Source of the DNA: Escherichia phage EcoM1
Sequence record: PQ818760.1
Length of the DNA stretch: 52,452 nt
Reading direction: 5' to 3' (one strand)
Shown here: positions 1-52,452 of the stretch, piece by piece
How the letters are laid out: each line of letters opens with the position of its first letter
Position numbering within the stretch: position 1 is the first letter of the stretch
Position numbers and translations under genes: made by a program
The notes under the pieces: generated by a model
Database searches by the model: none
What the model saw: the letters and a program-made list of their open reading frames with translations, nothing else
What the model was told of the DNA's origin: nothing

Positions 1-1395
1 CTATAGAGTTGAGACTTGTTCATTTGACAGCGCATTGTCCCAAATACGAAGGGACCGTACAGCAAACTCTGCCCTTGTAATGGCAGAAGATTTGGTCCAC
101 GTCGATAGTGTTGGCCGACGGTTGTTGGAATCTATGCCTGGAATACTGTGCCTGGCCACAAGAACACCGTCAACAAATATTCTTGCAGTGGTGTCTGCCA
201 CTGTTACACAAATTCTGGACCATTTCCCGACAGTTGCGACAGCAGGACTAATAACCTTGGGAGTGTTTACAAGGACTCCTGACGGGTTTCGGTATCGCAG
301 AATGACGCCACCGTCAAAACATACGAGAACCTTCAAGGTTTCCATACCAAAGCCAAATTGCCAGTTACCATCCGCACCATCTTGAACAATCTTCGTATAG
401 TCTACACATATCGTGTACCTGGAACCATTCGACAATTGCGTATTGTTGAACCAGTTTATACCCGCAGAACCAACATCAGGAGATACAAAAGCCAGTGCCC
501 CACCAAGAGCCTCATTGTAGGCAGGTTCTGTTGCAAACGTATTGAAAATTCCAGCGCCACGAAGAATGTTTACAGACTTAATAAGCGACATTTCATATGC
601 CGGAAGTTCAACAGCATATCTCGGCTCTTGTGCTGCCTTCACATCTGGGAAGTTTAGTTCCGTAACAATATTAGACTTGCTCGAAGCAGTACCAGTTTCC
701 GCATTCCCTGTGGAATTATTGATGCCGAGGTAGTAGCTCCCATTACGAAGATACAATCCACCGTCATTAACAATCTGTGCAGTCTTAGAATCATTTAAGT
801 ACACAGTCGTGAAGGTTACTTCACCAGTGTATGCCCCACCAGTTACAGGAACAGCACCAACTTGAGTTGCAGTAAGTTTGTGTGGATTGTTGTAATCCGT
901 TACGTGTGCTTGAACCATTGCACGATAGTTGGCAACAATCGAATCAAGTTCGGATTTGTCATATGCACCAATTTGTGCAGCAGTTACTTTGTGCGGGTTT
1001 GTGGTTACATCTGCAATGTGCGCATTGATTGCTGCAACAATTGAGTCGTAATTTGCACGAGAAACTTGAATGGAGCTTGGACTCCACTGTGCAGAGTTCT
1101 CACTTGGGCGTAGTGTTTTGCTAGGGTTGGTGACAGTACAAACATAAATCGTTTTGTTTGTTTCGTCCCAAGCCAAACTACCAACGCCATAACTTACATC
1201 ACTGCCCCACTCAAAGATTCCACGTTCCGCTTGAGCAAGCATAGTGGTGTCAATCTTGTATTGCAGGTAGTTAAGAACCTGGTAAGTTGGTATCTCTGCA
1301 ACCCAGCCCTTGAGATATTTTGCATCGCCTGGGTCACGTCTTGCGACAGAGTTGTTTGAGGTCCAGACTCGGTTCAGTTTAGGACGAATTGCCAT
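1..1395 (-). CDS. tail fiber protein (distal fiber gene)
   Basis: Ends with TAG at window positions 1-3; ATG at 1393-1395 overlaps the upstream stop by 1 nt (track ORF extends to a TTG at 1464). Two NPHK(V/L)TA.Q(I/V)GA fibre-repeat-like motifs; last gene of the baseplate/fiber cluster. Call from context and motif only. Confidence 0.5.
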   Translation of the reverse strand: MAIRPKLNRVWTSNNSVARRDPGDAKYLKGWVAEIPTYQVLNYLQYKIDTTMLAQAERGIFEWGSDVSYGVGSLAWDETNKTIYVCTVTNPSKTLRPSENSAQWSPSSIQVSRANYDSIVAAINAHIADVTTNPHKVTAAQIGAYDKSELDSIVANYRAMVQAHVTDYNNPHKLTATQVGAVPVTGGAYTGEVTFTTVYLNDSKTAQIVNDGGLYLRNGSYYLGINNSTGNAETGTASSKSNIVTELNFPDVKAAQEPRYAVELPAYEMSLIKSVNILRGAGIFNTFATEPAYNEALGGALAFVSPDVGSAGINWFNNTQLSNGSRYTICVDYTKIVQDGADGNWQFGFGMETLKVLVCFDGGVILRYRNPSGVLVNTPKVISPAVATVGKWSRICVTVADTTARIFVDGVLVARHSIPGIDSNNRRPTLSTWTKSSAITRAEFAVRSLRIWDNALSNEQVSTL

Positions 1396-2543
1396 TATGG
1401 CCTCACTAACATTGATTGTTGATATGCGGTAAGAGTTGGGTAACAGGTAATTCTCTCGACCCAAACAGCAGAGGTGAATCCCATGTTTGTCAGTAGGGTT
1501 TCCATTGAAGTGTATCCAGCAGACGGAGCCTTTATGGACCTTGCTGTGATAAGATTTCCACCAGCATCTCTTCCGTACATGACGATTGACGTTGGGCAGG
1601 CAACATCAAAACCTTCGAAGGTTATTGTGTTGTCATCAACTTTAATCCCACCTTTGGGGTGAAATATTGGAGCATCCGACGTATTGATGGTCCACCCACG
1701 AGTTGACATGGCATCGTTGATAGATGTTTTCATGTTCATGTCGAGGTATGGTTGAGGCAGTGCGAACCTGTTTCCCCATCGGATTTGAAATTCCCAGTAA
1801 TTCAGTTCGGTCATCACTGGATATTCTTCACCACCAACTATGCTCCACAGAACATTGCCGAGTGCATCAATGGATAGAATCCTGTTACCTTCGCGCATCT
1901 CAATTCTACCATTTCCTGGGTTCATTCGGATTGAGATGTTTGTTTTAAACTTCATCCCACCAAGCAGTGACACTGGTCCAGAGAACTTACCGCCAGATGT
2001 TGGCAGTGTACCAAGCTGTTGAGGAGTTTCTTGGTGAACACGTCCAGTTTGCAGCTTGTGGTATACAATAGTTCTTGGGTCTGTTTTACTCCCAAAGGCA
2101 TCATCAATGGCAGACTTGTTGTAAGTCTTGTTTACTATAGTATCTACAGTATCCTTGTGTGGGTTGGTTGCAGCCAAGTGCCCATCGTAAATGGACTTCA
2201 AGTTGCTAATGTCATTAAGGTAATCAACCTTCTTAAGATTAAGTACCTCTTCCCAACCTGTGGCAGTATTAACACGAATAACACCATTAAGGGAAGACAC
2301 TGCACCAACCTGGTAGGTCACACTGGAATCAAACTCGGCGATACCACTAAACAAGAGCGAGATAATCTTCAAGTCACTAATCTGCGACAAGAAGTTTTGC
2401 CACTCGTTAGGTGGCTTCTCAACTTCCCAACCTAAGTCGGCATATCTGTTTTCGATAAAACTTGGTGCAGAGGTGTCCAAGTCCGGGTCTTTAACTTCAC
2501 CATCTTGCGCCCAGGGAAAATTAAACTTAAGACGTTGTGTCAT
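1395..2543 (-). CDS. tail fiber protein (proximal fiber gene)
   Basis: 382 aa; ATG overlaps upstream stop at 2543; has an ATNPHKDT motif like the next gene; sits after the J-like and I-like baseplate genes. Confidence 0.45.
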   Translation of the reverse strand: MTQRLKFNFPWAQDGEVKDPDLDTSAPSFIENRYADLGWEVEKPPNEWQNFLSQISDLKIISLLFSGIAEFDSSVTYQVGAVSSLNGVIRVNTATGWEEVLNLKKVDYLNDISNLKSIYDGHLAATNPHKDTVDTIVNKTYNKSAIDDAFGSKTDPRTIVYHKLQTGRVHQETPQQLGTLPTSGGKFSGPVSLLGGMKFKTNISIRMNPGNGRIEMREGNRILSIDALGNVLWSIVGGEEYPVMTELNYWEFQIRWGNRFALPQPYLDMNMKTSINDAMSTRGWTINTSDAPIFHPKGGIKVDDNTITFEGFDVACPTSIVMYGRDAGGNLITARSIKAPSAGYTSMETLLTNMGFTSAVWVERITCYPTLTAYQQSMLVRP

Positions 2544-3184
2544 TATTTCTCCGGAGGATAATCTTTGGAACCATAAACCAAGGCAATATTACCTCCAGCA
2601 TCTCTGAGGGTAATCTTGACACCAACAGGTTTAAAGTTTGGAAGCATGTGCGCCATAAGAACTTTCTCAGGTACAGACAACATTTCATGAACAACATAAT
2701 CCATTGTCTGAAATCCTTCTATGATTTGAAGTTTCAGTTCCCTTCCCACAACCAACTCAATGTACATGATGATTTGTTCGATGGTGCAGTTGCCAGTTAT
2801 CTTAATGATTCGGGCACGTATTGCAGCCTTCAACTGTGCATCTGTTCGAACAAAGTCCCCAGAGTCCCTGTCGTAGTCTGATTTCAGAATACCACCAACA
2901 TTTGGGTTATTGTCATCACCAGCAGAGAATGCACCTGGGTTGGCATAGAAGCCAAAGTACCCAAGTGCTGCGGCACCATGTATTACGCGAGAAGCCCCTA
3001 CAAGATATGCAAGGTCGTCAACCATGATGCCGAATGAGTCTGCTAAGTATCTGTACTTGATTGAGTCAGCCATGGCCTTCTTAACTTCTGCAAACTCTTC
3101 CAAGAAGATGGAGATATATTTGCGTAAGTTTGGTGAAAGTGCATACTGCGAAAGCAGCATGTCTAAGCCATGTTTACCAGCCAT
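2543..3184 (-). CDS. baseplate protein, tail-protein-I-like
   Basis: 213 aa directly downstream of the J-like gene, the position of gpI-type proteins in P2/Mu-like baseplate clusters. Positional inference. Confidence 0.4.
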   Translation of the reverse strand: MAGKHGLDMLLSQYALSPNLRKYISIFLEEFAEVKKAMADSIKYRYLADSFGIMVDDLAYLVGASRVIHGAAALGYFGFYANPGAFSAGDDNNPNVGGILKSDYDRDSGDFVRTDAQLKAAIRARIIKITGNCTIEQIIMYIELVVGRELKLQIIEGFQTMDYVVHEMLSVPEKVLMAHMLPNFKPVGVKITLRDAGGNIALVYGSKDYPPEK

Positions 3185-3185
3185 A

Positions 3186-4343
3186 TTATACTGTCACATC
3201 TGTGTAAGTTATGTTTGCAGCAACGCCACGAGCACGCTTATCAATATCCAAATCAATGGTTGCTGTTCCAGATGGGCTTGGAGCAATACCAATAAATAAT
3301 GAATCAATTTCAAGCGACTGTGTTGCAGCCATGATTGGAGCAAACATGTTAGACCATACCACACTCTGACCTGGTTGCAGGGAGTTGAGGTAGTTAACAG
3401 TTGCTTCGGTTAACTGACGAATAGCATCGTTAGAACTCAGGTTGGCATTTGCACGGCGACGGAACGTACCTTTGACATAAATGTCTGTGTAAGTTGGTCG
3501 GCTGAAATGAATATCGTGCGGATAGCCTTTCGAGTCTGTAACAGTGATTGTGATATCGCCATGTGTCGGAACACCGCCAGTCTTGGCGTTGTAGATTCGA
3601 CGTGCAATATCATTGCTAGTGCCGCCATCAACTACAACAAATACAGTGCCCGAAGGCTGACTGCCAATAGGAGAGCCGGTATCATTATCACGAACACGAA
3701 TGTAATCAATATCGAGGTCAGCGAGTGAAGCATAGATTGCTTCGACTGTGGCTGTGCTACTGACTGCCGTAGTCCTTTCTCGACGTGCACGGAGTTGTGG
3801 GTCCGGTTCATAGTTAATACCAGTTTCTCCAGCTGTTTCGTTGTTGACAGAAGTCCAACCAGCAACAGGAGTTACGATTTTGTTGATGGAGTTTGGTGCG
3901 ATGTAATACTCGCCAGCTTCTTCTGCGATAACAGTTACGTCACCTGGAAGTGTTACGTCTGTATCAAGAGTGAAGCGCATGGTTCCGTCAGTTACAACAG
4001 AGCCAGCAGGTACAACAGTACCTGAATCACCACTGCACAAAACAGTTGCCTGTGAAGGCTTGTCAACATATCGAACAGTGTTTGTTAATTCGCAAATGTT
4101 GTCCAACCCAATACCAGATACAGCACCAGGACGGAAGGCGTTAAACACTTGTTCGGCCTGTTCCCAGCACGAGGCTATTTCGTCGGCCATGATTCCGATA
4201 TATTGCCCATCAGGAGATTCTGGACTTATGTCAAAGTTGGAACCAAATGCGGCAATAAATTTGTTATTGAGGTTAGCTACAACGTCGGCCACAGGCTTGC
4301 GAACAAAGCCATTCTCTGTTACGCCGTATTGGATTGTTGCCAT
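3186..4343 (-). CDS. baseplate J-like protein
   Basis: 385 aa, size and position between the W-like and I-like genes typical of baseplate J/gp6 family. Not confirmed by search. Confidence 0.5.
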   Translation of the reverse strand: MATIQYGVTENGFVRKPVADVVANLNNKFIAAFGSNFDISPESPDGQYIGIMADEIASCWEQAEQVFNAFRPGAVSGIGLDNICELTNTVRYVDKPSQATVLCSGDSGTVVPAGSVVTDGTMRFTLDTDVTLPGDVTVIAEEAGEYYIAPNSINKIVTPVAGWTSVNNETAGETGINYEPDPQLRARRERTTAVSSTATVEAIYASLADLDIDYIRVRDNDTGSPIGSQPSGTVFVVVDGGTSNDIARRIYNAKTGGVPTHGDITITVTDSKGYPHDIHFSRPTYTDIYVKGTFRRRANANLSSNDAIRQLTEATVNYLNSLQPGQSVVWSNMFAPIMAATQSLEIDSLFIGIAPSPSGTATIDLDIDKRARGVAANITYTDVTV

Positions 4344-4690
4344 GTTAAGAATTCCGTAATGTTGCCATAATCAGACAATGCAGTGAAGGAGATTCCAAGT
4401 TTTCTGTCTCGATAGTCTGCATCAATATCTATGGAAAGCAGTTGCTGAACACCAGCAGTCCCTCGGATGATGTTGGCTATTGCTGCCTCAATATCCGAAG
4501 GGCGAACTTGCTTGGTAAAGATTGCTTCGAACCACGGTAAGCCCAACGAATTGTCGAGCTTCCATTCGCCGAATATTGTCAGCAACCTGCACTTAACCAA
4601 TTGAGCAACTTGAGCAGCACCTGAAATACGGGTTGTTCCACGCCCAATAATAATGTCGTGGTTTGAATCAAGAGCTAAATTTCCAGCCAT
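4319..4690 (-). CDS. baseplate wedge protein, gpW/gp25-like
   Basis: 123 aa between spike-like and J-like genes; size and order typical of gpW/gp25. Confidence 0.45.
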   Translation of the reverse strand: MAGNLALDSNHDIIIGRGTTRISGAAQVAQLVKCRLLTIFGEWKLDNSLGLPWFEAIFTKQVRPSDIEAAIANIIRGTAGVQQLLSIDIDADYRDRKLGISFTALSDYGNITEFLTWQQSNTA

Positions 4691-5505
4691 TATTTCATCG
4701 GCCCAACATCGCCGCCTTCTGGGTTAGTGTGAGTGTGACCATCAACCTTAATGCCATTAAGAGTGAGGGAACCAGTTTGAACCATGTTACCATCCATCTT
4801 AAAGCTGCCAGTGAACGTTGCAGTGGAGCCATCTTTAGTGCCAGATACAGCCATACCACCCATCACTGTTAAGGATTTTGTAACGGTCGTGTCGCCATCC
4901 AATGTAATCTGCGGCGCTTTAACTGTAGCTTGCGACGTAACTTCAACAAGAATCTCCGAATCTTTTGCGATTTGAATCTTCGCAGCGCCAGTAATGATTT
5001 CAATTAAACCGTCGCCGTGCAGTGTCAGTCTTTGGCTTCTGTCTGCATTGCGCAGTTCTGCTACTCCACCATTAAATCCTGGAATAACTTTGGTCAAAGG
5101 TTGAGTCCCAATAGTACATACAGCAGCATTGTGGGAAAACAATTGGCTAAACTCAGGAGCAGGACGCCCATTTATTAAGCCAGCGCTGTCTTTGTTCTGT
5201 GACAACCAATGGTCTATTCCTCGTTGTGAGAAATGAACATAGCATGGCGTACCATCGGGAACAGGGTGGGTTAAACTCCAGCCACCACCCTGAATAAACT
5301 GTACAGGAACACCCTGCAACCTTTGTTTAGGCTGCAAGGTATAGGCTTCGGCATAACCCACAAACAGGTTTTCGATTGCAAGCTGGACTTCACACGTTTG
5401 TGTTTTGTCATCGAAGTTGTAGATGTGTCCTGGATAACTTGTGTTAATGTCAGGAGCATTTTGGTTATTGTTATGACTAGCCACGTTCAAGTACACTCTC
5501 GTCAA
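4690..5505 (-). CDS. baseplate central spike protein, gpV-like
   Basis: 271 aa with C-terminal KVDGHTHTNPEGG His-rich tip reminiscent of metal-binding spike apex domains; located before the W-like gene. Confidence 0.45.
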   Translation of the reverse strand: MTRVYLNVASHNNNQNAPDINTSYPGHIYNFDDKTQTCEVQLAIENLFVGYAEAYTLQPKQRLQGVPVQFIQGGGWSLTHPVPDGTPCYVHFSQRGIDHWLSQNKDSAGLINGRPAPEFSQLFSHNAAVCTIGTQPLTKVIPGFNGGVAELRNADRSQRLTLHGDGLIEIITGAAKIQIAKDSEILVEVTSQATVKAPQITLDGDTTVTKSLTVMGGMAVSGTKDGSTATFTGSFKMDGNMVQTGSLTLNGIKVDGHTHTNPEGGDVGPMK

Positions 5506-5839
5506 TAATGAACAGGTAGAGTTGTCTGTAGCTTGTTACTTCTTCACCAGGGAATACTGTGTTAGCTGCATACATGTTTGGTAGCGGAGTTTTGTACTGC
5601 TTAAGGATATTAATTCCACATCGAATTGGGATGCCGAATATCTTATCCGTTGCTCCCCAAGCCAAGTCAAACATGTAGCAGTTTAAGTATTCGTTTAAAT
5701 ACAGTGCAGACATTTTAACTGTCACACCATTAAATTCAAACGAAACATCCTTACTTATATTGTAAGGAACACTCTTCACATATCCGGTAGGCAGAAGTTC
5801 AGCAATCTGTTTTAGAGCTTGATGTTCCTGCTCAATCAT
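5477..5839 (-). CDS. tail/baseplate assembly protein
   Basis: 120 aa in the translationally coupled baseplate cluster; no recognisable motif. Confidence 0.3.
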   Translation of the reverse strand: MIEQEHQALKQIAELLPTGYVKSVPYNISKDVSFEFNGVTVKMSALYLNEYLNCYMFDLAWGATDKIFGIPIRCGINILKQYKTPLPNMYAANTVFPGEEVTSYRQLYLFIIDESVLERG

Positions 5840-6723
5840 AGGATACGTCCCTTGATAGAAGAAAGCGGAGAAGCAAGTTTACTCAACTTACCTTTCAAGT
5901 TGGATAACTGTTTGGTTGGAGGAGTGCCAAGAGCACCGAGTCCTGGGAGTGGAACACCTCCAAGAACACCCATACCCAAACTTTGAGCAACCTTCGCAAA
6001 TTCAGAATAATCAGACATTGATTCCATTGCCTTACGAGCTTCACTGGCAAGAACATCTTCACCTACTGTCTGCAATTCTTCAAATAAGATTTCAACTGAC
6101 AACATTGCAGAAGTCATCTTATCATGTTTGGTTTTGATTGAGGTTACTACACAATTCAAATAAGGCCCAAGAATGGTGGAAATGTATAACTTCTGCCCCG
6201 TAACACGGAAGCTGTTAAACAAATCGTAGGTAGACTGGATTCGGTTGCTTGTTTCAAATGCAGAAGCAACGCCACCAGCAATTCCACCAAGGATTGGGAT
6301 GATTGGGCTATTGAAGATTGCGCCAGAAGCAACAGATAAGCCTTGTACAGATGCAGACCACATGGAGGAGTTCTGCATGTTGACAGCAACGGCAGTCAGC
6401 TTAAGCACCCTGTTCTGATTAATAACATGGTCACTAACCATGAAGCCAGAACTAACAGGGAACTTGGTTACGGTTGTTTCAGACGCATGTTCTTCACTAA
6501 CCATCGCATCAAATTTAAAAGAGTTAAAACTTTCGGTGGCAGCTTCACCAACAACAGGCAAGCTCTCAAGCGATTTCGCAAATCCACCAAACAGTCCAGA
6601 TTCCTCTTCCTTCTGAGATGCAGGTCCGTTGGACCACATAACAATAGATGGATGATGCCCGTAGCTGAAATTCTTCAAGCCTTTGGACACACCACCAATG
6701 AGGTCGGTATCAAAGATAGACAT
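5836..6723 (-). CDS. tail/baseplate hub-associated protein
   Basis: 295 aa, ATGA overlap with next gene; between tape measure and spike genes. Confidence 0.3.
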   Translation of the reverse strand: MSIFDTDLIGGVSKGLKNFSYGHHPSIVMWSNGPASQKEEESGLFGGFAKSLESLPVVGEAATESFNSFKFDAMVSEEHASETTVTKFPVSSGFMVSDHVINQNRVLKLTAVAVNMQNSSMWSASVQGLSVASGAIFNSPIIPILGGIAGGVASAFETSNRIQSTYDLFNSFRVTGQKLYISTILGPYLNCVVTSIKTKHDKMTSAMLSVEILFEELQTVGEDVLASEARKAMESMSDYSEFAKVAQSLGMGVLGGVPLPGLGALGTPPTKQLSNLKGKLSKLASPLSSIKGRIL

Positions 6724-7832
6724 TAAAATGACTCCATTGCCATTCCACTGTTAGCATACATTTCCTGCCACGCAGCTTCCTTACCACCCATCATTGTATT
6801 ACCACCCAATATTGCAGTGATTGATGTTTGATAAATGGTTGAGTGAGTCGAACCTTTATGCACAACTTCCATGATGAAGTATTTGTCTTCAACAGCCCAC
6901 CGGAATACAGATTGGTCTGTGTTAAGAACAATGCCTTCCCCTGAAACAGAGGTTACACCATTGGCAAGCAGTTCGTCTCCCAGCAAAGGAGATACATCAA
7001 GAATCATCCCTGGTTGGAAAGATGGGTTTAGGAATGTGTTTAAAGTATAGGTGCAGATTCCAGCAACAGGATTTCCAATAACTGAGTTGGCATCCAGCTT
7101 AACTGGCTCTCTGTCTTTGGACATTCTGTTTACTGCATCTTTATCACCAAAAGTGTCTGGGAATATTTGAACTTCACCAGTTGTAACAGTGTATAGCAAA
7201 TTATATTCGCCAAGCATGTTACGAAATTCATTCAAGAATGTGTCGTGAAACACACGCCCACGAGGCATTACTGTTTCAAGGACTGAATCTTCAACACCAA
7301 ATGTGGAGATGGTATTGAATCCATAGTCAGAACACATTGAGCGCATTGCATCAATGAGCTTGGTTCCAGGCTTGATTGCTGTCAGCTGTTTGAAATCAGT
7401 TGATGCACCATATGCCTTAGAAATACAGAACAATTGTGTTACGTGTTCAGGAGGCTTTCTGTAGCCAACTGCGTTTGTGATAATGCCAGAGAAGATGGTT
7501 GGCAGCGAGGTGGACACTGTTACGCGGTCACTCTGTTCAGCCTTTTGACCAAACTTCTTAACACCACCACTAGAAGTCCCGCCACCAGAATCGGAGCGTT
7601 CATCTTCTGCATACCCTGCACGAATTTCAATATACATATCTCCGTAGGACTTGTCTTGGAGGAACTTAACTTCTTCTAACGACAAGTTAAACAGAGTTAT
7701 GTTTGCTGTATCGGCGGGCCACCCAACAGTAGAACGGACTTCAAAATCAATACGATGTGATTTAAATACCGTCCGAATGCTTGGGTCTTCTTTACGTGAA
7801 ACTATTACTTCAACTCTGCGTAGCCACGGCAT
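6723..7832 (-). CDS. tail protein (hub or DNA-circulation-like)
   Basis: 369 aa, first gene after the tape measure gene; preceded by a promoter-like element and a terminator-like hairpin. Confidence 0.3.
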   Translation of the reverse strand: MPWLRRVEVIVSRKEDPSIRTVFKSHRIDFEVRSTVGWPADTANITLFNLSLEEVKFLQDKSYGDMYIEIRAGYAEDERSDSGGGTSSGGVKKFGQKAEQSDRVTVSTSLPTIFSGIITNAVGYRKPPEHVTQLFCISKAYGASTDFKQLTAIKPGTKLIDAMRSMCSDYGFNTISTFGVEDSVLETVMPRGRVFHDTFLNEFRNMLGEYNLLYTVTTGEVQIFPDTFGDKDAVNRMSKDREPVKLDANSVIGNPVAGICTYTLNTFLNPSFQPGMILDVSPLLGDELLANGVTSVSGEGIVLNTDQSVFRWAVEDKYFIMEVVHKGSTHSTIYQTSITAILGGNTMMGGKEAAWQEMYANSGMAMESF

Positions 7833-7857
7833 TGCGATATACCTATTGAAATTAATA

Positions 7858-7874
7858 CATATTCAACTAATGTA
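7858..7874 (-). promoter_or_regulatory. phage promoter-like element (variant copy)
   Basis: + strand catattcaactaatgta, a variant of the recurrent cacatccaactaatg element; ends 26 nt upstream of the ATG at 7832. Confidence 0.35.
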
Positions 7875-7884
7875 AAGGAAAGCT

Positions 7885-7898
7885 GGGGATTTCTCCCC
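7885..7898 (-). terminator. terminator-like hairpin after tape measure gene
   Basis: GGGGA-tttc-TCCCC stem-loop 7 nt after the TMP stop (7905-7907); on the minus strand it is followed by a T-rich tract. Confidence 0.4.
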
Positions 7899-7904
7899 AA
7901 CTCC

Positions 7905-10900
7905 TTATCTTCTTTGTTGCGCACCGTTGTTCATGTTCATCTGTTGAGTCACAGTCTGACCACCAGGAATTGCCACTGTAGCAGAAGCAGTCTGGTTGTT
8001 GACCTTAGCATCAATCTTAACATTAACAACAGTTTGGGTTTGACCGTATGACATTCCATTACGAGTAAACCCTGTAGCACCTTCTTCCAAAGACTGAGAA
8101 GACTTGGACCATTCACGGAATGCTTTGACGCGATTCTGTGCTTGCACGGGAACAGCAGTTAGCCAATCCAACCCATTCTTATCAACAGCTTTGTCAACAG
8201 TGCCAGGACCATCGGTGTAAGCAGCCATTGCCTTTTCGTGGTCGCCATAACGCTTGTACATTGCGTCATAATATTCACGACCAACTCGCGCATCATCTTC
8301 TGGAGTTCCATCAGACGGCTTGATTCCAAATCCTGGGTCACGGGCAGTCGAAGGAAGAATTTGCATTATTCCACGAGCACCAGTGCGACTTGTTACACGA
8401 GAACCATCTTTATTGTATTCACGACCACCGGATTCTTCCTGAGCGATAAAGTCATAAACACTTCCAGCAAACTCACGGGCCTGATTGTATCCAGTACGAG
8501 CACCGTCAAGTGCAGCACTTCCGGCTTCGAAGATTGGAGCACCATTAGATAGGACACTTTGTGGCACGTTGTAGCTAGGCAGCACGCGTGCGCGGCTCCC
8601 CTGCAACATTTCTGACTGAGCCATACCTTCGGCAAAGTCAGAGTTTCTACCCGCTTCTACCACCGAACCAGCTTGCTCATGGCTGTATTCCGTGCGGTCG
8701 TAGGCTCGCGCCATCCCATTCAGGCCAGCCATTTCGGCAGCACCTGCGATACGGGCCTGACTCCAGCCACGCTCCTTGCCCCTTTCCTGCATGATGCGAG
8801 CCAGGGCCACAGGGTCGCCGCCTGTCGCACGAATATCACCTATGGTGAGCAATCCCCTACTGCCGCGAACGATGTTCACAGCGGCGCTGGGGTCGCCGTT
8901 AAGCATGGTGTTGTAGGCACTATGTGTGGTTTGATTCAGACGTGCCGCTTGTTGTGAATTGAGTCCTAACATCTCCAAGCCTTGCGACATGGAAGAATAT
9001 TCATTAGGATTCATAACACCAGCATCAAGCGAGTTGCCGATAAAGTCATTCATGTATTCAGCAGCTTCATTGCCAATCTGAATAGCACCAATGCCTACAG
9101 CAGCCATACGTCCCGCAGGAGTTGCCATCAATGCTTGCATAACTCCGTTGGTTGCTGAACCAATACTGCCGCCAGCAATACCAGCAGCTAATGAACCACC
9201 CATGCGACCGTAGTCATCATAGTAGTTGCCACCACTTGTAAAGTTACCGCCACGACCACCGCCACCGCCAGAATATCCACCGCCATTGGCAGCATCAAAT
9301 CTTTCGCGGTCCCAACCCATTGAGTCGGCTTTGCCATTAAAGTCTGCGTCTGCACCAATACCCTTCTGCCTGTTTTCTTCCTGAGCAGCAAGGATACCTT
9401 TCTTAACAGACAATGCCATCGAGTCATTTCCAGTATCACCGTTTCCTGTGGTTGCTGGAAAGTTTTGCTCGTGCATTACAAAGTTTGGCTGGTAGTCAGA
9501 GTAAGATGCCGTTGGGTTGTACGAAGAGCGTGAACCAATGAATGGGTCTTCTGGAGTTCCAGCAACGGCAGAATAGCCACGAGTGGACCTTTGACGAATA
9601 TCTTTCCAGATTCCATCACCAGTCATTGCACTTCTTGCACCAGAAATCAGTTCTTCACGGTCTAGCCCAGCATTGTTTCTAACAAACTCTCGCCCAGCAT
9701 CAAGACGGCCAAGCACAGAATCAAGACGATTTCGGTTTCTCTCGTACCATCCTTCGTCCTTCTCAATCCATTGTGAACGTGTTTCGTCGTTGATGGTTTG
9801 TGAGAACAAAGCACGAGAACGGCCAGAAACGTGCATACCAAATTGAATTTGGTCCATGTAATCTGGATGGTCGCCTTTAAGAAGGTCGGCAAACTTACCA
9901 GCCCTTTGCGGATTCTTGTGCTCCCAAATGGCATCATCGCCAATAAGGCCATCAGGAGAATACATGAAGGCGGGATAGTTGTCATTTGTTATAGCGCCAG
10001 TTTGTTTGATATCGAATCCAAATTCCTTACCAACACGAGCGCGTGCTTCTTCTTCCGTCCTGTGACCATCAGCGAACATCTTTTTGGTGAAATCGCTGTG
10101 CTCTTTACTACGAGATAAACCAATCTTGTCAATCATTCCCGCCCAAGGTCGGGTATACGGGTTGTTTCCTAAGAAGGTTCCAACAGTTGAGCCAGTTATG
10201 TCATAATTTTTACGGAAGTCTAGCCACTCTTGGCTACCCTGTTCTAAGTCATGGAATCTGACGGGAGACTCGGAACGTCCTGTACCATAGTCGGATACAT
10301 CACGGAATCCAGCACTATCCATGTTTGCAATCGCAATTTCCTCACGACGCATTCTTGCAGAGTTCCAATTAGTGGCCTCTCCAAGTTGTGCTGTAAATTC
10401 TGTAGATGTTGATTGCGAATCTTTTTCGACTCGCTGTGATGCTCCCTTCATCTTTGGAATGCGAACAGGTTCGGCATCCATTTTGTCATAAGTGTTTTCG
10501 AGAATAGCTCGAACACTCGATGCAGAATAAGCTGGTTCATCTGCAAGTTCAGAACGAAGGTTTTCATACCCGCTTCTGGCTTCTTCCAAATCTGTATAGC
10601 GAGTTGCGCTATCCATAATCATGTCACGGTCAGATACTTCGTGACGAGTATTCATCATCCCTTTGGAGCCAGAATAAACTTTGGCAGCAGATTTAACAGC
10701 TTCACTAATGGAAGAATACAAAGCCTTGCTTGGTTCGCTCCAACCTGTGCCACCAGTTAATGATGCAGTGAGGGAGTATTCTGGATTTATGCCGGAACCA
10801 TAAGAACCAAGTGGGAGTCCAGATGCGTTAAGAGGTGCACGAGGATGTGCAATGCCAGAAACAATTGAAGGAGAACCAATCTGAGGAAGTGCATCCATGT

Positions 10901-11630
10901 AAGAAATATGTGGGGCCGATTTATTTCCTACATTAGAGGCCGAGGTATACCCAACTTCCTTAAAGGCTGTGGGTAACTCTTGTTCCAGACGTTTGGCAAC
11001 TCGACTAATGTCTCTTGCGTATTGTTCATGATTGCTGTATTGCTCACGGTCAACATACATGTGAGCCATGTAGTTGTATGAGTCGGCAATGTTTCCACGG
11101 TTGGTGGAGTATTCTGCCATAATATCACCAGCATAATGACCTGGGATTTCTGGCATAATATCTTGATGCCCTTGCAAAGTATCTCGCATGTAGGCATTAA
11201 GCATGTTGAAGCTACCTTGCGGTAAGTTCGGATTTGGCTTTGGCATGTGCATCCACACATCGTCTGTGTTGACACCAAGCCTTTCCATGTATGCGTGAAC
11301 AGCTTCTACATGGTGTGTTGGGCCATTCATTGCTGCATGAAATGCTTCTGTGTAGCCAGCACTTGAAAGCACTTGTGCAATGTGGGCAGCGTCTGAAATC
11401 ATGGAAGAGTCGCCCAAAGATTCAGTAATTAAACTGTCATCTTCAAACGACCCACCCATTAATTCTGCATTTGTATCCAGCCATCCCGAAGCAGCGCTCG
11501 CACTAAGTTGTTGAACCATGTGCGACTTCTTCATACCAGCATGGAAAGTCAGACCGCTTTGAGAGCCTAATGCAATTAACTCATTAACGCTCAACTTCAT
11601 TAAATCTTTTTGATTAGCCATTGTCTTCAT
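7905..11630 (-). CDS. tail tape measure protein with lytic transglycosylase (SLT) domain
   Basis: 1241 aa, largest ORF, downstream of tube and chaperone genes; contains GARGIMQILPSTA...YTDGPG transglycosylase-like segment and a Gly-rich region. Confidence 0.7.
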   Translation of the reverse strand: MKTMANQKDLMKLSVNELIALGSQSGLTFHAGMKKSHMVQQLSASAASGWLDTNAELMGGSFEDDSLITESLGDSSMISDAAHIAQVLSSAGYTEAFHAAMNGPTHHVEAVHAYMERLGVNTDDVWMHMPKPNPNLPQGSFNMLNAYMRDTLQGHQDIMPEIPGHYAGDIMAEYSTNRGNIADSYNYMAHMYVDREQYSNHEQYARDISRVAKRLEQELPTAFKEVGYTSASNVGNKSAPHISYMDALPQIGSPSIVSGIAHPRAPLNASGLPLGSYGSGINPEYSLTASLTGGTGWSEPSKALYSSISEAVKSAAKVYSGSKGMMNTRHEVSDRDMIMDSATRYTDLEEARSGYENLRSELADEPAYSASSVRAILENTYDKMDAEPVRIPKMKGASQRVEKDSQSTSTEFTAQLGEATNWNSARMRREEIAIANMDSAGFRDVSDYGTGRSESPVRFHDLEQGSQEWLDFRKNYDITGSTVGTFLGNNPYTRPWAGMIDKIGLSRSKEHSDFTKKMFADGHRTEEEARARVGKEFGFDIKQTGAITNDNYPAFMYSPDGLIGDDAIWEHKNPQRAGKFADLLKGDHPDYMDQIQFGMHVSGRSRALFSQTINDETRSQWIEKDEGWYERNRNRLDSVLGRLDAGREFVRNNAGLDREELISGARSAMTGDGIWKDIRQRSTRGYSAVAGTPEDPFIGSRSSYNPTASYSDYQPNFVMHEQNFPATTGNGDTGNDSMALSVKKGILAAQEENRQKGIGADADFNGKADSMGWDRERFDAANGGGYSGGGGGRGGNFTSGGNYYDDYGRMGGSLAAGIAGGSIGSATNGVMQALMATPAGRMAAVGIGAIQIGNEAAEYMNDFIGNSLDAGVMNPNEYSSMSQGLEMLGLNSQQAARLNQTTHSAYNTMLNGDPSAAVNIVRGSRGLLTIGDIRATGGDPVALARIMQERGKERGWSQARIAGAAEMAGLNGMARAYDRTEYSHEQAGSVVEAGRNSDFAEGMAQSEMLQGSRARVLPSYNVPQSVLSNGAPIFEAGSAALDGARTGYNQAREFAGSVYDFIAQEESGGREYNKDGSRVTSRTGARGIMQILPSTARDPGFGIKPSDGTPEDDARVGREYYDAMYKRYGDHEKAMAAYTDGPGTVDKAVDKNGLDWLTAVPVQAQNRVKAFREWSKSSQSLEEGATGFTRNGMSYGQTQTVVNVKIDAKVNNQTASATVAIPGGQTVTQQMNMNNGAQQRR

Positions 11631-11789
11631 CTACTGGTTCGAGTTTCTTACGCAAATCGAGAATGTCGTGGAATAGCAATAAGTCCATAATCGAATAGGT
11701 TCCATCTTGCAATTCATGTAACTTGCAGAGAGAACTGTCTTCGATTATAGGACGATGCAGAAAATATTTTATGTCGGGGAACAGGGATA

Positions 11790-12248
11790 CTAAACTGTCT
11801 CCGGACTCGAATTCTTCTGCTCTGCCAGCTTGGATGCTTCCTCCGCCTCCAATCGTCTCTGTTCGTTGATTTCGAGCCCTTGCTTGAAAAAATCAAGGAA
11901 GTTTGCTTCGAGTACGAAAGCAAAGACATGGCAAGACAACATCAATTCGCCATTGAACTGCATATCATATAATGCAGGTTTGATTTCTTGTCCGTCTATG
12001 GACGAGTGCATGCTGATAACACGCTTAAACAATTCTGTGAATACGGTATGCTCTACTTGCTGCATCAAGTATATAATATCAGCGAAGTTATATTTACCTT
12101 CGATGAATGGAAATACTCGTGAGCCTAACTTGCTTACCAACTCCGCGTGAAGAGACAGTGCAGCCGAAGCCGACAATTGTCGAACAACGACTAACACTGT
12201 TTCGCCTTTGGAGTTTGTGAATTCACGTTGAAGCAATTCACAAGCCAT
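11790..12248 (-). CDS. tail assembly chaperone
   Basis: 152 aa between tube and tape measure genes; both alternative frames stay open past its stop. Confidence 0.45.
   Translation of the reverse strand: MACELLQREFTNSKGETVLVVVRQLSASAALSLHAELVSKLGSRVFPFIEGKYNFADIIYLMQQVEHTVFTELFKRVISMHSSIDGQEIKPALYDMQFNGELMLSCHVFAFVLEANFLDFFKQGLEINEQRRLEAEEASKLAEQKNSSPETV
11886..11892 (-). other. candidate programmed frameshift site (T_TTT_TTC) in tail chaperone gene
   Basis: Minus-strand GAT TTT TTC in the chaperone frame forms an X_XXY_YYZ heptamer; the -1 frame has a TGA immediately upstream and is then open for about 89 codons to about 11618. Confidence 0.35.
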
Positions 12249-12259
12249 ACTTACTCCAA

Positions 12260-12715
12260 TTAAACGCCAATTTCCGGATAAGAGCCAGTCTTAATCTGGA
12301 GGCGCTCTACAAAGATAGACCACACGTTAGACGTGAAGGACACACCACGCTGAATTGCAGGTTGCTGCAAGATAGCGCCGTTTACACCATTGACCAGTAC
12401 ATCACCCATCTTGTCAACAATCTGAATCTGGAGCGGTTGCCACAGAGATTTGTTACCAGACAGGCCAGTTGCCTGAGTTAATTGAGCACGGCTGTACAGG
12501 ATTTCGTTCCAGTCTGCGGTTTGCAGAAGCGGGAAAGTAATAGTACCGGATAAGTCAGCCGTAGTAGCTACAGCCAACTTACCATACGCGTCAATAACAG
12601 GCAGGTGTTGAGGTGCGTTACGACGAGCAGTGATGATAGAGTTACCAGAAGTAAAACCATCTACACGAGCACCGTCGATAATGAGGTCGGTATTATAGAA
12701 AGAATATTGTTTCAC
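12260..12715 (-). CDS. tail tube protein
   Basis: 151 aa immediately downstream of the sheath-sized gene; positional inference. Confidence 0.45.
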   Translation of the reverse strand: MKQYSFYNTDLIIDGARVDGFTSGNSIITARRNAPQHLPVIDAYGKLAVATTADLSGTITFPLLQTADWNEILYSRAQLTQATGLSGNKSLWQPLQIQIVDKMGDVLVNGVNGAILQQPAIQRGVSFTSNVWSIFVERLQIKTGSYPEIGV

Positions 12716-12725
12716 TTATCGCACC

Positions 12726-14174
12726 TTACTGAACGAAGTTGCCGGAGATAACTGCACCTTGCAGTGCACCAGAACCAATCGCAATGAAGGAAGTACCTTC
12801 CCAGATACGAGCACCTTTCTGAGATTGCATCAGAGCCAAGTCGGTAGACAGGACTTTGTAACCATCCGGATAGAAGTTGCCTTCATTGTCGTAACCTGGA
12901 GCAATCAGACCATTGGTCACAGCCAGTTCCAGAGCCAGAGTAACCTGTTGGTTTACCAGAGCCACACCAGTATCGGTCCAAGGAATCTTGGTCGTAGAAG
13001 TGTAGAACAGGTTGAACACGTTGGCACGAACTTTAGAGGTCAGCCAAGATACACCCTGAACGGTATCGAACCAAGTGCCGTCAGCCATCTTGCCGTTGTA
13101 GAACATAGTGTTCCCACCAACGTTGATGAATGCGTTACCATTTACACGCTCAAGTGCAGCGAGCTGGTTCGGGGACAGGTCAGCAGTCTTGATAGCCGGA
13201 CCCTGTTTAAATGCCAGAACGAGTGCAGAGTTTGCAACGTTGAAGTTGACAGTAGATGCACGGCCCAGGATAGAAATCTCCGGATACTCGTCACCATTGT
13301 CAGAGGCATCATATACCAGCAGGGTACGCTGGAGGTTCTGTTCTTTAGCCCGTTTGAAGCTAGATTCTGCACCAACAACAAGAATCTGTGGGTCGCTGTC
13401 AGCCCAGCCGAACACTTTCTCGTTTGCTTCTGCCCATTTAGCAACGGTCATCTGAACATTGCCAGAAGAACTGCCGCGATATTTGCGGTCAATTGCAACG
13501 AAGAAGAAGTCGAACGTAGAGTTGAGGATTGCGTTCAGGTCGGAACCTACAGATACTTCATCAGTGCCATGCACATACACCGGACTTGATTCCGCATCCA
13601 GTTTGAATGCTGGAGCAGCAGAGCCGTATACGTCACCAATAATGGAGCTAGCGCCCACAGACTTGGCGACAACTTTGAAAGTACCTTCGCTGTTGGACAT
13701 GGTTACTGGGATACCCGCAGCAACCAGTGCCGCGTTTGCCATAGAGGTAGCAGCATCAAAGTCATGTGCAGAAGAGAAGTTGATTGGAGCGGTAGAACGG
13801 TCTACGCCATCAACGTTAATGGACAGCACGCCATTGGTTAACGCAGTGATAGTTTCCAGAGTTGCAGCAGCAGATGCTGTGACAGACCCAGAAGTTGCCG
13901 GAGTAACATCTTCATGAGTGATAGCACCCACAAGGAAATACTTCGGAGTCGGTTTCTGAGAAAACCACGCCAAAGCTGCATTATAGATTTCACCAGATGG
14001 GAAATCAGCAGATACAGCAGCCATGCTGGTATACTGGCGTACAGGAACGCGTTCGCCCGGCGCTGGAACAAACTGCTTGCTCAAGAACAGGAGCGGACCA
14101 AAACCCTCCACGGCAACAGCATTCGGAGATACCGCAATGTTGACCTGGATGATATCGGAAATTGGAATTGCCAT
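12726..14174 (-). CDS. tail sheath protein
   Basis: 482 aa directly upstream of the tube-sized gene, the canonical sheath-tube order of contractile tails; no motif check possible. Confidence 0.5.
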   Translation of the reverse strand: MAIPISDIIQVNIAVSPNAVAVEGFGPLLFLSKQFVPAPGERVPVRQYTSMAAVSADFPSGEIYNAALAWFSQKPTPKYFLVGAITHEDVTPATSGSVTASAAATLETITALTNGVLSINVDGVDRSTAPINFSSAHDFDAATSMANAALVAAGIPVTMSNSEGTFKVVAKSVGASSIIGDVYGSAAPAFKLDAESSPVYVHGTDEVSVGSDLNAILNSTFDFFFVAIDRKYRGSSSGNVQMTVAKWAEANEKVFGWADSDPQILVVGAESSFKRAKEQNLQRTLLVYDASDNGDEYPEISILGRASTVNFNVANSALVLAFKQGPAIKTADLSPNQLAALERVNGNAFINVGGNTMFYNGKMADGTWFDTVQGVSWLTSKVRANVFNLFYTSTTKIPWTDTGVALVNQQVTLALELAVTNGLIAPGYDNEGNFYPDGYKVLSTDLALMQSQKGARIWEGTSFIAIGSGALQGAVISGNFVQ

Positions 14175-14687
14175 TTAGATTCCCTTAATTAAGATGGGTT
14201 CACCACCATCATAGAATTTGCCGCCAACACTGGCGTCAGACATTGTTCCAATATTCATTACGTCTTCACGAAGAACATTGAATTTAATTTGGATTCCTTC
14301 TCGGAATTCCCAATTTGTCTCAAGAGTTAACGAGGCAAGATTCAGTGGATTTTTGTCAAGTGTTGCAAAGCCTTTGCTCTTAAGCATGGCCTGAACATCT
14401 GGACGGAAGAAGGAATTGTCGAACTTAACATATTCACTCCCACGACGTGAGAAGAGAATATAGAAGGTTAAGATTCGAATCCCTCTCGTAACAAATACTT
14501 CCTCGCCATTTCGGACTTCGATTCGAGTTTCGTCAAAGCCTGGGTTAACTGACGACACGCACTTTATTGCGGCATAGTTTTCAGATGGTCGAGGTGCGTT
14601 TACTTGCATCTCATAGGAGAAGCGAGGGACGCCAACGCAGACGTCCACAATATCCTTCATCGCCTGAATATCTTCATCGTAAATCAT
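14175..14687 (-). CDS. neck / tail terminator protein
   Basis: 170 aa, immediately upstream of the sheath gene. Confidence 0.3.
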   Translation of the reverse strand: MIYDEDIQAMKDIVDVCVGVPRFSYEMQVNAPRPSENYAAIKCVSSVNPGFDETRIEVRNGEEVFVTRGIRILTFYILFSRRGSEYVKFDNSFFRPDVQAMLKSKGFATLDKNPLNLASLTLETNWEFREGIQIKFNVLREDVMNIGTMSDASVGGKFYDGGEPILIKGI

Positions 14688-15046
14688 TTCTCTAACTCCT
14701 TAGCAGCAATGACTTCAAAGAACCCAGCCGCCTTGTAGTCAGAAACAGAAATAACTTTATAACGAAGGCCGTAGATAGTAAGGATAGACTTCATCGGCAT
14801 TTCAGTTCGGGAATGTACTTGCATGAATGCAGGTTGGCGCTCTCCGACTTCTGTAGCTTTAAGCGATTGACCGCTTACGCCAGAATCCCTGTCACCATAA
14901 GGTATGGGAGTACATCGGATGGGTTTCTTTGGAGCATATGAATCACCAACCCAATTATTTTTGTCATCGTAGTAACCTTCTTGATATACCTCAAGATACA
15001 TACGAGTGGTTGTGTAGCGGTTGAATGCTCGACGCTGGTTAATCAA
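14684..15046 (-). CDS. head-tail joining protein
   Basis: 120 aa, ATGA-coupled in the connector region between capsid and sheath genes. Confidence 0.3.
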   Translation of the reverse strand: MINQRRAFNRYTTTRMYLEVYQEGYYDDKNNWVGDSYAPKKPIRCTPIPYGDRDSGVSGQSLKATEVGERQPAFMQVHSRTEMPMKSILTIYGLRYKVISVSDYKAAGFFEVIAAKELEK

Positions 15047-15432
15047 AACTGTGACCCAGGGCTAACCCTCGGCCCAGCAAATGCCATTCGCCGCCATTGC
15101 AAGTAACGTTGACCGTACACAGTAGACATGAAATCAGCTTCAACATAAGGAATTGTTGAAATGATTCGGTCGCTAAACTCTACCTGAACATCGTCCACAT
15201 CGGTACGACTAACAGGCATAGCTGGCATTGCGGCATCACCAGGCATTAGGTCGTCAATTGTTGCAGACCAATGCGCTACAAGTGATGCCATAGCTGGGTC
15301 ATAAAACCCACACCAACGCGATTCGATTGTCCCCATGATAAGTTTCGCATCTTCAACTAATATGTCAAAACGCTCTGGGGTCATGTCAGCCATTGCCGGA
15401 TAACGTTTAACCAAATCGGTTAGTGTTATCAT
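15043..15432 (-). CDS. head-tail connector / head completion protein
   Basis: 129 aa in the connector region. Confidence 0.3.
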   Translation of the reverse strand: MITLTDLVKRYPAMADMTPERFDILVEDAKLIMGTIESRWCGFYDPAMASLVAHWSATIDDLMPGDAAMPAMPVSRTDVDDVQVEFSDRIISTIPYVEADFMSTVYGQRYLQWRRMAFAGPRVSPGSQF

Positions 15433-15873
15433 TTACGCCAACTTATCGTAGAGTGCCAGTTTAACGTCTTCCGGCATGCCCTTAATATCAATACCGTTCT
15501 TAGTCAGAATAGCATCAATGTCAGGCATACCAACTTTCACACGTTCAACAATGGTAAGAGAACCAGCTTTGATTGCCTCTTTAACCAGGTTGACCTTGCG
15601 AGTTTTGCCAGTGCTGTAATACTCTTTAATGACAAGAGCTTCTTTACCGGTCTTAACAGAAGCACCGATATTCTCGTCATCAAGCGGAACCACTTCTTCG
15701 CGCAGTTCTTCAACTTCCGTCAGAGATGCCGTAAGAGATTTGTAGATTTCATCGTCGATTTCTACAGTTGCGCCACCAGGAATGTGAACAAAGTCTAGCT
15801 CAGATTTGCCAGACTTTCCCTTCTTATAGAAGAAGAATTGAAGGTTGCGTGATTCGTTGTTCTTAATCTGCAT
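15433..15873 (-). CDS. hypothetical structural protein
   Basis: 146 aa, first gene after the major capsid gene. Confidence 0.3.
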   Translation of the reverse strand: MQIKNNESRNLQFFFYKKGKSGKSELDFVHIPGGATVEIDDEIYKSLTASLTEVEELREEVVPLDDENIGASVKTGKEALVIKEYYSTGKTRKVNLVKEAIKAGSLTIVERVKVGMPDIDAILTKNGIDIKGMPEDVKLALYDKLA

Positions 15874-15893
15874 TACTATTTCTCTTAAGTTAT

Positions 15894-15913
15894 GGGCGAG
15901 AACAGTCCCGCCC
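15894..15913 (-). terminator. stem-loop downstream of major capsid gene
   Basis: GGGCG-10 nt-CGCCC hairpin between the capsid stop (15920) and next start (15873); no U-tract on the gene strand, so more likely a stability element than a strong terminator. Confidence 0.3.
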
Positions 15914-15919
15914 TATTTA

Positions 15920-16960
15920 TCAGATGCCGGAGTTGATGGAGATTGCTGCCGGATACATCGCCTGGAAGCCAGCGAAACGACCACGACCAGGAACTTCATA
16001 AACCAGGCCATGAAGCTGTACCGGTTGCCAGGTCAGCGGCAGAGGTTCACGCAGACGGAAAGTGCGGTTGCCCATTGCATTGCGGCAAACAACAACGAAG
16101 CAATCAGAACCAGCATCGCCGTGACCTTTGATTGCGTTCAGGCCCTTGATTTTATCGCGGGAGTTGATGAACTGGTTGTTGTCAATGAAGAACTGACCAA
16201 TCGTCTTGTCAGACTGTTCAGAACGTGCAGTGTTGAAGATGTACTGCTCATGCTCAACAGGCATCCAGATTTCGTCCGGGCGCATGATTTTCAGAGTAGA
16301 AGCATACATTGCAGACACAGCAGCAGTCAGGTCAGCAATAACTTCGGTCGGAGTCTTCTCGGCCCACTTGGTAGAACCACCAGCACCCTGAGCAACAGTT
16401 GCTTTGGTAATGTCTGGGTTTTCGAAGAAGCCAACAAAGCCGTTAGCTTTATCTCCGTACCATGCAGCAGAGTTAACATACTGTTCGTAACCACGAATAG
16501 CAGCATTTGCTTTACGGGTTTCCAGCGGGAGGCCAGTAACAGCAGCAGACGCTACTTCGTCAATATCGTAGTCGAATGCAGTACCAACTGATTTAACAGG
16601 GATGCTGTATTCTTTACCAGAAATGCTGGACTTCGGCAGGTCGGTTGCACGGGCGTTAATTACCTGAGCTTTACCAACATGGTTGTAAGAACGGTAGGTC
16701 AGAGTGTTTACGCCAGCGCCACCAGTGGTGTCCACGCCGAAAGCAGCGCGAGCTTCCAGTTCTGGATACAGGGTGTCGTAAGTTTGAGCTTCAATGAACT
16801 CAAGCTGGCGTTGAAAGAATACTGCATCGTCGTCATTCAGGACAACAGTGCCAGAATCCTGAATACGGGTGATAGCGTCGTTCAGTTCGAATTCAGAACC
16901 GTCCGCCAGTTTAATCATCTTAGGCATGTAATTTAATCCATATTGTTTGGTGAGGCGCAA
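15920..16960 (-). CDS. major capsid protein
   Basis: 346 aa, downstream of portal, scaffold-like and decoration-like genes, bracketed by hairpins. Track start 16960 is TTG; first ATG is at 16927. Confidence 0.6.
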   Translation of the reverse strand: MRLTKQYGLNYMPKMIKLADGSEFELNDAITRIQDSGTVVLNDDDAVFFQRQLEFIEAQTYDTLYPELEARAAFGVDTTGGAGVNTLTYRSYNHVGKAQVINARATDLPKSSISGKEYSIPVKSVGTAFDYDIDEVASAAVTGLPLETRKANAAIRGYEQYVNSAAWYGDKANGFVGFFENPDITKATVAQGAGGSTKWAEKTPTEVIADLTAAVSAMYASTLKIMRPDEIWMPVEHEQYIFNTARSEQSDKTIGQFFIDNNQFINSRDKIKGLNAIKGHGDAGSDCFVVVCRNAMGNRTFRLREPLPLTWQPVQLHGLVYEVPGRGRFAGFQAMYPAAISINSGI

Positions 16961-16974
16961 CTATTAATTGCGCC
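16954..16974 (-). promoter_or_regulatory. stem-loop upstream of major capsid gene
   Basis: GGCGCAA-ctattaa-TTGCGCC 7-bp hairpin in the leader of the capsid gene. Confidence 0.3.
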
Positions 16975-16982
16975 AGTGCAAC

Positions 16983-17195
16983 TTAAGCCTTCGGCGTAAT
17001 GGTAATTTCTTTGGTTGCAGTTACGCCAGATGCTGTTTTATTTGTTGCCTTGATTGTCGCAGAAGTATCTGTGGTTGTCTCATTCAGGACAGTCACAGTG
17101 CCGTTTGCCGCCACGGAAACACCAGTCACGGGAGGTGTAACAGCGAAGTTATAGTCTGTTGCTGTAGAGTTCTCAAACTTAAACAGCTTGTCCAC
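16983..17195 (-). CDS. small Thr/Ala-rich capsid-associated protein
   Basis: 70 aa, T/A/V-rich beta-strand-like composition, between decoration-like and capsid genes. Confidence 0.3.
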   Translation of the reverse strand: MDKLFKFENSTATDYNFAVTPPVTGVSVAANGTVTVLNETTTDTSATIKATNKTASGVTATKEITITPKA

Positions 17196-17275
17196 AGTTA
17201 CAGTAGCATCAGATACAGATGCGTCAGCAGTTACAACTCCTGCTACAGCAGATACTGTAGGAGCTGGAGGTGGCG

Positions 17276-17749
17276 TTACGGCTTTGGGACTACGTTAATC
17301 ATGACCGGAACAACATCACCAGCGGAAGCCGGATAACGCAGGGCAGTCAGGTTGGTTGCCTTAGTGTACCCAGCACCAACACCACCAAATTCACCTTTAG
17401 TGGATACGCCAATGTTCTTGTCGGTGATTGCGGTTTTCAGTTTGACCATGATTGGGCCAGACAGCATAACGCCCAGAGGCCAGCCAACTTTAATTGCAAC
17501 AGTGCCGTCGCCAGGACGAGTAGCAGATTCGATGTTAATCTGGCGCATAGCAATGCCCAGAACAGTGCCGTCGGATTCAATACCAGGCTTAACCTGATTG
17601 GATGCCGTGCCTTGAACAACAGCCAGACCAAAGTTTGCCATTTCTTCTTCGGCAACGTAGGTCAGGCGCTGGGAGTTGGTGGTAGCCAGGCCATATTGTT
17701 CACCTGCATATGCTTCACCAGTATTAATAGACCAATCTTGCTTTGGCAT
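17276..17749 (-). CDS. head decoration-like protein
   Basis: 157 aa, Gly/Ala/Val-rich, between scaffold-like and capsid genes. Confidence 0.3.
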   Translation of the reverse strand: MPKQDWSINTGEAYAGEQYGLATTNSQRLTYVAEEEMANFGLAVVQGTASNQVKPGIESDGTVLGIAMRQINIESATRPGDGTVAIKVGWPLGVMLSGPIMVKLKTAITDKNIGVSTKGEFGGVGAGYTKATNLTALRYPASAGDVVPVMINVVPKP

Positions 17750-17758
17750 TGTCTTACC

Positions 17759-18709
17759 TTATAAAGAGTTGAAGCGTTCTAAACGACGTTTGTTAGCTTC
17801 TTCGGAAATAGAAACTTTAGGTTTACGAGCTTCTGAATCTTTCTTAGCAGCGAATTGCATAGACTGATTCAGGGCATCCCCTAAAGTAATGGAATCGCAA
17901 TCTTCAAGAGCTGCATCGAAACGGGCGGAGATGTAGTCTTCGCTCTTATCGCTGAAATCCTTGTCATGCAATTTATTAACTACAGCCAACTTAATTTCTG
18001 CATCGGTCTTGCCGGAGAAATCGAGGTTGGAGAACTCGTCGCCAAGACGGGCCACATCAACAAGCAGTGCTGTACGAGCAACTACACGTTTGTCTACCTC
18101 AGCCTGAATAGCTTCATCGGATAGTCGTGCAGTTTCTGCATCAGCAAGTTTCTGTTCAAGGGCGCTAATCTTGTCAAGCGCTGCATCACGCTCTGCTTCA
18201 ACAACATCAAAGGTTGCCTTATCAACAATGGCAATCTCTTCACCAGAGTCACCAATGCGAGTAGTCTGAGCACGACCACGAACAACAATTGCAGCATGGT
18301 TAGGGATAATGCGAACTTTATCGAAGTCGGCTTCGTCATCTTCTGACACAGCCAGTTCAGCATTATGGCCCAAGGAGATTTGGTCAACACCAGAATCAAC
18401 TAATCGAATAGCTTGCTCGTCATTCAAAACGATTGATGCAGCCAAGAAAGAACCGTCTGCAACTGGACGCCCTTCGATGAACCCTTTCTGGAGTTCTTTG
18501 TTGTTCTTGATGTTAACATCATTTTTCGGATGGCCGATAGTTACCGGAATTGAACGACAGCCTTCGATGGTTGCTTCGTCAAATAATACTTCCGGCTTGG
18601 TACGAACACGGCAAATAGATTCTGGGTCCAGATGTTTTGCGATTTCACCAAGTTCTTTCGCTTTGTACAGCATAGTGCCAGTACGAGCGATGGTGCATTC
18701 TGCAATCAT
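17759..18709 (-). CDS. head scaffolding / prohead core protein
   Basis: Follows portal; acidic with coiled-coil-like segment (ERDAALDKISALEQKLADAETARL). Track ORF starts at 18919 overlapping portal by 128 nt; reported start is the first ATG past the portal stop; a GTG near 18773 is also possible. Confidence 0.4.
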   Translation of the reverse strand: MIAECTIARTGTMLYKAKELGEIAKHLDPESICRVRTKPEVLFDEATIEGCRSIPVTIGHPKNDVNIKNNKELQKGFIEGRPVADGSFLAASIVLNDEQAIRLVDSGVDQISLGHNAELAVSEDDEADFDKVRIIPNHAAIVVRGRAQTTRIGDSGEEIAIVDKATFDVVEAERDAALDKISALEQKLADAETARLSDEAIQAEVDKRVVARTALLVDVARLGDEFSNLDFSGKTDAEIKLAVVNKLHDKDFSDKSEDYISARFDAALEDCDSITLGDALNQSMQFAAKKDSEARKPKVSISEEANKRRLERFNSL

Positions 18710-18791
18710 TTCGCCAGAGTCACGTAAACGACGGGTCGTTAAAGTAGCCTTGTCGTTCAACAAAACTACTTCATTCACGGTATCTTCGTCG

Positions 18792-20111
18792 TTAAGCTGA
18801 ACCAGGTTTTGGTTTTGCTTCACTTGCGTTACCCTTTTGGATGTTAGGAGGATTAGGATTTGGCTTACCAAGGCCACAAGTCCCGAACACGCCCGAATGG
18901 AACATGACTTCGTTTGCAACTTCAGTAGTTATGGTGCCGTTGTTAACCAGCAGGTCAACAGCGAATGCCAAATCTTTAGCTCGCTTCGCTTTCTCAACAT
19001 TGGATTCAGGGAAGATATCTAACCATTCGTAGTCATATTCTTCAATGCCAAAGTGCGCCTGGACAATCTTGTCTACCACATCTAAACGAGGGTCGAACAC
19101 AGAAGTCTGCAAGCCAGTCAACAAGTCGATATAGTTTACGAGGTCGGATTCGCCCGTAGCATTCATACCGTCTGGAGATGCAGAAAGGAAACGTGTAGCC
19201 GGAATACCAACTGCGGCAGCAACTATCTTTAAGTATTCCCAAATCAAATCTTTCACGCCAGATAGCGCAATTGACTTGGTGTCATACTTCTCAGTATTGT
19301 CGAGAATTAAGACGTTATAAATACTCTTTGCCAGCTTCATAAGTTTGAAGCGCTTCATCACAGCAGCTTCACCTTCCGGTGATGTAAGCAAGGATTGTAA
19401 GCCTTCAACAGTTACCACATCAATTGTGGCTTCTTGGGCAAGGCTGGCAGCAGCAGCGGCAGTTGTGTAGAATTGGTCAATCGTTTTCAGCAGTGGAATA
19501 AGTACCGAATCGGAATACCACATGTTGCGTTGGAATTCGAACAGCGGCAGTTCAGTACCCTCGAACCGAAGAAAGCGAGTGTAGTGGATATAGCCGGGAT
19601 ATCCAGCCAAAGTGTAATACTCTGGCAAACCATAGTGAGGACTTAAAGGGTCCAGAACCATAGTCCCTGCGGCAAATAAGCGTGAGCGGTCAATAACTCT
19701 CATGGATTTAATACATCCAGTCTTCAAGTTATCCAGTCGCAATGGTGTATCAAGTTTGCCCGTACCTTTCAGGTCGAGCAGAACAAATGAAGTACCATAC
19801 AATCTGGCCCATTGATATGCCTCACGGAACAGCTTGCGAATACGAAGTTTCTTATCCGCTCTGCGTCCTTCTTCACTATCAATATGTCGCCACTTACGCG
19901 TCATATCTTGAGGAATGACGGTACACACTTTCTGTGCAACCCAATCCTCACGGAAGCGGTTCATAAGTTCGCGATAGTTCGCGTTCTTGTTTGAGAAAGT
20001 CCACTGGTTGAAAGTAGACTTATCTGCTTGACCGCCTAACCCCGTTACAAGGTTTTCTAACCCATCTGCAACTTTAACAGAGAGATTGTTTTTCTTCTTC
20101 TTGGAAGTCAT
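18792..20111 (-). CDS. portal protein
   Basis: 439 aa immediately downstream of the terminase large subunit and upstream of scaffold/capsid genes. Confidence 0.6.
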   Translation of the reverse strand: MTSKKKKNNLSVKVADGLENLVTGLGGQADKSTFNQWTFSNKNANYRELMNRFREDWVAQKVCTVIPQDMTRKWRHIDSEEGRRADKKLRIRKLFREAYQWARLYGTSFVLLDLKGTGKLDTPLRLDNLKTGCIKSMRVIDRSRLFAAGTMVLDPLSPHYGLPEYYTLAGYPGYIHYTRFLRFEGTELPLFEFQRNMWYSDSVLIPLLKTIDQFYTTAAAAASLAQEATIDVVTVEGLQSLLTSPEGEAAVMKRFKLMKLAKSIYNVLILDNTEKYDTKSIALSGVKDLIWEYLKIVAAAVGIPATRFLSASPDGMNATGESDLVNYIDLLTGLQTSVFDPRLDVVDKIVQAHFGIEEYDYEWLDIFPESNVEKAKRAKDLAFAVDLLVNNGTITTEVANEVMFHSGVFGTCGLGKPNPNPPNIQKGNASEAKPKPGSA

Positions 20112-20335
20112 TATTTCTTCCTTAGAATAGTTCCATTACCCTTAACAATTTGAATGTTGTCGGAGGTGTGGAGTCGCAGATTTGACTCGTGCTTTAACTT
20201 AACACAGTCGCTCTCTGTGGTAGAAACTGCCTCAATCACACATAAAATGTTTCCTTCCAAATCTTGAATCTGGAAGGAGTTGTTCTTGCGTGAGCGGGCA
20301 TCTAAACGAGTGATAACCGCCATATTTACATCCAT
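20111..20335 (-). CDS. hypothetical protein
   Basis: 74 aa ORF overlapping the terminase 3' end and coupled to the portal start. Confidence 0.3.
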   Translation of the reverse strand: MDVNMAVITRLDARSRKNNSFQIQDLEGNILCVIEAVSTTESDCVKLKHESNLRLHTSDNIQIVKGNGTILRKK

Positions 20336-22371
20336 GCGGAGTAGTTGGCACTTGGGCCTGAGAATTCGATTGCAACCATATCTGAAACGTTATCGACACA
20401 ATCGTCGTGTCCAGTACCACTACCCAAAGAAGTGAATCCAAGTATTTCACGTCTAACGTGGTCGATGTGTTCATGACCAGCAGGGAAGAATATTCTCTTT
20501 TGTGAGAAATATGGGATTGCGTTAAGGAATCGAGTTACCTTGTCATTACCATTAATCCCATCACGAGGCAATGGTAAAACTCGGACACTCCCATCTCTGA
20601 TAAATTGTTGGTTCAAGAATTGTCCGGCAGACTTGTCTTCCATGTACAGTGCACGAGGAATACAACCTACACACTTCAAGTCCAACTTGTTGCATTTGTT
20701 CCAGAAGTCGATGATAGCAGTCTTGAGTTCTGGAGTTTCAAACTTACCAAGCATAATATCTAAACAATAAACATCACGCTCTTTAGTCACGCCCCAATGC
20801 TTAAGGACCGAATAATCAGAATAGGACTTGGCAGTTGATGCCGTATCCGCTGTAATAAAGCTTCTGACTATGCGACTTCTGTCGAAAACGTCTGGTTCAT
20901 ACTCTTGCCACCAATCTTCTTTGATAAGGCCGTGGCCTTGTGCAGATGGGTCGCCAGCATACTGTGAATTGTATGTGTATGGGTTAGACTCTTTCATTGC
21001 CTCCAGAGATTCTAAGCTCTTACGTGAAGGCCATAATGCAGACTTCTCTTCCTTCCTGTTCAAATTATACAGAATGGGAATAGCATGAGTGTAGTTCTGC
21101 TTCTTGATTAACTTATCATACCATTCAGCACTTCCAACTCCCTTCTCAATAATCGCTGGGATATTGAGATAGTGGTATTTGTCAGAAGAGCCGCCACGGA
21201 GTATATAACCAACTAAATCCTGGTCGTGAACTCGCTGCATGATGATAACCATTGGTGTACGGGCACACTTAATTTGGTTTCCGTACGAATCAGTTATGCA
21301 ACCATCGTTGGCAAGACGTGACATGAAGGTGTTATCAAATCGGTCGTTGATTTCTGCTCGAACTGTGTCAGAGTAGGCATCTTTAGGTTTGATAACGTCA
21401 TCCACCACGAAACAACCGGAGTATTTTGCAACAAGAAGTCCAGCACCTTTACCAGTTAACTTACCGCCAGTTGGTACTGCGTGCATAACTCCAGCTTTGG
21501 TTGTACCCCAACGTTCAAGAGAACGTTTGTTAGGGTCGATTCTCACCTTCGGGAATATGCGTTGGAACAGTGGGTCCATCATTACAGCACGGATGTAACC
21601 ACTCGATTCAAGAACAACGTCTTCTGCATACGAGGTGATAATGTTATGACTCGATTCATTGTGGCAAAATGAATACAAGGGCAATGCAATACTCATGAGC
21701 TGAGTCTTAGAGTGTCGTGGTGGAATGGTCACTATTAAGCGGTCAATCTCACCGTCAACAACCTTCTGACCAACACTGAATATTACATCGTGAAAGTCTT
21801 GTGCTTGAAATGGAAATCCCATCTGAATATGGAACTGCCATTTACCAAAGGCTTCGAAACTTTTCATCAAGATTTTGCGAACACGTTCTGCAACCTTGGC
21901 AGGGATTACAGTTGGGTCCACGTTATGTGGGTCATGCAGAATCTTGTCTACAAGTTCATCGGTGTTATCATGCTCCGAGTTTGGCTCCTCTAATGTGGAA
22001 CCTGCAACACGGTCAGTAACACCTGCTTGAATACCTTTCTTCAACTCATCTGCATAGGCAGTCGAGTCTTTCTTGTCGCCAGAGCGAAGACGCTCAAGTT
22101 GTGCTCTGAAAACGGAACGCAATACAGCATCGTTTTCAAGACCCTGGCCTTCTAACTCTGCTTGAATTTGTTCTTCATAGCTGTCAACTATTGCAGTATT
22201 TTCTGAAATATATCGACGGAGCAATGGCAAAGATAGAATACAGAATCTTTCTCTTGAGACTTTTAATACGTCACCGTAGTGTTTGGCGAGATACGAGGCT
22301 ACTGTATCATTAAACTCCGGTCCGAGGTCATCAGTCTTTGACATTGATTCGTTCTCTTTGTTTTTAATCAC
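20326..22371 (-). CDS. terminase large subunit
   Basis: 681 aa with Walker-A-like IPPRHSKTQ, Walker-B CFVVDDV, and C-terminal nuclease-like GHDDCVDNVSDM; upstream of portal. Track start is GTG at 22371; first ATG at 22344. Confidence 0.8.
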   Translation of the reverse strand: MIKNKENESMSKTDDLGPEFNDTVASYLAKHYGDVLKVSRERFCILSLPLLRRYISENTAIVDSYEEQIQAELEGQGLENDAVLRSVFRAQLERLRSGDKKDSTAYADELKKGIQAGVTDRVAGSTLEEPNSEHDNTDELVDKILHDPHNVDPTVIPAKVAERVRKILMKSFEAFGKWQFHIQMGFPFQAQDFHDVIFSVGQKVVDGEIDRLIVTIPPRHSKTQLMSIALPLYSFCHNESSHNIITSYAEDVVLESSGYIRAVMMDPLFQRIFPKVRIDPNKRSLERWGTTKAGVMHAVPTGGKLTGKGAGLLVAKYSGCFVVDDVIKPKDAYSDTVRAEINDRFDNTFMSRLANDGCITDSYGNQIKCARTPMVIIMQRVHDQDLVGYILRGGSSDKYHYLNIPAIIEKGVGSAEWYDKLIKKQNYTHAIPILYNLNRKEEKSALWPSRKSLESLEAMKESNPYTYNSQYAGDPSAQGHGLIKEDWWQEYEPDVFDRSRIVRSFITADTASTAKSYSDYSVLKHWGVTKERDVYCLDIMLGKFETPELKTAIIDFWNKCNKLDLKCVGCIPRALYMEDKSAGQFLNQQFIRDGSVRVLPLPRDGINGNDKVTRFLNAIPYFSQKRIFFPAGHEHIDHVRREILGFTSLGSGTGHDDCVDNVSDMVAIEFSGPSANYSAWM

Positions 22372-22549
22372 AATCCACTAATGGCTGAGTTTGCACGGGA
22401 TTGATGCGAATGATGCTGCCTAAACCAGAATCGGCCTTTAAATACAGGCGGTTTAGTGGCATGTATGAATCACAGATAGGACATTGCTGCGTTATGAAAT
22501 CATCTTCTGCAATTTCATAATGGCAGTTAGGACATTGTATTGTGCGCAT
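22364..22549 (-). CDS. zinc-ribbon protein
   Basis: 61 aa with CPNC...17 aa...CPIC; overlaps the terminase start. Confidence 0.4.
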   Translation of the reverse strand: MRTIQCPNCHYEIAEDDFITQQCPICDSYMPLNRLYLKADSGLGSIIRINPVQTQPLVDCD

Positions 22550-22569
22550 AAGCGACTCCGAATAAGATA

Positions 22570-22587
22570 GGAGGCCAGATAGCCTCC
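22570..22587 (-). terminator. terminator-like hairpin
   Basis: GGAGGC-cagata-GCCTCC hairpin between the stop at 22605 and the start at 22549; followed on the gene strand by TATCTTATT. Confidence 0.4.
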
Positions 22588-22604
22588 CTAATTACGCGTG
22601 TCGC

Positions 22605-22934
22605 TTAATATTTAATATCGCTCCAGGCCATATCTTTATAGAAATCTTCAAGATATGCTTGGGTAGAACCAACAACCACCACAATCTTAAATGGCAGTAT
22701 CAGCGGCTTAACAGCCGACATTAAATCTTCGCGCCCACGCTTGATACGTTCGACGTTCTTGATTGTGTTTTCACCATGAGGGAGCATGAAAACAATAACA
22801 TCCGCACCTGTTTCGTTGCGAACTGCAAGTGCACGGGTGAGATAAGTCCCGCCACCAGTGGAGGTGACATTAGACTTGAGATATGCAAATTTAACTTTGC
22901 GGTTATTTACTACAACAGGTGAGGACAGTTTCAT
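22605..22934 (-). CDS. hypothetical protein
   Basis: 109 aa between dUTPase and terminase genes; could be a small terminase subunit by position but no motif supports it. Confidence 0.3.
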   Translation of the reverse strand: MKLSSPVVVNNRKVKFAYLKSNVTSTGGGTYLTRALAVRNETGADVIVFMLPHGENTIKNVERIKRGREDLMSAVKPLILPFKIVVVVGSTQAYLEDFYKDMAWSDIKY

Positions 22935-22973
22935 TTCAGATAGGTTCCAATTGGTTACTGAGAATGTCGAATA

Positions 22974-23495
22974 TTACTTGGCAATGCTGTGATTGTGGAC
23001 TGTCAAGCCTTCTGGAATATGTGGTCTTTCATGCTGACCAAGTTCCACACGACCAGTTGAGCCAAAGCCACCTTCACCACGACCAGTTGCATTCAAGCGG
23101 TCAACTTCAACGAAATGGTGTTGAGTAGCTTTACTAACTTGCACCTGACAAATACGTTCACCTGGCTGAACCACAAAGGCTGTGTCCGAGTCGTTGTGCA
23201 ACTTAACCATAAGATTGCCACGATAATCGGAGTCCAGAATTCCTGTGCAGTTTGCCAGGCGAATGCCAGACTTAAAGCCATGACCAGAACGGCTATGTAC
23301 TTTGAGTTCGTATCCAACTGGAATCTCGAATTGGAGGCCAGTATCGAAAACAGCAGAGCAGCCGGGATTGATAACAACAGTGCTATCGGAGATAGTGCAA
23401 ACGTCAGCAGCAGCAGCGCCAGCAGTAGCGTACACAGGTAATTTCGCATTAGGATGCACTCGCTTTACAGCAACAACTTGGGTCATACAAGACAT
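22974..23495 (-). CDS. dut: dUTP pyrophosphatase
   Basis: Conserved dUTPase motifs: RSGHG-like, GILDSDYRGN, GERICQ, RGEGGFGSTG. Confidence 0.85.
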   Translation of the reverse strand: MSCMTQVVAVKRVHPNAKLPVYATAGAAAADVCTISDSTVVINPGCSAVFDTGLQFEIPVGYELKVHSRSGHGFKSGIRLANCTGILDSDYRGNLMVKLHNDSDTAFVVQPGERICQVQVSKATQHHFVEVDRLNATGRGEGGFGSTGRVELGQHERPHIPEGLTVHNHSIAK

Positions 23496-23497
23496 GA

Positions 23498-24124
23498 TTA
23501 TTTCTCTACTTGATAAGTTACGCGTTCAATCCAGTTGAACACTTTGAATACAGAATCACCCACTTTACCATCAACTAAATGTTCGTCCACTGTTACGCGG
23601 GTAGGTGTGTCTGGGAGGTTGATGTATCTGCGAGAATCGCCCGTGAAATCAAAACCATCACGATGCAAACGCACAATGAGGACAAAATCATAAGCAGACT
23701 CAATGGCAACGACTTCATCACCAAAACCGCCATCGGGATAAATGACATTAATAATGCCACCCATACGCCCCGCGAGTTCTTCAACACGAGCAGCTTCAAC
23801 CTTACCGAAGTAGTCTTGTCCGTGGCGAGGTTTATACACGTCTTCGCTAACGTGAATAAGAGCCTGACGAGGTGTTCTGCCACCAAGACCTGCAAGGGAG
23901 ATAGAGTCTTTGAGGTCACGGTCCGAAGCGTAGTGAATAAACTTGTCCACATCAACTTGAAAGTGTTTGGCAGTATGCTCATACAGTGCATCCTTAAACT
24001 GGTGTTTAATGAATTTGCGTCTACCGAGAAAGTATGGTTCCTCGGCAGCAACAATCTTATTTACAATGGTATCTTTACCGCAGCCAGGAGGTCCATTGAG
24101 AATAACAGCTAGTCGCTTAATCAA
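23498..24124 (-). CDS. P-loop nucleotide kinase (dNMP-kinase-like)
   Basis: Walker A GPPGCGKDT near the N-terminus. Start taken as TTG at 24122-24124 with GAGGAAA 5 nt upstream, overlapping the ligase stop; the track ORF extends to 24226 inside the ligase gene. Confidence 0.5.
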   Translation of the reverse strand: MIKRLAVILNGPPGCGKDTIVNKIVAAEEPYFLGRRKFIKHQFKDALYEHTAKHFQVDVDKFIHYASDRDLKDSISLAGLGGRTPRQALIHVSEDVYKPRHGQDYFGKVEAARVEELAGRMGGIINVIYPDGGFGDEVVAIESAYDFVLIVRLHRDGFDFTGDSRRYINLPDTPTRVTVDEHLVDGKVGDSVFKVFNWIERVTYQVEK

Positions 24125-24872
24125 AACTTTCCTCACTTTTGTCTGCACGTAAACGGACGAGTGACGGGAACCGGAACTTGCCAGCTTCTGTCTTCTCACG
24201 ATATCGAACTTGCATAATCGAACCAATTAGCTCGTGGCGATGTTCCCACAACCACTTACGAATCAATGGGTTAGATTCTGGAACACCGTGGTCTGCCAGG
24301 CAATCTTTCACCATTGAACCAGCACTACCGTAGTTCGAGGAGATAGAACCACACATACCTTTAAGAGCACCAGTACCTTCTTTCATACCAGTAATCTTCA
24401 CATCGGCATATTTATATGGTACAATCTTCCACCATTTACCTCTTGCATCACGGACAATGATACCTTCATGACCAAGCGCCAGATATTTATCCATCAATGC
24501 CTTAAGGTTTTCATTGCTTGGGTCTTTGCACCAGCCGATGTACAGGCGTGGGTCAACAGCACCATCACTCAACTCGTAAACGTTTTCTTGCGATAACGGT
24601 ACGGTCGGAGGGTCGATACGCCCAAGGATAGATGAAGTCTCGTTCCAGGAACCGCGAAAGATTTCTGCATCTTTAAATTTGAGATGGTCGCAGTGAGGGA
24701 GAGGTTTAGAGTTGCGGCTCCATACCTCACCAGAAGCATTACGAATCGCTCGTATGCCGTCAATTTTGATGTACAATTCGCATCGACCACGAATAAGACA
24801 GTTTGGGTCTTCCCAATCATGTGCGTGAGCCTTTGTATATCTTGTACCATCAGCGAGGAGCTTAATAGACAT
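24117..24872 (-). CDS. ATP-dependent DNA ligase
   Basis: Adenylation motif I YIKIDGIR (KxDG) plus EGIIVRD; small ligase as in T7-type replication modules. Confidence 0.8.
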   Translation of the reverse strand: MSIKLLADGTRYTKAHAHDWEDPNCLIRGRCELYIKIDGIRAIRNASGEVWSRNSKPLPHCDHLKFKDAEIFRGSWNETSSILGRIDPPTVPLSQENVYELSDGAVDPRLYIGWCKDPSNENLKALMDKYLALGHEGIIVRDARGKWWKIVPYKYADVKITGMKEGTGALKGMCGSISSNYGSAGSMVKDCLADHGVPESNPLIRKWLWEHRHELIGSIMQVRYREKTEAGKFRFPSLVRLRADKSEESFD

Positions 24873-25386
24873 TAAGATTCTTTCTCAGGTATTCTCGAAC
24901 AGCATTCTTGCGTCCGATTTTGGTTTTAGGGACTGGCTCTATTTTAGCAAGATTGCACTTGGCAATTTGCTCTTCGTCAGACAATTTGGCAAATGCGATA
25001 CACTTCTTCTCAATGACTGCATCACGACGTGATACACCATATCGTTCCATGTATGTAATAATGCCGTGACAATCTTTACACAGCAATTCCAAATCTTCTG
25101 GCTGAACCAGTAGAAGGTTGTCCACAAAGCGGTGCAGGTCTTCCAATTTAAGGAGGCCACCAACCTGAACTTTGTGGTTTACTTCAATCTCTTTGAGCTT
25201 ATACAACTTCTTGCAATGGTAGCATTGAATGTGGAAGATTGGTTTCTTTGAGTCACCGACCTTCAATGCAATGCGTCGAGATTGTATCAGCGCAAGTTTG
25301 CTTGGGTGTTTAGACCAAACACTTCGAATAGCAGATTGGAGCCAAGATACAAACTTGGCTTCCGTTCCACAATAACCGTAAGCCAT
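24862..25386 (-). CDS. HNH endonuclease
   Basis: CYHCKK...EVNHKV...CKDCH, an HNH/zinc-finger nuclease arrangement; free-standing between ligase and exonuclease. Confidence 0.65.
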   Translation of the reverse strand: MAYGYCGTEAKFVSWLQSAIRSVWSKHPSKLALIQSRRIALKVGDSKKPIFHIQCYHCKKLYKLKEIEVNHKVQVGGLLKLEDLHRFVDNLLLVQPEDLELLCKDCHGIITYMERYGVSRRDAVIEKKCIAFAKLSDEEQIAKCNLAKIEPVPKTKIGRKNAVREYLRKNLNVY

Positions 25387-25397
25387 TCCAACTCCAA

Positions 25398-26435
25398 TTA
25401 TTTCTGGAGGTACTCTTCTTGAGTGAGGATACGATTCTCTTTAAGGTCAAAGTATTCGTTAATGTTCTTGTAATGCCACAAGCGAACACAATTACCCTTT
25501 TCAATTTGATGGTGCATGTAAACAAGACGGCCCACTTTGAGCAGCTCTTGTTCCCAACCATCTCCGAAGCGCATAATGTATGCACCAATAACTTTCTTCA
25601 AACCTTCTGCATAGGAGGTTGTACCATCCAGCATTTCGAATGAAGCGACTGCACCAATGCCGTCACGACGGAAATAAGTTTCACCAGCTTTGGCACCAGT
25701 TTTGTAAATTCTTTCTTCAAGAACTCCGCAACCCATAACGTTATCCGTTGAGTCGCCAATAAGCAATTGATGCAAGAAGAATTTAGGGCCATTACCTTTA
25801 ACTTCTTTCTTCTTCGATTTGCCATTGTCCTTGATGATTAATTTGAGTTCTCCGTAGTCCTGCGGAGTTACAACCTTCTCACCAATACCCTGGGTTTCTC
25901 GTTCCCATTGGTAATGTTTAATTACTGGACCAGCACCACCATTCTGCCCGATTTGTCGCAAGTCTTTGTCCAGCGACGCAATCCAGACTTCATCATATGT
26001 GCAAGGACCAATGCGCTTGAGGCTCTTAATCTCATTACGTTTGCCCATTGTCATTTCGTATTCATGACGTGCGAATACAGCAAGTAGGTCGTCTGCTTCC
26101 AGACCTTTCATCCACACACCGTTCCAGGCAACCATAAGATGTGCTTTCGCATTCTTCAAGTTTTCTGGTCGCCAAACATCATCACGGTTGCCTTTGTAAT
26201 TCTCGGCAAGAACGTTACGGAATGTTTTGGATGGTGAAATGCAGGTAACTACTTCTGTAGCTCCCACACGTTTCGCAAGGAATTCCATCTTGGAATCCAT
26301 TGACATTTGAATCTTAGCAAAGTTAATATCTTCTGAATCTTTGCCGTATTCCTCAGCAGCACAGTGACTGAATGCAACCATGTCGCCGTCAACCAGCAAC
26401 AAAACTCGTTTCTTACTCACTTTGGTAAGCTCCAA
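25398..26435 (-). CDS. 5'-3' exonuclease / flap endonuclease
   Basis: N-terminal LLLVDGDMVAF and GDSTDNVMGCGV motifs of the FEN/5'-3' exonuclease family. Track start is TTG; a GTG at 26420 has better Shine-Dalgarno spacing. Confidence 0.8.
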   Translation of the reverse strand: MELTKVSKKRVLLLVDGDMVAFSHCAAEEYGKDSEDINFAKIQMSMDSKMEFLAKRVGATEVVTCISPSKTFRNVLAENYKGNRDDVWRPENLKNAKAHLMVAWNGVWMKGLEADDLLAVFARHEYEMTMGKRNEIKSLKRIGPCTYDEVWIASLDKDLRQIGQNGGAGPVIKHYQWERETQGIGEKVVTPQDYGELKLIIKDNGKSKKKEVKGNGPKFFLHQLLIGDSTDNVMGCGVLEERIYKTGAKAGETYFRRDGIGAVASFEMLDGTTSYAEGLKKVIGAYIMRFGDGWEQELLKVGRLVYMHHQIEKGNCVRLWHYKNINEYFDLKENRILTQEEYLQK

Positions 26436-26442
26436 AATTAAA

Positions 26443-26458
26443 GGCTCCCGAAGGAGCC
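26443..26458 (-). terminator. intrinsic-terminator-like hairpin
   Basis: GGCTCC-cgaa-GGAGCC hairpin between the stop at 26469 and the exonuclease start, followed on the gene strand by TTTAATTTT. Confidence 0.5.
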
Positions 26459-26468
26459 ATATTTATAA

Positions 26469-27335
26469 TTAGAACGGCATACCCGTACCGCCAGCAGCAC
26501 CACCTTCTGCTTCACGCTGTGCTTTTGCAGCAGCCTGTGCTTCCAGTTCAGCTTTCATAGCTGCATCAACTTCTTCATCAGAAGCCTGATTCGGTACAGC
26601 ACCTTCATCGGCAGGTTTACCGCCTAACAGCGCAGACAGCTTAGTCTTGTAGAAATCAACACCGGAAGTAATACGGTTCTTGATTGCATACGGAGATTCG
26701 CCACCTGGCAGTTTGTTGAATACTTCTAAGTCTGGCTCAGACATGTCAAAGAAGACAGTTGGGTTAACCAGAGCTTTAGCTTCTTTCTTCTCTTTGGATT
26801 TCATCGGGGAGAAAGTAGCTACTTTGTTTGCAACCTGGCCAGCATTCTTACCTGACTGCTTGGTATACTGAACAATGCCAACAATCAGAGGTTCGCCCAA
26901 CCAATCCGGCAGGTTCTTGGCAGGATGGCCCTGAATACCTTGTTCCAGGTTAGGTTTAACTTCCAGTGCATCAATCGCCTTAGCGAATTTGTAGATGTGG
27001 GAGTTCTCACCCATGAAGCCGTCAGCATTATAGGTAAACTCAAAGTCAAACCAACGCGGCTTGTCTTCAAGATTCTTCGCCATCATGATGCCGTCATCTT
27101 CGTCTGGGTCTTGAACCATGACCATTTTACCTTCACTGTCAACTTCTTTCATGTACTCGTCGAGCAGTTCGAAAGTCACCAGAAGTTTCAGAGATGGAGT
27201 AGGATATTTAGCAGAACCAGGCTGTAAGCCCAGGTCGATAATACGGCAGACACGAGCAGGATAACCACCCGCTTCCAGTAATGGTGCAGCAGAAGGAGTC
27301 TTGTTCGAGGCCAGTGTAGGAGCAGCAAATGCCAT
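26469..27335 (-). CDS. putative ssDNA-binding/annealing protein
   Basis: 288 aa at the position of an SSB gene between DNA polymerase and exonuclease; acidic C-terminus ending ...GGTGMPF. Family not verifiable by eye. Confidence 0.3.
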   Translation of the reverse strand: MAFAAPTLASNKTPSAAPLLEAGGYPARVCRIIDLGLQPGSAKYPTPSLKLLVTFELLDEYMKEVDSEGKMVMVQDPDEDDGIMMAKNLEDKPRWFDFEFTYNADGFMGENSHIYKFAKAIDALEVKPNLEQGIQGHPAKNLPDWLGEPLIVGIVQYTKQSGKNAGQVANKVATFSPMKSKEKKEAKALVNPTVFFDMSEPDLEVFNKLPGGESPYAIKNRITSGVDFYKTKLSALLGGKPADEGAVPNQASDEEVDAAMKAELEAQAAAKAQREAEGGAAGGTGMPF

Positions 27336-27351
27336 TTTGAGTACCTTTAAA

Positions 27352-27597
27352 TTACAGTTGAGTGATAACTAGGGAGAAGTCCAGGTCGTTCATACAAGAG
27401 ATTAACTCTTGCTCATTGACGACAGGACCAGATAAAGTTTTAATGAATGCCTGATACATTGAATTGGTAGCATAATCACTTCCAAATAATGCTTCAACAT
27501 TCTCGGTAATTACAGACAGCACAGCTTCCCGTGCGTCTTCACCTTTCTTGACAAAATGGAAATGGTCCACTTTGTCGAATATAGATACAACAACCAT
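27352..27597 (-). CDS. hypothetical protein
   Basis: 81 aa coupled to the DNA polymerase stop. Confidence 0.35.
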   Translation of the reverse strand: MVVVSIFDKVDHFHFVKKGEDAREAVLSVITENVEALFGSDYATNSMYQAFIKTLSGPVVNEQELISCMNDLDFSLVITQL

Positions 27598-29510
27598 TAG
27601 TGAATCTCTGCGTAGTTATCGCCAAATTGTACATCACATGCACAATCGCGATTGAGTTTAAGTTCTTTGTTGGTTCGGCCCATTGCCTCATTAAGCAAGT
27701 CCGTCCACAAATCACGGAAACCTTTCTTAACTTGGAGAATCAATTCATCATGGAATTGCCCGGACAGAAGCGGGTCACAGCCCCAACGTTCATTACAAAT
27801 TGCAATGATGTTGTTACACCAAATATCAAACACATATGCACCAGTACCCTGACACAATGTTGAGAAGCGGTCTTTCTCTGTACGCAGCGAATACCAGAAT
27901 TTGTTTACTGGATTCTGTTGCCACATCTGACCATCAATTGTTACAACTTTGGTATTGGCTGCAATCTCTTTGATTGACCAGTTCAAGTCCCAATATGCTT
28001 TATGAAGTCGTGCAGCAGTAGTCTGGTCACAGCCAGCAGAACGAGCTACAGTTGGTACACCAGCGCCATACTGACAAGCATAGTTTGTGGTCTTAAACAT
28101 TGGACGTTGTTTACACTTCTTAATTCCGTCCTTGTGGTCCTGAGATTCTTGTTCTGTAATAAATCCACCAATTACGCCGATTGCAAGGTGAGCATCATAG
28201 TCTGGTGCCAACTGCTTCTTAACGTATTCAGGGTCATACATCCACTGGAAGTGGTGTTTACAACGGTCTTCCAGAGAACACAAGTCAGAGCCTAGCTGTT
28301 CGTAGTCTTCACGCCACGCTTCCAGCATTGAACGCAGTTCTTCACCGCCAAATACACGAATAGAAGGGAGGTTAACAAGTTCGCGATGTTTAAGGCGTAA
28401 AGTATTGGTAAGGCCACCACATCGTGCAGTAAGGAACCCATCTTCATCGACGTCGCGAAGGAAGCCATTAACAACAGACAGACGGTGTTTATACACGCCC
28501 ATCCCAATAAGATGTTGAATACCAGATTCGGGGTTTCTTTCCGCCAGCTTATGCAAGCTCGGACATATTTCAGGATTGCCATCTTCATCCTTCACAGTGA
28601 TTTGTGGAATCTGGCGAGTTTCACCTGTTTCCTTGTTACGGTCAAACTTAAAGGTTTCCGGTTCCCAGCCTAGGCTGAACAACCAATCTTTGATTTGAAC
28701 ATGTGAACCAGCATTAGGCTTCTTATAACCTTTAAGAACTTTGATAGCCAGGTCTGGGTCTTTCCAATCCAAACCGTTCGCATCACAAATAGCCTTCCAC
28801 TTAATTCCAGTGGCAGACAGTTGCCCGTTCATCTTGTGGCATTTAGCTGGACGGGTTTTGATAACATATTCCGGAACACGCGGCATTGATGCTTCCAATG
28901 CGTCCGTCTTCTCTTTAATCATTGGCTCCAGCTTGGCCTTAAATGCCAATGCCTTCTCAATGTTCAGCTTCCAGCGAGTACGTTGCTGAATAACTTGTTG
29001 ACGAGCTTTTGTCATCAGGTATTCAACGAAGCGTTTAACTTCGCTAGGAGATTTATAAATCTTCAAGAGTTGAATGTATTGCTGTTCCCACAGCTTCAAC
29101 TGAATCTTGCAGTCTTCCATCACACGATGGTTGTACTCTTCTTGAGTTTGATTTTCCCAATCTTCAATGACTGGTTTTGGCACACCAAACTCTTCACCAT
29201 AACCCTCTAAGCCGTGCTTAACACGACGAGGTTGCAGATACCAACTGATAAACAAGGTATCAATCAGAGTACATTTTGAAACGTCATAACCCAAGAACCT
29301 CAATGCTTCAAAGTCAAAGGTTGCGCCATTGTGCATGATTAGTGTTGGGCCTGTATCCAGAAATGCCTGGATAGATTTTCTGTCGGTCCACTCTATTACA
29401 GTTTCTTCACGAGTTAGAACATCAATATATCCGATGTTGTGAAGACGTGGTGCAGCTTGCTTGCGCATTTGCTCCAACAGGCCAGTTGTTTCAATGTCAC
29501 TGGCATACAT
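27597..29510 (-). CDS. DNA polymerase, family A (T7 gp5-like)
   Basis: N-terminal MYASDIETTGL exonuclease motif (T7 DNAP begins MIVSDIEAN), motif B RPMFKTTNYACQYGAG, motif C QFHDE. Start at ATG 29510; track extends to GTG 29531. Confidence 0.85.
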   Translation of the reverse strand: MYASDIETTGLLEQMRKQAAPRLHNIGYIDVLTREETVIEWTDRKSIQAFLDTGPTLIMHNGATFDFEALRFLGYDVSKCTLIDTLFISWYLQPRRVKHGLEGYGEEFGVPKPVIEDWENQTQEEYNHRVMEDCKIQLKLWEQQYIQLLKIYKSPSEVKRFVEYLMTKARQQVIQQRTRWKLNIEKALAFKAKLEPMIKEKTDALEASMPRVPEYVIKTRPAKCHKMNGQLSATGIKWKAICDANGLDWKDPDLAIKVLKGYKKPNAGSHVQIKDWLFSLGWEPETFKFDRNKETGETRQIPQITVKDEDGNPEICPSLHKLAERNPESGIQHLIGMGVYKHRLSVVNGFLRDVDEDGFLTARCGGLTNTLRLKHRELVNLPSIRVFGGEELRSMLEAWREDYEQLGSDLCSLEDRCKHHFQWMYDPEYVKKQLAPDYDAHLAIGVIGGFITEQESQDHKDGIKKCKQRPMFKTTNYACQYGAGVPTVARSAGCDQTTAARLHKAYWDLNWSIKEIAANTKVVTIDGQMWQQNPVNKFWYSLRTEKDRFSTLCQGTGAYVFDIWCNNIIAICNERWGCDPLLSGQFHDELILQVKKGFRDLWTDLLNEAMGRTNKELKLNRDCACDVQFGDNYAEIH

Positions 29511-29557
29511 ATTTTCCCAAGGATACAACACAGTATGGCTCCAATGGATTGGTGAGG

Positions 29558-29589
29558 GCTACGCTGGTGGGCGAACCATGCAGCGTAGC
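29558..29589 (-). promoter_or_regulatory. stem-loop between primase-helicase and DNA polymerase genes
   Basis: Perfect 9-bp inverted repeat GCTACGCTG / CAGCGTAGC with 14-nt loop in the intergenic leader of the polymerase gene. Confidence 0.3.
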
Positions 29590-29596
29590 AGCTCTG

Positions 29597-31363
29597 TTAT
29601 TGATGTGGACCGTTCTTCTTAGTAAGTTGAACAATCTCTTTGGTTTCGAACAGCGAGTCGTCCCAAGAACGTTGAATAATTCGACCAGATTCGGTGTCAT
29701 AATACGTCTTGAAGCCTTCTGTTTTACCACTCTTACGAGCCTTAATGGAACGAATGATAGAACAGTTTGGGTCAACTGCCTGGCTATTACGCTCAAAGCC
29801 AAACATACCATGAGAATATTTAGCAGCAGCACGAGAGCCAGTAAAGTCTGACTTCTTAATACGTCCACCATCCTCATGAGGTCGTTGACCTTTTGCCACA
29901 GGGTTAAGGTGCGACAAGATATTTACATGGAACTGGTATTGGTCTGCCAGCTTAGTAATATCTGCATACAGCTTACCTAAGAAGTCGTTCTTCTCTGAGG
30001 CAGAAATCCCTTCCGATAAGTAGGTTAAGTTATCAAGGACAAACATATCAATGTCTGGTCCAATCTGACGAAGAATCGTCTTTAACCCATCCCAGGTTTC
30101 ATAAGGGTCTTCTCCAGCTTGCTTGCGGTCCCAAATCTCCATGTTACGAAGCATCTTCGCAGCAGTTTGACGGAACTTAGCTTCATCATATCGAGGGTCT
30201 TCACGAGTAAACGCAGGTTCCCAATACGGCAAGTTGTCATTAAGGCCAGCCATTCGGCGCAGTGTTTCTGTAGGAGTTTCCTCCATGTATGCAGTAAACA
30301 CTCCCCAATCGTGCTTGGTAATGTTGTGATGCACAATCTGACGGGACAAGGTAGTTTTACCACCACCTTCTGCACCACCTATTGTAATAACTTCGGCTCG
30401 ACGTTGACCAAACATTAAGTCGGTTAACTTGGGCCAAGGATAGTCCACACCCTGTTCAACCTCATCATCAAGCTCTTCCATAAGAAGTTCTTTGTTGACA
30501 AGTGCTGTAGGCAGAGGACGAGCAGCACGGAACACAACAGCAGATTGAGTAGCTTTCAGCAAGCCACGCTTCAAACAATCGTTAGCATCGTTAGCTGGAA
30601 GTGTTGCAATCATTGCACCAGGCAACAATCGGCACGCTTCTTTTGCAGCTTTACGTCCAGGCTCATCATCATCAAATACGATAACAACCTGCTCCCAACG
30701 TTGCTTAATTTCTTCTGCAACTGGTGACAAACATTTGTGTACGGAATCACTTCCGTCACTCAAACTAATTACAGCAAAATCCAAATCCTCATATGCACCA
30801 CCACGGTTCATAGTTTTGAGGATTTGACGCAATGCGATGCAGTCTTCTTCACCTTCTGTGATGAACAGTGTCTTACCGCCAATTGCTTTTGCAGCCATCC
30901 AGTTGTAAGGGTCGTTACCCTGGGTGTCGCCAACTGACCACATAACTTTCTTGTTCAGAAGTTTAATCTTCCAACGAACAAGTTTACCATTTTTGGTGTA
31001 GCCATGCGCCAGAGCATTTGGAGTCTTCCCATCATACTCTGAATACAGAAGTCGAACACCAGCAGCTTTCCAGAATTCTGGCTCGATGCTGCGATGGGTT
31101 AAATCAAACGGGGGACAAGCAGTGATTTCATCAACTTCTTCCTGAATTTCTTCTGGAGTTTTGACTTTAATCTCTGGAATGTTCTCCGGATTATTACCAT
31201 AAGGATTTGGTACTAGAACGCCACATGCAAAGCAGTAACCAGAGAAGTTCTTATTACCAGCTTCATCGACATTCAACCAAACCTGTAAAGACTTGCCAGA
31301 TGTGGATTTACAGTCTGGTACATCGTGTTTAATCTTGGCAACACATTGCTTAACGTTCATCAT
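29597..31363 (-). CDS. primase-helicase (T7 gp4-like)
   Basis: N-terminal Cys4 zinc ribbon (C..C...C..C), TOPRIM-like FITEGEEDCIA, DnaB-type Walker A GGAEGGGKTT. Confidence 0.85.
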   Translation of the reverse strand: MMNVKQCVAKIKHDVPDCKSTSGKSLQVWLNVDEAGNKNFSGYCFACGVLVPNPYGNNPENIPEIKVKTPEEIQEEVDEITACPPFDLTHRSIEPEFWKAAGVRLLYSEYDGKTPNALAHGYTKNGKLVRWKIKLLNKKVMWSVGDTQGNDPYNWMAAKAIGGKTLFITEGEEDCIALRQILKTMNRGGAYEDLDFAVISLSDGSDSVHKCLSPVAEEIKQRWEQVVIVFDDDEPGRKAAKEACRLLPGAMIATLPANDANDCLKRGLLKATQSAVVFRAARPLPTALVNKELLMEELDDEVEQGVDYPWPKLTDLMFGQRRAEVITIGGAEGGGKTTLSRQIVHHNITKHDWGVFTAYMEETPTETLRRMAGLNDNLPYWEPAFTREDPRYDEAKFRQTAAKMLRNMEIWDRKQAGEDPYETWDGLKTILRQIGPDIDMFVLDNLTYLSEGISASEKNDFLGKLYADITKLADQYQFHVNILSHLNPVAKGQRPHEDGGRIKKSDFTGSRAAAKYSHGMFGFERNSQAVDPNCSIIRSIKARKSGKTEGFKTYYDTESGRIIQRSWDDSLFETKEIVQLTKKNGPHQ

Positions 31364-32014
31364 CTATTCCTGTTTAATGAGTGCCTCCCAGCAAACAGGA
31401 AACAACTCTGACATAATTTTATTAACTTCTTCTGCAAACAAACGTGCCTCATATTGGGCGTGCTCTGTAGAGCGTTGCTTGTACATATTAGCCCAGCCCA
31501 GCAAAGAGCCAGTCCAAATCCATGTAGTCATCATGGATTGTGGCAACACCATTCGGGCTTGCTCTGGAGCAATCCCCAAACCAATTAACGTTTCATACTC
31601 TGCAATGCAAGCCTTGTTGTGGATTTCCATGCGATAGTGAATATCGTCAGCAAAATCCTGTGGCAATGGTTGTGCGGTCTGAGTCATCAACTTTTCAGGA
31701 CGACCAAACACCACATCAGGTACAAAGCATTCAATTTCGATTGCTTCTCCATCTTTGTAACGACGGCTAACTTCGTTCCAACGAAATCCCACCTGGTGCT
31801 TACCCAGTTGGCGTGCAACAAAGATTGGTGCAGTGCAGCGTAATGTTACATACGCATGGGCAAAAGGTGTATTGTGCTTATGCTTTGCGAGAAATTCAAT
31901 CAGCTTCTCGTCGCGCAATGTCATCTCGTGGGACTCTGCACCATAAGAAGCTCGTGCAGCATTAACAGTTGTGAGGTCGCTGCCCATGTGGTCAACGAGT
32001 GTTGCAGTAATCAT
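31364..32014 (-). CDS. thyX: flavin-dependent thymidylate synthase homolog (ThyX family)
   Basis: Aligns by eye to ThyX across the signature region and the C-terminal ARMVLPQS...STEHAQYEARLFAEEV block, but the RHR triad reads KHQ. Confidence 0.65.
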   Translation of the reverse strand: MITATLVDHMGSDLTTVNAARASYGAESHEMTLRDEKLIEFLAKHKHNTPFAHAYVTLRCTAPIFVARQLGKHQVGFRWNEVSRRYKDGEAIEIECFVPDVVFGRPEKLMTQTAQPLPQDFADDIHYRMEIHNKACIAEYETLIGLGIAPEQARMVLPQSMMTTWIWTGSLLGWANMYKQRSTEHAQYEARLFAEEVNKIMSELFPVCWEALIKQE

Positions 32015-32069
32015 TTGCTCTCCGGTTCATATGGTGGGAGATAATTAGCTCCGCACCATGATAATGGTA

Positions 32070-32300
32070 TTATTTTAATGACGCCTGTATTTCTTTCAGC
32101 GACGCATTTAGTACAGAACGCTTTTCATATTCGCGTTGATTGTACGTGTTTGTCAGTGCTTCCGCAGCTTCTATTGACAAGATTGCAAAACCACCAAAGG
32201 CATTGCGAACTTCTTCAATATCCAGGTGCAGGACTTCACTTGTGATTTGACTGGCTATTACGGCCTTATAAATCTCTTCGGCAATTTCAGCAGTTTTCAT
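32070..32300 (-). CDS. hypothetical protein
   Basis: 76 aa minus-strand ORF upstream of the ThyX-like gene. Confidence 0.35.
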   Translation of the reverse strand: MKTAEIAEEIYKAVIASQITSEVLHLDIEEVRNAFGGFAILSIEAAEALTNTYNQREYEKRSVLNASLKEIQASLK

Positions 32301-33244
32301 GTTTCTCTCCGGTTAAAATTTAAGTAAGTGTCCTGACGTGGACTATTACGAACATTACAATACATTGGCTTAAATGGTGTTTCCACTGCGGCCAAGACAC
32401 TTATTAAATTTGATTCGAACCGCCCAAGTGAATCAGCCTTGTTTATGGGGACCATCGGGGAAAAGTATAAACCCGCCTAATGCTCGCATCATGTTTGAAC
32501 ATTAAGAACCCTCGACTTGCATATTTCATGTGTATAGGAACATAGTCTGGATTTTGAATCCAGCTAACTTCGGGATGAGGAGTAACCCAAACGAAAGCCT
32601 GAACTTTCTTTCTGCACAACACAATCAGCGCAACTAAGCCGTATCGCTACGGTATGCCAGACGCTCGCATGAGCCTTTTGAACAGAGGCATAACTGTTTG
32701 TTAAAAGTTGGGAGGGTGGAATGCGACCACCTACGATACAATATCGTCCACAGCACTTTCTCCCGGGTATTTGGTGGATTCGGTGAACGATAAGTTCACA
32801 ATTACACAGTCGGCCTCGGATGCTTCATCCCTATCCCATCGTGCAGGTTTAATTAACTCTACGAATCCATTGAATTTGGTGACCGATACGTTGGTCAGAC
32901 GCTGTGGCCTTTACGCGGCCAACGTGCCATTAATGCTGGCAAGACAGAGCTAACGTTCTCAAGCACTTTGGCGAGGATGTTCTCGGACACTGTTTTAGGA
33001 AGTGACCACCTGAACTTTCTCGCGTTCAATACGAGGCAGCAATTTTAATTGTTATGCCCAGAGCAACTTGCAGGTTTGTTTGAGTTGGAGTCCTGCTTCC
33101 AAACGCATGGGCTTACACCATCACCGCAATAAGTTGCTAGAGTCTCGTTATTTAAAGTCGCGCACTCCCTCGACTATAATGTACGTGTATTTAAAGTCCC
33201 GTACCGGACTGCCAAATGAAATGCTATGGCGAGCATTTGTTCAC

Positions 33245-33454
33245 TCACTGTCGGGTAAGTTTCGAACACTTTTGTGCCCACGTTTCATTGTGGACTAAAA
33301 TCTGTGTTTTGGTTTCGCGTGACAGTATTTTCACTTCTGCAACATCCAAATATATTGGTTGTGCAATTAAGCAATAATCACTTACGAACCCACTTTGAGA
33401 GCAACTCACTATCGACATTGCTATCAGAACTGCTAGACACTTCTTTCTGAACAT
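33245..33454 (-). CDS. o-spanin (Rz1-like outer-membrane lipoprotein)
   Basis: 69 aa with lipoprotein signal ending SIVSC (lipobox-like), two further Cys; starts inside the i-spanin gene in another frame and extends beyond it. Confidence 0.5.
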   Translation of the reverse strand: MFRKKCLAVLIAMSIVSCSQSGFVSDYCLIAQPIYLDVAEVKILSRETKTQILVHNETWAQKCSKLTRQ

Positions 33455-33614
33455 GCGATTTAATCTCGATAGATTCTTTTAATGAATCTAGTTGCTTCTC
33501 TTTGGCTTCCTGACGCTCCTCGGCTTTGCCTGAGCTTTTGCCTTTGAGGAACACTGCAATAAGAATACCAAATGCAGTCAGGACGCCAAGAACTATTGAT
33601 TTAAGCTGTTGCAT
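33378..33614 (-). CDS. i-spanin (Rz-like)
   Basis: 78 aa: N-terminal transmembrane helix (IVLGVLTAFGILIAVFL) followed by a charged coiled-coil-like region; overlapped by the o-spanin frame. Confidence 0.55.
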   Translation of the reverse strand: MQQLKSIVLGVLTAFGILIAVFLKGKSSGKAEERQEAKEKQLDSLKESIEIKSHVQKEVSSSSDSNVDSELLSKWVRK

Positions 33615-33622
33615 AAATCACC

Positions 33623-33763
33623 TTAGATGGCACACGCACCGCTTGAGCAGTCATTATCGCCAGCACCAGGAACGATTGCTTCTTCGTCCTGCTTCTTCTT
33701 GAGTTCTTCAATTGCTTCTTCGGCAGCACCGAAGTCCAAATTGTCTAGTGCATCAATGTCCAT
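33623..33763 (-). CDS. small acidic protein (46 aa)
   Basis: ATG at 33761-33763 to TAA at 33623-33625, found by hand (below the track threshold); sits between the tRNA-like gene and the spanins. Confidence 0.2.
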   Translation of the reverse strand: MDIDALDNLDFGAAEEAIEELKKKQDEEAIVPGAGDNDCSSGACAI

Positions 33764-33789
33764 GAGGACTCCATGTTATTGTTGAAGTG

Positions 33790-33884
33790 GGTGGACGAGG
33801 TTGGATTCGAACCAACGACACATCTGTCGAACAGATTGCTCTACCTGACTAAGCTCTGGAGCAGACCTTCTGAGCTACTCGTCC
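33790..33884 (-). tRNA. tRNA-like gene, possibly tRNA-Leu(CAG), non-canonical D-arm
   Basis: Perfect 7-bp acceptor stem (GGACGAG/CTCGTCC), canonical T-arm GTTGG-TTCGAAT-CCAAC, discriminator A then CC; candidate anticodon loop GT-CAG-GT with a long variable hairpin. I could not fold a standard D-stem by hand. Confidence 0.45.
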
Positions 33885-34782
33885 GAATAAGGTGGGGTTT
33901 TGGTAACGCAGGTTTTCCCGAACTGCGAGGCTTGTAGAATCCGTGAGTCGCCTACTGTGTTTTGACATAACGTGGGATTGATGGTCCCGACTCACTTCAT
34001 CTCAGGTACGAGGCACTACTTTGCGAGTGCAAGCAGGTGTTGAACCCAAGTACCAACAGGCAACCTGATTTAATCTACCTTTGTAGATACCATCGGTTAT
34101 GAGCAGTTTATTTCCATGCTCAGGGCAACTCACTTTAGGGTGAATTAGGTTACGCAGTGCAGCTTCGAAGTCGCTGCCACAGGCTTGAGATTCCTGTGTG
34201 GAGGGAAATCCAGAGGAGCACTTCCCCAAGGAGTTACGTTTCAAATTGGCATAGCTTCTCACACTAAACCAATTGAAGACATTCCAGTGTGCTCGTCCGT
34301 CCTCTAGAAATATCCAACTGCATAATTAAGTTTGTACTCTGTCACATCCCCACGCGCACTGGAGGACTTAAGCCTGCTTTGCATCGCAGAATACAAATTA
34401 ATTATTGCTCCGATTTATTAATCACATCTCGAAGCCACAATGCGCCAAATTTGGTTACGTGGGATTGGAAGACCACGGAGAGGACTTAAATTTAATTAAG
34501 CCGCAACTCGCATTTCAGAATCATTTGCATTTATTTTAAATGAATAAAACAGTCGCAATAACTTCGGGCAGTTTAGGCCCGTCGTAAGACTCAGAAAACT
34601 ACTTCAATGAACACTCTTGTCTGGGCCACGAGATTGGGCATCGGCCTACCTCCCAACTCTAATCACAAGAATGCTCATTGAAGCCCACTCTTCCTTTCAG
34701 AATGGGTTCAAGGCAGCACCGGAAAACTTCCAGTGCATGCCAGATCGATTTAGCTTAGTCTCTCAAGTTTGCCATCGGCAAC

Positions 34783-35121
34783 TTAGAATACCGGAGCTTC
34801 TTCAACCGCAGCTTCGGCAGCTTCGGCAACACTTGCGTCAGCAACTTTAGCTTCTTTCGGAGTATCGAACTTAGTACGCTCAACTTCCGGCTCACCAGCT
34901 TCAACCCACGGCAGATAGAATGCCAGGAACTGCTCGATGGTGTTCTTCTGCATGGAGCGAGAACGGTCGATAGCACCAACGGTGTTCAGGTACGCTTCGG
35001 CAGCTTTCTCAATTTTAGCACCGTTTTCCAGTTTGAAGTCATGTGCATTACACTCTGCTTCGGTCAGGAACAGGGAACCATCGTTAGCTTCGTACTGAGT
35101 TACGGTTACAATCTTAGCCAT
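34783..35121 (-). CDS. acidic early protein
   Basis: 112 aa with strongly acidic Ala/Glu-rich C-terminus; ATG 80 nt downstream of a copy of the promoter-like element. Confidence 0.4.
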   Translation of the reverse strand: MAKIVTVTQYEANDGSLFLTEAECNAHDFKLENGAKIEKAAEAYLNTVGAIDRSRSMQKNTIEQFLAFYLPWVEAGEPEVERTKFDTPKEAKVADASVAEAAEAAVEEAPVF

Positions 35122-35200
35122 TTGTATATACCTTATATTGAATAGTTTTGCACGCCACGGTGACGTGACTTAGATAAAAATTAAAGAGCCTTTCTCTTTC

Positions 35201-35221
35201 CACATCCAACTAATGTTTCAG
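35201..35221 (-). promoter_or_regulatory. phage promoter-like element
   Basis: + strand cacatccaactaatgtttcag; gene-strand reading ctgaaACATTAGTTGGATGTG; 80 nt upstream of the ATG at 35121. Confidence 0.4.
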
Positions 35222-35245
35222 AACTGCTCTGATTCGTCAAACGAC

Positions 35246-35920
35246 TCAATATCTATTGAATCGTTCTAGTGTTTTATTTACTAAATCCTTTGTCTCAGCG
35301 ACAGTGAGTTCAGTGATGATTGATTCGTCATAACCCTCAATCTGGATTGCTACAAAACGCCCAACTCCAGTTACAGTGAGTCGGTTTGTTCTGTCACGAA
35401 CAACTACACCAGCTTCTTGCGCGACTGCTCGCAACAATTTCCAGCGTAAAGTTCGATTTGGCACAGCAAAGCCTTTTGCCAAGAACAACTCTTTCATGAG
35501 TTCTCCAAGACAAACAGCTTCAATGTTTTGTCCTCTTCCAACTAATTCTTGCAACAGGCACAGTGTCAACATTTCTAAATTGTTGAAGTGTCCAGCGCGC
35601 TCCAAATTAAAGAACTCTGGAGGAACAGTTGAACGAGATTTAACAGCTTGCTTGTATGCACGTTCTTCTTCCTGTGCAGCAAGCATTAGCATCTCTGGCT
35701 TGATGTACTTCATAGCAGAGAAGCCAGCGCGTGTGGCTTTAATTATGCGACAAGCCTCTTTCATCTTGTAGCGTTGCCACTCACCGCGCTTCGATTCTGG
35801 ATTAAAATGGACCCACATAATGATAACATCTTCCTTGGCAAGATAGACGGCATCATTATCATTGAGCCATTGCTTACACGTTGATAGTGCAATCTCTTTG
35901 TCATCATCATGATAAGACAT
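35246..35920 (-). CDS. hypothetical early protein
   Basis: Start taken at ATG (MSYHDDD...) just past the upstream stop; track ORF extends to 35977. Confidence 0.35.
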   Translation of the reverse strand: MSYHDDDKEIALSTCKQWLNDNDAVYLAKEDVIIMWVHFNPESKRGEWQRYKMKEACRIIKATRAGFSAMKYIKPEMLMLAAQEEERAYKQAVKSRSTVPPEFFNLERAGHFNNLEMLTLCLLQELVGRGQNIEAVCLGELMKELFLAKGFAVPNRTLRWKLLRAVAQEAGVVVRDRTNRLTVTGVGRFVAIQIEGYDESIITELTVAETKDLVNKTLERFNRY

Positions 35921-35921
35921 T

Positions 35922-36212
35922 TTAGTGGCCTTGTAGGATACGTTTGTTCGCAGTTTCTGCGTCGATTCCCAAATCAACTAATGTCACCAAGCACTGCGAA
36001 ATCCGCTCTTGCGCAGCTTTCTCCAGAATTTGGTATTTTTCGTTGTCAACGCCTAACACATTCTTGGCATGAATGAGTGTAGCCATCAGACCGTGACCCA
36101 AAGCAACAGCTTGCATTGCCTGGAGTTCAAAGTTAATTGTGATGCCAGCGAGTTCGTGCTCTTTCTGGATAATCTCAATCAACTCTTCTTTAGATTTGTC
36201 TTGTAAGTTCAA
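35922..36212 (-). CDS. hypothetical early protein
   Basis: Start taken as TTG overlapping the upstream stop with GGAG 8 nt upstream; track ORF extends to 36299. Confidence 0.3.
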   Translation of the reverse strand: MNLQDKSKEELIEIIQKEHELAGITINFELQAMQAVALGHGLMATLIHAKNVLGVDNEKYQILEKAAQERISQCLVTLVDLGIDAETANKRILQGH

Positions 36213-36499
36213 AATGGAACTCCGTACATTGGCTGGTTTGTTGTCCAGCTGTAAATGAAGGATTTGGACAGAAGATGCTCGACTGGCTTGCCGAAACAAT
36301 ATTCCATGAATGATGGGGCATAGGTCGCATTGTTTAACAACTCTTTAATCGAATACATATTCATAAAGAAGTTAAACTTTGATTCGCTTCCTTCCCAACC
36401 AAATAAGTAAAACTTTCCACCCAAGAAAGCAAATGCTTCCATCTCTCCTGTGTGTACATTACGGGCCTTAATGACCCGGATAGAATGCTTGCGAATCAT
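36209..36499 (-). CDS. hypothetical early protein
   Basis: 96 aa, ATGA-coupled to the upstream gene. Confidence 0.4.
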   Translation of the reverse strand: MIRKHSIRVIKARNVHTGEMEAFAFLGGKFYLFGWEGSESKFNFFMNMYSIKELLNNATYAPSFMEYCFGKPVEHLLSKSFIYSWTTNQPMYGVPF

Positions 36500-36699
36500 T
36501 TTTGCAGCTCCTTAATTTTGGCAATCAAGTCGCGCATAATTTTGGGACCAATAGCTAAGTCACCAGTCATATCAGCAAGGTCACTTCCTATTGCTTTCGC
36601 ATTCATATCCCAGCCCTCAATAAGTTCCAACAACTCATCAATTGTGAAACCTTTGAACTGGAAGTTTTCGGTATTAATTACACCATATTTTTGAACCAT
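36496..36699 (-). CDS. hypothetical early protein
   Basis: 67 aa; first gene after the 36.7-37.56 kb non-coding island. Confidence 0.4.
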   Translation of the reverse strand: MVQKYGVINTENFQFKGFTIDELLELIEGWDMNAKAIGSDLADMTGDLAIGPKIMRDLIAKIKELQK

Positions 36700-37422
36700 A
36701 GGAACTCTCCAATTTTCGATTCAATGTTTGTGACTTCTCTTCTCATCTTTTGGCCCAGGAACAGGCCACAGGGTAGCGCAGGAAGGCCGAAAATCGGGCC
36801 ACTGCCTACCGTTTGTGTCAATTCTGGATAACTGCATTGGTGAAGGGTTACTCCCGTTAGGGTGCGATACGCTAATCACATGAGTGTCGTCGCCTTGCGG
36901 CTCAGGCGTGTCACAGAGGCTTTGCAACCCTTCCCAATACATTCACCCAATCCACCTGCTTTGGCATAGCTGGTGGCGCGGTTTTGTGCGGATTATGCCA
37001 CTCTAAGCCCTGTTTGTCCGACTTCCTCAGAGCACCAGCGGCTTGTGGCACAAACCTATTTTCGAATGACTAACATAAGCATGAGGCATAACCCTCTAAT
37101 TATTCAGCCCTAACAGCTTGCTTATTTAGTTCCAATTCATCCCAATACATCGCCTATAACAAGTGAATAGCTTTTCTGCGAAGAAGTATTCCGGCCCTTT
37201 GGCCTATGTTAAAAGATAAATGTATATGATGGAAACATTCCATCGAAAATAACTTTGTAGAATGAGTCGAACATTCTCGCACGATGCGGCCGCAACGGTC
37301 TACCGAGTTACAAAGTTATTATCTGATGTTGTTTCTTCAATTCCAACTAATGTTTCAGAATTATTCCAATATTCCAAACAAAAAGAATAATAAGAATAAA
37401 TTAAAATAAATGAAGAAAGTGC

Positions 37423-37452
37423 TTGACACTCATTTGGCGATAAGTGTATAAT
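37423..37452 (+). promoter_or_regulatory. consensus sigma70-type promoter, plus strand (antisense to genes)
   Basis: TTGACA (37423-37428), 18-bp spacer, TATAAT (37447-37452); preceded by a 45-nt A/T-rich tract (37376-37420) resembling an UP element. Coordinates anchored on the ORF ending at 37488. Confidence 0.5.
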
Positions 37453-37458
37453 GCCTTT
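37441..37458 (-). promoter_or_regulatory. phage promoter-like element
   Basis: + strand ttccaactaatgtttcag; lies inside the non-coding island, overlapping the -10 of the plus-strand sigma70 promoter. Confidence 0.35.
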
Positions 37459-37482
37459 CTTCCCTAAGTGGTCAGAATCAAA

Positions 37483-37499
37483 TCCCACTAATGTTTCAG
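37483..37499 (-). promoter_or_regulatory. phage promoter-like element (variant)
   Basis: + strand tcccactaatgtttcag, 30 nt right of the sigma70 -10 box. Confidence 0.35.
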
Positions 37500-37563
37500 A
37501 CTAAAGCCGAAGGCCAATGCGAGCACAAAACCCGCTTGGCACTTCGAAGAAACCCGCTTGGAA

Positions 37564-37863
37564 CTATAGTGTTTTCCAATCTGAGTCAAATAGCTCTTTC
37601 GGTCGTGTGTAGATAGTAGAAGAATCAATACTCAAGAAAGTATGGTCCCCGTACTTCTTCACTTCTTGGTAAGCAAACCCATCCACCCAACTTCCGCAGT
37701 GAGTTTTAATCTTTGTAGGCCCAAGAATACGATAGAAAGTGTTTCGAGGCTGGTGGTGAACAATCAATCCAGCCTCAAGTTCAGAAATATTTAAATCACG
37801 CATTTGAGAATAGTATCCCTTCGGAGAAAGTGTAATCACTTCCGTAATCTCTTGCAACTGCAT
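37564..37863 (-). CDS. hypothetical early protein
   Basis: 99 aa; 5' end overlaps the ArdA-like gene, true start may be the internal ATG near 37803. Confidence 0.35.
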   Translation of the reverse strand: MQLQEITEVITLSPKGYYSQMRDLNISELEAGLIVHHQPRNTFYRILGPTKIKTHCGSWVDGFAYQEVKKYGDHTFLSIDSSTIYTRPKELFDSDWKTL

Positions 37864-38344
37864 CCCAATCGATATATGGACGAAGATGGTCTGGAACTTC
37901 TATGCCATCATATTGCTGGAAATAATCCGCAATTGAATTACATCGGCAAATAACCTTGTCATTCAAGTCGTCTACAGTGAAAATATCAATATCACCACTG
38001 CGGAATGCCGCAAGAATTACATCCAAATCAGTATCAACAAGCAGTTCGTTGAATTTGTCGTATCTGCGAATGCTGAACAGGCCGTTGGCAAAGCAAACTT
38101 CGGTAACATCTTCTTCATTTGACTCAATTACGTCATATGTACCGGATTCTGGATACTCAATGCCGTATTCTTCATGCAAATATTCCCGCATGTCGAAATC
38201 ATAGTGACGCCAAGATAGGCCATCAATCCACGCATCTACAAATTCAGAATTAGTCTCGCCTGTGTAGAAACGAACCAGTAGGGTTTCATCTCTACGCCAG
38301 GACTTTAGCTGTTCTACTGCTTGAGTAATGTTATCGTTTTGCAT
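37796..38344 (-). CDS. ardA: ArdA-like anti-restriction protein
   Basis: Acidic protein whose C-terminus (HLRPYIDWDAVARDYGSDYTFSEGILFSN) matches the conserved ArdA C-terminal motif as I recall it (YIDYQAYGRDLDLSGTF...). Start taken at the ATG just past the upstream stop. Confidence 0.65.
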   Translation of the reverse strand: MQNDNITQAVEQLKSWRRDETLLVRFYTGETNSEFVDAWIDGLSWRHYDFDMREYLHEEYGIEYPESGTYDVIESNEEDVTEVCFANGLFSIRRYDKFNELLVDTDLDVILAAFRSGDIDIFTVDDLNDKVICRCNSIADYFQQYDGIEVPDHLRPYIDWDAVARDYGSDYTFSEGILFSNA

Positions 38345-38621
38345 TGAGTTTCTCCCACATGCCTTGGAGTTCCGCATTAAGGATTTTGAGCTGTTCGATT
38401 CGCTCCTTTCCACCCTTTACTAATATGTCTAAGATGGCAGTCTTCTCGTCGTATGTTACCGGATAGCAACAACCATCAACCGAAATTTCGTATCGTAGAT
38501 TTCGAGAATCGTACACATAGTTTGACAAATGCTGGTGGAGTTCTGCCTCTGCACGAGATGTGCGAGATTGCATACGCTCTAACTCTTTCGGTATTTCCTG
38601 ATATTCCATCGGATGCTCCAT
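38331..38621 (-). CDS. hypothetical early protein
   Basis: 96 aa, contains a CC pair and a coiled-coil-like C-terminus. Confidence 0.4.
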   Translation of the reverse strand: MEHPMEYQEIPKELERMQSRTSRAEAELHQHLSNYVYDSRNLRYEISVDGCCYPVTYDEKTAILDILVKGGKERIEQLKILNAELQGMWEKLNAKR

Positions 38622-38629
38622 TGATGAAG

Positions 38630-39046
38630 TTATGCTGGAAGTTCGAAGTGCGGCATATCAATCAGCTTCTTCTTACCTGGTGCAAGTGGCGGATACGGCT
38701 GATTTTCATCAATACGGCTCCAATTCCCACCCCAACGAATGGTAATTCCAAGCTCTTTTGCAGCTTTGAACATATGGTGAGCTAAAACTTTGAATCGTTC
38801 GAGGTCATTCCAGTCAATTGGATATGGTGCAATGTCTAAAGCATTGCCTGACATGTGTCGGCTAACTGAAACTTTGGTTGCACCTTGCTTTAAAAGCTCT
38901 TGTTGACGCTCGTAGGTGCGCAAACCTTCGAGAACAGTTACATCAAACGGCATTGTTTCACATGCACGCTTGAAAACTGCCACCAATGAAGGGTTTACGC
39001 CCTTTAATCGGTCAAGAGAACGTTGGCCCAGCTTAACATTAGACAT
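38630..39046 (-). CDS. endolysin, peptidase M15 family (L-alanyl-D-glutamate peptidase-like)
   Basis: 138 aa with SRHMSGNALDI, DWNDLE and DMPHFE motifs, matching the zinc-binding H..D...H arrangement and the size of T5-type endolysins. Confidence 0.8.
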   Translation of the reverse strand: MSNVKLGQRSLDRLKGVNPSLVAVFKRACETMPFDVTVLEGLRTYERQQELLKQGATKVSVSRHMSGNALDIAPYPIDWNDLERFKVLAHHMFKAAKELGITIRWGGNWSRIDENQPYPPLAPGKKKLIDMPHFELPA

Positions 39047-39308
39047 TTTTCAGCTCCTGGTCCAGAGTTTCTTGCAATGTTACGAGCAAGTTCTCAAGTG
39101 TTTCCACACGCTTTTCCAATTCAGCAAGACGGTCTTCCTGAATCTTAATAAACTGTGCACGATTCATTGAAAACCAGACATTATCTGTAAATAGCTGGAT
39201 TTCTTCGGACGTTGAACCTTGCCCTTTCAGTGTTTCAACACGTTCTGAGTGAGTTGCAAGCTCTCGTTTTGCTGCCTTAAGTTGGTCAGCCAGTTCTTCA
39301 ACTTTCAC
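39039..39308 (-). CDS. coiled-coil protein
   Basis: 89 aa, heptad-rich (LAELEKRVETLENLLVTLQETL). Confidence 0.4.
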   Translation of the reverse strand: MKVEELADQLKAAKRELATHSERVETLKGQGSTSEEIQLFTDNVWFSMNRAQFIKIQEDRLAELEKRVETLENLLVTLQETLDQELKNV

Positions 39309-39531
39309 GGAATGGGTTTCCTGTTGGGTTGATGGTTAATTTAAAAGATACAAGCTCCCGATTGATTTCGGTTGTCCCTTCTACTGTGGCTGTAGTCAGA
39401 ATAGCTGCATCTTTCCCTACTCGCTCCAAGAATTTGACTACTCGGTCGCGAATTACTGACCAGTGACGATATTCGCAACTGGATTCAAGTAAGTACGGTA
39501 CTCCATCAATGGTAAATTCGGATGACGTCAT
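39298..39531 (-). CDS. hypothetical early protein
   Basis: 77 aa minus-strand ORF in the coupled array. Confidence 0.4.
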   Translation of the reverse strand: MTSSEFTIDGVPYLLESSCEYRHWSVIRDRVVKFLERVGKDAAILTTATVEGTTEINRELVSFKLTINPTGNPFRES

Positions 39532-39878
39532 TTAACTTCCTTACAGTAGGTTGATAACAATGGAAATTTGGCATGAAAGAAGTCAATGTCACGATAAATC
39601 TGTAGCACTAGACGTTCCTCAGCGTCAACACCAACTAAAGCCAGCTTACTGCTCTGTGTGTTGTAGAACACTGTGGACATTGGGTTAGGATTTCCGTTAT
39701 CTGGAATCTCAATCCAAGTACCCTCGTGCAAAGATATTGTTGCAATGAGTGGCTGGCTCATTGTGATTGTTTCAACAGACATTTTGTATCCGCCGCACTG
39801 GAAGTTACGAACAGATGCTTCCGATTTGAATGCGAATACCCCGAAAAGAATTGTTAGTGCAATGTATAAAGTTTTCAC
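39528..39878 (-). CDS. putative secreted protein
   Basis: Start taken as GTG (VKTLYIALTILFGVFAFKSEA...) giving a signal-peptide-like N-terminus; track ORF extends to 40025. Confidence 0.3.
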   Translation of the reverse strand: MKTLYIALTILFGVFAFKSEASVRNFQCGGYKMSVETITMSQPLIATISLHEGTWIEIPDNGNPNPMSTVFYNTQSSKLALVGVDAEERLVLQIYRDIDFFHAKFPLLSTYCKEVK

Positions 39879-40066
39879 GGAATTAGTGCCTCTGAATAAT
39901 TTTAGATACAGTATGTAGCTTACCTTTATAAAGAATTGCACACCCAACTGTAATAAATTGTTTATTAAGTGTTGAAATTGGCTCGTCAACACCTTCAAGA
40001 TAAATATCCCACATAAATCCTCCAATAATTAATCGAGGCCACTCGAAGTGGAATGACCTCTGTTAA

Positions 40067-40984
40067 TTACAGCTTCTTGATAAGCTCTGCGGATTTGCTT
40101 GCGGCAGCTTTCATTTCATCGCGTGCGGCTTTAACGATTGTTGCCTTGTCCACGCGAATTGATGCATTGCCAATTGCCATCTTGCCATCTTCTGTTGGAG
40201 GAAGTTGGGTTAAATCAAGCATTTGTTCCAGCTTTTGCAAGAGAATACGTTGTGCTTCAATTGCATTTTGAATGTTTAAAGTTTCCATTACTGCTCTTAC
40301 CTTTCTCGAATAAATTCCAGTTAATGTTAGGCGTACTTGCAAACCTTTTACACCATCGTAGTCAATATTGACTTTATTGTATGGTGAGTTTGGATGCTTA
40401 TACACGTTTGTAACAGTTGCCCAATTACCCTTGTACCAAATAACATCACCAACTTCCACATCAGCACCTTTAACATCCTCTTCATCTGAGAATGGTTTCA
40501 CTGCTTCCTCATATGGAAGGAACACTGGCTTTATTTGAGTATCGAACTTCACCGTAGGAGTTTCCTGTGCTGGTGGCGTATTAACAATGTGGACTATGCG
40601 GTTGGGTGAAAAGTCAAAGTATCCTGTTACATGGGTTAATCGAACCACATTTTCAGGTATTTCCCCAAGGTCTTTAACTTCCTTTATCTCAAAGAATCTG
40701 ATTCCATAAGATAAGATGTTTCCAGGTCGTACTTCATGCGCCAATACTGCACGGGTTGTGGTAGGCTTTGTAAAAGATTCTGTAGTGGGACGTTTTTCCA
40801 ATACTCTGACTATACGGCCCAACTCAAAATTAAAGAATCCGCCAGCGTGTTGTAGCTGAACTACATCACTAAGTCTGTTGATGTGTACAATCGGATACCC
40901 TCTACCATCATGAAATACAACATCGCCAGTTTTGACCAAATTTGCAGGTATTTCAACAACATTAATTGCCATGATATTCCTCAC
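40067..40984 (-). CDS. repeat-domain protein
   Basis: 305 aa with three internally similar ~65-aa segments (each beginning V.xGD(V/I)...) and a C-terminal coiled coil; no family recognised. Confidence 0.45.
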   Translation of the reverse strand: MRNIMAINVVEIPANLVKTGDVVFHDGRGYPIVHINRLSDVVQLQHAGGFFNFELGRIVRVLEKRPTTESFTKPTTTRAVLAHEVRPGNILSYGIRFFEIKEVKDLGEIPENVVRLTHVTGYFDFSPNRIVHIVNTPPAQETPTVKFDTQIKPVFLPYEEAVKPFSDEEDVKGADVEVGDVIWYKGNWATVTNVYKHPNSPYNKVNIDYDGVKGLQVRLTLTGIYSRKVRAVMETLNIQNAIEAQRILLQKLEQMLDLTQLPPTEDGKMAIGNASIRVDKATIVKAARDEMKAAASKSAELIKKL

Positions 40985-41094
40985 GCATTGCTGAACAGTG
41001 CTTACACACCCAAAAGGTTACATAATCGTTTGTATGAGAAATCTCCCAATTATGTAGCCCTATAAAACATAAAATTTTCATAGGGCATCTCCAA

Positions 41095-41466
41095 TTAGAA
41101 CGGAATGTCGTCGTCGAAGTCTTTCGGCTCATTCGGGTTATAATTGCTCCGCTGTTGTTGAGCAGGAGCTTGCTGTTGTGCAGAAGGTTGCTGGCGTTGC
41201 TGTTGCTGTTGGGCGGCAGCTTGAGGTTGAGCTTTGGCTTTAGCTTTCTCTTCACGCTTACGCATCATTTCATCGACCTGTTCTTGGGTCATGATGGTTA
41301 ATGCAAGTGAGGTAAATTCATTACCATTTGCTTGCTTGTTCCAGCCAGATACCCAATACCAGATTCCGTCAACGTTAATACGTCCACGAATGTCAGGATG
41401 TTTTGGGTCTTTCTTGAAGCCGTTAGGACCGATAATGCCAGTGTTTACATCTGAATATTGTGCCAT
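41095..41466 (-). CDS. protein with host-SSB-like C-terminal tail
   Basis: 123 aa: about 70-aa N-terminal region, Gln/Ala-rich linker, terminal NEPKDFDDDIPF matching the acidic tip of bacterial SSB; preceded by a promoter-like element. Confidence 0.55.
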   Translation of the reverse strand: MAQYSDVNTGIIGPNGFKKDPKHPDIRGRINVDGIWYWVSGWNKQANGNEFTSLALTIMTQEQVDEMMRKREEKAKAKAQPQAAAQQQQQRQQPSAQQQAPAQQQRSNYNPNEPKDFDDDIPF

Positions 41467-41539
41467 GATTAAGATTCTCTTAAGTTAATTACAGTTTAAG
41501 TTTCAGCGACATTGCTAACCACGGAATAGCTTTGTCTCT

Positions 41540-41557
41540 CACATCCAACTAATGTTA
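41540..41557 (-). promoter_or_regulatory. phage promoter-like element
   Basis: + strand cacatccaactaatgtta, 74 nt upstream of the ATG at 41466. Confidence 0.4.
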
Positions 41558-41595
41558 GATTAATCAGGAACACTCAATGAATGCTCCTTGTTAAT

Positions 41596-41796
41596 TTAAC
41601 AGGATTTACAATCGTTTATAAACTTTCTACGCAATTTGCGTACTTGCTTTTTGGTTGGCTTCGCTGGAAAGAATTTGCATTCAACGTTGTGCCAAAATGG
41701 GTTGTCATCCACTTCAACAAACCACAAAGTCCATCCAGCAGGAACTCCAGTAGGACTGTAACTTTTGTGGCTATACAAATGTGTATCTACAATCAT
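41596..41796 (-). CDS. hypothetical early protein
   Basis: 66 aa, Cys-containing C-terminus. Confidence 0.35.
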   Translation of the reverse strand: MIVDTHLYSHKSYSPTGVPAGWTLWFVEVDDNPFWHNVECKFFPAKPTKKQVRKLRRKFINDCKSC

Positions 41797-42050
41797 TATC
41801 TAACTCCACTAAGTGCTTTATCGAAGTACCACATATCTTTGGTAACCCACTCGCCGCTTGGTGATTTAAGATAGCAAGTGCCATTGATTGTATAGGTGAA
41901 CTCTGTTTGCTGTAGTTCTGCAAAAGTCTTGCACTCGTATTTGTAGACAAAGTATGTAGGCAATACGACCACAACTGCAAGCGCAACAGTGCAGACAACA
42001 ATAGGAAGAACCAATCCTGCAAATATTTCCTTAATATCTTCCTTCATCAC
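41796..42050 (-). CDS. small membrane protein
   Basis: 84 aa with one hydrophobic helix (LVLPIVVCTVALAVVVVLP). Confidence 0.4.
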   Translation of the reverse strand: MMKEDIKEIFAGLVLPIVVCTVALAVVVVLPTYFVYKYECKTFAELQQTEFTYTINGTCYLKSPSGEWVTKDMWYFDKALSGVR

Positions 42051-42334
42051 ATAACCTTTGAAATTGGAATTGGGTCCATATTTGATTCAGGCTTATACCA
42101 ACTAACTTCACCAGAATCTTTCACAAGTTCCCAATTATCGGAGAATGTACGATAACATAAATTGCGGTTATCGTCATTAACGACAAAACCCAAAGGAGAT
42201 TGAATATACGCACCGAGTGTACCGTTGTTGCGAGGAACCCCGTCACCACGACCTGCGACGATTTTGTATTTCTTACCGTTGGTAAAGTTGTAGTTTGTTT
42301 TACCAACATAACGTAAGACTGAATTCTTGTTCAT
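42047..42334 (-). CDS. hypothetical early protein
   Basis: 95 aa coupled ORF. Confidence 0.4.
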   Translation of the reverse strand: MNKNSVLRYVGKTNYNFTNGKKYKIVAGRGDGVPRNNGTLGAYIQSPLGFVVNDDNRNLCYRTFSDNWELVKDSGEVSWYKPESNMDPIPISKVM

Positions 42335-42564
42335 TGCTTTAGTTTCTCCAAAGCGGATAATACGGAATCTCCAGAACCACTAATCACAAGCGTTTCTCCT
42401 GGAAGATTGTAGGATATGTAAGAGAACGTCCATTTTACAATAGTTCTTTGATACGATGAGCTGTATTTATCAGACAGCTCTATATCTTGCCTTGCATCGT
42501 TTAGTAAGAACTCCTGCCCATTGATGGTCAGTTGCTTAAACATTTCGATATAATTCTTACCCAC
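42331..42564 (-). CDS. hypothetical early protein
   Basis: 77 aa coupled ORF. Confidence 0.4.
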   Translation of the reverse strand: MGKNYIEMFKQLTINGQEFLLNDARQDIELSDKYSSSYQRTIVKWTFSYISYNLPGETLVISGSGDSVLSALEKLKQ

Positions 42565-42847
42565 GCTTCACCTTCTCCCATTTGGATAAACCACCTTCAA
42601 GATTGAAGATGCGATTGCAACCAGATTCATCTTTGATGACAAACTGAGTTCCGGTTAACTGGATTGGCTCAAGAGCACCAAATATTACCTTAGGACTAGA
42701 TAAGCTGGTGGCAAGAACTTTATATGCTTTGCTTGGGCAAATATCAAAAGCAAAGTCACGAGTGTAAACTAAGTCACCAACTTTCAAATATGCTGGTAAC
42801 AAGCGACCTGTGGCTGGGTCACGTTGTAAACGGGTACGCTGTTTCAT
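42557..42847 (-). CDS. hypothetical early protein
   Basis: 96 aa coupled ORF. Confidence 0.4.
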   Translation of the reverse strand: MKQRTRLQRDPATGRLLPAYLKVGDLVYTRDFAFDICPSKAYKVLATSLSSPKVIFGALEPIQLTGTQFVIKDESGCNRIFNLEGGLSKWEKVKRG

Positions 42848-42910
42848 AAATGCTCCAAGTTAATTAATAATATTCAGCAACCACTCTCATTACAAAAGTG
42901 GTTGAGGAAA

Positions 42911-43141
42911 TTATTTAATTTCTTTCCAGGACCAGATTCCGCCCTCCAAAGGAACACTTTCTCCCTTGTCAAAGTACGGATTTCCATTGGCGTCTTTACG
43001 GTCACTGTCTTTTGAAATATCTATGCGAGGCTCGATTTTATAACCTCGCTTAACGTGCATAATTCTTCCCTCAATCACGTCACCAACTTTTGGAGAGTGT
43101 TCAGATGAAGAGGTTGATTTCACACATTTAAACTTTGTCAT
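42911..43141 (-). CDS. hypothetical early protein (paralog of the next gene)
   Basis: 76 aa beginning MTKFKCVKST, similar in opening and length to the upstream gene. Confidence 0.4.
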   Translation of the reverse strand: MTKFKCVKSTSSSEHSPKVGDVIEGRIMHVKRGYKIEPRIDISKDSDRKDANGNPYFDKGESVPLEGGIWSWKEIK

Positions 43142-43365
43142 TGTAGTAAACCTTGTTCACAAATATCTGCAAATTCTGCTTCATGGTCACGCTGCCATGT
43201 CCAGAATGCACCATTCATAGGAACGACAGCACCTTTACGAAATGCTGGAGAAACATCTTCAGCCGATTTGGTCACTTTAAATTCCAAAGGTGAGATAGCT
43301 TCACCTTCAACGATGAAGCCAACTGGAACATAGTCTTTGGTTGAAGCAACACATTTAAATTTCAT
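43138..43365 (-). CDS. hypothetical early protein (paralog)
   Basis: Start taken at MKFKCVASTK just past the upstream stop; track ORF extends to 43434. Confidence 0.4.
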   Translation of the reverse strand: MKFKCVASTKDYVPVGFIVEGEAISPLEFKVTKSAEDVSPAFRKGAVVPMNGAFWTWQRDHEAEFADICEQGLLQ

Positions 43366-43367
43366 GA

Positions 43368-43550
43368 TTATCCTTTTGGCGGGATATTCCCACTGTTGTC
43401 TATAAGTTTTCCACGATAAATGTTTAAACCACAATCTACACAGAATGCACTGTCCAGAACTACGGGACCATACATTCCCACTGCTTCGTGTGTTACATGG
43501 TCTACATTATTGCTGCCACACTTTGGGCAAACAACATCATCCTCATTCAT
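43368..43550 (-). CDS. zinc-ribbon protein
   Basis: 60 aa with CPKC...CVDC. Confidence 0.4.
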   Translation of the reverse strand: MNEDDVVCPKCGSNNVDHVTHEAVGMYGPVVLDSAFCVDCGLNIYRGKLIDNSGNIPPKG

Positions 43551-43803
43551 GGTACAGAACTCCTAATTCAGATTTGAGGTTAAATTCACGAAAGAAATCC
43601 ATTGTTACAAAACGGATTTTACCTTCGTCATCAACTACGTTACAGGAGATTTCGGAGTGGACCATACGGCCCAACTTCAAAGCAACTTCTGACAGGTTTG
43701 CTTCACCAGTGCCAGAAATCACTTCATAAATTTTATATGGTGTAAAGCCGCTTAAAGAGTTATTACGGCTTGGGACAATCATCATGCCTGTTCTAGTAGC
43801 CAT
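43543..43803 (-). CDS. hypothetical early protein
   Basis: 86 aa coupled ORF. Confidence 0.4.
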   Translation of the reverse strand: MATRTGMMIVPSRNNSLSGFTPYKIYEVISGTGEANLSEVALKLGRMVHSEISCNVVDDEGKIRFVTMDFFREFNLKSELGVLYHE

Positions 43804-43821
43804 AATAACTCCTAAGTTTAA

Positions 43822-44130
43822 TTAATTGGTTGATACTGCTACTGGTGTTAGCTCTTCAATTTGTCGAAGTGCATCAGCCAATTGTTCCTGGAGCTTGTTC
43901 TTTTGCTCCATCAGTTCATCGTAAGCACTTTGCTCTGCTGTACGAAGTTCACGAAGAGTGTCAATTGTCTCATTGGCTTGAGACAACTGCTCTTCAACGA
44001 GGTTGATGTGGTCCATTACAAAGGCCAACAAACTTACATCAACACGCATGTACGCAATTACATCCTGATTTTTCGGAATAGAATTCTTAGCAACATTTGC
44101 AATATTTGAGAATTCGAGTAAAGAAGCCAT
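43822..44130 (-). CDS. coiled-coil early protein
   Basis: 102 aa, C-terminal heptad-rich region. Confidence 0.4.
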   Translation of the reverse strand: MASLLEFSNIANVAKNSIPKNQDVIAYMRVDVSLLAFVMDHINLVEEQLSQANETIDTLRELRTAEQSAYDELMEQKNKLQEQLADALRQIEELTPVAVSTN

Positions 44131-44225
44131 TTAATTACCTTAGTTTAAGTACATGAAGCTGCCCACAACGAGCAGCGCCAGAGGGAACATTACGATACAG
44201 AATACTAATTTCTTAACAATTGACA

Positions 44226-44399
44226 TTATTTCACCAGGAAGTAGAGAACAATAGCAACACCAACACATGCAATGATTGTTGGCATATAATTATCAATTTT
44301 ACGATATCTACGTTCGACTGGCTTCTTGCCTTTAATGGCATCCATCAGTTCTTGATGATTAATCTGCTGCATGAATGTGTTGAATTGCTGGTCGTTCAT
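44226..44399 (-). CDS. small membrane protein (57 aa)
   Basis: Found by hand: AGGAG 6 nt upstream of ATG at 44399, C-terminal hydrophobic helix (IIACVGVAIVLYFLV); a further ~28-aa hydrophobic ORF may follow it. Confidence 0.3.
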   Translation of the reverse strand: MNDQQFNTFMQQINHQELMDAIKGKKPVERRYRKIDNYMPTIIACVGVAIVLYFLVK

Positions 44400-44408
44400 T
44401 TTATACTC

Positions 44409-44654
44409 CTACTGAACACTTGTCATGAAATTGGTTGTAATTTCTTTAACGACTTTATCTGTGAGAACATCATCAAGAAATTGCTTATTGGTCAGCTCAA
44501 TGCCGAACTCTTCTTTAACAATGGTGACTAGCTCATCTGTTGCAATATCCCACCAACCACCGTAGTTAACAACAAGACGCTCCTGAATGAATTCGACCTT
44601 TTCTTCATAAGAGGCCAACTCGATTAAATCTGCTTTTAACTTAAACTGGCTCAC
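44409..44654 (-). CDS. hypothetical early protein
   Basis: 81 aa acidic protein, ATGA-coupled. Confidence 0.4.
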   Translation of the reverse strand: MSQFKLKADLIELASYEEKVEFIQERLVVNYGGWWDIATDELVTIVKEEFGIELTNKQFLDDVLTDKVVKEITTNFMTSVQ

Positions 44655-44839
44655 TTGGCCTCCAGAATTTGGCTTAATGAACTGAACACGATTTCTTCAT
44701 GTTCGTCAGGTGTACATGCGTTGATGTATTCAAAGTCATACCCAACAAACTTCTCCGCCCACTGTTGCAAACGAAGTAAAGAATTGAAGTACAAACGTTG
44801 CTCTACACCATTTAACTTAAAGTAGACGATGAAGTCCAT
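44651..44839 (-). CDS. hypothetical early protein
   Basis: 62 aa coupled ORF. Confidence 0.4.
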   Translation of the reverse strand: MDFIVYFKLNGVEQRLYFNSLLRLQQWAEKFVGYDFEYINACTPDEHEEIVFSSLSQILEAK

Positions 44840-44841
44840 GA

Positions 44842-45078
44842 TTAACCTCGTGCTTTAATGAATTGAGGGTGAACAGCCATTGCCACAATTTTGTTGTGCT
44901 TGTCATTTTGAATTGCAAGCCAAACATATTCAGGGTGTGCAGCAGGTTTCCAGACCAGACGCCCTCTTTCTCCACAAATCACCGTGTCAGCCAACATTAC
45001 TGCCTTAGTTACGGTATTAACCAAAGCATGTGAAACAGCACCGTCACGATTGATGTACTGATACAGTGCATAATTCAT
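44842..45078 (-). CDS. hypothetical early protein
   Basis: 78 aa; preceded by GGAG and a C9/G9 tract. Confidence 0.4.
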   Translation of the reverse strand: MNYALYQYINRDGAVSHALVNTVTKAVMLADTVICGERGRLVWKPAAHPEYVWLAIQNDKHNKIVAMAVHPQFIKARG

Positions 45079-45119
45079 TTCTGCTCTCCAAATTTGGAGG
45101 GTTTACTCCCCCCCCCGCA

Positions 45120-45338
45120 TTAAACTTCAATTGGCTCTTGAACTAAATCAGAGGCTGAGATTTCTTTAAACTCCTCCTCGGTAAAAGTTCTCTCATTGTC
45201 ATTTAATAAAACACCAATGTTAGAATCACCAACGAATACTGCATTTACATTAACATCATCTTCCAAAACTTTTTGCAGGTGTTCTCCACCACGCGTAAAG
45301 AAGATTGCACCATCTTCCAAATCTTTAAAACGAGTCAT
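45120..45338 (-). CDS. hypothetical early protein (first gene of the early array)
   Basis: 72 aa acidic protein; AGGAG 8 nt upstream of the ATG; preceded by a long inverted repeat. Confidence 0.4.
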   Translation of the reverse strand: MTRFKDLEDGAIFFTRGGEHLQKVLEDDVNVNAVFVGDSNIGVLLNDNERTFTEEEFKEISASDLVQEPIEV

Positions 45339-45360
45339 TTTATTCTCCTAAGTTAAAAGA

Positions 45361-45424
45361 ACTCCCTACAGAACGATTGTGGAGGTCTTGTCTTACCTCA
45401 ATCCACCTTAAAGTTGTAGGGAGT
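45361..45424 (-). promoter_or_regulatory. structured leader (10-bp inverted repeat with nested stem)
   Basis: ACTCCCTACA (45361-45370) pairs with TGTAGGGAGT (45415-45424); nested GAGGT/ACCTC stem inside; 23 nt upstream of the first early gene. Confidence 0.35.
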
Positions 45425-45531
45425 ATGTGACACAGCAAGTGCCGAAAAACTACAATGATTAGCTTGGAGACATAATCTCTCTAAAATCTGTCACACAATT
45501 TCAGCAGAATTTACAGAGATTTGGTCTTATT

Positions 45532-45548
45532 CACATGCAACTAATGAT
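45532..45548 (-). promoter_or_regulatory. phage promoter-like element (GCATGTG variant)
   Basis: + strand cacatgcaactaatgat; same as the recurrent element with c-to-g at one position. Confidence 0.3.
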
Positions 45549-46446
45549 AAATGGACATGCTTAATTGCAACTAACTCATCTGCCAAATAGACGAATTTTG
45601 TCACAATTAAACATGCATCATTAATTACAGGTTTGCTCCTATCTTGGAATGTATTTGGCACATCAAGAAGTGGCGCAATAGGTACGGAAAACCGACCATT
45701 TACAGCATAATAAAACTAATTAAATAAAGGGTTTTACCCCAATATTGTCACAATATTTACATGCGATGATAAAGCCTTCGCTTGGCTGGAAGCCAGTATT
45801 CATGCGGGTTGCAAGAATATTGGGTCAATACTGATACAGCTATTACATGCGAAATTGGCACAAATGTTGTTACAAAATTAACATGCCAGATTGGTAGACG
45901 ATTGTATCTTCGAGGTGATTAGTCCTCTAACAATTCTGCCACATTCCAACATGCCAATTTGTAGCAATATTTACATGCCATACTGCGACAATATTGTCAC
46001 AATATTTGTTGCTCAAAATCGGGGCGGGCTACGGGATTAGTTTCGATGCTTTGTCCGACTTCTTCTCTTCTTTCGAATTCTGATTGAAAGAAAGAAGCAT
46101 GTCCAAAAGTTCCAATATTACCAAAGTTATCTCCCGGCTTGTGGGTGGGCCTTTATAATAGGAGATGGAGCAATATTGAAACAAGTGGACATGCTGATTT
46201 GCTGACTTTCTTGTAACTTAATCAAGATGGCTAACACGATGTTCTGTTGTTAGTTCAGCACCGGAAGTAACAGTTTCGAATGATAATCCTACTTCACACA
46301 TGGTTGCTGGAACTTTGTCCGGCCAAAGACAGGGAGTTCAATGATTGCCACATCATTACAACACTGTATGTTTAGTTGACATGCTGAAATGTTTCTAGAA
46401 TGATTTCAACATGACATGCGGAATACTTCTCCGTATTCTGTTACTT

Positions 46447-46464
46447 CACATCCAACTAATGTCG
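46447..46464 (-). promoter_or_regulatory. phage promoter-like element
   Basis: + strand cacatccaactaatgtcg; coordinates anchored on the plus ORF starting at 46411. Confidence 0.35.
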
Positions 46465-46512
46465 AATATCGAGACAATATTACATGCAGCAATATTGTCT
46501 GAATATTGGGAA

Positions 46513-46680
46513 TCAGTTGAGCGTAGGCTTAACAACTTCATACTGCTTATCACCATCAGTGATTTCACAGTCTACATAGATATTCTCTTCACGAGCTGCA
46601 AACTTACGTGCTTCCTCTAAAGTCTCAAACTTCTCACAAACTGTTTTGCCGTAGTATGTAACGAGGTTAACTGCAAACAT
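46513..46680 (-). CDS. small protein (55 aa)
   Basis: Found by hand: GGAG 7 nt upstream of ATG at 46680, TGA at 46513-46515; a variant promoter-like element ends 29 nt upstream. Confidence 0.3.
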   Translation of the reverse strand: MFAVNLVTYYGKTVCEKFETLEEARKFAAREENIYVDCEITDGDKQYEVVKPTLN

Positions 46681-46708
46681 ATTATGCTCCAAATTGGTTT
46701 ATTAGATT

Positions 46709-46725
46709 CACATGCAACTAATGCC
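46709..46725 (-). promoter_or_regulatory. phage promoter-like element (GCATGTG variant)
   Basis: + strand cacatgcaactaatgcc, immediately after the polymerase stop and 29 nt upstream of the 55-aa ORF. Confidence 0.3.
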
Positions 46726-46743
46726 ATCCTTGGCACATAGTTG

Positions 46744-48684
46744 TTACTGACAGAAGTAGTAAGCGTGTTCGCTCATCAGCAACTCTTCTGTAACAATGTT
46801 CTCATGATACATCTGAATGCCACCAAGTTGCTTAGACAGATTCTCGAATTGATTGTTGGTTACAAAGATTTCAACATATGCTGCACGAATAACTTCCATC
46901 ATACGTGGAGCATCTGCCAGACAGCAACGGAAACAATCATGGATTGAAGTAAAGCCACGAAGACCAGCCTCTTTAGCTTTAACTGCAACAGTACGAGCAA
47001 CCAATGCGTCAATACCTTGAATGTAGTTAACAACGAAAGTACGCTTGAATTCTTCTTTAGTTGGATTGGATTCACGAATGGTCCAAGGCTTATTCTCCTG
47101 AATCTGGCCAAAGATAACACGAGTTTGAGAGTCAACACGAATGCTGAATGCCTCACAGATTTCACGAGATGGGAAGCAAGGCTTCATTACAACCTGACCA
47201 TCAGTGTGACGATATGTGATGTACTCTTTACCAAGTTCAACACAACGGTTGTATGCAGCATCAGCAGCCTTCTCAATGAACATGTTAATCTTAGCACCCA
47301 ATGCGTTATGGATTGCTTCTACACACAGTTCAGCAAATGCCTCAGCTTTCTCCATAGGAATCTGGAGCGCTTCTGTCATGTAGCTAATGAAGTCAGATGA
47401 ACCAGTTAATGCAGCTTTACCACCACCATATTGAATAGCCATGTACGGAGTTTTGATAAACTTACGACCAGCTTTCGGATTCAAGAATTCATCCATGATT
47501 TCAGGAGATGGTTTCATTGAAGAACGGTCTAATAACTTCAACAGTTCACGAAGAGATAACTGGTATGGGTCAGATGCTTTAGTCTCAGAATCAACCAGAC
47601 CTGTTGCACGAGCCATTTCCATGTTACCAGCAATGAATGCCAGATATTGAGTACCAGAACATTTAGCATCTAGGCCAAAGCCTACACGAGAATCGCACTC
47701 ACCTGTAGTCTCAAACTTGAACCAATCCAGAGCCAGACGAACATAAGTGAATGGCTTGGAAGGACGTTCAGCTTTAGGCATGTTCATCATGCGAGCAAGT
47801 GAACCAGCTGGATTCTGAGCAACATAAGTTAAACGCTTAGCAGTACACCATTCACCACCCGAAATATCTTCCAGCTCTGCCATGAACATGTTGTATGCAA
47901 TGGTAGTAGAACCATCTTCGTTAAACTTCTTAACGATGTTCTCAACATTGTGAGAATACAAGCAACGAGCAAAGTCAGATGATTGTGGGTTAGGACCAGC
48001 ACATGCTACATGATACAGACGACCACGGTTATCAGCAAAGTAGTCAGAGTACAGCTTATCCTGATTCATCATTGCTACAGCATTGTTCCAAACATGGAGT
48101 TCAGTCTGGATTGCTTCTGGCATCTGCAAGCCACCATAAGTACGTTGCTCAATCATGGACTGGATGATGCGAACCATCTCAGTCTCCACATGGTACTCAG
48201 TATCTTGCAGGAATTCGATTGCAGCTTTCAGAGTTTTGGATGGCTTAACTTTGCCACCTTTAACGAAAGGCTTGCGACGAGATTCAGATGTAACACGCTC
48301 AGTGAATGGCACTGCTGTGTCTTTGGTTGTAACCAGCTCAACCCATGTGTCAGTCTGTTGGAATGACTTGTCTTCGTTCATGGTGATGAAGCCAAAGTGC
48401 TTAGCCAGACCAATGAGGTTGATAGCTGGGTCAACATAGTGCATTGCTTTCAAATCGTTGTTATAACGGTTGGCATCAGCAATAGAAGCAGAAGCCAGCT
48501 CAACCATCGCGATGGCAGGAACAACGTCATCACGAGTGAAAGACGTCATCATCTTGAAGATGGCTAAGGCAGCAATAGCACAAGTCTGAGGCTGCATATA
48601 GTTCTGTTTCTCTTTGGCACGGTATACCAGAGCAGTGATAGCAGGAACAACGGATTTGATAGTTTGAGTAGTGATAGTAGTCAT
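46744..48684 (-). CDS. single-subunit DNA-dependent RNA polymerase (T7-type)
   Basis: 646 aa with the three catalytic motifs of T7-class polymerases: LDAKCSGTQYLAFIAG (T7 DGSCSGIQHF, motif A), KTPYMAIQYGGGK (T7 KRSVMTLAYGSK, O-helix K/Y), TSIHDCFRCC (T7 LIHDSFGT, motif C). Shorter than T7 RNAP (883 aa). ATG start with GGAG 9 nt upstream. Confidence 0.85.
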   Translation of the reverse strand: MTTITTQTIKSVVPAITALVYRAKEKQNYMQPQTCAIAALAIFKMMTSFTRDDVVPAIAMVELASASIADANRYNNDLKAMHYVDPAINLIGLAKHFGFITMNEDKSFQQTDTWVELVTTKDTAVPFTERVTSESRRKPFVKGGKVKPSKTLKAAIEFLQDTEYHVETEMVRIIQSMIEQRTYGGLQMPEAIQTELHVWNNAVAMMNQDKLYSDYFADNRGRLYHVACAGPNPQSSDFARCLYSHNVENIVKKFNEDGSTTIAYNMFMAELEDISGGEWCTAKRLTYVAQNPAGSLARMMNMPKAERPSKPFTYVRLALDWFKFETTGECDSRVGFGLDAKCSGTQYLAFIAGNMEMARATGLVDSETKASDPYQLSLRELLKLLDRSSMKPSPEIMDEFLNPKAGRKFIKTPYMAIQYGGGKAALTGSSDFISYMTEALQIPMEKAEAFAELCVEAIHNALGAKINMFIEKAADAAYNRCVELGKEYITYRHTDGQVVMKPCFPSREICEAFSIRVDSQTRVIFGQIQENKPWTIRESNPTKEEFKRTFVVNYIQGIDALVARTVAVKAKEAGLRGFTSIHDCFRCCLADAPRMMEVIRAAYVEIFVTNNQFENLSKQLGGIQMYHENIVTEELLMSEHAYYFCQ

Positions 48685-48752
48685 TTGTAAGTCTCCAAGA
48701 TTGTGTATGATTTAACTGAAACGGATTATAATAGCGTAGCCATTACACAATT

Positions 48753-48770
48753 CACTTCCAACTAATATCA
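48753..48770 (-). promoter_or_regulatory. phage promoter-like element upstream of the polymerase gene
   Basis: + strand cacttccaactaatatca, 69 nt upstream of the polymerase ATG; a TATAAT hexamer lies between it and the gene. Confidence 0.35.
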
Positions 48771-48909
48771 CAAACCTGTGCCATTGTTACAACAGCACGG
48801 AGACTTTGACCTTGACCTATAAGCGAAGCGCCTAACTTGGTGTTGTTTGAAAGCCGATAGGCTTTAGGAAAAAGTTGGGGTAGGGACCGTATTTTAAGTC
48901 CGATAGGAC

Positions 48910-49270
48910 GTTGGGCTTCCCCTCCTCGGAGATAAAAATTTTAAAATAATAATGTCACAACTTCCCCTCCTCGCTGGCCCAAAAATAAAAATTATAATTT
49001 TGCCACAATTCTAGTCTCATTAATATTGTAGCAATTTGAGTCTCATTAATTCCGTAACAATATTCGAAATAAAAAAAATTATATAAAAATTTTTATAACA
49101 TAGTCGGACTTCTGTTGTTACTTCGTAACGGGTTCGAACAAATTTCGGCTAGATACAGCTGACCGACCGTGAACGAATCTATATCCAGGTACAGTTGACC
49201 GACCATGTACCATTTGGTTTTGAACTTTACGCATTCCTAATATTACTTTAAATATTGTAGCAATATTGGG
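48910..49270 (-). repeat. AT-rich non-coding block with paired direct repeats
   Basis: Duplicated cttcccctcctcg (48916, 48961), (t/g)agtctcattaat (49012, 49038), ACAG(C/T)TGACCGACC(G/A)TG (49155, 49191), aatattgtagcaat (49022, 49251), and long A/T runs. Coordinates anchored on the polymerase start and the nrdB stop. Confidence 0.45.
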
Positions 49271-49384
49271 AATAAGTAATATTTAACTTTACTTATTTTA
49301 TTCTAGCTCAAAGAGAAACGACGCTAACGCATCGAATCTCTTCTCGCATATTAACTGACAAACGTCAGCCCTCACCGTATCCAA

Positions 49385-50485
49385 TCATAATTCAAATCCA
49401 CCTAGAGCATTGGTATCCACTTCGGAGTCAATCTGCCCGACAAGGTACGAACTAATCTCCGTTTCCTGCGGAGCAACCTGTACAGCATCCGAATTCAACC
49501 ATGCGTTAATCCACGGAATCGGGTTAGTAGCACCTTTGAATGGAGCATCTAATCCAACTGCTTGCATACGAATATTCGTGATATATTCCACATATCCGCA
49601 CAGAATTTGCTTGTTTAAGCCAATCATTGAGCCATCTTTGAACAGATAATCAGCCCAATCTTTCTCTTGTTGGGCCACATTTTCGAACATTTCTTGGCAT
49701 TCTTGACGGCATTCTTTAGCAATTTCGGCCATTTCTGGGTCATCAACACCACTTGCAAGAAGGTTCAGCATGTGTTGAGTTCCGGTCAAATGGAGTGCTT
49801 CATCACGAGCAATTAAGCGAATAATCTTGGCATTTCCTTCCATTAACTTGCGTTCAGCGAAGGCAAATGAGCAAGCAAAGCTGACATAAAAGCGGATTGC
49901 TTCCAGTGCATTGATAGACATGAGGCATAAATACAGCTTCTTCTTAAGCTCACGAAGAGAAACTTTATCTTCATGCAGATGCCACATGGAAGTTAGATGT
50001 TGAAGCTCGTCATAATATTGGGAGATGCCAATTGCACGCATTTTAATATGCTCATTCTCCACAATTTCATCGAAAATTGCGCTTGGGTCTGTCACGATAT
50101 TACGAATAATATGCGTGTAAGAACGAGAATGAATTGTCTCTGAGAATGACCAAGTTTCAATCCAAGTTTCAAGCTCAGGAATGCTCACAATTGGTAGCAA
50201 AACTGTAGTTGGTCCGCGTCCTTGAATAGAATCAAGCAGGATTTGGTATCGTAAATTGCTGGTGAAAATGTGTTTCTCACACTCAGGAAGACCAGCATAG
50301 TCAATTCGGTCCTGGCTAACATCAACCTCCTCAGGTCGCCAAAAGAAAGACAACTGCTTCTCGATTAACTTCTCGAAGATGCTGTACTTCTGTTGGTCAT
50401 ATCGAGCAACGTTAACGTTCTGACCAAAGAACATTGGCTCTAGTAGTTGGTTATTCTTGGTTTGTGAAAAGGTAGTGTAAGCCAT
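49385..50485 (-). CDS. nrdB: ribonucleotide reductase class Ia beta subunit
   Basis: [15 protein letters not shown] with the E-x2-H-x3-Y iron/tyrosyl-radical arrangement, a second carboxylate-His site (RDEALH), and upstream Asp/Glu ligands; 366 aa. Confidence 0.9.
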
Positions 50486-51039
50486 TACAGATTTCCTAGA
50501 TACTCATAGAATTTATGGCCACCATAACGTCCCAAACCTTTTACATTCTTGAAGTTACACTTCTCCGATGCTGTACAAAAGTGGGTTGCTTTGGTGACAG
50601 AGGGTTGATTAAATAATACAAAAGAGATTGCAACATTAATGGTGTCCAGAACTTGTTGTTGTTCTGTGGCATAATTAATCTTTGCTACATGCTTCCATTG
50701 AGCATTCTTCTTCTTTGCTTCTCGTGTCCATGCAAATTGATTGCGTTGATAGACAACATCACAAACGGTGTTAGCGAATGGCTTCCCGAACTCTGTTCTA
50801 TTGCGGACGACATTAGCTACCAGAATCTTTCCATGTTTGTCTTCTCCGCGAGCCTCATACCAGATAACTTTAGTGTAGCATTCTAGCTCTTTGCGTTGTG
50901 AAGAAGATAGTTTCAGACTTCCATTTAAATAAGAATGACTTGCAAAATCTGTAATAGCAGAATTCACTGCCCCAACCGAAGCTGGGGCGTTGATGTGAAC
51001 TAAAGCTGTCAGAAGTGCAAGAACTTTGAATGATAGCAT
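50485..51039 (-). CDS. secreted cell-wall hydrolase, CwlJ/SleB-like
   Basis: N-terminal signal peptide ([24 protein letters not shown]) then [24 protein letters not shown] and [11 protein letters not shown], matching the CwlJ/SleB catalytic-domain signature; immediately downstream of the holin. Confidence 0.7.
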
Positions 51040-51056
51040 TCGAGTTCCTTATCATT

Positions 51057-51398
51057 TCATCGTGCCTTCTTGAACCACGTTAAAGGGTTAAGTTGTTTGA
51101 TTGCGCCAGAGAAGCTTTCCCTGACAGTTGTGATAATGAGGTTTGCACCGATGACACCAATCACGATAGCCAGAACTAACTGCATTGTGACGTTAGTGGT
51201 GAAAGTTTCAAACGTGCCAGCAACATGAAAGGCAAACAAGCCAATCAAGCTGCATAGCGCTGCATCCAGCAACGCTTTGCTTAAACCTTCACTTTCGTAT
51301 GCACCACGGATTAAAGCCGTCAGACCAGCCAGCAGCCCATGCCATACGCCATACTGGTGCATCAGGTCCACAAACATCTGAATGGATAAGCGTTCCAT
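51057..51398 (-). CDS. holin, lambda-S-like class I
   Basis: From MERLSIQMF...: three hydrophobic segments and LIRGAYESEGLSKALLDAALCSLIGLFAF aligning with lambda S ([28 protein letters not shown]). An in-frame upstream Met (MPSGNGWLKEIM) gives a possible dual-start antiholin form; track ORF extends to 51506. Confidence 0.7.
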   Translation of the reverse strand: MERLSIQMFVDLMHQYGVWHGLLAGLTALIRGAYESEGLSKALLDAALCSLIGLFAFHVAGTFETFTTNVTMQLVLAIVIGVIGANLIITTVRESFSGAIKQLNPLTWFKKAR

Positions 51399-51405
51399 GA
51401 TTTCC

Positions 51406-52452
51406 TTAAGCCACCCGTTTCCAGAAGGCATAATAGTGGGACGAGTTGCGCACGTTAAGCGCCGCGCCGTCACCAGTTGAGGTTGTAGTGTTGTTGCTAG
51501 GACCACCCGTGGTTAGTGCCGTGCCTCCCGTACTTCCTGCACTAGAGCCGCCACTTGTACCTGTGAAGTTAGGCAAGTCAACAGAGTGCGTGTGGTTGCC
51601 ATTAGCATTGGCTGTACCGCTAATGCTGTGGGTATGGTTGCCAGCACCGTTTGTCGAGCCAACGTGTGTCTGAGCAGAGTTTGAGGAAGCAACCCTACCA
51701 GAACGTACGTTGGCGTTATCACCCTGAGATATTGGGTGGGAGTGCTCACCAGCAGCGTTAGCTGTGCCACTAAGCGAGTGGTCGTGCCAACCAGCGGTGC
51801 TGGTGTTCACTGCCCCGTGGTCGTGGTTGATTGTGTGAGTGTGGGACATCGTGTGGGAGTGGGCTGCAATACCGTGAGTGTGGTTTTGCATTCCGTGTGT
51901 GTGGCCCGGCAAGTTGGCTACAGCAATGCTGGCAGTATCTGACCCAGCTACTGAACCAATCTGCCCATCAGCCGTCCCAGCTTCCGGACCAGTCGCAGCA
52001 CGGGCAGTACGACCATCAGTGATTTGTTCCCACACAGTACCGGTGAATGTGTTGTTCGGGTTGGTGGCATTATCAAACTTGAGGACAATACCGATTGGAT
52101 AGATTGCATTATAAATGTTGTTTGCATTTATAAGCTCCACCCAATTCCCAAATGCCTCACTATCTGCGGCATAGTTTTGGCTACGAACCCAGCAACGCAA
52201 TGTGCCGTATGTCGTATATCGTTGCATCACCCTACCAAACTTATTGGCGCTGTGAGGCAACACTTCAAGAGTTCCTGCCTGAGCACCTGCTGGGTAATTG
52301 TTTGAAGTCGTGGCATAAGCATTGGACGATTGGTAATACACACCTACACTGTCCATTCCCGTGAGGGTGTCCAATTTTGTATTGTCCAGGTTGGTACGAG
52401 ACTTCATGTAGTGCTCGTCAACCAGTGCATCTAAAGAATAGCCTTTAGCCAT
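51406..52452 (-). CDS. fiber-like protein with His-x-His repeats
   Basis: 348 aa; ATG is the last three bases of the window; C-terminal half has about 10 HxH motifs (GHTHGMQNHTHGIAAHSHTMSHTHTINHDH...NHTHSISG...NHTHSV) like metal-binding fiber tip domains. Assignment by motif analogy. Confidence 0.4.
   Translation of the reverse strand: MAKGYSLDALVDEHYMKSRTNLDNTKLDTLTGMDSVGVYYQSSNAYATTSNNYPAGAQAGTLEVLPHSANKFGRVMQRYTTYGTLRCWVRSQNYAADSEAFGNWVELINANNIYNAIYPIGIVLKFDNATNPNNTFTGTVWEQITDGRTARAATGPEAGTADGQIGSVAGSDTASIAVANLPGHTHGMQNHTHGIAAHSHTMSHTHTINHDHGAVNTSTAGWHDHSLSGTANAAGEHSHPISQGDNANVRSGRVASSNSAQTHVGSTNGAGNHTHSISGTANANGNHTHSVDLPNFTGTSGGSSAGSTGGTALTTGGPSNNTTTSTGDGAALNVRNSSHYYAFWKRVA

Follow-up and report, generated by a model that had tools for sequence, protein, structure and literature searches.

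The genome of Escherichia phage EcoM1 contains a repeated element of 16–18 bp that most probably acts as the promoter for the single-subunit RNA polymerase encoded by this phage (46744..48684, minus strand). The window analysed (52,452 nucleotides, PQ818760.1) is the whole genome of a Carltongylesvirus (family Chaseviridae) with about 95% identity to coliphage ST32, and every gene is carried by the minus strand. The promoter reading is based on motif statistics, the strand and intergenic bias of the copies, their synteny, concerted changes between lineages, a polymerase with a predicted T7-like fold and the lack of accompanying sigma-70 signals. All of this computational evidence fits the preliminary description of the element as a promoter for the phage polymerase, which is thus supported as a prediction. 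The element is already known as a prediction, dating from 2008: in a related phage, phiEcoM-GJ1 (GJ1), it bears the name "putative phage promoter", reportedly published by Jamalludeen and colleagues (Appl Environ Microbiol 74:516). Nine such promoters (1–9) are annotated in the GJ1 record, also as predictions (GenBank EF460875). According to a 2021 review, the polymerases of Chaseviridae use promoters that are alike in sequence and arrangement (PMC8472413); the ICTV family profile still lists the promoters as unidentified, and the searched literature contains no transcript 5' end, run-off or binding assay for any member of the family.

The repeated element is real. A search for ACATTAGTTGGATGTG over the whole window, on both strands and with up to three mismatches, gave 10 matches where 0.78 were expected, a number reached in none of 100 shuffles. 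All 10 matches lie on the minus (gene) strand and nine are located between genes (P = 4e-8), in a genome of which 88% is coding according to the GJ1 annotation. This exhaustive search, which had been proposed in the preliminary description, shows that the element is not spread equally across strands or coding DNA; a de novo scan for recurrent 16-mers also returned it as the top family in the genome. The copies could in principle form a repeat without regulatory function, left by recombination or a mobile element or produced by chance and codon bias. The in-gene copies at 27477, 35531 and 35967 may merely reflect coding sequence, and less stringent matches to the motif (TTAGTTG-N4-T-R) are also seen within genes, on the coding strand. 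This explanation is nevertheless extremely improbable given the excess of matches, their intergenic bias and their syntenic intergenic conservation in five genera despite diverged flanks.

Nine strong copies, all in the same orientation and intergenic, are present in the window, as had been claimed. Seven of the coordinates originally given (7858, 35201, 41540, 45532, 46447, 46709 and 48753) are exact, with 0–2 mismatches. The one given as 37483 was off by 4, the true core being 37479–37494, and the sequence at 37441 is not a copy: it mismatches at 12 of 16 positions, and no sequence nearby comes closer than 9 mismatches. The total of nine still holds, because a real copy with its core at 37338–37353 had been overlooked and offsets the false one. 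Seven window copies (46447, 45532, 41540, 37479, 37338, 35201 and 7858) are identical or near-identical orthologs of GJ1 promoters 1, 2, 3, 4, 5, 7 and 9, respectively.

The copies are described here in the direction of transcription, all on the minus strand, with a hyphen before the predicted start. The first (48751..48770, TGATATTAGTTGGAAGT-GAA, matrix score 27.1) is predicted to start transcription at the G at 48753, and the polymerase ATG (48684) follows 69 nt downstream. An identical sequence is present in GJ1 at 569–588, where it is unannotated, and syntenic copies precede the polymerase gene in 4HA13, PM1, Myduc and L007. The second (46707..46726, TGGCATTAGTTGCATGT-GAA, score 28.0) lies 19 nt past the stop codon of the polymerase gene, with a 55-aa ORF (ATG 46680) following 29 nt downstream; it is syntenic in PM1 (2299), pEa27 (2280) and Myduc (2205), whereas its GJ1 ortholog is degenerate (score 13.0 at 2637). 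The copy at 46445..46464 (CGACATTAGTTGGATGT-GAAGTAACAG, score 30.0) opens a stretch of about 0.9 kb that is poor in ORFs, and its predicted initial transcribed sequence, GAAGTAACA, is kept in 4HA13, PM1 and pEa27. It is followed by a copy at 45530..45549 (TATCATTAGTTGCATGT-GAATAAG, score 28.1), with the first gene of the small-gene cluster (ATG 45338) 194 nt downstream, and by another at 41538..41557 (TAACATTAGTTGGATGT-GAG, score 29.9), 74 nt upstream of the single-stranded-DNA-binding protein (SSB) gene (ATG 41466). In a six-phage alignment of this last site (A1), the block is kept in five of the six phages and the flanks have diverged; the Myduc segment began just past Myduc's own copy (Myduc 9792). 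A tandem pair is located after the antirestriction gene. Its first member lies at 37477..37496 (AAACATTAGTGGGATTT-GAT, score 24.7) and its second, with two mismatches in the core, at 37336..37355 (AAACATTAGTTGGAATT-GAAGAAAC, score 28.0), after an AT-rich stretch. The copy at 35199..35218 (AAACATTAGTTGGATGT-GGA, score 29.2) is 80 nt upstream of ATG 35121 (the P7 gene site), where an alignment of six phages from five genera (A6) shows conservation of the block, the ribosome-binding site and the ATG between diverged flanks. The last strong copy (7856..7875, TTACATTAGTTGAATAT-GTA, score 22.4) is 26 nt upstream of the baseplate-hub gene (ATG 7832). The five start-codon distances reported earlier (26, 80, 74, 29 and 69 nt) are correct, and each leads to an ATG.

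It had been cautioned that copies in the late region might have been missed. A position-weight-matrix scan found the 7858 copy to be the only strong one there and added only weak candidates, at 22367, 35531 and 35967, the last two in coding sequence. The candidate at 22367..22386 (minus strand, AGCCATTAGTGGATTGT-GAT, score 13.8) precedes the conserved ATG of the terminase gene by about 25 nt; GJ1 also carries it, 4HA13 and Myduc have related sequence, and PM1 and pEa27 lack it. The weak copy at 35531..35550 (minus strand, AAGAATTAGTTGGAAGAGGA, score 15.0) is the ortholog of GJ1 promoter 6 and has similar sequence in 4HA13, PM1, pEa27 and Myduc, a conservation that could be explained by coding constraint because this copy is within a gene. 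A degenerate copy at 27475..27494 (minus strand, AAGCATTATTTGGAAGT-GAT, score 19.6), with three mismatches and TTAT in place of TTAG, lies within an 81-aa ORF, and its function is doubtful. It is not the ortholog of GJ1 promoter 8, which the window has lost: a 21-nt deletion falls precisely at the place of that promoter in GJ1 and 4HA13.

Upstream of the hub gene, a terminator-like GC-rich hairpin with an 11-pair stem and a T-run (7879..7904, minus strand) lies directly 5' of the 7858 copy, giving the order terminator hairpin, T-run, motif, ribosome-binding site and ATG. In an alignment of six phages (A2), the hairpin sequence differs and its pairing is kept by compensatory changes; it occupies the same place in all six and is followed by the motif, which is the only conserved element between the terminator and the ribosome-binding site. 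At a position immediately past a terminator and ahead of a ribosome-binding site, a promoter is to be expected. An RNA-level element, for instance a leader signal of long polycistronic transcripts or a site at which they are processed or cleaved, would explain the single orientation and the position before genes, since the copies are all on the transcribed strand, 26–400 nt ahead of start codons, a distance that varies from copy to copy. The Myduc hub-gene copy even extends into the annotated ribosome-binding site, so that a transcript started there would have almost no leader, a point that also counts against the promoter reading. Such an element would, however, be missing from the terminated upstream transcripts, because one copy directly follows the conserved hairpin. 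The motif has no internal complementarity, no Rfam family match was found anywhere in the window, and the fixed T(-1)/G(+1) junction followed by purines, with an A/T-rich segment at -4 to -1, fits an initiation site; this T and G are near-invariant across nine genomes at the predicted start. Action at the RNA level is, thus, highly improbable.

Conservation across lineages provides further insight into the identity of the reader. The block is kept at syntenic sites upstream of the SSB, P7 and hub genes, between diverged flanks, in Carltongylesvirus, Sabourvirus, Suwonvirus, Loessnervirus and Myducvirus. The consensus is ACATTAGTTGGATGT-GAA in the window and GJ1, ..TTGAgtGT-GAAGAA in Myduc, ngTTAGTTGG..T-GAA in L007 (polymerase 55% identical), GCATTAGTAGGcTTT-GGA in L008 (52%) and CATTAgTTGa..AT-GGAGAATAA in L009 (43%). 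In the lineages with polymerases 43–55% identical, all motif copies change in concert, which points to a phage-encoded reader. The motif is absent from L010 and L011 (polymerase 40–41% identical) and from Vibrio phage VPs20 (36%). A search of 2.9 million viral contigs placed the exact 17-mer almost exclusively in those of 50–56 kb, the size of Chaseviridae genomes.

The copies could instead be sites for another DNA-binding protein, a phage-encoded regulator or a host factor conserved in Enterobacterales, that stimulates or represses host RNA polymerase or organises replication. The genome's early and middle third contains eight of the nine strong copies, the two members of the tandem pair enclose an AT-rich stretch together with a conserved antisense promoter of sigma-70 consensus type (the position 37441 is the -10 hexamer of this promoter), and the hosts of the motif-bearing phages are all Enterobacterales. 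The -6 to -1 half of the motif (GCATGT) is also repeated 13–15 times in a separate conserved array, beside palindromic operator-like sites, so some other factor could recognise part of the motif. The motif itself is asymmetric, unlike typical dimer operators. When the copies were compared, no -10 or -35 hexamer was found at a fixed distance from the motif, column-wise information content revealed no further conserved block in the 45 nt to each side, and sigma-70-like sites were not enriched anywhere in the genome. A MotA-like box combined with a core promoter is therefore not seen. Together with the concerted changes, the near-confinement of the 17-mer to Chaseviridae and the location of one copy between terminator and ribosome-binding site, this makes another DNA-binding protein an unlikely reader, and the host-factor alternative raised in the preliminary description is disfavoured. 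The copies were also considered as bacterial sigma-70 promoters (-35 and -10 elements 16–18 bp apart), but no consistent hexamers lie nearby.

The presumed reader is a 646-aa protein that matches the Pfam family RNA_pol (PF00940, E = 5.9e-18) and is 92–99% identical to annotated Carltongylesvirus RNA polymerases (92% to that of GJ1). Its AlphaFold model (pLDDT 91) found T7 RNA polymerase structures as best matches with Foldseek (E = 1.7e-19), so a T7 RNA polymerase fold is predicted with high confidence. A beta-hairpin segment, FSIRVDSQTRVIFGQ (within residues ~505–537), takes the position of the T7 specificity loop. It is near-invariant in the clades that share the motif (one variable residue, Q/T/A); L007, L008 and L009 have altered versions, and clades lacking the motif have an unrelated sequence. 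The whole polymerase diverges in parallel, so the loop–motif link is only qualitative. The protein is shorter than T7 RNA polymerase (646 versus 883 aa) and only about 15% identical to it. Its catalytic landmarks (D339, H582-D583) and its DxRGRxY motif (D218–Y224) are located about 200 residues nearer the N-terminus than their T7 counterparts, which implies a much reduced N-terminal promoter-binding domain.

A promoter for the phage polymerase would fit the following scheme. Host RNA polymerase would first transcribe the polymerase gene from the AT-rich, sigma-70-like DNA upstream of it. The 646-aa enzyme would then bind a duplex of about 16 bp, CATTAGTTGGATGT, at -14 to -1, the invariant TTAG (-12 to -9) probably being read by the specificity-loop hairpin. 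The A/T-rich positions -4 to -1 would melt, and transcription would start at the conserved G, the lowest window coordinate of each 16-nt core, and proceed through the early and middle gene blocks along the minus strand. The copy upstream of the polymerase gene may provide positive feedback, and the one behind the hairpin may restart transcription for the baseplate and tail-fibre genes. A point against this scheme is that the ~27 kb of packaging and structural genes contain just one strong copy out of nine, so that late expression would need read-through or an unrecognised promoter class.

Of the known systems, the GJ1-type promoters (Cleopatravirinae) are closest, with the same orientation, syntenic positions and shared consensus aACATTAGTTGGATGTGAA. 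On the gene strand the window copies fit the consensus (a)ACATTAGTTGGATGTGA(a) and differ from GJ1 copies by 0–2 bases, and they occupy GJ1-type positions after the polymerase gene, upstream of the SSB, P7 and hub genes, and in tandem past the antirestriction gene. T4 middle promoters also have a short conserved box upstream of genes expressed past the earliest phase, but in the MotA design the box must be followed, at a constant spacing, by a -10 hexamer; none accompanies the motif, which was rejected as a MotA-type activator box. The sequence family of T7, T3, SP6 and K11 promoters (...CACTATAG/CACTAAAG, with a start at GGGAGA or GAAGAG) does not include the motif. The likeness to T3 and K11 promoters suggested in the preliminary description comes down to the pentamer ATTAG, which lies at -13 to -9 in the T(-1)/G(+1) register and at -16 to -12 in K11, a different register; the remainder of the motif is unlike the T7, T3 and SP6 promoters, another point against the promoter reading. 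The T3 and SP6 promoter sequences used were confirmed as standard from their occurrence in papers. In its design, the element would belong with the promoters of T7-like polymerases: a polymerase with a predicted T7 fold is encoded, and the element is recurrent, intergenic and gene-oriented. As in the T7 group (T7, T3, SP6 and K11), a single element of about 16–23 bp stands in front of gene blocks and points the same way as the genes, an A/T-rich segment lies before the start (predicted here), which is a G followed by purines, and a terminator is followed by a promoter. The conserved span is shorter in the window (about -14 to +3) than in T7 (-17 to +6), and late copies are few, whereas several strong promoters precede the T7 late genes. 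Unlike the T7 group, the window has a copy upstream of the polymerase gene itself.

The window is related, at 90–95% identity, to Escherichia phages ST32, TH53, phiEcoM-GJ1 and others (megablast, 15 kb of the window), a group that forms the genus Carltongylesvirus of the family Chaseviridae. All its long open reading frames (ORFs) lie on the minus strand. The family is characterized by a single-subunit RNA polymerase, encoded here at 46744–48684 (minus strand, 646 aa; Pfam RNA_pol, E = 5.9e-18), and the annotated Carltongylesvirus polymerases are 92–99% identical to this protein. The preliminary description reported nine intergenic copies of a promoter-like element and attributed them to this polymerase. 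The nine-copy element is real, but was slightly mislocated: seven coordinates were exact, 37483 should read 37479, 37441 is not a copy (12 of 16 positions mismatch) and a true copy at 37338 had been overlooked; the five distances given to ATG codons were correct. An exhaustive search of both strands of the whole window for ACATTAGTTGGATGTG, with up to three mismatches, yields 10 matches against 0.78 expected, a number reached in none of 100 shuffles. All ten are on the minus strand and nine are intergenic (P = 4e-8, for a coding fraction of 88% taken from the phiEcoM-GJ1 annotation). In a position-weight-matrix scan, these nine copies make up the top tier (22–30 bits), followed by a degenerate copy inside a gene at 27477 (19.6 bits) and a lower tier of weak matches (14–15 bits) at 35967, 35531 and 22367. 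The motif is also the top family genome-wide in an unbiased scan for recurrent 16-mers.

The element has been noticed before. The record of phiEcoM-GJ1 (EF460875) carries nine “putative phage promoter” features that correspond to this motif at matching relative positions. Both the motif and its interpretation as a phage promoter thus entered GenBank in 2008, with a phage whose polymerase is 92% identical to that of the window, and they carry little weight as a discovery. A literature search covering all members of the Chaseviridae found neither transcript mapping nor in vitro work, and the status of the motif is, therefore, that of a published prediction; the official description of the family still refers to the promoters as unidentified. 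The two genomes differ in detail. The copy at 48753, upstream of the polymerase gene, is also present in phiEcoM-GJ1 (at 569), where it is not annotated, and the copy at 46709, just after the polymerase gene, is strong in the window and degenerate in phiEcoM-GJ1. The ortholog of phiEcoM-GJ1 promoter 8 has been lost from the window through a 21-nt deletion, so the copy at 27477 is a different, weaker site. This deletion falls in a small gene following the DNA polymerase gene (27320–27610, minus strand) that is highly variable among close relatives; it removes exactly the promoter-8 copy of phiEcoM-GJ1 and of the Sabourvirus 4HA13, and the degenerate copy lies about 110 nt further upstream.

Comparison with more distant phages shows the motif to be conserved where the surrounding DNA is not. 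It is overrepresented on the gene strand, in syntenic positions, in 4HA13, PM1 (Suwonvirus), pEa_SNUABM_27 (Loessnervirus) and Myduc, the polymerases of which are 76, 71, 70 and 66% identical to that of the window, respectively. Orthologous intergenic regions, when aligned, keep the motif block together with the ribosome-binding site and ATG, whereas the DNA in between has diverged. Upstream of the baseplate-hub gene, all the aligned phages share a GC-rich hairpin that differs in sequence but keeps its pairing, followed by a T-run, the motif and the ribosome-binding site; between a terminator and the gene after it, a promoter is required. A signal acting at the RNA level is unlikely on sequence grounds, as it would fit this order poorly, and neither a known RNA family (Rfam) nor a tRNA was found in the window. 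The stretch at 33759–33908 is 88% identical to one that the annotations of phiEcoM-GJ1 and ST32 give as an unusual tRNA-Arg of 95 nt; ARAGORN, and Rfam at gathering score, report no tRNA in the window, and ARAGORN identifies the phiEcoM-GJ1 stretch as tRNA-Leu(cag). Among 2.9 million viral contigs, just 16 stretches contain the exact 17-mer, and almost all are contigs of 50–56 kb; by a rough estimate, about seven matches would arise by chance.

Beyond these genera the motif changes and then disappears. A protein search yielded contigs with polymerases 55, 52, 43, 41 and 40% identical to that of the window. In the first three (L007, L008 and L009), the motif is present with all copies shifted together: CA at −14/−13 is lost in L007, TTAGTAGG is found in all six intergenic gene-strand copies of L008, the variant with A instead of T at −7, and in L009 position −9 is degenerate and a new start region, T|GGAGAATAA, is conserved. 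Simultaneous alteration of all copies is as predicted for a phage-encoded reader. No such motif was found in the lineages with 40–41% identical polymerases, and it is lacking in Vibrio phage VPs20 (Nefertitivirinae; 36% polymerase identity), with one match against three expected. No convincing replacement motif was found in the motif-less VPs20, L010 and L011, in which a TATACAG cluster preceding the polymerase gene was all that emerged; co-variation is, therefore, argued from the loss and shift of the motif rather than from its replacement. L008 (GCA_001412515.3, named Candidatus Symbiopectobacterium) is a Chaseviridae-like element in a bacterial assembly. At 4981–5283 and 8200–8417, flanking its polymerase gene on both sides, are clusters of three to four tandem copies of the promoter variant (GCATTAGTAGG..) about 75–85 bp apart, with one further copy on the opposite strand and a transposase gene nearby.

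When nine genomes are placed in one common register, T(−1) and G(+1) are close to invariant, positions −4 to −1 are A/T-rich and purines follow. On this basis, the phage polymerase would start at the conserved G closing the 16-nt core, and TTAG at −12 to −9 is likely to set specificity. The resemblance to T3/K11 promoters proposed in the preliminary description comes down to one pentamer, which sits in a different register relative to the conserved T|G junction, and is not evidence of kinship. The motif could instead be a host (sigma-70) promoter, or an activator box coupled to a −10 element, but hexamers at a fixed distance and a second conserved block are both absent, and sigma-70-like sites are not enriched; this reading is not supported. 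The motif is very probably the promoter set of the phage polymerase. Some observations are awkward for a promoter: about 27 kb of late genes are served only by the strong copy at 7858 and the weak candidate at 22367, about 25 nt before the conserved ATG of the terminase gene, and in front of the Myduc hub gene the motif copy and the ribosome-binding site overlap. Neither the de novo scan for recurrent 16-mers nor a repeat search revealed a distinct late-gene promoter motif in the window. Terminator-like GC-rich hairpins with T-runs are present on the minus strand between replication genes (26443–26458, the counterpart of an annotated 4HA13 terminator) and before the terminase region (22569–22588); no motif copy follows them, and the downstream genes would, therefore, depend on read-through.

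An AlphaFold model of the polymerase (mean pLDDT 91, 58 homologs) matches T7 RNA polymerase complexes best in the PDB (E = 1.7e-19, TM 0.6, about 15% identity), followed by mitochondrial RNA polymerases. A plain sequence search against the PDB gave no match, so that only Pfam and fold comparison reveal the relationship to the T7 enzyme. The T7 counterparts of the invariant D339 and H582-D583, and of the DxRGRxY motif at 218–224, are about 200 residues further from the N-terminus, which implies a much reduced N-terminal promoter-binding region. Unlike T7 RNA polymerase, the 646-aa enzyme would lack about 200 residues of this region, which fits promoter conservation starting only at about −14 or −15. 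A beta-hairpin segment (residues ~505–537, containing FSIRVDSQTRVIFGQ) occupies the place of the T7 specificity loop. Clades that share the motif have almost the same segment, with a single variable residue; L007, L008 and L009 carry altered versions, and the sequence in the motif-less lineages is unrelated. This pattern is consistent with co-evolution of hairpin and motif but does not prove it, as the whole protein diverges in parallel. The ~15-bp promoter may be read mainly through this hairpin.

The value of these results lies in a well-defined, cheap experiment. Nine precise predicted start sites, a register, likely specificity bases and a set of natural promoter variants, each with its own diverged polymerase, are now in hand, a prediction sharp enough for one week of work. 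Should it be borne out, the pairing of a 646-aa T7-type polymerase with a ~16-bp promoter would offer a compact orthogonal tool for transcription, and a useful comparison for promoter recognition without most of the T7 N-terminal domain.

The non-coding DNA holds other sites. The palindrome AATATTGT-G/C-ACAATATT has about nine occurrences (19 strand matches with up to three mismatches, against 0.86 expected), at 45594–46507 and 48948–49267, nearly all in the non-coding DNA that flanks the polymerase gene on either side, as in phiEcoM-GJ1 and L007; the set looks like putative operators of a dimeric DNA-binding protein. The 700-bp non-coding region upstream of the polymerase gene (48685–49384) is partly very AT-rich and contains a 10/12 sigma-70-like site (49020–48991); a perfect TATAAT lies 23 nt downstream of the copy at 48753. 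This is the likely entry region for the host polymerase, and synteny with 4HA13 and Myduc indicates that the physical left genome end should lie within it. A perfect sigma-70 consensus promoter (TTGACA-18 nt-TATAAT, 12/12) is found on the plus strand at 37423–37452, antisense to every gene, between the tandem motif copies at 37479 and 37338, and accounts for the false copy at 37441. It adjoins a very AT-rich stretch in a 620-bp gap without long ORFs, and both hexamers and the 18-nt spacing, but not the spacer sequence, are kept in phiEcoM-GJ1 and 4HA13.

The ORF-poor DNA after the polymerase gene (45339–46743) contains a one-strand GCATG(T) array on the minus strand, with 14 sense copies against 1.3 expected and one antisense copy; the promoter copies at 46709 and 45532 are its first and last elements. 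Its element reads roughly (TGTGACA)nnATTnGCATGTnAATATTG. Arrays of 8–15 copies are present in every genome with the promoter motif (phiEcoM-GJ1 2602–4045, 4HA13 2364–3837, PM1 2151–3371, pEa_SNUABM_27 2178–3263, Myduc 2150–3965, L007 11918–13368 and L009 4651–5987) except L008, where GCATG shows no clear enrichment (6 against 3.6 expected), and none was found in L010, L011 or VPs20. Neighbours are 22–25, 33–37, 41, 55–59 or 67–68 nt apart, in a similar order across genera; helical phasing over the whole array is not significant (p = 0.05–0.5). The unit GCATGT equals the promoter half from −6 to −1, and its repetition 13–15 times is a further awkward point for the promoter interpretation. The array is conserved and spans the long-terminal-repeat boundary; the terminal repeats predicted by PhageTerm for 4HA13 and Myduc end within it. 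By analogy with the concatemer-junction pause signal of T7, it could couple transcription to replication or concatemer processing; the joint proposal that polymerase and ~15-bp promoter, read mainly through the hairpin, form a minimal orthogonal pair and that the array provides pause or binding sites for the polymerase is improbable. The layout at 37338–37479 recalls the primary replication origin of T7, which consists of two phage promoters and AT-rich DNA.

Follow-up and report, generated by a model that had tools for sequence, protein, structure and literature searches.

The tail assembly chaperone gene of a myophage of the Chaseviridae very likely contains a programmed -1 ribosomal frameshift of the lambda G/GT type, which would yield, in addition to the chaperone (G), an extended product, GT, predicted here from sequence comparisons. 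The pair has the sequence features of the G/GT class with a programmed -1 frameshift, reportedly delineated by Xu, Hendrix and Duda in 2004: two overlapping ORFs, a slippery heptamer in phase with the first of them, conservation of the arrangement, and a coding -1 frame that lacks a start signal of its own. The window analysed, a stretch of 52,452 nt, derives from a phiEcoM-GJ1/ST32-like myophage, EcoM1, of the family Chaseviridae, and its minus strand carries the tail genes in the order sheath, tube, 152-aa chaperone G and tape measure, an order that is identical in all 17 annotated relatives. The two overlapping ORFs, G (12248..11790) and the -1 ORF that runs to 11614, lie between the tube gene (12715..12260) and the tape measure gene, which starts at 11630 or 11621 (Table 1).

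Table 1. Features of the chaperone locus in the EcoM1 window.
Feature	Coordinates	Strand	Description
Tail tube gene	12260..12715	-	Directly upstream of G; phrog_280 at 3.3e-32, weak KPP10_Orf10 match
Gene G, tail assembly chaperone	11790..12248	-	152 aa, 17.3 kDa, standard decoding, stop TAG 11792..11790
Slippery heptamer T_TTT_TTC (mRNA U_UUU_UUC)	11886..11892	-	Phe120 (TTT) and Phe121 (TTC), with the T of GAT before them
-1 segment after the predicted shift	11614..11886	-	90 codons (QARARNQ...VDEDNG) plus TAA 11616..11614; base 11886 read twice
Conserved T domain block	11638..11793	-	GT residues 153-204, LVSLFPDIKYFLHRPIIEDSSLCKLHELQDGTYSIMDLLLFHDILDLRKKL; phrog_4364, DUF6889, dN/dS 0.081
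Candidate long-range 9-bp stem	11803..11879	-	GGGCUCGAA (11879..11871) and UUCGAGUCC (11811..11803); starts 6 nt after heptamer
71-aa +1-frame ORF	11714..11929	-	Present in window; rejected as coding
Tape measure gene	7905..11630	-	phrog_19855, SLT domain, YqaJ domain

The preliminary description had taken the ORF for a tail assembly chaperone upstream of a tape measure gene, and both family matches and the placement between tube and tape measure genes confirm this assignment. G matches the Pfam family Phage_TAC_15 (PF21822) over residues 20-126 with 67.1 bits and E=2.9e-18, above the gathering threshold of 22 bits, and the family is matched by 12 of 12 relatives as well; the PHROG hit, at E=2.5e-75, is to phrog_11820, annotated as 'tail assembly chaperone'. 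Its 46 homologues all end at about 150 aa. The upstream gene is labelled tail tube protein in the Mangalitsa, PP101 and 4HA13 records. As for the downstream neighbor, the longest tape measure ORF begins at ATG 11630 (MKTMANQ...), and the start that is kept among relatives is ATG 11621 (MANQKD...), which overlaps the GT stop as ATGGCTAA. The tape measure gene begins on or directly next to the T-frame stop, at offsets of -11, -8, -4, -1 or +1, in 30 of 32 distinct sequences, these 30 being the ones with a scorable long downstream ORF, that is, in every lineage scored.

The same description had read GAT TTT TTC at 11886-11892 as a -1 slippery heptamer in the chaperone frame, and the heptamer is indeed in phase with the 0 frame of G, where the surrounding codons are CTT GAT TTT TTC AAG (...L D F F K...). 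It is the sole canonical heptamer, in any phase, within 12248..11560. Moreover, with both strands of the window counted, there is a single TTTTTTC where 19.4±4.2 would be expected, and TTTTTT or AAAAAA is confined to two loci where the expectation is about 58-86. By rough arithmetic, an in-phase X_XXY_YYZ would arise by chance in the ~34-codon overlap with a probability of ~0.1, which by itself is not rare; it is because the heptamer is the only canonical one in the region, is of a kind that is scarce throughout the window and is conserved across the family that we consider it non-random. UUY codons in the A site and homogeneous heptamers are known to be frameshift-prone in E. coli (PMC4066793).

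The heptamer is found in phase at 44 of 46 related loci, which span both subfamilies of the Chaseviridae as well as outlying contigs (L040, L041, L048 and L049). Faunus, represented by two loci, has G_TTT_TTC in place of T_TTT_TTC. In L047, a distant contig of 1.1 kb, the heptamer is missing, and there is only a U_UUU tetramer together with a -1-frame ATG five codons upstream, so that at least one lineage may make T differently. The heptamer and the open -1 frame are retained where G identity is only ~30%, and even in otherwise unrelated-looking contigs that have only the two domains in common. At the level of synonymous sites, the third positions of TTT and TTC are invariant across 29 distinct sequences, against a mean third-position entropy of 1.30 bits; apart from these two codons (TTT120 and TTC121), ATG1 and AGG124 are the only real residue columns whose third position does not vary. 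The residue that precedes the two phenylalanines is variable (D, S or A), yet the third base of its codon is T in 28 of the 29 sequences. The invariance of AGG, the third codon of the -1 frame, was considered as a possible further nucleotide signal and is mostly explained by dual coding, with an invariant Gly (GGN) in frame 0 and an invariant Arg in frame -1. Separately, the phase argument is in part confounded, in that the Phe-Phe dipeptide is itself conserved.

In the window, the -1 frame is closed by a TGA (11895..11893) immediately before the heptamer and then stays open up to the TAA (11616..11614), which sits within the tape measure start region (ATG 11630, ATG 11621). This is the layout that had initially been described, with a -1 stop just upstream and the frame then open to the tape measure start; the length of about 89 codons given for it has to be amended to 90. 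The predicted GT product (12248..11614) accordingly comprises 211 aa (23.9 kDa). The frameshift proposal had been made to hinge in part on conservation of the extended frame in related genomes, and there both the heptamer and the open frame are conserved: between the heptamer and the G stop, the -1 frame contains no stop in 1097 codons from 32 distinct sequences, as opposed to one per 11.9 codons upstream of the heptamer. Furthermore, the T block is gapless and without stops in 29 sequences and has a dN/dS of 0.081, whereas the other two frames of the block show dN/dS values of 1.06 and 2.69 and contain 100-131 stops. By these substitution patterns, purifying selection acts on a conserved domain that is encoded in the -1 frame.

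The T block matches phrog_4364 at E=1.4e-18, and the GT of the window scores 22.7 bits (E=8.2e-5) against DUF6889 (PF21829), slightly under the gathering cut-off of that family, 23.9 bits; DUF6889 matches 12 of 12 family members at E <= 1, with a best value of 3.4e-9, and the GT of contig L040 reaches 35.9 bits. These two families therefore correspond to the "T" domain. In the AlphaFold2 model, T is a small four-helix domain that follows a variable, low-confidence linker of ~30 residues; pLDDT is 81-94 over extension residues 31-80, and the helices comprise residues 32-35, 41-48, 56-60 and 66-82. A sequence search of solved structures returned nothing below E=0.1, a search of NCBIfam matched no family, and a fold search with the T-domain model found no match in the PDB and, in a viral library, only the family's own hypothetical proteins.

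With respect to the direction of the shift, the preliminary description had pointed out that the +1 frame is open as well, in the form of the 71-aa ORF, and had held the direction to be undecidable by eye. The ORF exists, and in the window and its closest relatives the +1 frame continues for ~57 codons past the heptamer, but comparison with relatives settles the question. The +1 frame stops before the end of T in 32 of 32 distinct sequences (167 stops in 2875 codons across the relatives); 14 of them, including PP101, Y2, SSEM1, SNUABM_27, Myduc, Faunus, VPs20, SppYZU05 and pAh6-C, already have a +1 stop 2-6 codons from the heptamer, and it is for this reason that we assign the shift to the -1 direction. 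Moreover, the +1 peptide is Arg/Ser-rich and matches no family, and the alternative frames have dN/dS of at least 1. A +1 frameshift into the 71-aa ORF is, accordingly, a negligible prospect.

Conceivably, the T region could be a separate small gene, not fused to G, that is translated from its own initiation site or by termination-reinitiation after the G stop. Several GenBank records do call a small ORF here, namely ST32 gp65 (56 aa, from a CTG at 11784), phiEcoM-GJ1 (73 aa), PP101 and Myduc; an upstream ATG in the -1 frame is present in L047 and P0058, and in L012, L013 and L027 the conserved block is closely preceded by a TTG or GTG. However, the starts of these putative genes are inconsistent: the calls range from 30 to 73 aa, rely in some cases on CTG or ATC as the start codon or begin inside the conserved domain, and some records have no call at all. 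In the window, the extension contains no ATG, GTG or TTG before codon 58, whereas the conserved block begins at about codon 32; of the 30 sequences with an identifiable [FY]P motif, 27 have no such codon ahead of it, and the extension of SSEM1 has no canonical start anywhere. Furthermore, a separate gene would leave unexplained both the frozen synonymous sites of the heptamer and the ~34 open -1 codons before the G stop, which are present in 32 of 32 sequences and, at the upstream stop rate, would be expected by chance in ~0.05 of sequences. We consider independent translation of T to be very improbable.

In current annotation, the two ORFs are joined in none of the 17 public records inspected for the phage family, and the T region is either absent or given as a "hypothetical protein" of arbitrary length. 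In a scan of 1.84 billion representative proteins, the T domain appeared only in products of 35-110 aa, often in truncated form, and a natural in-frame G-T fusion was found neither among the 46 G homologues nor among 28 T-domain clusters. In the papers searched, a frameshift is not mentioned for ST32, Mangalitsa, Myduc, PP101 or 4HA13, and none combines TTTTTTC with the term "tail assembly chaperone"; the search likewise yielded neither protein nor ribosome-profiling nor reporter data for the phage family, and no proteomics for PP101 or ST32.

A search for a downstream hairpin or pseudoknot, which had been put forward as a check on the frameshift, revealed no conserved element. RNAalifold predicted zero pairs downstream of the heptamer in 14 diverse sequences, the 113-nt downstream fold of the window has a z-score of -1.0, and the per-sequence MFE folds have no hairpin in common; a Shine-Dalgarno-like stimulator was not detected in the 30 nt upstream of the heptamer in any lineage. 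The candidate long-range stem is present in the MFE fold of the window, and 68.3% of its cells pair against 63.6% in shuffles; it is absent from the MFE folds of the Erwinia, Proteus, Vibrio, Aeromonas and Shewanella relatives, and we set it aside as weakly supported and leave it out of the signal. Frameshifting in lambda G/GT is likewise not known to require a downstream hairpin or pseudoknot. Given that no stimulator was found, the GT:G ratio would probably be a few percent.

Thus, we propose the following model of -1 frameshifting at this locus. Most ribosomes would read G to its TAG and produce the 152-aa chaperone. In a minority, the two tRNA-Phe molecules on U_UUU_UUC, with UUU in the P site and UUC in the A site, would move back by one base and re-pair on UUU UUU, after which decoding in the -1 frame would resume with CAA GCA AGG and continue for a total of 90 codons to the TAA that overlaps the tape measure start. 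The resulting GT would consist of G residues 1-121, the flexible linker of ~30 residues and the helical T domain of ~55 residues (phrog_4364/DUF6889). By analogy with lambda gpG and gpGT, the tape measure protein would be coated by G and by the G portion of GT, recruitment of the tail tube subunit would fall to the T domain, and the virion would retain neither G nor GT. We infer the existence of the two products from sequence, and that of their binding partners from the lambda parallel, in which G binds the tape measure protein and T binds the tube subunit (PMC5009743).

Among long-tailed phages, conservation of the G-T frameshift is widespread (PMC5009743), and two of the known systems offer instructive parallels. 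In lambda, as in EcoM1, two overlapping ORFs are flanked by the major tail gene on one side and the tape measure gene on the other, the -1 product has its N-terminus in common with the chaperone, and there is no conserved strong RNA stimulator. In contrast, lambda is a siphovirus, its slippery sequence is G_GGA_AAG, with a gpG to gpGT ratio of ~30:1, its proteins belong to other families, and in its RefSeq record G and T appear as two distinct CDSs. Closer in organisation are gpE and gpE+E' of P2 (Peduoviridae), where a -1 frameshift takes place at T_TTT_TTG upstream of the tape measure gene T. Both phages have a contractile tail and the gene order sheath, tube, chaperone and tape measure; both heptamers are U-rich and differ in the last base alone; the C-terminal extension is a small domain in each (57 aa in P2, 90 aa in EcoM1); and the frameshift product ends at a stop that overlaps the tape measure ATG in the same ATGnnTAA geometry (ATGAGTAA in P2, as against the EcoM1 overlap given above). 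The P2 shift, however, occurs 7 codons before the E stop, whereas that of EcoM1 precedes the G stop by 31 codons, which results in a dual-coding overlap of 103 nt; moreover, experiments have established the P2 shift, which is also annotated, whereas that of EcoM1 is predicted from sequence and unannotated. Homology to P2 E/E' was undetectable by hhalign (probability 0.1, E 0.56), and the domain families differ, with Phage_TAC_7 and Phage_P2_GpE in P2 as opposed to Phage_TAC_15 and DUF6889 in EcoM1. The two systems are analogous in organisation and belong to separate families. In the databases, the entries PF21822 and DUF6889 (PF21829), which along with PHROGs 11820 and 4364 directly match the G and T parts of EcoM1, are unrelated to each other, and DUF6889 and phrog_4364 have no assigned function; the present evidence links Phage_TAC_15/phrog_11820 and DUF6889/phrog_4364 as two halves of one predicted frameshift product.

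The same GT protein would also result from transcriptional slippage, in which the T7-like RNA polymerase of the phage, or the polymerase of the host, adds one U at U6 and the mRNA is then decoded normally. The genome contains only 2 A/T runs of at least 6 against 58±8 expected, a ratio of 0.03, which compares with 0.07 in T7 and an enrichment of 1.99 in lambda; the U6 slippery run is the only such homopolymer in coding sequence. This scarcity suggests that the runs are a hazard for a T7-like polymerase and that the single one retained in coding sequence is put to use. Productive slippage in bacteria, however, has been described for runs of ~9 A or T (PMC5009743), whereas the run here is 6 nt long, and only 5 in Faunus. 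Furthermore, outside L047 there is no variation in either the heptamer's final C or the A-site tetramer U_UUC, as expected of tRNA re-pairing and not of polymerase slippage, and the heptamer is also present in the outlying contigs L040, L041 and L048, whose polymerase may be of another type. We accordingly regard transcriptional slippage as very unlikely, and there is an equally slim chance that a single-subunit, T7-like polymerase slips or pauses on U6 such that GT is partly or wholly of transcriptional origin. Were this the case, no earlier tail chaperone fusion would have arisen by polymerase slippage, and the purge of homopolymers could be explained as genome-wide selection against polymerase slippage.

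Recognition of the ribosomal frameshift would add a predicted essential tail-assembly product to Chaseviridae genomes and would provide DUF6889 and phrog_4364 with a function, namely that of the T domain of Phage_TAC_15 chaperones. The mechanism is a textbook one and the present case a further example that will not surprise the specialist; the shift is unannotated in the records inspected for this phage family. For gene callers, the rule would be to look for a U_UUU_UUC and, after it, a -1 ORF terminating at the tape measure ATG. Correct structural gene sets are of practical value because several members of the family are being developed for biocontrol and therapy (against E. coli, Erwinia, Pectobacterium and Aeromonas). 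With regard to detection of the product, digestion of GT with GluC is predicted to release the -1 junction peptide ANFLDFFQARARNQRTE, with the junction at Phe121/Gln, and the predicted tryptic junction peptide is 48 aa long.

The structural genes of the window lie on its minus strand, and the 1.4 kb around the slippery site shows 99.5% identity to Escherichia phage ST32 and 97% to phiEcoM-GJ1 (Chaseviridae, Carltongylesvirus). The G/GT frameshift conserved among long-tailed phages has the same arrangement; in its lambda version, the tape measure protein is bound by G and by the G portion of GT, and the T domain brings in the tube subunit (PMC5009743). The product of G matches Pfam Phage_TAC_15 with E=2.9e-18 and phrog_11820, "tail assembly chaperone", with E=2.5e-75. 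The sequence features noted in the preliminary description are confirmed, and the programmed frameshift proposed there for this gene is supported, with the direction −1; it is an ordinary, though unannotated, case within a well-known class. The two products, the ratio between them and their binding partners are inferred here: G would comprise 152 aa (17.3 kDa) and the −1 fusion GT 211 aa (23.9 kDa). In two of the related records, L005 (PO103-1) and L016 (PYps16N), the annotated tail tube gene is too short by about 39 codons (850..1185 vs 733..1188 in relatives), and the chaperone gene of PO103-1 lacks any annotation. A further record, PP952070.1, titled 'Staphylococcus phage Pel53' (host Staphylococcus hyicus), shares 95% DNA identity with this E. 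coli Chaseviridae region, and its host assignment looks doubtful.

Tail genes surrounding the slippery site
Feature	Coordinates	Strand	Basis
Tail sheath	14174..12726	minus	phrog_205
Tail tube	12715..12260	minus	phrog_280
152-aa ORF "G"	12248..11790	minus	Pfam Phage_TAC_15, phrog_11820
Tape-measure-like protein, 1241 aa	11630..7905	minus	ORF and domain matches

On the reverse complement, the G frame reads ...AAC TTC CTT GAT TTT TTC AAG CAA GGG..., with the heptamer T_TTT_TTC in phase at 11892..11886; this is the only X_XXY_YYZ motif, in any phase, within 12248 to 11560. The −1 frame contains a TGA at 11895..11893 and then continues as FF-QARARNQRTETIGGGGSIQAGRAEEFESGDSLVSLFPDIKYFLHRPIIEDSSLCKLHELQDGTYSIMDLLLFHDILDLRKKLEPVDEDNG to a TAA at 11616..11614, and the +1 frame holds a 71-aa ORF (11929..11714). 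The description of all these elements from the sequence was accurate throughout. The shift point lies 31 codons ahead of the G stop, so that a 103-nt stretch is read in two frames, both of which are conserved (QGLExNEQ in frame 0, ARARNxRT in frame −1). Three codons past the shift, the Arg codon AGG (11877-11879, GT codon 124 in the −1 frame) is invariant in 29 distinct sequences; the overlap of an invariant Gly in frame 0 with an invariant Arg in frame −1 mostly explains this, but the codon may also act at the nucleotide level.

With respect to the direction of the shift, which had been left undecided, the comparative evidence resolves it to −1. Upstream of the heptamer, the −1 frame contains 315 stops in 3762 codons (1 per 11.9), compared with none in 1097 codons between the heptamer and the G stop. 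The T block of 52 codons is gapless in all 29 sequences, with a dN/dS of 0.081 in the −1 frame vs 1.06 and 2.69 in the other two. A +1 shift into the 71-aa ORF is available in the window but closed in relatives: from the heptamer to the T end, the +1 frame accumulates 167 stops in 2875 codons (1 per 17.2), is open through the region in no sequence, and in 14 of the 32 distinct sequences reaches a stop within 2-6 codons of the heptamer.

The comparison covered 17 annotated GenBank loci, 26 IMG/VR loci and three from Logan assemblies, the GenBank loci representing both Chaseviridae subfamilies, with G identity down to ~30%, and phages of Escherichia, Pectobacterium, Erwinia, Pantoea, Proteus, Yersinia, Vibrio, Aeromonas and Shewanella. 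At these loci TTTTTTC is in phase with G in all but three, namely the two loci of Erwinia phage Faunus, with GTTTTTC, and the distant L047 (Logan ERR10503209 contig, 1104 nt), with no heptamer. TTTTTTC is also kept in four loci of other phage types (L040, L041, L048, L049), in which the TAC_15 and DUF6889 domains are all that is shared. In a codon alignment of 29 distinct sequences (mean third-position entropy 1.30 bits), the third base is invariant among real residue columns only in ATG1, TTT120, TTC121 and AGG124; the codon preceding the Phe pair varies in meaning (D, S or A), yet ends in T in 28 sequences. These patterns reflect selection on the slippery-site nucleotides, beyond the Phe-Phe dipeptide alone.

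An independent T gene is the reading to which L047 lends some weight, because its homologous site (around nt 217-262; GCT TTT ATG AAA GGG) lacks the heptamer, retaining only a U_UUU tetramer, and an ATG lies five codons upstream in the −1 frame. In this lineage T may be independently initiated or made by a shift on the tetramer, and outside Chaseviridae the heptamer rule may have exceptions. Of the 30 sequences in which the [FY]P motif can be identified, 27 have no ATG, GTG or TTG ahead of it, and in SSEM1 these starts are absent from the whole extension. The 17 public records treat the T stretch inconsistently, calling it as 73 aa (phiEcoM-GJ1), 56 aa with a CTG start (ST32), 52 aa (PP101), 48 aa (PYps16N), 37 aa (Myduc, pAh6-C) or 30 aa (SppYZU05), or not at all (Mangalitsa, 4HA13, PO103-1, Y2, SNUABM_27, SSEM1, Faunus, VPs20, PAGF2_10BT, AhydM-H1); none has a joined G-T CDS. 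A scan of 1.84 billion representative proteins recovered the T domain only in 35-110-aa products, several beginning inside the domain, and all 46 G homologues end at ~150 aa. The lack of a natural in-frame fusion among these G homologues and T-domain products indicates that G and T are kept in different frames. Our literature search found no paper describing a frameshift in this phage family.

The T domain itself is recognizable: phrog_4364 (function unknown) matches the final 50 residues of the −1 extension with E=1.4e-18, and DUF6889 is matched in 12 of 12 aligned relatives (best 3.4e-9), the window's own score falling just below threshold. An AlphaFold2 model of the extension, built with 21 homologues, begins with a 30-residue N-terminal linker of low confidence and continues into a four-helix domain modelled with confidence (pLDDT 81-94), for which no resemblance was found in the PDB and only the family's own "hypothetical proteins" in a viral structure library.

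The rarity of A/T runs in the window provides a further argument. TTTTTTC occurs once against 19.4±4.2 expected, and A/T runs of at least 6 occur at only two loci, the heptamer (11887-11892) and an A8 at 49071-49078, against ~58 expected (ratio 0.03; 0.15 for runs of at least 5). Such runs are similarly depleted in T7 (observed/expected 0.07 and 0.14, respectively) and enriched in lambda (1.99 and 1.53), and the depletion may be tied to transcription by a T7-like single-subunit RNA polymerase. Retention of the slippery run against this strong genome-wide bias supports function. The same retention raises the possibility of polymerase slippage at the U6 run, a minor rival of low probability given the shortness of the run (6 bases, 5 in Faunus), the invariant terminal C of the heptamer, and the run length of about 9 at which slippage has been described in bacteria (PMC5009743). 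The A8 lies in an AT-rich gap of ~700 nt (48685-49384) with no ORF of at least 50 aa and with repeated 'gtctcattaat' motifs, which may be a regulatory or origin region. The sole G/C run longer than 5, a C9 at 45108-45116 on the plus strand (G9 on the gene strand), adjoins the inverted repeat ctccaaatttggag.

As for stimulators of the −1 shift, a downstream hairpin or pseudoknot was sought and no conserved structure was found; a 9-bp long-range stem, 6 nt downstream, in the Escherichia/Pectobacterium/Yersinia clade lacks family-wide support. Nor was a Shine-Dalgarno-like element found upstream of the heptamer. The heptamer appears to constitute the whole signal, suggesting that the shift is of low efficiency; in E. 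coli, UUY codons in the A site and homogeneous heptamers are prone to frameshifting (PMC4066793). In organisation, the closest analogue is E/E+E' of the myovirus P2, which uses T_TTT_TTG, with the stop/start overlap ATGAGTAA vs ATGGCTAA in the window. The position of the shift differs (31 codons before the G stop in the window). With no detectable homology to P2 and different Pfam families, G/GT of the window represents a separate chaperone family using the same trick.

Of the 32 distinct sequences, 30 have a long downstream ORF that could be scored, and every one of these ORFs has a start that overlaps or adjoins the stop of the T frame (ATGnnTAA, TAATG, ATGA and similar). Thus, the conserved tape-measure start in the window is probably ATG 11621 (MANQKD...) rather than the upstream in-frame ATG 11630 (MKTMANQ...) of the ST32 record, which is confined to the ST32/GJ1 subgroup. 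The tape-measure-like protein carries a C-terminal SLT lytic transglycosylase domain (aa 1059-1152) and an internal YqaJ/lambda-exonuclease-like domain (aa 468-604; Pfam 2e-13, TIGR03033 6e-15). A nuclease-like domain within a tape measure protein is unusual; the distant contig L048 has the same YqaJ match in its tape measure gene.

Follow-up and report, generated by a model that had tools for sequence, protein, structure and literature searches.

tmRNA, with which bacteria rescue stalled ribosomes, has been seen as one closed molecule, or as two paired pieces, in which tRNA-like and mRNA-like parts act together. In the one-piece ssrA of E. coli (RF00023), an A-rich tract with AUA at positions -6 to -4 precedes a GCA resume codon, which opens a 10-codon tag (ANDENYALAA) with its stop codon in helix 5 and H-type pseudoknots downstream. 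Alphaproteobacteria, some Betaproteobacteria and Cyanobacteria have two-piece versions (RF01849 and RF04321), in which tag template and acceptor function reside on separate pieces cut from one precursor, with the acceptor piece upstream and a stem between the pieces. Parts of trans-translation are also borne by phages: conventional tmRNAs found by ARAGORN are known from cluster C mycobacteriophages such as Bxz1 and from Bacillus phage G, and papers later than the 2014 census of phage ssrA have added huge phages. That census recorded phage tmRNAs only in mycobacteriophages and Bacillus phage G, and described in mycobacteriophage DS6A little more than a tRNA-like domain, a similar molecule being an inhibitor of tmRNA, perhaps through titration of SmpB (PMC4131195). 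Other phage RNAs that invite comparison are the lambdoid late-leader non-coding RNAs (ileZ-argN-argO of Stx phages, STnc100, Pas, AgvB and AsxR), and GOLLD and ROOL, conserved non-coding stretches of several hundred nucleotides that adjoin tRNA-like genes.

The phage module described here, termed the core, shares with E. coli ssrA the above-described tract, resume codon, 10-codon tag (ANDx..., ending in Ala/Val-Ala), stop codon in a helix 5 and downstream pseudoknots. It differs from one-piece tmRNA in having no closing G3:U70 acceptor stem, T-arm or CCA, in being flanked by long hairpins, and in that two downstream pseudoknots only were found, PK1 not being defined. Its best, though weak, Rfam matches are to the two-piece versions, with which it may also share the separation of tag template and acceptor function on pieces cut from one precursor; however, its tRNA-like elements lie downstream and have a 7-bp acceptor stem of their own. 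Unlike the conventional phage tmRNAs, the core is absent from the 2014 census, and its host phages infect Enterobacterales. Like DS6A it represents one half only, but the opposite half. In the one prophage examined it lies between Q and the holin gene, in the slot downstream of Q and pR' that is shared with the lambdoid late-leader RNAs, although none of the latter bears a tag frame. In 933W, where we checked for the module and found it absent, this slot holds rare-codon tRNAs; in Klebsiella phage Magnus, STnc100 is found near the core, and a paper on the regions flanking Pas and STnc100 does not mention tmRNA. The resemblance to GOLLD and ROOL is likewise partial, as neither gives an Rfam match even at E<=10 and the islands under study are modular (hairpins, core, tRNA-like elements) rather than one large fold. 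On balance, we favor the reading that both islands are RNA-gene regions, with island 2 holding a tmRNA-derived tag template in a phage ribosome-rescue RNA cluster and the 3' third of island 1 forming the leader of gp32.

Two conserved non-coding islands

The window, i.e. the whole analyzed stretch of 52,452 nucleotides from Escherichia phage EcoM1 (PQ818760.1), belongs to a phiEcoM-GJ1/ST32-like phage of the Chaseviridae and contains two islands:

32301 to 33244, minus strand: island 1, between the o-spanin gene and the gp32-like gene; non-coding and conserved
33885 to 34782, minus strand: island 2, between the gp29-like gene and the tRNA-like element; non-coding and conserved

A first-pass annotation had singled out these stretches as poor in ORFs, and their delimitation holds. 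Island 1 has no gene-strand ORF of at least 60 aa, and only one stretch of this kind in the window is larger; on the same strand, island 2 has just an ORF of 86 aa (34002-34262) plus the tail of an overlapping TTG ORF. As was also claimed, the islands bracket the tRNA-like element (33788-33884), a 46-aa ORF and the spanin pair. The accompanying description of the genome as otherwise gap-free has to be abandoned, given the equal or larger gene-strand ORF-free stretches at 45339-46743 (1405 nt) and 48685-49384 (700 nt).

Substitutions were counted by codon phase in a 9-genome alignment of relatives. The five flanking genes are strongly phase-periodic, with an excess at the third position (gp29 14/29/58; the 46-aa ORF 3/1/19; the spanin genes 10/2/20 and 3/1/11; gp32 8/5/30; p<=0.004 for each), whereas the counts are flat in island 1 (46/47/40, p=0.72) and island 2 (40/38/47, p=0.59), and the 86-aa ORF shows no third-position bias (12/7/5). 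Indels that are not multiples of three (1, 2, 4, 5, 11, 13 nt and others) are almost confined to the islands, so that both components of the protein-coding signature sought there, third-position excess and indels in threes, are absent. Despite the indels, island blocks are 95-100% conserved within the genus, those of island 2 reaching 100%, and both gaps are also present in phiEcoM-GJ1, SA91KD, Faunus, 4HA13, Aioli, Y2 and phiA050. Their retention at the same positions in other Chaseviridae genera, together with the conserved blocks, excludes neutral decay. The earlier suggestion of a decayed remnant of a lost module is further contradicted by the core, for which all Chaseviridae loci tested gave a match at E<=1e-24. 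We take both islands to be regions of RNA genes, neither protein-coding nor junk.

The alternative suggestion of structured RNAs is borne out by the hairpins of island 2 (z=-6.4), by its tmRNA-like module with two covarying pseudoknots and by 11 helices in the 3' 330 nt of island 1. The proposed comparison with related phages recovered not only the gaps across genera but also compensatory changes in the core and the island 1 leader. The proposed Infernal/Rfam scan had a mixed outcome: no family reaches its gathering score in the window (15 related loci give tRNA and RNAI only), and at E<=10 over 32000-35200 there is no GOLLD, ROOL, group I or II intron or riboswitch, but only sub-threshold matches to tRNA and the tmRNA families. 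The initial readings were thus right in part as to RNA content, but the key content, a tmRNA-like tag template, was absent from them.

The tmRNA-like core and its tag frame

The core and the tag frame within it are located as follows:

34401 to 34600, minus strand: tmRNA-like coding module (core), with a 5' AGUUUUC motif, an A-rich tract, the tag frame, a helix-5-like hairpin and two pseudoknots
34496 to 34528, minus strand: tag reading frame, GCA AAU GAU UCU GAA AUG CGA GUU GCG GCU UAA, i.e. ANDSEMRVAA*, as read from the sequence

A covariance model of the core (R1) matches the window at 34401-34587 with 110 bits (E=4.7e-25). It also accommodates E. coli ssrA (12.9 bits, E=0.0011 within the 901-nt ssrA locus), the GCA resume codon, the tag and helix 5 all falling in register. 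Weak matches to the Rfam tmRNA families were obtained for the window, Magnus, VLCpiS13b and Y2, with the window core remaining below the gathering scores (tmRNA_permuted 20.3 bits versus 47; alpha_tmRNA 14.5 versus 50). The 5' AGUUUUC motif resembles the D-loop segment of tmRNA, and the A-rich tract presents A-6, U-5 and A-4 ahead of the resume codon. The sequence directly preceding GCA is AAAAUAAAU in the window, ends in AGAUAAAU in most copies and is AAUAGUC in E. coli; the role of A86 and U85 upstream of the tmRNA resume codon is well established. At the level of sequence comparison, these shared features establish the homology of the core to the coding region of tmRNA.

The tag frame is open, with exactly 10 codons and a stop, in all 126 of 126 copies, and always conforms to AN[DE]xxxxx[AV]A. 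All four GCN codons are used for the last Ala, its G and C being invariant; entropy by codon position is 0.62/0.55/1.07, and pN/pS is 0.54 with no stops, as against 1.61 and 0.91 in the other frames, which contain stops in 25-27 of 32 sequences. The frame is under coding-type selection. Its stop codon sits in the helix-5-like hairpin, the outer stem of which is 88% paired and shows compensatory changes, and since part of the tag region lies in this helix, constraint at the RNA level adds to the conservation of the tag. An ordinary ORF running through the tag was rejected: most copies have an in-frame UAG 8 codons upstream, neither an ATG nor an SD is present, and the AUG frame that overlaps the tag is not open.

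Downstream of the tag frame, two H-type pseudoknots were recovered:

34445 to 34477, minus strand: PK2-like pseudoknot; stem 1 pairs 34473-34477 with 34458-34462, and stem 2 pairs loop 34465-34468 with 34445-34448
34408 to 34444, minus strand: PK3-like pseudoknot; stem 1 pairs 34439-34444 with 34423-34428, and stem 2 pairs 34429-34434 with 34408-34413

Across these stems 97% of cells are paired, in comparison to 33-46% in slid controls, and double changes in the core number 117 as against 30.6 in shuffles. Stem 1 of the PK2-like element covaries at several pairs (CG:24/UA:19; GC:26/AU:11; AU:31/GC:7/UA:4), and its stem 2 is 100% paired in the alternative forms CCAA:UUGG, CCGA:UCGG, CCAG:CUGG and UCGA:UCGA. 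In the PK3-like element, the loop UGUGAUUAAUAA is invariant, stem 1 as obtained from RNAalifold includes one pair with CG:23/UA:11/GC:9, and stem 2 covaries by eye (GCCC/GGGC, CCCUGA/UCAGGG, CUUCGA/UCGGAG, GCGGGAGG/CUCCCGC). Covariation of this kind establishes both predicted pseudoknots. Upstream of the resume codon, where the 5' region aligns poorly, RNAalifold yielded no pairs for a PK1 and no consistent pairing was seen by eye.

The core is found in more than 120 IMG/VR phage contigs, in 171 of 5426 E. coli genomes, where it is unannotated, and in six Enterobacterales species representatives; beyond the Chaseviridae and lambdoid prophages it occurs in T1-like phages and Ackermannviridae. 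A pattern scan of genome contigs gave mostly chance matches, with 6 of 51 confirmed by the model. The core is missed by ARAGORN at default settings, by Rfam at gathering scores and by the existing annotations checked, and literature searches on the tag peptides, on tmRNA-like RNAs in prophages and on tmRNA in lambdoid phages gave no description of this element.

Flanking elements, the tRNA-like gene and the gp32 leader

The remainder of island 2 and the element adjoining it comprise the following features, in the order of the transcribed strand:

34684 to 34706, minus strand: hairpin X, CCCAUUCU-GAAAGGA-AGAGUGGG, directly 5' of the long hairpin; present in the MFE structure
34602 to 34683, minus strand: long hairpin A0:B1 (inverted repeat I1), a 19-bp stem with arms 34665-34683 and 34602-34620 and a variable tip
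33999 to 34400, minus strand: island 2 middle, in which conserved and indel-prone segments alternate; contains the spurious 86-aa ORF
33885 to 33998, minus strand: module Z, with hairpins GUGAGUCG...CGACUCAC and CGCAG...CUGCG, then CAAAACC; directly 5' of the tRNA-like element
33788 to 33884, minus strand: tRNA-like element, with a 7-bp acceptor stem GGACGAG/CUCGUCC, A73, CCCA and a canonical T-arm

The two hairpins together fold with z=-6.42. The stem of hairpin X is kept in Y2 and in two further loci (L102 and L042) with another loop or an insert; A0:B1 is replaced in GJ1 and Bp7 by another long hairpin on the same CUUCAAU/AUUGAAG base, and is multiplied in SA91KD and Mangalitsa. In its predicted fold, A0:B1 is like a substrate of RNase III. 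The island 2 middle has a conservation of 0.81-1.0; in relatives it shows gaps of 62, 116 and 276 nt and is also an insertion site of HNH or Imm genes. Module Z, as seen in the centroid fold, additionally precedes tRNA-like elements in L042, L102, Aioli and Y2; its folding z is about 0, and neither it nor the conserved blocks of island 1 differ from shuffles in folding energy (z -1.4 to +0.9).

The first-pass annotation had called a tRNA-like gene here, and the acceptor stem, the T-arm (GUUGG-UUCGAAU-CCAAC), the discriminator base and the CCA-like tail support that designation, but the element departs from a standard tRNA: none is reported by ARAGORN at default settings, and the Rfam tRNA model gives 27.9 bits against a gathering score of 29. 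It folds with z=-2.7 and has an insertion of about 21 nt in the D region, and its "anticodon" loop has 5 nt when all pairs of the stem are formed and reads UCG if the closing pair opens. Relaxed ARAGORN runs read it inconsistently as Lys/Stop or as Thr with a 7-nt intron. The acceptor covaries among relatives (CUUGUCC in GJ1, GGGUAG/CUACCC in Y2), and the middle differs, with a Leu call in GJ1, a Ser call in SA91KD and a long hairpin in Y2. The islands of relatives are filled with tRNA-like elements bearing encoded N-CCA tails. More generally, 81 of 105 copies of the core have a co-oriented tRNA, strict T-arm hairpin or degenerate tRNA-like element within 800 nt downstream, and T-arm hairpins on the opposite strand downstream of the core number none; canonical tRNAs in this position mostly have the anticodon CAU (called Met) or are Arg(UCU). 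The core is associated with tRNA or tRNA-like genes. Since no such element lies within 800 nt in the other 24 of 105 copies, and since protein genes directly follow the core in L061 and L042, a fixed structural link between the two is unsupported.

No tRNA-like domain enclosing the tag frame (G3:U70 acceptor, T-arm, CCA) was recognized in cis: none of the candidate acceptor stems has G3:U70, no stem enclosing the tag frame is followed by CCA, and the candidate long-range pairings examined show no covariation. With its default settings, ARAGORN reports no tmRNA for the window or for any of 125 loci, and none for the window when introns or relaxed thresholds are allowed; at a slightly lowered threshold it calls tmRNAs with these tags among many false calls. 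Several specific topologies were considered and rejected. A standard topology through an upstream GUUGUGG strand fails as a general model, since many copies are without that strand and the 3' strand pairs better beside the tRNA-like element. A permuted tmRNA with hairpin X as T-arm and A0:B1 as acceptor fails for want of a T-loop and a CCA, and because the lambdoid copies lack X. For a helix between strand B1 and the ACUUCAA trailer that follows the tRNA-like element, GJ1 and SA91KD show no covariation. An RNAduplex comparison of the 5' end of the core with the interiors of tRNA-like elements was uninformative because a duplex was found everywhere.

Island 1 and the region upstream of island 2 contribute three further features:

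33135 to 33204, minus strand: two copies of GACUUUAAAUA, 39 nt apart (direct repeat D1), the second following a hairpin AGUCG-N10-CGACU
32313 to 32626, minus strand: structured leader upstream of gp32, with a closing helix UGUGA/UCACA and several hairpins, from RNAalifold
35199 to 35214, minus strand: putative phage promoter motif ATTAGTTGGAWGTGRA, the last copy before the islands, upstream of gp29

The GACUUUAAAUA motif has 7 matches in the window against 1.3 expected, and motif and hairpin are conserved, with a compensatory change in Faunus (GGUCG/CGACC). A replication origin or iterons in island 1 were rejected, only one two-copy repeat having been found. The evidence for structure in island 1 is covariation and pertains to 32313-32626. 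Here RNAalifold yields 11 helices with 75 pairs, 27 of them with compensatory changes; 93.4% are paired, as against 34-47% when slid, and double-change pairs number 27 versus 10.3 in shuffles. The conserved loop CUCCUC of one hairpin (32577-32582) is complementary to GGAGAG, and a helix of ~26 bp (32382-32411 with 32316-32342) ends 5 nt before the GGAGAG ribosome-binding site at 32305-32310. The 3' third of island 1 forms a structured 5' leader of gp32, which probably governs the translation or processing of that gene. The ATTAGTTGGAWGTGRA motif, annotated as "putative phage promoter 7" in phiEcoM-GJ1, occurs 10 times where 1.4 matches are expected, always on the minus strand and never within 32301-34782, and a scan of the gene strand of the region for sigma-70 promoters and terminators gave nothing above shuffled expectation. 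The islands are probably co-transcribed with gp29, the 46-aa ORF and the spanins from the motif at 35199-35214. The long tRNA precursor envisaged at first is plausible rather than proven: it accords with the lack of this promoter motif inside the islands and with the co-oriented tRNA or tRNA-like genes that usually follow the module in other phages.

Competing explanations and biological meaning

Of the explanations that grant the core an RNA function, one takes it as an untranslated mimic or decoy of tmRNA that titrates SmpB, S1 and RNase R and so damps or redirects host trans-translation. The want of a tRNA-like domain in cis, the precedent of a partial phage tmRNA in DS6A (PMC4131195) and the conservation of the pseudoknots and the upstream AUA context agree with such a role; yet a decoy needs no exact 10-codon Ala/Val-Ala frame with synonymous third-position variation (pN/pS 0.54), and we regard it as unlikely. 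We consider it distinctly unlikely that the core belongs to a complete but cryptic one- or two-piece tmRNA, the cis tRNA-like domain of which is too divergent or rearranged to be recognized, with an acceptor partner such as the element at 33788-33884 or the UGUGGUG...CACCACA element of the lambdoid and T1-like versions. In locus L078, ARAGORN with -ps95 does report a standard 389-nt tmRNA (T-arm GCCGGUUCGAUUCCGGC, acceptor strand CGCCACA, tag ANDDVVLMAA), the strand just 5' of the core, AGUGCUCUUUCCAGUUUUCGUC, resembles by eye the 5' end of E. coli tmRNA, GGGGCUGAUUCUGGAUUCGAC, and N-CCA-like tails are frequent on the downstream tRNA-like elements. However, the 3' acceptor strand can form more pairs with the strand lying just 5' of its own element than with anything 5' of the tag frame (e.g. 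9 versus 6 bp in VLCpiS13b; 7 versus 5 in Magnus and L126), so that the tRNA-like elements are self-contained. In addition, the upstream strand copy of L025 is mutated without compensation, there is no G3:U70 anywhere, and core and element are separated by about 110 to over 600 nt, with intervening protein genes in some cases.

That the islands are nothing but cis-acting mRNA leaders or spacers (RNase III or RNase P sites, terminators, antiterminators, spanin and gp32 operators), with the tmRNA-like part a relic, appears quite improbable as an account of the whole, while for the 3' part of island 1 a cis-leader is likely. The long perfect hairpins, the leader ending 5 nt before the gp32 ribosome-binding site with its complementary CUCCUC loop, the lambdoid prophage with the core in its late-operon leader and the terminators placed in the islands by the annotators of SA91KD are all in keeping with cis action. 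But the same core recurs in the unrelated gene contexts of Chaseviridae, lambdoid, T1-like and Ackermannviridae phages, which points to an autonomous function rather than control of one neighboring gene, and the coding-type selection on the tag would be left unexplained. Highly improbable, finally, are unrecognized small protein genes or the decayed remains of lost ones. Annotators of related genomes did call many small ORFs in the islands, including phiEcoM-GJ1 gp30, the counterpart of the 86-aa ORF, and labeled some of 70-80 aa as, for example, "endolysin" or "tail tape measure protein"; but these calls disagree between annotations, frameshifting indels are common, and neither the islands nor the 86-aa ORF has the third-position bias that even the 46-aa ORF displays. 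What is listed in the islands of relatives as small "hypothetical proteins", as "endolysin" or as "tail tape measure protein" is very likely spurious, a practical point for annotation.

Under the favored reading, the core belongs to a ribosome-rescue RNA cluster, possibly a split tmRNA, for which we infer a transcription unit, its processing, translation of the tag and a partner supplying the tRNA-like function. In the transcript, long RNase III-type hairpins would precede the tag template, with further modules and a non-decoding tRNA-like element coming after it, and in the most likely mechanism the long hairpins and the tRNA-like element would be the cleavage sites of the precursor. On stalled ribosomes of infected cells, the released template would then be used with SmpB, and nascent chains would be finished and tagged. 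Unlike in ordinary tmRNA, the tRNA-like function would not lie within the same closed molecule, but would be contributed by another module: a tRNA-like RNA of the phage or the entry step of host tmRNA-SmpB. Such a cluster would represent a translation-rescue kit alongside rare-codon tRNAs. As a generalization, it is conceivable, though on present evidence doubtful, that Enterobacterales phages carry a split trans-translation system, in which a tag-template RNA works with a separate non-alanine tRNA-like RNA or takes over host tmRNA-SmpB entry.

The core is a tag template under clear coding selection, with no recognizable tRNA-like domain and usually beside tRNA-like elements or rare-codon tRNAs. 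If it is translated, it would constitute a new way of assembling trans-translation and would put ribosome rescue and the tagging of proteins under phage control; the system would also be directly testable, as proteins can be examined for the phage tag. Should the split system be true, the phage, and not the cell, would set the tag and the fate of unfinished proteins late in infection, by means of a tmRNA architecture not described so far. Even if it is a decoy, the core would represent a phage RNA family that is widespread, unannotated and directed at a central pathway of quality control.

Two conserved islands and their neighbourhood

The two stretches that the first-pass annotation had singled out as ORF-poor, namely island 1 (32301-33244, between the o-spanin gene and gp32) and island 2 (33885-34782, between gp29 and the tRNA-like element), lie in a part of the window where the gene strand is the minus strand. 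On that strand 32301-33244 contains no ORF of 60 aa or more, and 33885-34782 contains just an ORF of 86 aa together with the end of a further, overlapping one. Matches to the region at 80-99% identity come from 56 phage records; most of these belong to Chaseviridae phages of Escherichia, Yersinia and Erwinia, and the closest include ST32 and phiEcoM-GJ1 (genus Carltongylesvirus). The layout of phiEcoM-GJ1 is identical: gp29, the doubtful gp30, a tRNA-Arg which its record labels "may contain an intron", the spanin gene, a 1066-nt gap, gp32, ThyX and the primase/helicase. In an alignment of the region from nine Carltongylesvirus-like genomes, substitutions are strongly periodic by codon phase in all 5 flanking genes, and no periodicity is seen in island 1 (46/47/40, p=0.72) or island 2 (40/38/47, p=0.59), the 86-aa ORF being likewise flat (12/7/5).

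Substitutions by codon phase in the flanking genes (nine-genome alignment; p<=0.004 for each)
gp29: 14/29/58
46-aa ORF: 3/1/19
i-spanin: 10/2/20
o-spanin: 3/1/11
gp32: 8/5/30

The islands are rich in indels of 1, 2, 4, 5, 11, 13, 19 nt and other lengths, whereas the genes are almost devoid of them. Substitutions per column in the islands (0.19-0.23) do not leave the range seen in the neighbouring genes, and a number of island blocks are 95-100% conserved in the nine-genome alignment; the islands are not drifting. ORF calls within them disagree completely among the annotations of related genomes, and the same two gaps recur, at similar lengths, in Faunusvirus, Sabourvirus, Loessnervirus and phiA050. 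The ORF scan, the flat codon phase, the indels and the gaps kept in other genera bear out the ORF-poor reading, and the islands are both conserved and non-coding. Unrecognised small protein genes are effectively excluded as their explanation, and so is the earlier suggestion of a decayed remnant of a lost module, given the 95-100% conserved blocks and the persistence of the gaps across genera.

The description of the remaining genome as gap-free did not hold, as 45339-46743 (1405 nt) and 48685-49384 (700 nt) are equal or larger stretches free of gene-strand ORFs. The former holds three promoter-motif copies (45530, 46445, 46707) and is the counterpart of the gap between gp02 and gp03 in phiEcoM-GJ1; neither is matched by Rfam or by model R1, the covariance model of the island 2 core described below. 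The islands of relatives also hold inserted genes, namely a T4 Imm-like superinfection-immunity gene and HNH endonuclease genes; in island 2 equivalents these occur in Mangalitsa (locus L132, 2283-2537), 4HA13 (L135, 662-1093), DE15 and Pel53. The RNA islands seem to be preferred landing sites of morons and homing endonucleases.

The acidic 46-aa ORF (33623-33763) that adjoins the tRNA-like element is a real gene; its Y2 counterpart ends in ...CDGCKI, and the window version in ...CSSGACAI. The record PP952070.1 (handles H40 and H120), "Staphylococcus phage Pel53", is labelled as a Staphylococcus hyicus phage and shows 84-93% identity to the present E. coli Chaseviridae region; its host label looks doubtful. 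In PO103-1, MLP1 and PYps16N (L127, L129, L130) the 73-76-aa gp32 homologue is called "tail tape measure protein" and the 78-aa i-spanin "endolysin", evidently annotation errors spreading from record to record.

The tmRNA-like tag template of island 2

The Infernal/Rfam scan proposed in the first pass returned only weak matches, to permuted and alphaproteobacterial tmRNA, at a short frame in island 2, and Rfam holds no family for the module.

34528-34496 (-): tag frame, GCA AAU GAU UCU GAA AUG CGA GUU GCG GCU UAA, encoding ANDSEMRVAA

The encoded peptide is closely similar to ANDENYALAA, the tag of E. coli tmRNA. By sensitive blastn, 34406-34556 is the sole part of island 2 common to distant Chaseviridae and to unrelated phages, among them the Ackermannviridae phage Magnus, PH4 and cp16 (155-159 kb) and the Klebsiella phage VLCpiS13b (48 kb), where it nearly always goes unannotated or at most bears a small hypothetical ORF. 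These phages keep the frame and differ in the tag (ANDDVVLMAA, ANEEVYLAVA, ANDNEMRAAA). With the inclusion of a pattern scan of IMG/VR, which matched at least 120 contigs, an open frame of exactly 10 codons of the form AN[DE]xxxxx[AV]A followed by a stop is present in 126 of 126 copies. Across the distinct tag sequences, variability at third codon positions is about double that at the first and second (entropy 0.62/0.55/1.07), and the final Ala codon uses all four GCN codons with G and C invariant. The tag frame has a pN/pS of 0.54 and zero stops; the two alternative frames give 1.61 and 0.91 and are interrupted by stops in most sequences. Such variation is the signature of a translated sequence and shows the tag to be under coding-type selection. 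The tag frame has neither a start codon nor a Shine-Dalgarno sequence, and an in-frame UAG stands eight codons upstream in most copies. The bases at -6 to -4 (AUA) agree with A84 U85 A86 of E. coli tmRNA, which set the reading frame via SmpB.

The core surrounding this frame (34401-34600 on the minus strand) has four helices, which were tested on an alignment of 43 sequences.

Helices of the core (43-sequence alignment)
Helix-5-like hairpin: its outer stem surrounds the tag end
First H-type pseudoknot: hairpin loop pairs with a segment downstream (loop:partner CCAA:UUGG, CCGA:UCGG, CCAG:CUGG, UCGA:UCGA)
Second pseudoknot: one stem proposed by RNAalifold

Across the four helices 97% of cells pair, and double changes number 117 as against 30.6 in shuffles; when partners are slid by 1-3 columns pairing falls to 33-46%. 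Judged by this covariation, the pseudoknots of the core are real. Model R1, built from the same alignment, detects a single copy in the window (34401-34587, 110 bits) and one at the island 2 position in every other Chaseviridae locus tested (E<=1e-24). Its best match on the E. coli ssrA locus falls within ssrA (12.9 bits, E=0.0011 for that locus). This alignment places the resume codon, the tag and helix 5 in register, and we conclude that the core is homologous to the tmRNA coding region.

Two hairpins precede the core, with a joint z of -6.4.

34684-34706 (-): short hairpin, directly upstream of the long hairpin
34602-34683 (-): long hairpin of 19 bp, directly upstream of the core

All long hairpins at this position open with CUUCAAU and close with AUUGAAG. 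Within the same genus, GJ1 and Bp7 carry another hairpin on this base; the hairpin is multiplied, up to several times, in SA91KD and Mangalitsa, with tandem repeats also in L042, and in L061 the same closing helix surrounds a multi-branched domain of about 250 nt. At this one site the hairpins act like modular inserts. The counterpart in lambdoid and T1-like versions is a hairpin whose tip varies and in some cases includes a T-arm. The upstream hairpins resemble RNase III substrates and might be cleaved as such. T1-like versions (L004 2360-2395; L032, L059, L104) have a good sigma-70 promoter directly upstream, TTGACA-N17-TAGATT or similar, from which transcription would start at about AGAUAGUUUUCG; a promoter so placed supports AGAUAGUUUUCG as the point at which the core RNA naturally begins. 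The spacer of some T1-like versions also has UUGUGGUG, a motif with the same sequence as the acceptor strand of the tRNA-like element downstream.

The core family is widespread. A megablast search with a single variant finds it, unannotated, in at least 171 of 5426 complete E. coli genomes, and R1-confirmed matches among GTDB species representatives come from Pantoea, Pseudocitrobacter, Rouxiella, Erwinia and Rosenbergiella. In the one prophage examined it is flanked by the Q antiterminator gene and the holin gene; in phage 933W, where the core is absent, that slot is occupied by ileZ-argN-argO and stx. A search of a paper library for the tag peptides found nothing. A 2014 ssrA census lists phage copies just from mycobacteriophages and Bacillus phage G, plus a DS6A gene with the tRNA-like domain only (PMC4131195), and tmRNA goes unmentioned in a 2026 preprint about sRNAs from these prophage regions.

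Two of the loci have further features. The Magnus core (L003 4305-4519) lies in an ORF-poor region of about 2.5 kb (L003 2100-4700) with annotated tiny ORFs only, 1.7 kb upstream of a match (52.9 bits, gathering score 47) to the prophage sRNA family STnc100. The IMG/VR contig L027 has a Chaseviridae-like core with the tag ANDNYALAAA, followed by a toxin-antitoxin-like ORF pair, and a match to RNAI of ColE1-type replication control (13188-13289, 62.9 bits); it may be a plasmid or phage-plasmid.

Island 1 and transcription

At blastn sensitivity the conserved parts of island 1 are common to other Chaseviridae only, and most of its blocks fold no better than shuffled sequence. Its 3' 330 nt (32313-32626) can be aligned across genera, with 75 predicted pairs in 11 helices, 27 pairs showing compensatory changes, and 93% of cells pairing as against 34-47% with slid partners, all counted on the same alignment that yielded the structure and hence biased in its favour. 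The compensatory changes that the first-pass annotation had proposed to look for in relatives are present both here and in the core.

32577-32582 (-): invariant hairpin loop CUCCUC
32305-32310 (-): gp32 ribosome-binding site GGAGAG; a helix of about 26 bp ends 5 nt before it

The position of this hairpin and helix suggests that the 3' part of island 1 would act as a structured leader controlling gp32. The loop is complementary to the ribosome-binding site about 270 nt downstream, and Aioli and Y2 have a similar loop, GCUCCUCA; loop and site are possibly a long-range translational operator. Farther upstream in island 1 GACUUUAAAUA occurs twice, one copy following a hairpin which covaries in Faunus.

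The window has 10 copies of the promoter motif proposed for phiEcoM-GJ1, where 1.4 would be expected, and every one is on the minus strand. Since the last one ahead of the islands lies at 35199-35214, the window scan places none inside them, and sigma-70 promoter and terminator predictions on the gene strand do not exceed chance, the islands are probably co-transcribed with gp29, the 46-aa ORF and the spanins.

tRNA-like elements and the reading of the core

There is an association of the core family with genes for tRNAs or tRNA-like elements: of 105 copies, 81 are followed within 800 nt on the same strand by a canonical tRNA, a strict T-arm hairpin or a degenerate tRNA-like element. Canonical tRNAs, mostly of anticodon CAU and Arg UCU, follow 26 copies and strict T-arm hairpins 38, with none of the latter on the opposite strand. 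The degenerate element (UGUGGUG...CACCACA) has a D-arm, a hairpin in the T-arm position and tails such as G-CCA, A-CCA, A-CCC and A-CAA.

33788-33884 (-): tRNA-like element with 7-bp acceptor stem, perfect T-arm, A73 and CCCA
33885-33998 (-): conserved two-hairpin module preceding it, in the window, L042, L102, Aioli and Y2

The element of the window has about 21 extra nt in the D region and a 5-nt "anticodon" loop; in relatives its acceptor covaries and its middle part changes completely. Up to four tRNA-like elements, many with encoded N-CCA tails, occur in relatives' islands. The distance from core to element ranges from about 110 to more than 600 nt, and in L061 and L042 protein genes directly follow the core; the link is not fixed. 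In arrays of up to four, such non-standard elements have acceptor stems of 7 bp, canonical T-arms and N-CCA tails that are encoded; they vary in number and type by genus, and some (47-60 nt) comprise no more than an acceptor stem, a single hairpin and a T-arm. The T-loop of E. coli tmRNA, UUCAACU, is also found in the phiA050 element.

Arrays of non-standard tRNA-like elements
L133 1022-1771: Faunus
L102 11779-12528
L134 2927-2986: phiA050
L136, island 1: Aioli
L128, after the tRNA-like element: TH23

The main rivals concern what the core and the islands do. The core might be a cryptic complete tmRNA with an unrecognised tRNA-like domain. At default settings neither the window nor any of 125 loci receives a tmRNA call from ARAGORN; at a slightly lowered threshold, where false calls climb fast, it calls tmRNAs bearing these tags and draws a standard 389-nt tmRNA with a canonical T-arm in L078. 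However, the 3' acceptor strand in such calls pairs better with a strand immediately upstream of the same tRNA-like element than with any strand 5' of the tag, and G3:U70 is absent from all candidate acceptor stems. Since, in addition, no copy shows the defining tRNA-like domain around the tag frame, the core is best regarded as a tmRNA-derived coding module and is not classed as a tmRNA. The other main rivals are a core acting as a decoy that titrates SmpB or other factors, and islands that are purely cis-acting leader elements.

Under the preferred reading of the core as a tmRNA-derived module, the tag would be translated through a trans-translation-like entry, and the tRNA-like function would be supplied separately from the tag template. 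Clusters of rare Arg codons are classic triggers of ribosome stalling and tmRNA tagging, and the neighbouring tRNAs (Arg UCU and anticodon CAU) would therefore fit a ribosome-rescue kit by which the phage may keep ribosomes moving late in infection.

Follow-up and report, generated by a model that had tools for sequence, protein, structure and literature searches.

Escherichia phage EcoM1 (PQ818760.1) carries, far from its holin gene, two short ORFs that overlap in different reading frames, and the locus raises the question of whether they encode a two-component spanin, which acts at the final step of lysis to destroy the outer membrane, or a pair of envelope proteins with some other role. An earlier note on this DNA had described them as an overlapping Rz/Rz1-type spanin pair located away from holin and endolysin. 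The ORFs themselves, their targeting signals, the conservation of both frames and the homology to gene pairs of lysis cassettes form the basis of the reading presented here, according to which the two products very probably constitute such a spanin. The pair is already known bioinformatically, from the near-identical phage phiEcoM-GJ1. Positions refer to the window, by which we mean the whole stretch of 52,452 nt that was analysed; all window genes lie on the minus strand (Table 1).

Table 1. Position of the spanin genes and of other features of the EcoM1 window
Feature	Position	Strand	Remarks
i-spanin gene, 78 aa	33378..33614	minus	ORF listing, ATG start
o-spanin gene, 69-aa precursor, 52 aa mature	33245..33454	minus	ORF listing, ATG start
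Dual-coding overlap, 77 nt	33378..33454	minus	Last 25 i-spanin codons; o-spanin signal peptide and first mature residues
Very acidic ORF, 46 aa, MDIDALDNLDFGAAEEAIEELKKKQDEEAIVPGAGDNDCSSGACAI	33623..33763	minus	Ends 9 nt before the i-spanin start; good Shine-Dalgarno
Phage-RNA-polymerase promoter match, AAACATTAGTTGGATGTGGA	35199..35218	minus	Position weight matrix score 29.8; nearest upstream of the spanins
M15-family peptidase, putative endolysin, 138 aa	38630..39046	minus	PF13539 E=1.4e-8; phrog_465 'endolysin' E=7.8e-55; phiEcoM-GJ1 gp21
Putative cell-wall hydrolase, 184 aa	50485..51039	minus	PF07486 Hydrolase_2 E=1.1e-15; phrog_938 'endolysin'; phiEcoM-GJ1 gp74 'endolysin'
Putative holin, lambda S-like family	51057..51398	minus	PF05106 E=6.8e-8; phrog_126 'holin/anti-holin' E=1.2e-17; phiEcoM-GJ1 gp73
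ORF-poor region	32301..34782		
Stretch without convincing ORF	32301..33244		~0.94 kb, directly downstream of the o-spanin gene
tRNA-Arg(UCG)-like gene	33786..33880	minus	~20-nt D-loop insertion
Conserved block	~33900..33995		Contains the 19-mer
19-mer TTCTACAAGCCTCGCAGTT	33921..33939	minus	Invariant in six genus-level Chaseviridae sequences
tmRNA-tag-like module	34403..34608	minus	~0.9 kb upstream of the spanins; tag frame 34496..34528

Gene organization and predicted products

The 78-aa and 69-aa ORFs pointed out in the earlier note were both recovered on the minus strand, in different frames. The o-spanin start is located 160 nt after that of the i-spanin gene and is consequently in the +1 frame. 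A Shine-Dalgarno sequence, AAGGTG, precedes the i-spanin ATG by 5 nt and only a weak GAG is found upstream of the o-spanin ATG; ribosome-binding sites are annotated in the record of phage Mangalitsa.

The i-spanin lacks cysteine throughout and contains a single hydrophobic stretch, at residues 7-25 (Kyte-Doolittle mean 2.35); the ~53 residues that follow this stretch are charged, 11 of them being basic and 11 acidic. Single-sequence AlphaFold2 models of both products were used for secondary structure only; that of the i-spanin, of moderate confidence (mean pLDDT 72.8, pTM 0.30), places helices at residues 2-26, 31-61 and 69-77, and a coiled coil has been catalogued at residues 26-58 of the phiEcoM-GJ1 i-spanin (SpaninDB, PMC6139136). 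The description of the product as a coiled-coil protein with an N-terminal transmembrane segment is borne out by these features, which point to an N-terminal transmembrane helix followed by a helical periplasmic domain and suggest an N-in/C-out topology.

The o-spanin begins with MFRKK, having three K/R among its first seven residues, and continues with a hydrophobic core and the lipobox AVLIAMSIVS-C18, which satisfies the PROSITE PS51257-type rule and is followed by Ser, not Asp, at position +2; the assignment of this product as a lipoprotein, also made in the earlier note, finds support in all these elements. Its AlphaFold2 model is of low confidence (pLDDT 51) and predicts a C-terminal helix. 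In the mature protein, whose periplasmic part comprises ~51 residues, two further cysteines occur, C28 and C63, which provide the periplasmic cysteine that two-component spanins require, the disulfide itself being a prediction. Among catalogued spanins, no combination occurs more often than an i-spanin devoid of cysteines with an o-spanin that has two, and the combined periplasmic length of ~104 residues lies at the short end of the catalogued range of 62-300, yet within it. Every sequence-level trait expected of an overlapped two-component spanin according to Kongari et al. 2018 is present in the pair.

Prior record and family assignment

In their survey of 677 phage genomes, Kongari et al. 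2018 (PMC6139136; SpaninDB) listed phiEcoM-GJ1 among the phages with two-component spanins. The SpaninDB entry, of type 'ovl', gives 14724-14961 and 14884-15094 for the two genes, with an overlap of 77 nt and products of 78 and 69 aa; the i-spanin appears as a singleton and the o-spanin in a family of two with that of Pectobacterium phage PM1 (PMC6139136). The EcoM1 pair has the same product lengths, overlap and +1 frame, and likewise sits between a tRNA-like gene and the thymidylate synthase gene, the difference being one amino-acid substitution per protein. A protein is assigned to a SpaninDB family if it shares at least 40% identity with a member across at least 40% of the length, and the EcoM1 products are 98.7% (i-spanin) and 98.6% (o-spanin) identical to those of phiEcoM-GJ1, with 43% identity to the PM1 o-spanin. 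More generally, the 4 kb around the pair are 93-97% identical to Escherichia phages ST32, phiEcoM-GJ1, TH53, DE15 and others, which are members of the genus Carltongylesvirus of the family Chaseviridae, to which the EcoM1 window likewise belongs.

Among profile collections, PHROG recognized both products as 'Rz-like spanin', phrog_1026 matching residues 1-78 of the i-spanin (E=3.3e-20) and phrog_1275 residues 1-67 of the o-spanin (E=9.8e-18). No Pfam family, the Rz and Rz1 models included, reached the cut-off with either product, and the NCBIfam and PDB sequence searches gave no meaningful match for them. The label Rz/Rz1-type proposed in the earlier note consequently holds for the architecture but not for the sequence, which is without match to the Pfam Rz/Rz1 families. 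As for annotated records, the phiEcoM-GJ1 i-spanin (gp31) is named 'Rz-like spanin' in RefSeq, where the overlapping o-spanin ORF is unannotated, and the records of Mangalitsa, 4HA13, PM1 and 2KOFFS give a spanin annotation to both genes. The genome announcements of Mangalitsa and Myduc do not mention lysis genes.

Conservation of both reading frames

Both frames are intact in all 13 Carltongylesvirus genomes that made up the set for the diversity and codon analyses. Among them nucleotide diversity is 0.014 within the overlap (7 of 77 sites variable), compared with 0.076 in the segment coding for the i-spanin only and 0.056 in that coding for the o-spanin only. This ~4-5-fold lower diversity is the signature of two reading frames under simultaneous constraint, and the maintenance of an intact double frame is far beyond chance. 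A multi-base change in the overlap of phage FXie-2024a is synonymous in the i-spanin frame (Ser to Ser) and replaces two residues of the o-spanin signal peptide, while at its far C-terminal end the o-spanin tolerates change, as seen in a late frameshift in MLP1. In 2KOFFS, an HNH endonuclease gene lies directly downstream of the o-spanin gene.

Since many public records annotate the 78-aa gene only, it could be argued that this gene alone is real and that the 69-aa frame is accidental, being held open by constraint on the first gene. However, gene callers very often miss embedded or overlapped o-spanin genes (Kongari et al., PMC6139136), and the o-spanin frame extends 133 nt past the i-spanin stop. 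Within this segment, of which 118 nt were scored once the variable last five codons had been left out, codon position 3 varies at 11 sites and position 1 at seven, with position 2 varying at none. Moreover, the two genes overlap by just 4 nt in 4HA13, Erwinia phage Faunus and Aeromonas phage phiA050, and the lipoprotein ORF is intact despite this, so that its conservation is independent of the overlap. In other genera, as well as in lambdoid and Pseudomonas phages, the ORF is still present together with its lipobox and three cysteines, at identities of 33-43%. With the maintenance of the second frame, on which the earlier note had made its proposal depend, established in this way, we consider an accidental 69-aa frame extremely improbable, and take both genes as real.

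Since the word index of a very large database does not cope with products this short, searching a large protein collection with each of them returned just 2 and 3 near-identical matches, and homologues were sought instead with tblastn against phage records and by scanning IMG/VR for a pattern. The o-spanin gave tblastn matches in 78 phage records, and the IMG/VR scan yielded at least 434 tblastn-confirmed relatives. The presence of the lipobox cysteine in relatives had been set beforehand as a test that could count against the pair, and this residue was found in every relative examined, being invariant in the 13 Carltongylesvirus genomes, in 4HA13, Faunus, phiA050 and PM1, in HK639 and mEp390, and in Pseudomonas phage AF. 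The invariant o-spanin columns in the alignment across genera, lambdoid phages and AF are C18, C28, I34, K49, H55, N56, W59 and C63. A PS51257-type lipobox, a residue other than Asp at +2 and exactly two periplasmic cysteines are retained in 80 of 80 IMG/VR relatives. The overlap, whose conservation the earlier note had asked to be checked, is present in 70 of the 71 IMG/VR loci in which the i-spanin could be resolved; in the other nine of the 80 loci, automatic detection missed the i-spanin since the longest-ORF start lay too far upstream, and these loci were not counted as absences.

Homologues in lysis cassettes and comparison with known spanins

The relatives outside the genus place the EcoM1 pair in a functional context. 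In the lambdoid phages HK639 and mEp390 the homologous pair comes directly after two holin genes and the endolysin gene; the counterpart in Pseudomonas phage AF is located after the endolysin gene. The o-spanins of these three phages are 33-36% and their i-spanins 28-30% identical to those of EcoM1, all of them being short proteins encoded by overlapped genes; i-spanin identities overall range over 28-41%. In the i-spanins the membrane helix is followed by a shared G-x-S-(S/K) motif, and their C-termini have VD-x-EL...W-x-R in common; the o-spanins share the motif C...C-x5-PI...QI-x-x-HN-x-x-W...C. The difference resides in the location, which is a classical lysis cassette in those phages, whereas the EcoM1 pair is isolated in the early/middle region. 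Among the IMG/VR relatives, no fewer than 45 loci have an endolysin gene immediately before the pair: of the 49 loci with an extracted upstream ORF, 45 have ORFs that group into two clusters, one represented by a GH108 + PG_binding_3 muramidase and the other by a GH19 lysin.

Compared with lambda Rz/Rz1, the EcoM1 pair has the same design, in which a type II protein of the inner membrane, helical in its periplasmic domain, is combined with a small outer-membrane lipoprotein encoded in the +1 frame of the same DNA, with periplasmic cysteines, but no sequence homology is detectable between both systems. The lambda Rz1 gene is fully embedded in Rz, whereas the EcoM1 o-spanin gene extends past the i-spanin gene. 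Rz has 153 aa, two coiled-coil segments and two cysteines, in contrast to the single long helix of the much shorter, cysteine-free EcoM1 i-spanin, and mature Rz1 is proline-rich and unstructured, unlike the EcoM1 o-spanin with its one Pro and predicted C-terminal helix. The T4 proteins PseT.3 and PseT.2 resemble the EcoM1 products in having no cysteine in the i-spanin and two periplasmic cysteines in the o-spanin, although the T4 genes are separated, not overlapped, and no sequence similarity was observed.

Lysis loci and transcription

The EcoM1 pair lies 17.4 kb from the holin gene and 5.0 kb from the M15 lysin gene in window coordinates, in good agreement with the 17 and 5 kb given in the earlier note, and the region described there as an ORF-poor island is indeed poor in ORFs. 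The distribution of the lysis functions over three loci, also proposed in that note, proved right, but the second lysin, the Hydrolase_2/SleB-like protein encoded directly downstream of the holin gene, had gone unmentioned. EcoM1 carries two predicted peptidoglycan hydrolases that are unrelated to each other; the M15 lysin gene is located in the early region. The Hydrolase_2 lysin has an N-terminal hydrophobic segment (residues 6-24), which might act as a signal peptide or as a signal-anchor-release domain. Relative to the phiEcoM-GJ1 record the window is circularly permuted, the right end of that record (holin, lysin, NrdB) being joined to its left end (RNA polymerase) at window ~48.7-49.4 kb; on the linear map of phiEcoM-GJ1, holin and spanin genes are ~36 kb apart.

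Phage-RNA-polymerase promoters were located with a position weight matrix derived from the nine that are annotated in phiEcoM-GJ1. The match nearest upstream of the spanin genes is probably the start of the transcript that carries them; from this promoter to the spanins the minus strand showed no terminator-like sites, and the next minus-strand promoter match downstream occurs at 27494. A scan for sigma-70 promoters and terminators around the spanin genes gave no excess over shuffled sequence, and none on the coding strand. According to this arrangement, the spanins would be transcribed with the block of thymidylate synthase, primase and polymerase genes, not with the late genes.

The position of the pair in the early/middle region, with a replication-module promoter upstream and the holin gene far away, could suggest that the products, while being a real inner-membrane protein and a real outer-membrane lipoprotein, serve another envelope role, such as superinfection exclusion or a block of DNA entry like that of Cor or Llp. 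However, homologues of both subunits fill the spanin slot of lysis cassettes in unrelated phages, and the obligatory pairing of a type II membrane protein with a lipoprotein whose gene overlaps its own, along with two conserved periplasmic cysteines, is the spanin pattern. Placement in a lysis cassette, which is seen for the homologues in HK639, mEp390, AF and at least 45 IMG/VR loci and is absent for EcoM1, is usual for spanin genes, not obligatory. The spanin genes of T4 are unlinked to its holin and endolysin genes and represent the textbook case of dispersed spanins. Dispersed spanin genes were already known, T4 being catalogued with separated pseT.3 and pseT.2 (PMC6139136). Overall, we regard a different envelope role as quite improbable, although it is the principal rival to the spanin reading.

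Directly upstream of the i-spanin gene, the 46-aa acidic ORF, for which Pfam, NCBIfam and PHROG gave no assignment, is also conserved in part: its N-terminal MD(I/L)D...F and C-terminal NDC-x(2-4)-C-x-I motifs are kept in Faunus and phiA050, in which its counterpart overlaps the i-spanin start. A further possibility would be that the spanins and this acidic protein form a conserved three-gene module, expressed with the replication genes and having a role beyond terminal lysis, such as a regulated or early remodelling of the envelope, but we deem this unlikely. In the spanin model, complexes stay inert until peptidoglycan is removed, and expression as part of an early or replication unit is therefore compatible with it.

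Proposed mode of action

The mechanism that we envisage for the EcoM1 spanin is modelled on that of lambda Rz-Rz1 as described in PMC6139136, so that complex formation, disulfides, membrane fusion and the timing of expression are proposed by analogy. The N-terminal helix of the i-spanin would insert into the inner membrane with the N-terminus in and the C-terminus out, and the periplasmic parts of i-spanin and o-spanin would bind each other via their C-terminal regions, forming a complex threaded through the peptidoglycan mesh in which C28 and C63 of the o-spanin might supply disulfide links. These complexes would remain inert until the holin fires and a lysin removes the peptidoglycan. Once freed, they would be able to move and collapse, bringing together the inner and outer membranes, which would fuse, and the cell would burst. 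Since a spanin complex would be harmless as long as the wall is intact, its genes can sit in a replication-gene unit far from the holin gene.

Annotation of the spanin genes in public records

As an additional member of a well-sampled genus carrying a catalogued gene pair, the EcoM1 spanin is in itself of little significance. Its practical value concerns annotation, since many public Carltongylesvirus records omit or shorten the o-spanin and others mislabel the i-spanin. The records of MLP1, FXie-2024a and Pel53 either lack the o-spanin or have it cut down to what lies beyond the i-spanin stop. The i-spanin appears as 'L-alanyl-D-glutamate peptidase' in Pel53 and as 'endolysin' in the PYps phages. 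The genome of 'Staphylococcus phage Pel53' itself belongs to the Chaseviridae, and its spanin region shares 92.5% identity with the one found in the EcoM1 coliphage group. Records with annotation problems include PP952070.1 and MW147598.1. In HK639 and mEp390, the RefSeq o-spanin is mis-started, and the open frame upstream supplies MYS(R/K)LL...LIASC. Because this family of short spanins is widespread in enterobacterial prophages, as indicated by the IMG/VR matches, hundreds of annotations are concerned.

RNA features of the ORF-poor island

The ORF-poor island holds features more interesting than the spanins, among which a tmRNA-tag-like module deserves a look of its own. Its tag frame is start-less and reads GCA AAT GAT TCT GAA ATG CGA GTT GCG GCT TAA, that is ANDSEMRVAA*. 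Immediately before this frame stands AAAAUAAAU, and a hairpin encloses the stop codon; both features resemble the tag region of bacterial tmRNA. Third-position changes leave the peptide ANDSEMRVAA unaltered in 4HA13, phiA050 and an IMG/VR contig, and no in-frame start codon occurs upstream of the tag in phiEcoM-GJ1, 4HA13 or phiA050. Several hairpins with compensatory changes (covariation) were observed in the module, and a scan of IMG/VR with its exact pattern gave matches only in Chaseviridae contigs of ~52 kb. Rfam returned sub-threshold matches only, to the permuted and alphaproteobacterial tmRNA models (20.3 bits vs a gathering score of 47), ARAGORN called no tmRNA, and a tRNA-like domain with a G3:U70 pair was looked for in the module and not found. 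No mention of the ANDSEMRVAA tag was found in the literature. The module could represent a phage tmRNA that is divergent or split, or else imitate the host ssrA.

Between this module and the spanins lies the tRNA-Arg-like gene, whose D-loop insertion is conserved across the genus, with sequence variation. ARAGORN called nothing in the EcoM1 window and reported the phiEcoM-GJ1 and ST32 versions as a 95-nt 'tRNA-Leu(cag)', and the Rfam tRNA model matched over positions 9-63 only, with 27.9 bits, below the gathering score of 29. The phiEcoM-GJ1 record states of this gene that it 'may contain an intron'. Degenerate tRNA-like elements also occur in the same island of other genera, at positions 232-315 of the Faunus locus (L010) and 816-859 of that of phiA050 (L011).

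The conserved block upstream of the tRNA-like gene looks like part of a structured RNA: a long-range stem formed by GTGAGTCG...CGACTCAC precedes the invariant 19-mer, and after the 19-mer comes a hairpin, CGCAG...CTGCG, whose loop varies.

On the other side of the pair, the stretch that follows the o-spanin gene is annotated with nothing in most records. It matches 59 records, with 84-98% identity among the matches listed and a few more distant Erwinia and Aeromonas phages, and represents a conserved non-coding stretch, which is unusual for a phage of ~90% coding density.

Follow-up and report, generated by a model that had tools for sequence, protein, structure and literature searches.

A conserved tRNA-derived gene with a D-loop insertion and a short anticodon arm in phiEcoM-GJ1-type coliphages

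The locus and the parts of the element

The window, by which we mean the whole stretch of 52,452 nucleotides analysed here (Escherichia phage EcoM1, PQ818760.1), comes from a phiEcoM-GJ1-like Carltongylesvirus. On its minus strand, with an imm-like gene and small-ORF/spanin genes as neighbours, lies a 93-nt element whose sequence runs from G1 at 33884 to a discriminator A at 33792. Public records disagree on this element, which is given as a 95-nt tRNA-Arg with a possible intron, a 71-nt tRNA-Arg, a tRNA-Leu, a protein-coding ORF or nothing at all. The phiEcoM-GJ1 record (NC_010106, 14456-14550) has "tRNA-Arg" with the note "may contain an intron", and ST32, Ecp_YSF, Pel53 and Tiny share the tRNA-Arg annotation with it. 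The 71-nt calls in GenBank, made with tRNAscan-SE, start inside the insertion described below and have a wrong 5' end, with four of the seven acceptor pairs as counted by hand. Protein-coding ORFs over the element (33773-33937 on the plus strand, 33849-33995 on the minus strand, and CDSs in FXie, Mangalitsa and Ecp_YSF) were rejected, since indels of 1 nt and 6 nt separate the alleles and RNA structure, not codon phase, governs their variation. The anatomy worked out here accounts for the disagreement among tRNA finders and sets the boundaries of the element.

No dedicated sigma-70 promoter or terminator was found beside the element on the minus strand. The nearest promoter-like motif is 1.3 kb upstream, none lies between 35203 and the element, and the ribosome-binding site of the next gene is about 24 nt beyond the discriminator. 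A conserved upstream box was considered as a repeated phage promoter and discarded, as it occurs once in the window, has no stable fold and persists where the tRNA is deleted.

The 5' strand of the acceptor stem, GGACGAG (element positions 1-7, 33878-33884), is invariant across 13 haplotypes and pairs perfectly with CTCGTCC at 33793-33799, where a single C/T site leaves the pair as G-C or G-U. It is followed by the invariant U8 and A9 (33876-33877), aligned to positions 8-9 of the tRNA models, and by the 5' strand of the D-stem, GCTC (positions 10-13, 33872-33875), also invariant, which in full-length Infernal alignments is always paired with GAGC (positions 44-47, 33838-33841). Towards the 3' end the T-arm GTTGG-TTCGAAT-CCAAC (33800-33816) has T54, Psi55, C56 and A58 and varies solely by T/C at loop position 60, and the five bases GTGTC before it (33817-33821) are an invariant class I variable loop, aligned to that of the tRNA models at tRNA positions 44-48 with G46 and C48. 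The discriminator and the CC that follows it occupy 33790-33792; relatives have A or G as discriminator and A or C three bases further on. In the window this base is C, and CCA is therefore not encoded; one copy (L100) has no CC after the discriminator. The original prediction had already recognised the 93-nt minus-strand extent, the perfect 7-bp acceptor stem, the textbook T-arm and the discriminator A, all of which stand.

The element departs from a canonical tRNA in two places, the first of which is the D-loop. A normal D-loop has some 7-11 nt, but that of the window has 30 nt, that of the GJ1 allele 29 nt and that of SA91KD 24 nt. The excess is a 21-nt insertion, AAGGTCTGCTCCAGAGCTTAG (positions 16-36, 33849-33869), that sits between a first GCUC-AGAAGGU and a distal GGUA-GAGC; its placement is ambiguous by a few nucleotides because GCTCAG/GCTTAG is repeated. 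The distal D-loop TCAGGTA (33842-33848) supplies GG and A21, and its GGTA is invariant; SA91KD is without the TCA and the last three bases of the insert. Two insert alleles exist, of 21 nt in the window and 20 nt in GJ1. To judge from its sequence, the insert probably arose as a tandem copy of the 5' part of the D-arm that has since degenerated: among 5000 shuffles, 40 equalled or beat the similarity of the two copies in the GJ1 allele, and 394 did so in the window allele. The insert may also form a 3-bp mini-hairpin, GCT-CCAG-AGC (positions 23-32, 33853-33862), predicted to add -2.4 kcal/mol to the cloverleaf. Its loop is variable and two of its pairs, G-C and C-G, are invariant; the third reads U-A in the window allele but A-U in that of GJ1. 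The covariation in favour of this candidate hairpin amounts to a single evolutionary event. Covariation was accordingly set aside as structural proof, with only one double-sided change present and both models of the D-stem 100% compatible with the data, and it is for this reason that the argument below uses contrasts in conservation.

The second departure is the anticodon arm, ATCTG-TTCGA-CAGAT (33822-33836), which is 15 nt long in 29 of 29 copies instead of the canonical 17 nt (a 5-bp stem and a 7-nt loop) and is aligned with a 2-nt loop deletion by both Rfam and our own model R1. ViennaRNA predicts that the arm closes into 6 bp with a triloop TCG (33828-33830), the closing pair being U-A in 12 haplotypes and U-G in one, whereas ARAGORN draws a 4-bp stem and a 7-nt loop (G32-U33-UCG-A37-C38) as an alternative conformer. 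The triloop, which is the nominal anticodon, is hypervariable, with AAG, TAG and CGA in relatives and thus four alleles among 27 phages.

tRNA models and the register of the arms

With Rfam RF00005 the window copy scores 27.9 bits (E=2e-4 on the interval) in a local alignment only, against a gathering score of 29 bits, and this local match puts the D and anticodon arms in class I register. Full-length alignments above the gathering score are obtained for SA91KD (45.6 bits), GJ1 (41.8) and PYps16N (41.5), the last of these being only 3 nt apart from the window copy. That the window falls below the threshold while natural alleles exceed it is due to the search heuristics of Rfam. A second, independent covariance model of tRNA, R1, was derived from 74 unrelated tRNAs of class I; run with filters off, it aligns 33792-33881 of the window to model positions 1-76 at 37.1 bits (E~1e-9), with all four helices, a 23-nt D-loop insertion and the 2-nt anticodon-loop deletion. 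The helices are 100% paired in 13 of 13 haplotypes. The resemblance to tRNA is far beyond chance, and the body of the element is class I and tRNA-Arg(UCG)-like, apart from the two departures described. ARAGORN returned 0 genes on the window and a normal tRNA-Arg(tcg) once the insert had been removed in silico. Silence of the predictors, which the original prediction had proposed as grounds for refutation, was thus indeed seen, both with ARAGORN and with Rfam at its gathering score; its cause is the insert together with the search heuristics, not the lack of a tRNA fold.

The same analysis bears on the view of the element as a tRNA-Leu(CAG) of class II, in which the variable arm would be long and the D-arm degenerate. 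The misreading is understandable, since ARAGORN itself calls Leu(cag), at 95-97 nt, on GJ1, ST32, SKA49, DE15 and Bp10, and the A73 of the window is a leucine determinant. The call is unstable, however, as ARAGORN is silent on the window allele and gives Ser(gct) on SA91KD, and its drawing shows an A-A mismatch in the supposed anticodon stem and lacks a D-stem. The two internal hairpins that had been noticed do exist, but in another register: the covariance models place GCTTAGTCAGGTAGAGC, the supposed CAG anticodon arm, at the D-arm, and ATCTG-TTCGA-CAGAT, the supposed variable hairpin, at the anticodon arm, followed by the five unpaired bases of a normal class I variable loop. The claim that no standard D-stem can be formed fails likewise, given the perfect GCTC/GAGC pairing used by Infernal in 13 of 13 haplotypes. 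Unrelated canonical phage tRNAs have the arrangement TAGCTCAG-(1-3 nt)-GGTAGAGCA, as does the element minus its insert, and one of them (L053) reads TAGCTCAGTCAGGTAGAGCA, identical to the sequence that remains once the insert is deleted. In SA91KD a natural 6-nt deletion removes the supposed CAG anticodon and spares the rest, and this copy has the top Rfam tRNA score. A leucine tRNA of class II is thus hardly credible, and the correct choice among those offered by the original prediction was a tRNA with an insertion; as to function, its other suggestion of a tRNA-like processing element is still the leading one.

Variation among related phages

The element is kept in about 27 related phages, in 13 haplotypes; variation was compared over 27 phages, and arm length and presence of the insert over 29 copies. 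Only 1 of 42 stem positions and 5 of 66 core positions vary, as against 23 of 46 third codon positions in the next ORF (p=4e-7), which alone served as the downstream yardstick, and 16 of 24 positions in the 5' leader. The single stem change, G-C to G-U, preserves pairing. Conservation begins at G1 and stops at position 72, with no variation at all in positions 10-20 (GCTCAGAAGGT). Strong purifying selection is thereby shown to act on every helix and tertiary-contact nucleotide, and we regard the element as a real, conserved tRNA-derived gene of phiEcoM-GJ1-type coliphages. For several pairs of sites all four gametes are present among the haplotypes, so that the polymorphism is old and a recent sweep is ruled out.

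The anticodon loop behaves quite differently, being variable at 4 of 5 positions, which sets it apart from the core (p=6e-4) and does not distinguish it from codon position 3 (p=0.35). UCG is the allele in 21 of the 27 phages and AAG, UAG and CGA make up the others; the CGA allele, in TH29, is an exact reverse complement (inversion) of the hairpin. Three independent allele changes all fall in the loop and none in any stem. The nominal anticodon is thus shown to vary near-neutrally. By inspection of the alignment, no consistent partner across alleles was found for the loop, either as complementarity to the T-loop or as co-variation with the flanks.

At this locus the element is absent from PYps3T, 4T and 16T, and a relative with 78% protein identity has no tRNA there; it is therefore dispensable. 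Pattern scans of viral, metagenome and genome collections found no canonical ancestor with the same acceptor and D-arm, the matches being unrelated tRNAs, mostly Lys, and two further GJ1-like copies. In 5,426 E. coli genomes there was no match.

Decoding, decay or shape

If the insert of 20-21 nt were an intron, splicing would give a canonical tRNA of 72-74 nt, and both the GenBank note for GJ1 and the textbook cloverleaf restored by removing the insert speak for it. The authors of the ST32 report, however, state that the tRNA is "without an intron", the annotation of this type of phage offers no candidate RNA ligase or endonuclease, and the AAGGT and TGC of the insert are invariant, which would not be expected of a discarded spacer. 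The known tRNA introns of bacteria and phages, and the enzymes that splice them, do not match either. Such introns are self-splicing group I elements of hundreds of nucleotides in the anticodon loop, a size far above 21 nt. Short introns elsewhere in a tRNA are removed by the bulge-helix-bulge endonuclease, an enzyme of archaea and eukaryotes that E. coli is not known to have. We consider an intron very improbable. Decay of a dead tRNA gene is somewhat easier to envisage but still quite improbable. A D-arm duplication and a 2-nt loop deletion could have arisen in the ancestor of the clade, with the low diversity explained by recent horizontal spread; there are indeed two structural defects, standard tRNA finders miss the gene, some close relatives and a more distant one are without it, and the Yersinia phage paper suggests that it was gained or lost by horizontal transfer. 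Against this, a sweep would flatten all positions alike, while variation is low in the stems and high in the anticodon loop and in neighbouring third codon positions; the sole stem change keeps its pairing, and the four-gamete pattern points to old polymorphism. Moreover the GCTCAG/GCTCAG repeats of the GJ1 allele would permit precise loss of the insert, and it has been lost in none of the 29 copies.

A working tRNA-Arg(UCG) deserves more consideration, even if we find it rather unlikely. The insert would bulge out harmlessly, the arm would open to a 4-bp stem and 7-nt loop, a conformer that is possible, and the host ArgRS would charge a tRNA supplementing the decoding of CGA, a codon which on this account is poorly read in E. 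coli. The gene would be dispensable, and its function would have been lost in the AAG, UAG and CGA alleles and by the deletions. Of the arginine codons of the phage 15% are CGA, at 7.1 per 1000 codons roughly double the frequency in E. coli, so that a tRNA able to read it would be useful. Annotations based on tRNAscan-SE give Arg, as does ARAGORN after removal of the insert, all the nucleotides of the tertiary contacts are present, and clean loss in some phages is often seen for accessory tRNA genes (PMC8762354). The main determinant for E. coli ArgRS is A20, with C35 also required (PMC9976931). Besides C35, a bacterial tRNA-Arg has U/G at position 36 and A/G at position 73; the window agrees with this through its UCG and A73, and the 21 UCG copies carry C35, G36 and A or G at 73, but C35 is lost in the AAG, UAG and CGA alleles (6 of 27 phages). 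A20, the strongest determinant, is absent, since a U follows G18 G19 in both D-loop copies (AAGGU and CAGGUA), and the insert lies in the very loop that should bear it. Every copy has an anticodon arm that falls 2 nt short and is predicted to be closed. Random knock-outs should also strike the stems, whereas the three events are confined to the loop, in phages where the body of the gene is still under selection. Should it nevertheless be an ordinary CGA-reading tRNA-Arg, it would show that a tRNA can tolerate 21 extra nucleotides in its D-loop and an anticodon arm of only 15 nt.

The D-loop insert and the short, freely varying anticodon arm make a non-decoding RNA more likely than a working decoder. 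On balance we lean, by a little, towards a selected tRNA-shaped RNA that is excised by tRNA-processing enzymes and acts by its shape rather than by decoding. It would be transcribed within a polycistronic message and fold into an L-shape, and host RNase P and the 3' processing enzymes would excise a species of about 93-95 nt with the insert kept. Placed between the imm-like gene and the small-ORF/spanin genes, this RNA could serve as a "punctuation mark" for processing, or else as a mimic or decoy for a tRNA-binding factor. A bolder suggestion, which we put forward tentatively, is that Carltongylesvirus phages keep a dedicated non-decoding tRNA mimic. As a decoy or sponge it might divert a host factor that binds or targets tRNA, or else it might switch the expression of neighbouring genes in a manner dependent on RNase P. 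Such a mimic might be L-shaped, its D-loop bearing an additional hairpin and its anticodon stem capped by a tip that varies freely or is under diversifying selection, and a gene in TH23, TH28 and TH33, described below, might be a second example. In the Mangalitsa record no phage tRNA-acting enzyme for repair or modification is annotated, and the literature we found reports no expression, processing or aminoacylation of the element RNA. If the RNA is made and excised, it would be a compact case of a phage that keeps a tRNA shape under selection while the anticodon drifts, which would point to a role of the tRNA fold outside decoding, for instance in processing punctuation or mimicry. The subject is timely, as anti-phage defences that target tRNA, and phage tRNA countermeasures, are now being described, and it lends itself to testing, since there are natural phages that have the element, others that lack it, and four alleles of the loop.

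Comparison with known systems

The phiEcoM-GJ1 "tRNA-Arg" and the copies in ST32, Ecp_YSF, Pel53, PYps16N/23T and Tiny are the same gene at the same locus with an identical body, in a region with 88-98% DNA identity to the window. They differ in the insert, of which 7 positions are changed between the 21-nt allele of the window and the 20-nt allele of GJ1, one compensatory pair included, in the discriminator (A in the window, G in GJ1) and at the 3' end, where the window has CCC and GJ1 an encoded CCA; ARAGORN calls GJ1, as Leu, and not the window. With canonical class I tRNAs the element shares a 7-bp acceptor stem, a 4-bp D-stem, a 5-bp T-stem and a 5-nt variable loop, as well as U8, A14, G15, G18 G19, A21, G46, C48, T54-Psi55-C56 and G53-C61. 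Its likeness to tRNA-Arg(UCG) includes the nominal UCG with U33 and A37. Unlike a canonical tRNA-Arg it has 21 extra D-loop nucleotides, an anticodon arm of 15 nt and no A20, and the anticodon is its most variable part.

A second tRNA-like gene is present in TH23, TH28 and TH33, 12 nt downstream at the same locus (427-496 of our sequence L079). It too has a full cloverleaf with an abnormal, closed anticodon arm, possibly 6 bp with a GACG loop, which ARAGORN reports as "tRNA-??? (ac)"; no match to the Rfam tRNA model was found at E up to 1. Its sequence is unrelated, it is without a D-loop insert, and it is confined to three near-identical genomes.

Among non-coding RNAs, the YrlA tRNA mimics possess a tRNA-like domain with a D/T elbow and are found in some phages (PMC4201824). 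The element matched none of the Rfam Y RNA families, a scan of the whole window at E up to 1 giving the tRNA and one chance miRNA. In YrlA the 5' and 3' ends come together in a Ro-binding stem to which the tRNA-like domain is attached, whereas the ends of the element form an ordinary acceptor stem, and E. coli is not known to have a Ro orthologue. A possible parallel is the mascRNA of MALAT1, a tRNA-like RNA that is cut out by tRNA-processing enzymes and does not decode. It is eukaryotic and unrelated in sequence, and the phage element differs from it by its extra D-loop insert and in that its excision is only proposed. Both, however, are cloverleaves with good acceptor and T arms and a reduced, poorly conserved anticodon arm, and since the phage element, like the mascRNA, would be embedded in a longer transcript, excision of this type would also set the ends of the neighbouring RNAs.

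Anatomy of the tRNA-like element

The 93-nt element lies on the minus strand of the window, from G1 at 33884 to the discriminator A at 33792, position n corresponding to coordinate 33885-n. It reads GGACGAG UA GCUC AG[AAGGUCUGCUCCAGAGCUUAG]UCAGGUA GAGC A AUCUG UUCGA CAGAU GUGUC GUUGG UUCGAAU CCAAC CUCGUCC A CCC, and the window sequence contains the 7-bp acceptor stem, T-arm and discriminator A just as the original prediction described them. ARAGORN, one of the checks it suggested, was run on the whole window and called no tRNA anywhere in it. Rfam at gathering thresholds gave no match for the element, and a sensitive scan gave a local tRNA match (27.9 bits; gathering score 29) in which the D-arm is GCUUAGUCAGGUAGAGC, the anticodon arm is AUCUG-UUCGA-CAGAU with two loop positions missing, and the variable loop, GUGUC, is of the ordinary class I type.

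Full-length Rfam tRNA alignments above the gathering score were obtained with Infernal on shorter input sequence for the copies in the related phages SA91KD (45.6 bits), phiEcoM-GJ1 (hereafter GJ1; 41.8 bits) and PYps16N (41.5 bits), the last only three bases off the window copy. All three alignments pair the first GCUC with the distal GAGC and treat 18-24 nt as inserted in the D-loop. The window haplotype still gave only a local hit on the shorter input, so 74 unrelated class I tRNAs were collected from the fetched loci to build an independent covariance model, which was run unfiltered. The whole model aligned to the window copy (37.1 bits, E~1e-9), with 23 nt inserted in the D-loop and 2 nt missing from the anticodon loop; the shifted acceptor register in this alignment is an artefact, because the model expects an encoded CCA where the window has CCC. 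When 21 nt are deleted in silico, in either placement, ARAGORN returns a 74-nt tRNA-Arg(tcg) at default stringency and the minimum-energy fold is a cloverleaf. Both models put the 'CAG' hairpin at the D-arm; from these alignments and the deletion it follows that the class II tRNA-Leu(CAG) first proposed was a mis-registration, while the option of a tRNA with an insertion was right. Judged by anatomy alone, the element very likely derives from a tRNA and is an RNA under structural selection, its D-loop enlarged by an insertion and its anticodon arm shortened.

Two alleles of the insert exist, 21 and 20 nt long, and their differences cluster at a candidate 3-bp mini-hairpin (GCU-CCAG-AGC versus GCA-UUG-UGC) with one compensatory change, U-A to A-U; being a single event, this covariation is weak evidence. 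Two models of the D-stem are each compatible with every sequence. Comparison of the copies favours pairing of the first GCUC with the distal GAGC, the insert being looped out, because positions 10-20 (GCUCAGAAGGU) are invariant and the second GCU(U/C) is variable, part of it being deleted in SA91KD. The similarity of the first copy to the true D-arm in the GJ1 allele beats all but 40 of 5000 shuffles, which suggests that the insert probably arose by tandem duplication.

Variation among copies

The 27 aligned copies represent 13 haplotypes. Conservation starts at G1 and stops at position 72, and both the 5' leader (16 of 24 columns vary) and the 3' trailer are close to saturated with changes. 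Across the copies one of 42 stem positions is variable (G-C to G-U) and five of 66 in the whole core, against 23 of 46 third codon positions in the adjacent 46-codon ORF (Fisher p=4e-7). The insert varies at 9 of 21 positions. Four of the five positions in the loop of the central arm are variable, a proportion that differs from the core (p=6e-4) and is indistinguishable from codon position 3 (p=0.35).

Four loop alleles occur: UUCGA (21 copies), UAAGA (3), UUAGG (2) and UCGAA (1). Their outermost bases can always pair, as U-A in 12 haplotypes and U-G in one, so that the variable part is a triloop of UCG, AAG, UAG or CGA. In phage TH29 the common hairpin is replaced by its exact reverse complement; this is a single inversion event, tolerated by the phage, that put CGA in place of UCG as the nominal anticodon. 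All four combinations occur at several pairs of polymorphic sites, which marks the polymorphism as old and recombining rather than the trace of a recent sweep.

Distribution and genomic setting

The window phage is phiEcoM-GJ1-like (Chaseviridae, Carltongylesvirus). Most of 47 phage records match the 900-bp region at 92-98% identity, and the element itself was found in 39 records; collection-wide pattern scans yielded only two further copies, both metagenomic, and no counterpart was found in 5,426 E. coli genomes. The element is dispensable, with a clean empty site in PYps3T and nothing at the locus in a relative with 78% protein identity. The empty PYps3T site (L080) reads CCCAC-ATC-CTTAAC and the occupied PYps23T site (L064) CCCAC-CAAATTTT-[tRNA]-CC-CTTAAC; gain or loss between them involves one unit, the tRNA body with about 8 leader nucleotides. 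In some phages, though not in GJ1, this unit is flanked by a short CCACC-like repeat. PYps3T, 4T and 16T were reported to 'lack exactly the tRNA gene' (PMC8762354).

The gene itself is already in GenBank, the novelty lying in its anatomy and variation pattern; no published description of the anatomy was found in the literature. Existing annotations are several and mutually incompatible: a 95-nt 'tRNA-Arg, may contain an intron' in the GJ1 record, 95 bp 'without an intron' in the ST32 paper (PMC6266442), 71-nt tRNAscan-SE calls starting within the insert in the Ecp_YSF and Pel53 records, 'arginine or leucine' in the Yersinia phage paper (PMC8762354), and '0 tRNAs' by ARAGORN according to the Mangalitsa authors (PMC6753284). 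With ARAGORN the outcome depends on the allele: Leu(cag) for the GJ1-type insert, Ser(gct) for SA91KD and no call for the window type. Hypothetical-protein CDSs have also been drawn across or into the element (L062 274-453, FXie WWE96984.1; L072 216-335, Mangalitsa_035; L002 832-927, Ecp_YSF WMM91873.1); the indel alleles and RNA-like variation pattern argue against these as genes. The same element is carried by 'Staphylococcus phage Pel53' (PP952070.1, L003; host S. hyicus) in a region 92-94% identical to Escherichia and Yersinia Carltongylesvirus phages, and the Staphylococcus host assignment looks doubtful.

A promoter-like motif of GJ1 type, ATTAGTTGGA[AT]G, occurs with 0-1 mismatch in eight minus-strand copies between 35203 and 48766 (35203-35214, 35535-35546, 37340-37351, 41542-41553, 45534-45545, 46449-46460, 46711-46722 and 48755-48766), all on the coding strand of the early region; at up to two mismatches there are 19 matches against 9.5 expected. 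The GJ1 record labels it 'putative phage promoter', and according to the ICTV profile promoters of Chaseviridae are not yet identified. Of the eight copies, the one nearest to the element lies 1.3 kb upstream. An imm-like gene lies upstream, and downstream are the 46-codon ORF, with its ribosome-binding site about 24 nt beyond the discriminator, the Rz-like spanin genes and thymidylate synthase. Given this distance and these neighbours, the element RNA is probably part of a polycistronic transcript, from which it would need excision, a step that would set the ends of neighbouring mRNAs too.

Two overlapping small minus-strand ORFs (33378-33614 and 33245-33454) match Rz-like spanin PHROGs (E=3e-20 and 1e-17); several related records name the counterparts 'endolysin' or 'L-alanyl-D-glutamate peptidase'. 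Immediately upstream of the element is a 46-nt non-coding box, ATTCTACAAGCCTCGCAGTTCGGGAAAACCTGCGTTACCAAAACCC (33895-33940, minus strand), conserved like the tRNA core (two variable columns in 27 phages) and kept in PYps3T, which is without the tRNA. It has no second occurrence in the window and no predicted stable fold. In Escherichia virus TH23 an unrelated second tRNA-like gene of about 70 nt (L079 427-496) lies 12 nt downstream of the element, with a 7-bp acceptor stem, D-arm and T-arm. The gene has an abnormal anticodon arm (ARAGORN 'tRNA-??? (ac)'; 6 bp with a GACG tetraloop is possible); the copies in TH28 and TH33 are identical, and no other phage record was found to have it.

Decoding and comparison with phage tRNAs

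Taken as a whole, the explanation we lean towards is the anatomy described here in a tRNA-shaped RNA that would not decode and would be processed by host enzymes. A still working tRNA-Arg(UCG) is the less likely reading, even though UCG is retained, together with A or G at position 73, in most copies, and CGA makes up 15% of phage Arg codons (7.1 per 1000 codons), roughly double its frequency in E. coli. Against it, every copy has an anticodon arm of 15 nt that is predicted to close. The main E. coli ArgRS determinant is A20 (PMC9976931), which is replaced by U in both D-loop copies, and the insert sits in the very loop to which A20 belongs. C35 was moreover abolished by three independent loop changes in phages where the rest of the RNA is conserved; if a dispensable tRNA had been knocked out at random in these variants, mutations would be expected in stems at least as often as in the loop. 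That the element is a neutral relic seems improbable. A tRNA with a short spliced intron is very improbable; no tRNA ligase, kinase or nucleotidyltransferase is among the annotations of this phage type. A class II tRNA-Leu, mis-registered as it was, is scarcely credible.

Abnormal anticodon loops were seen in five of 584 ARAGORN calls (0.9%) in the unrelated loci fetched, so odd phage tRNA-like genes are rare, not unheard of. Unrelated phage tRNAs sharing the 3' half of the element's D-arm and its T-arm all follow the pattern acceptor-TA-GCTCAG-(1-3 nt)-GGTAGAGCA, then a 17-nt anticodon arm. The element minus 21 nt has this same pattern, and one of these tRNAs, at locus L053, reads TAGCTCAGTCAGGTAGAGCA, identical to the element sequence remaining after the deletion.
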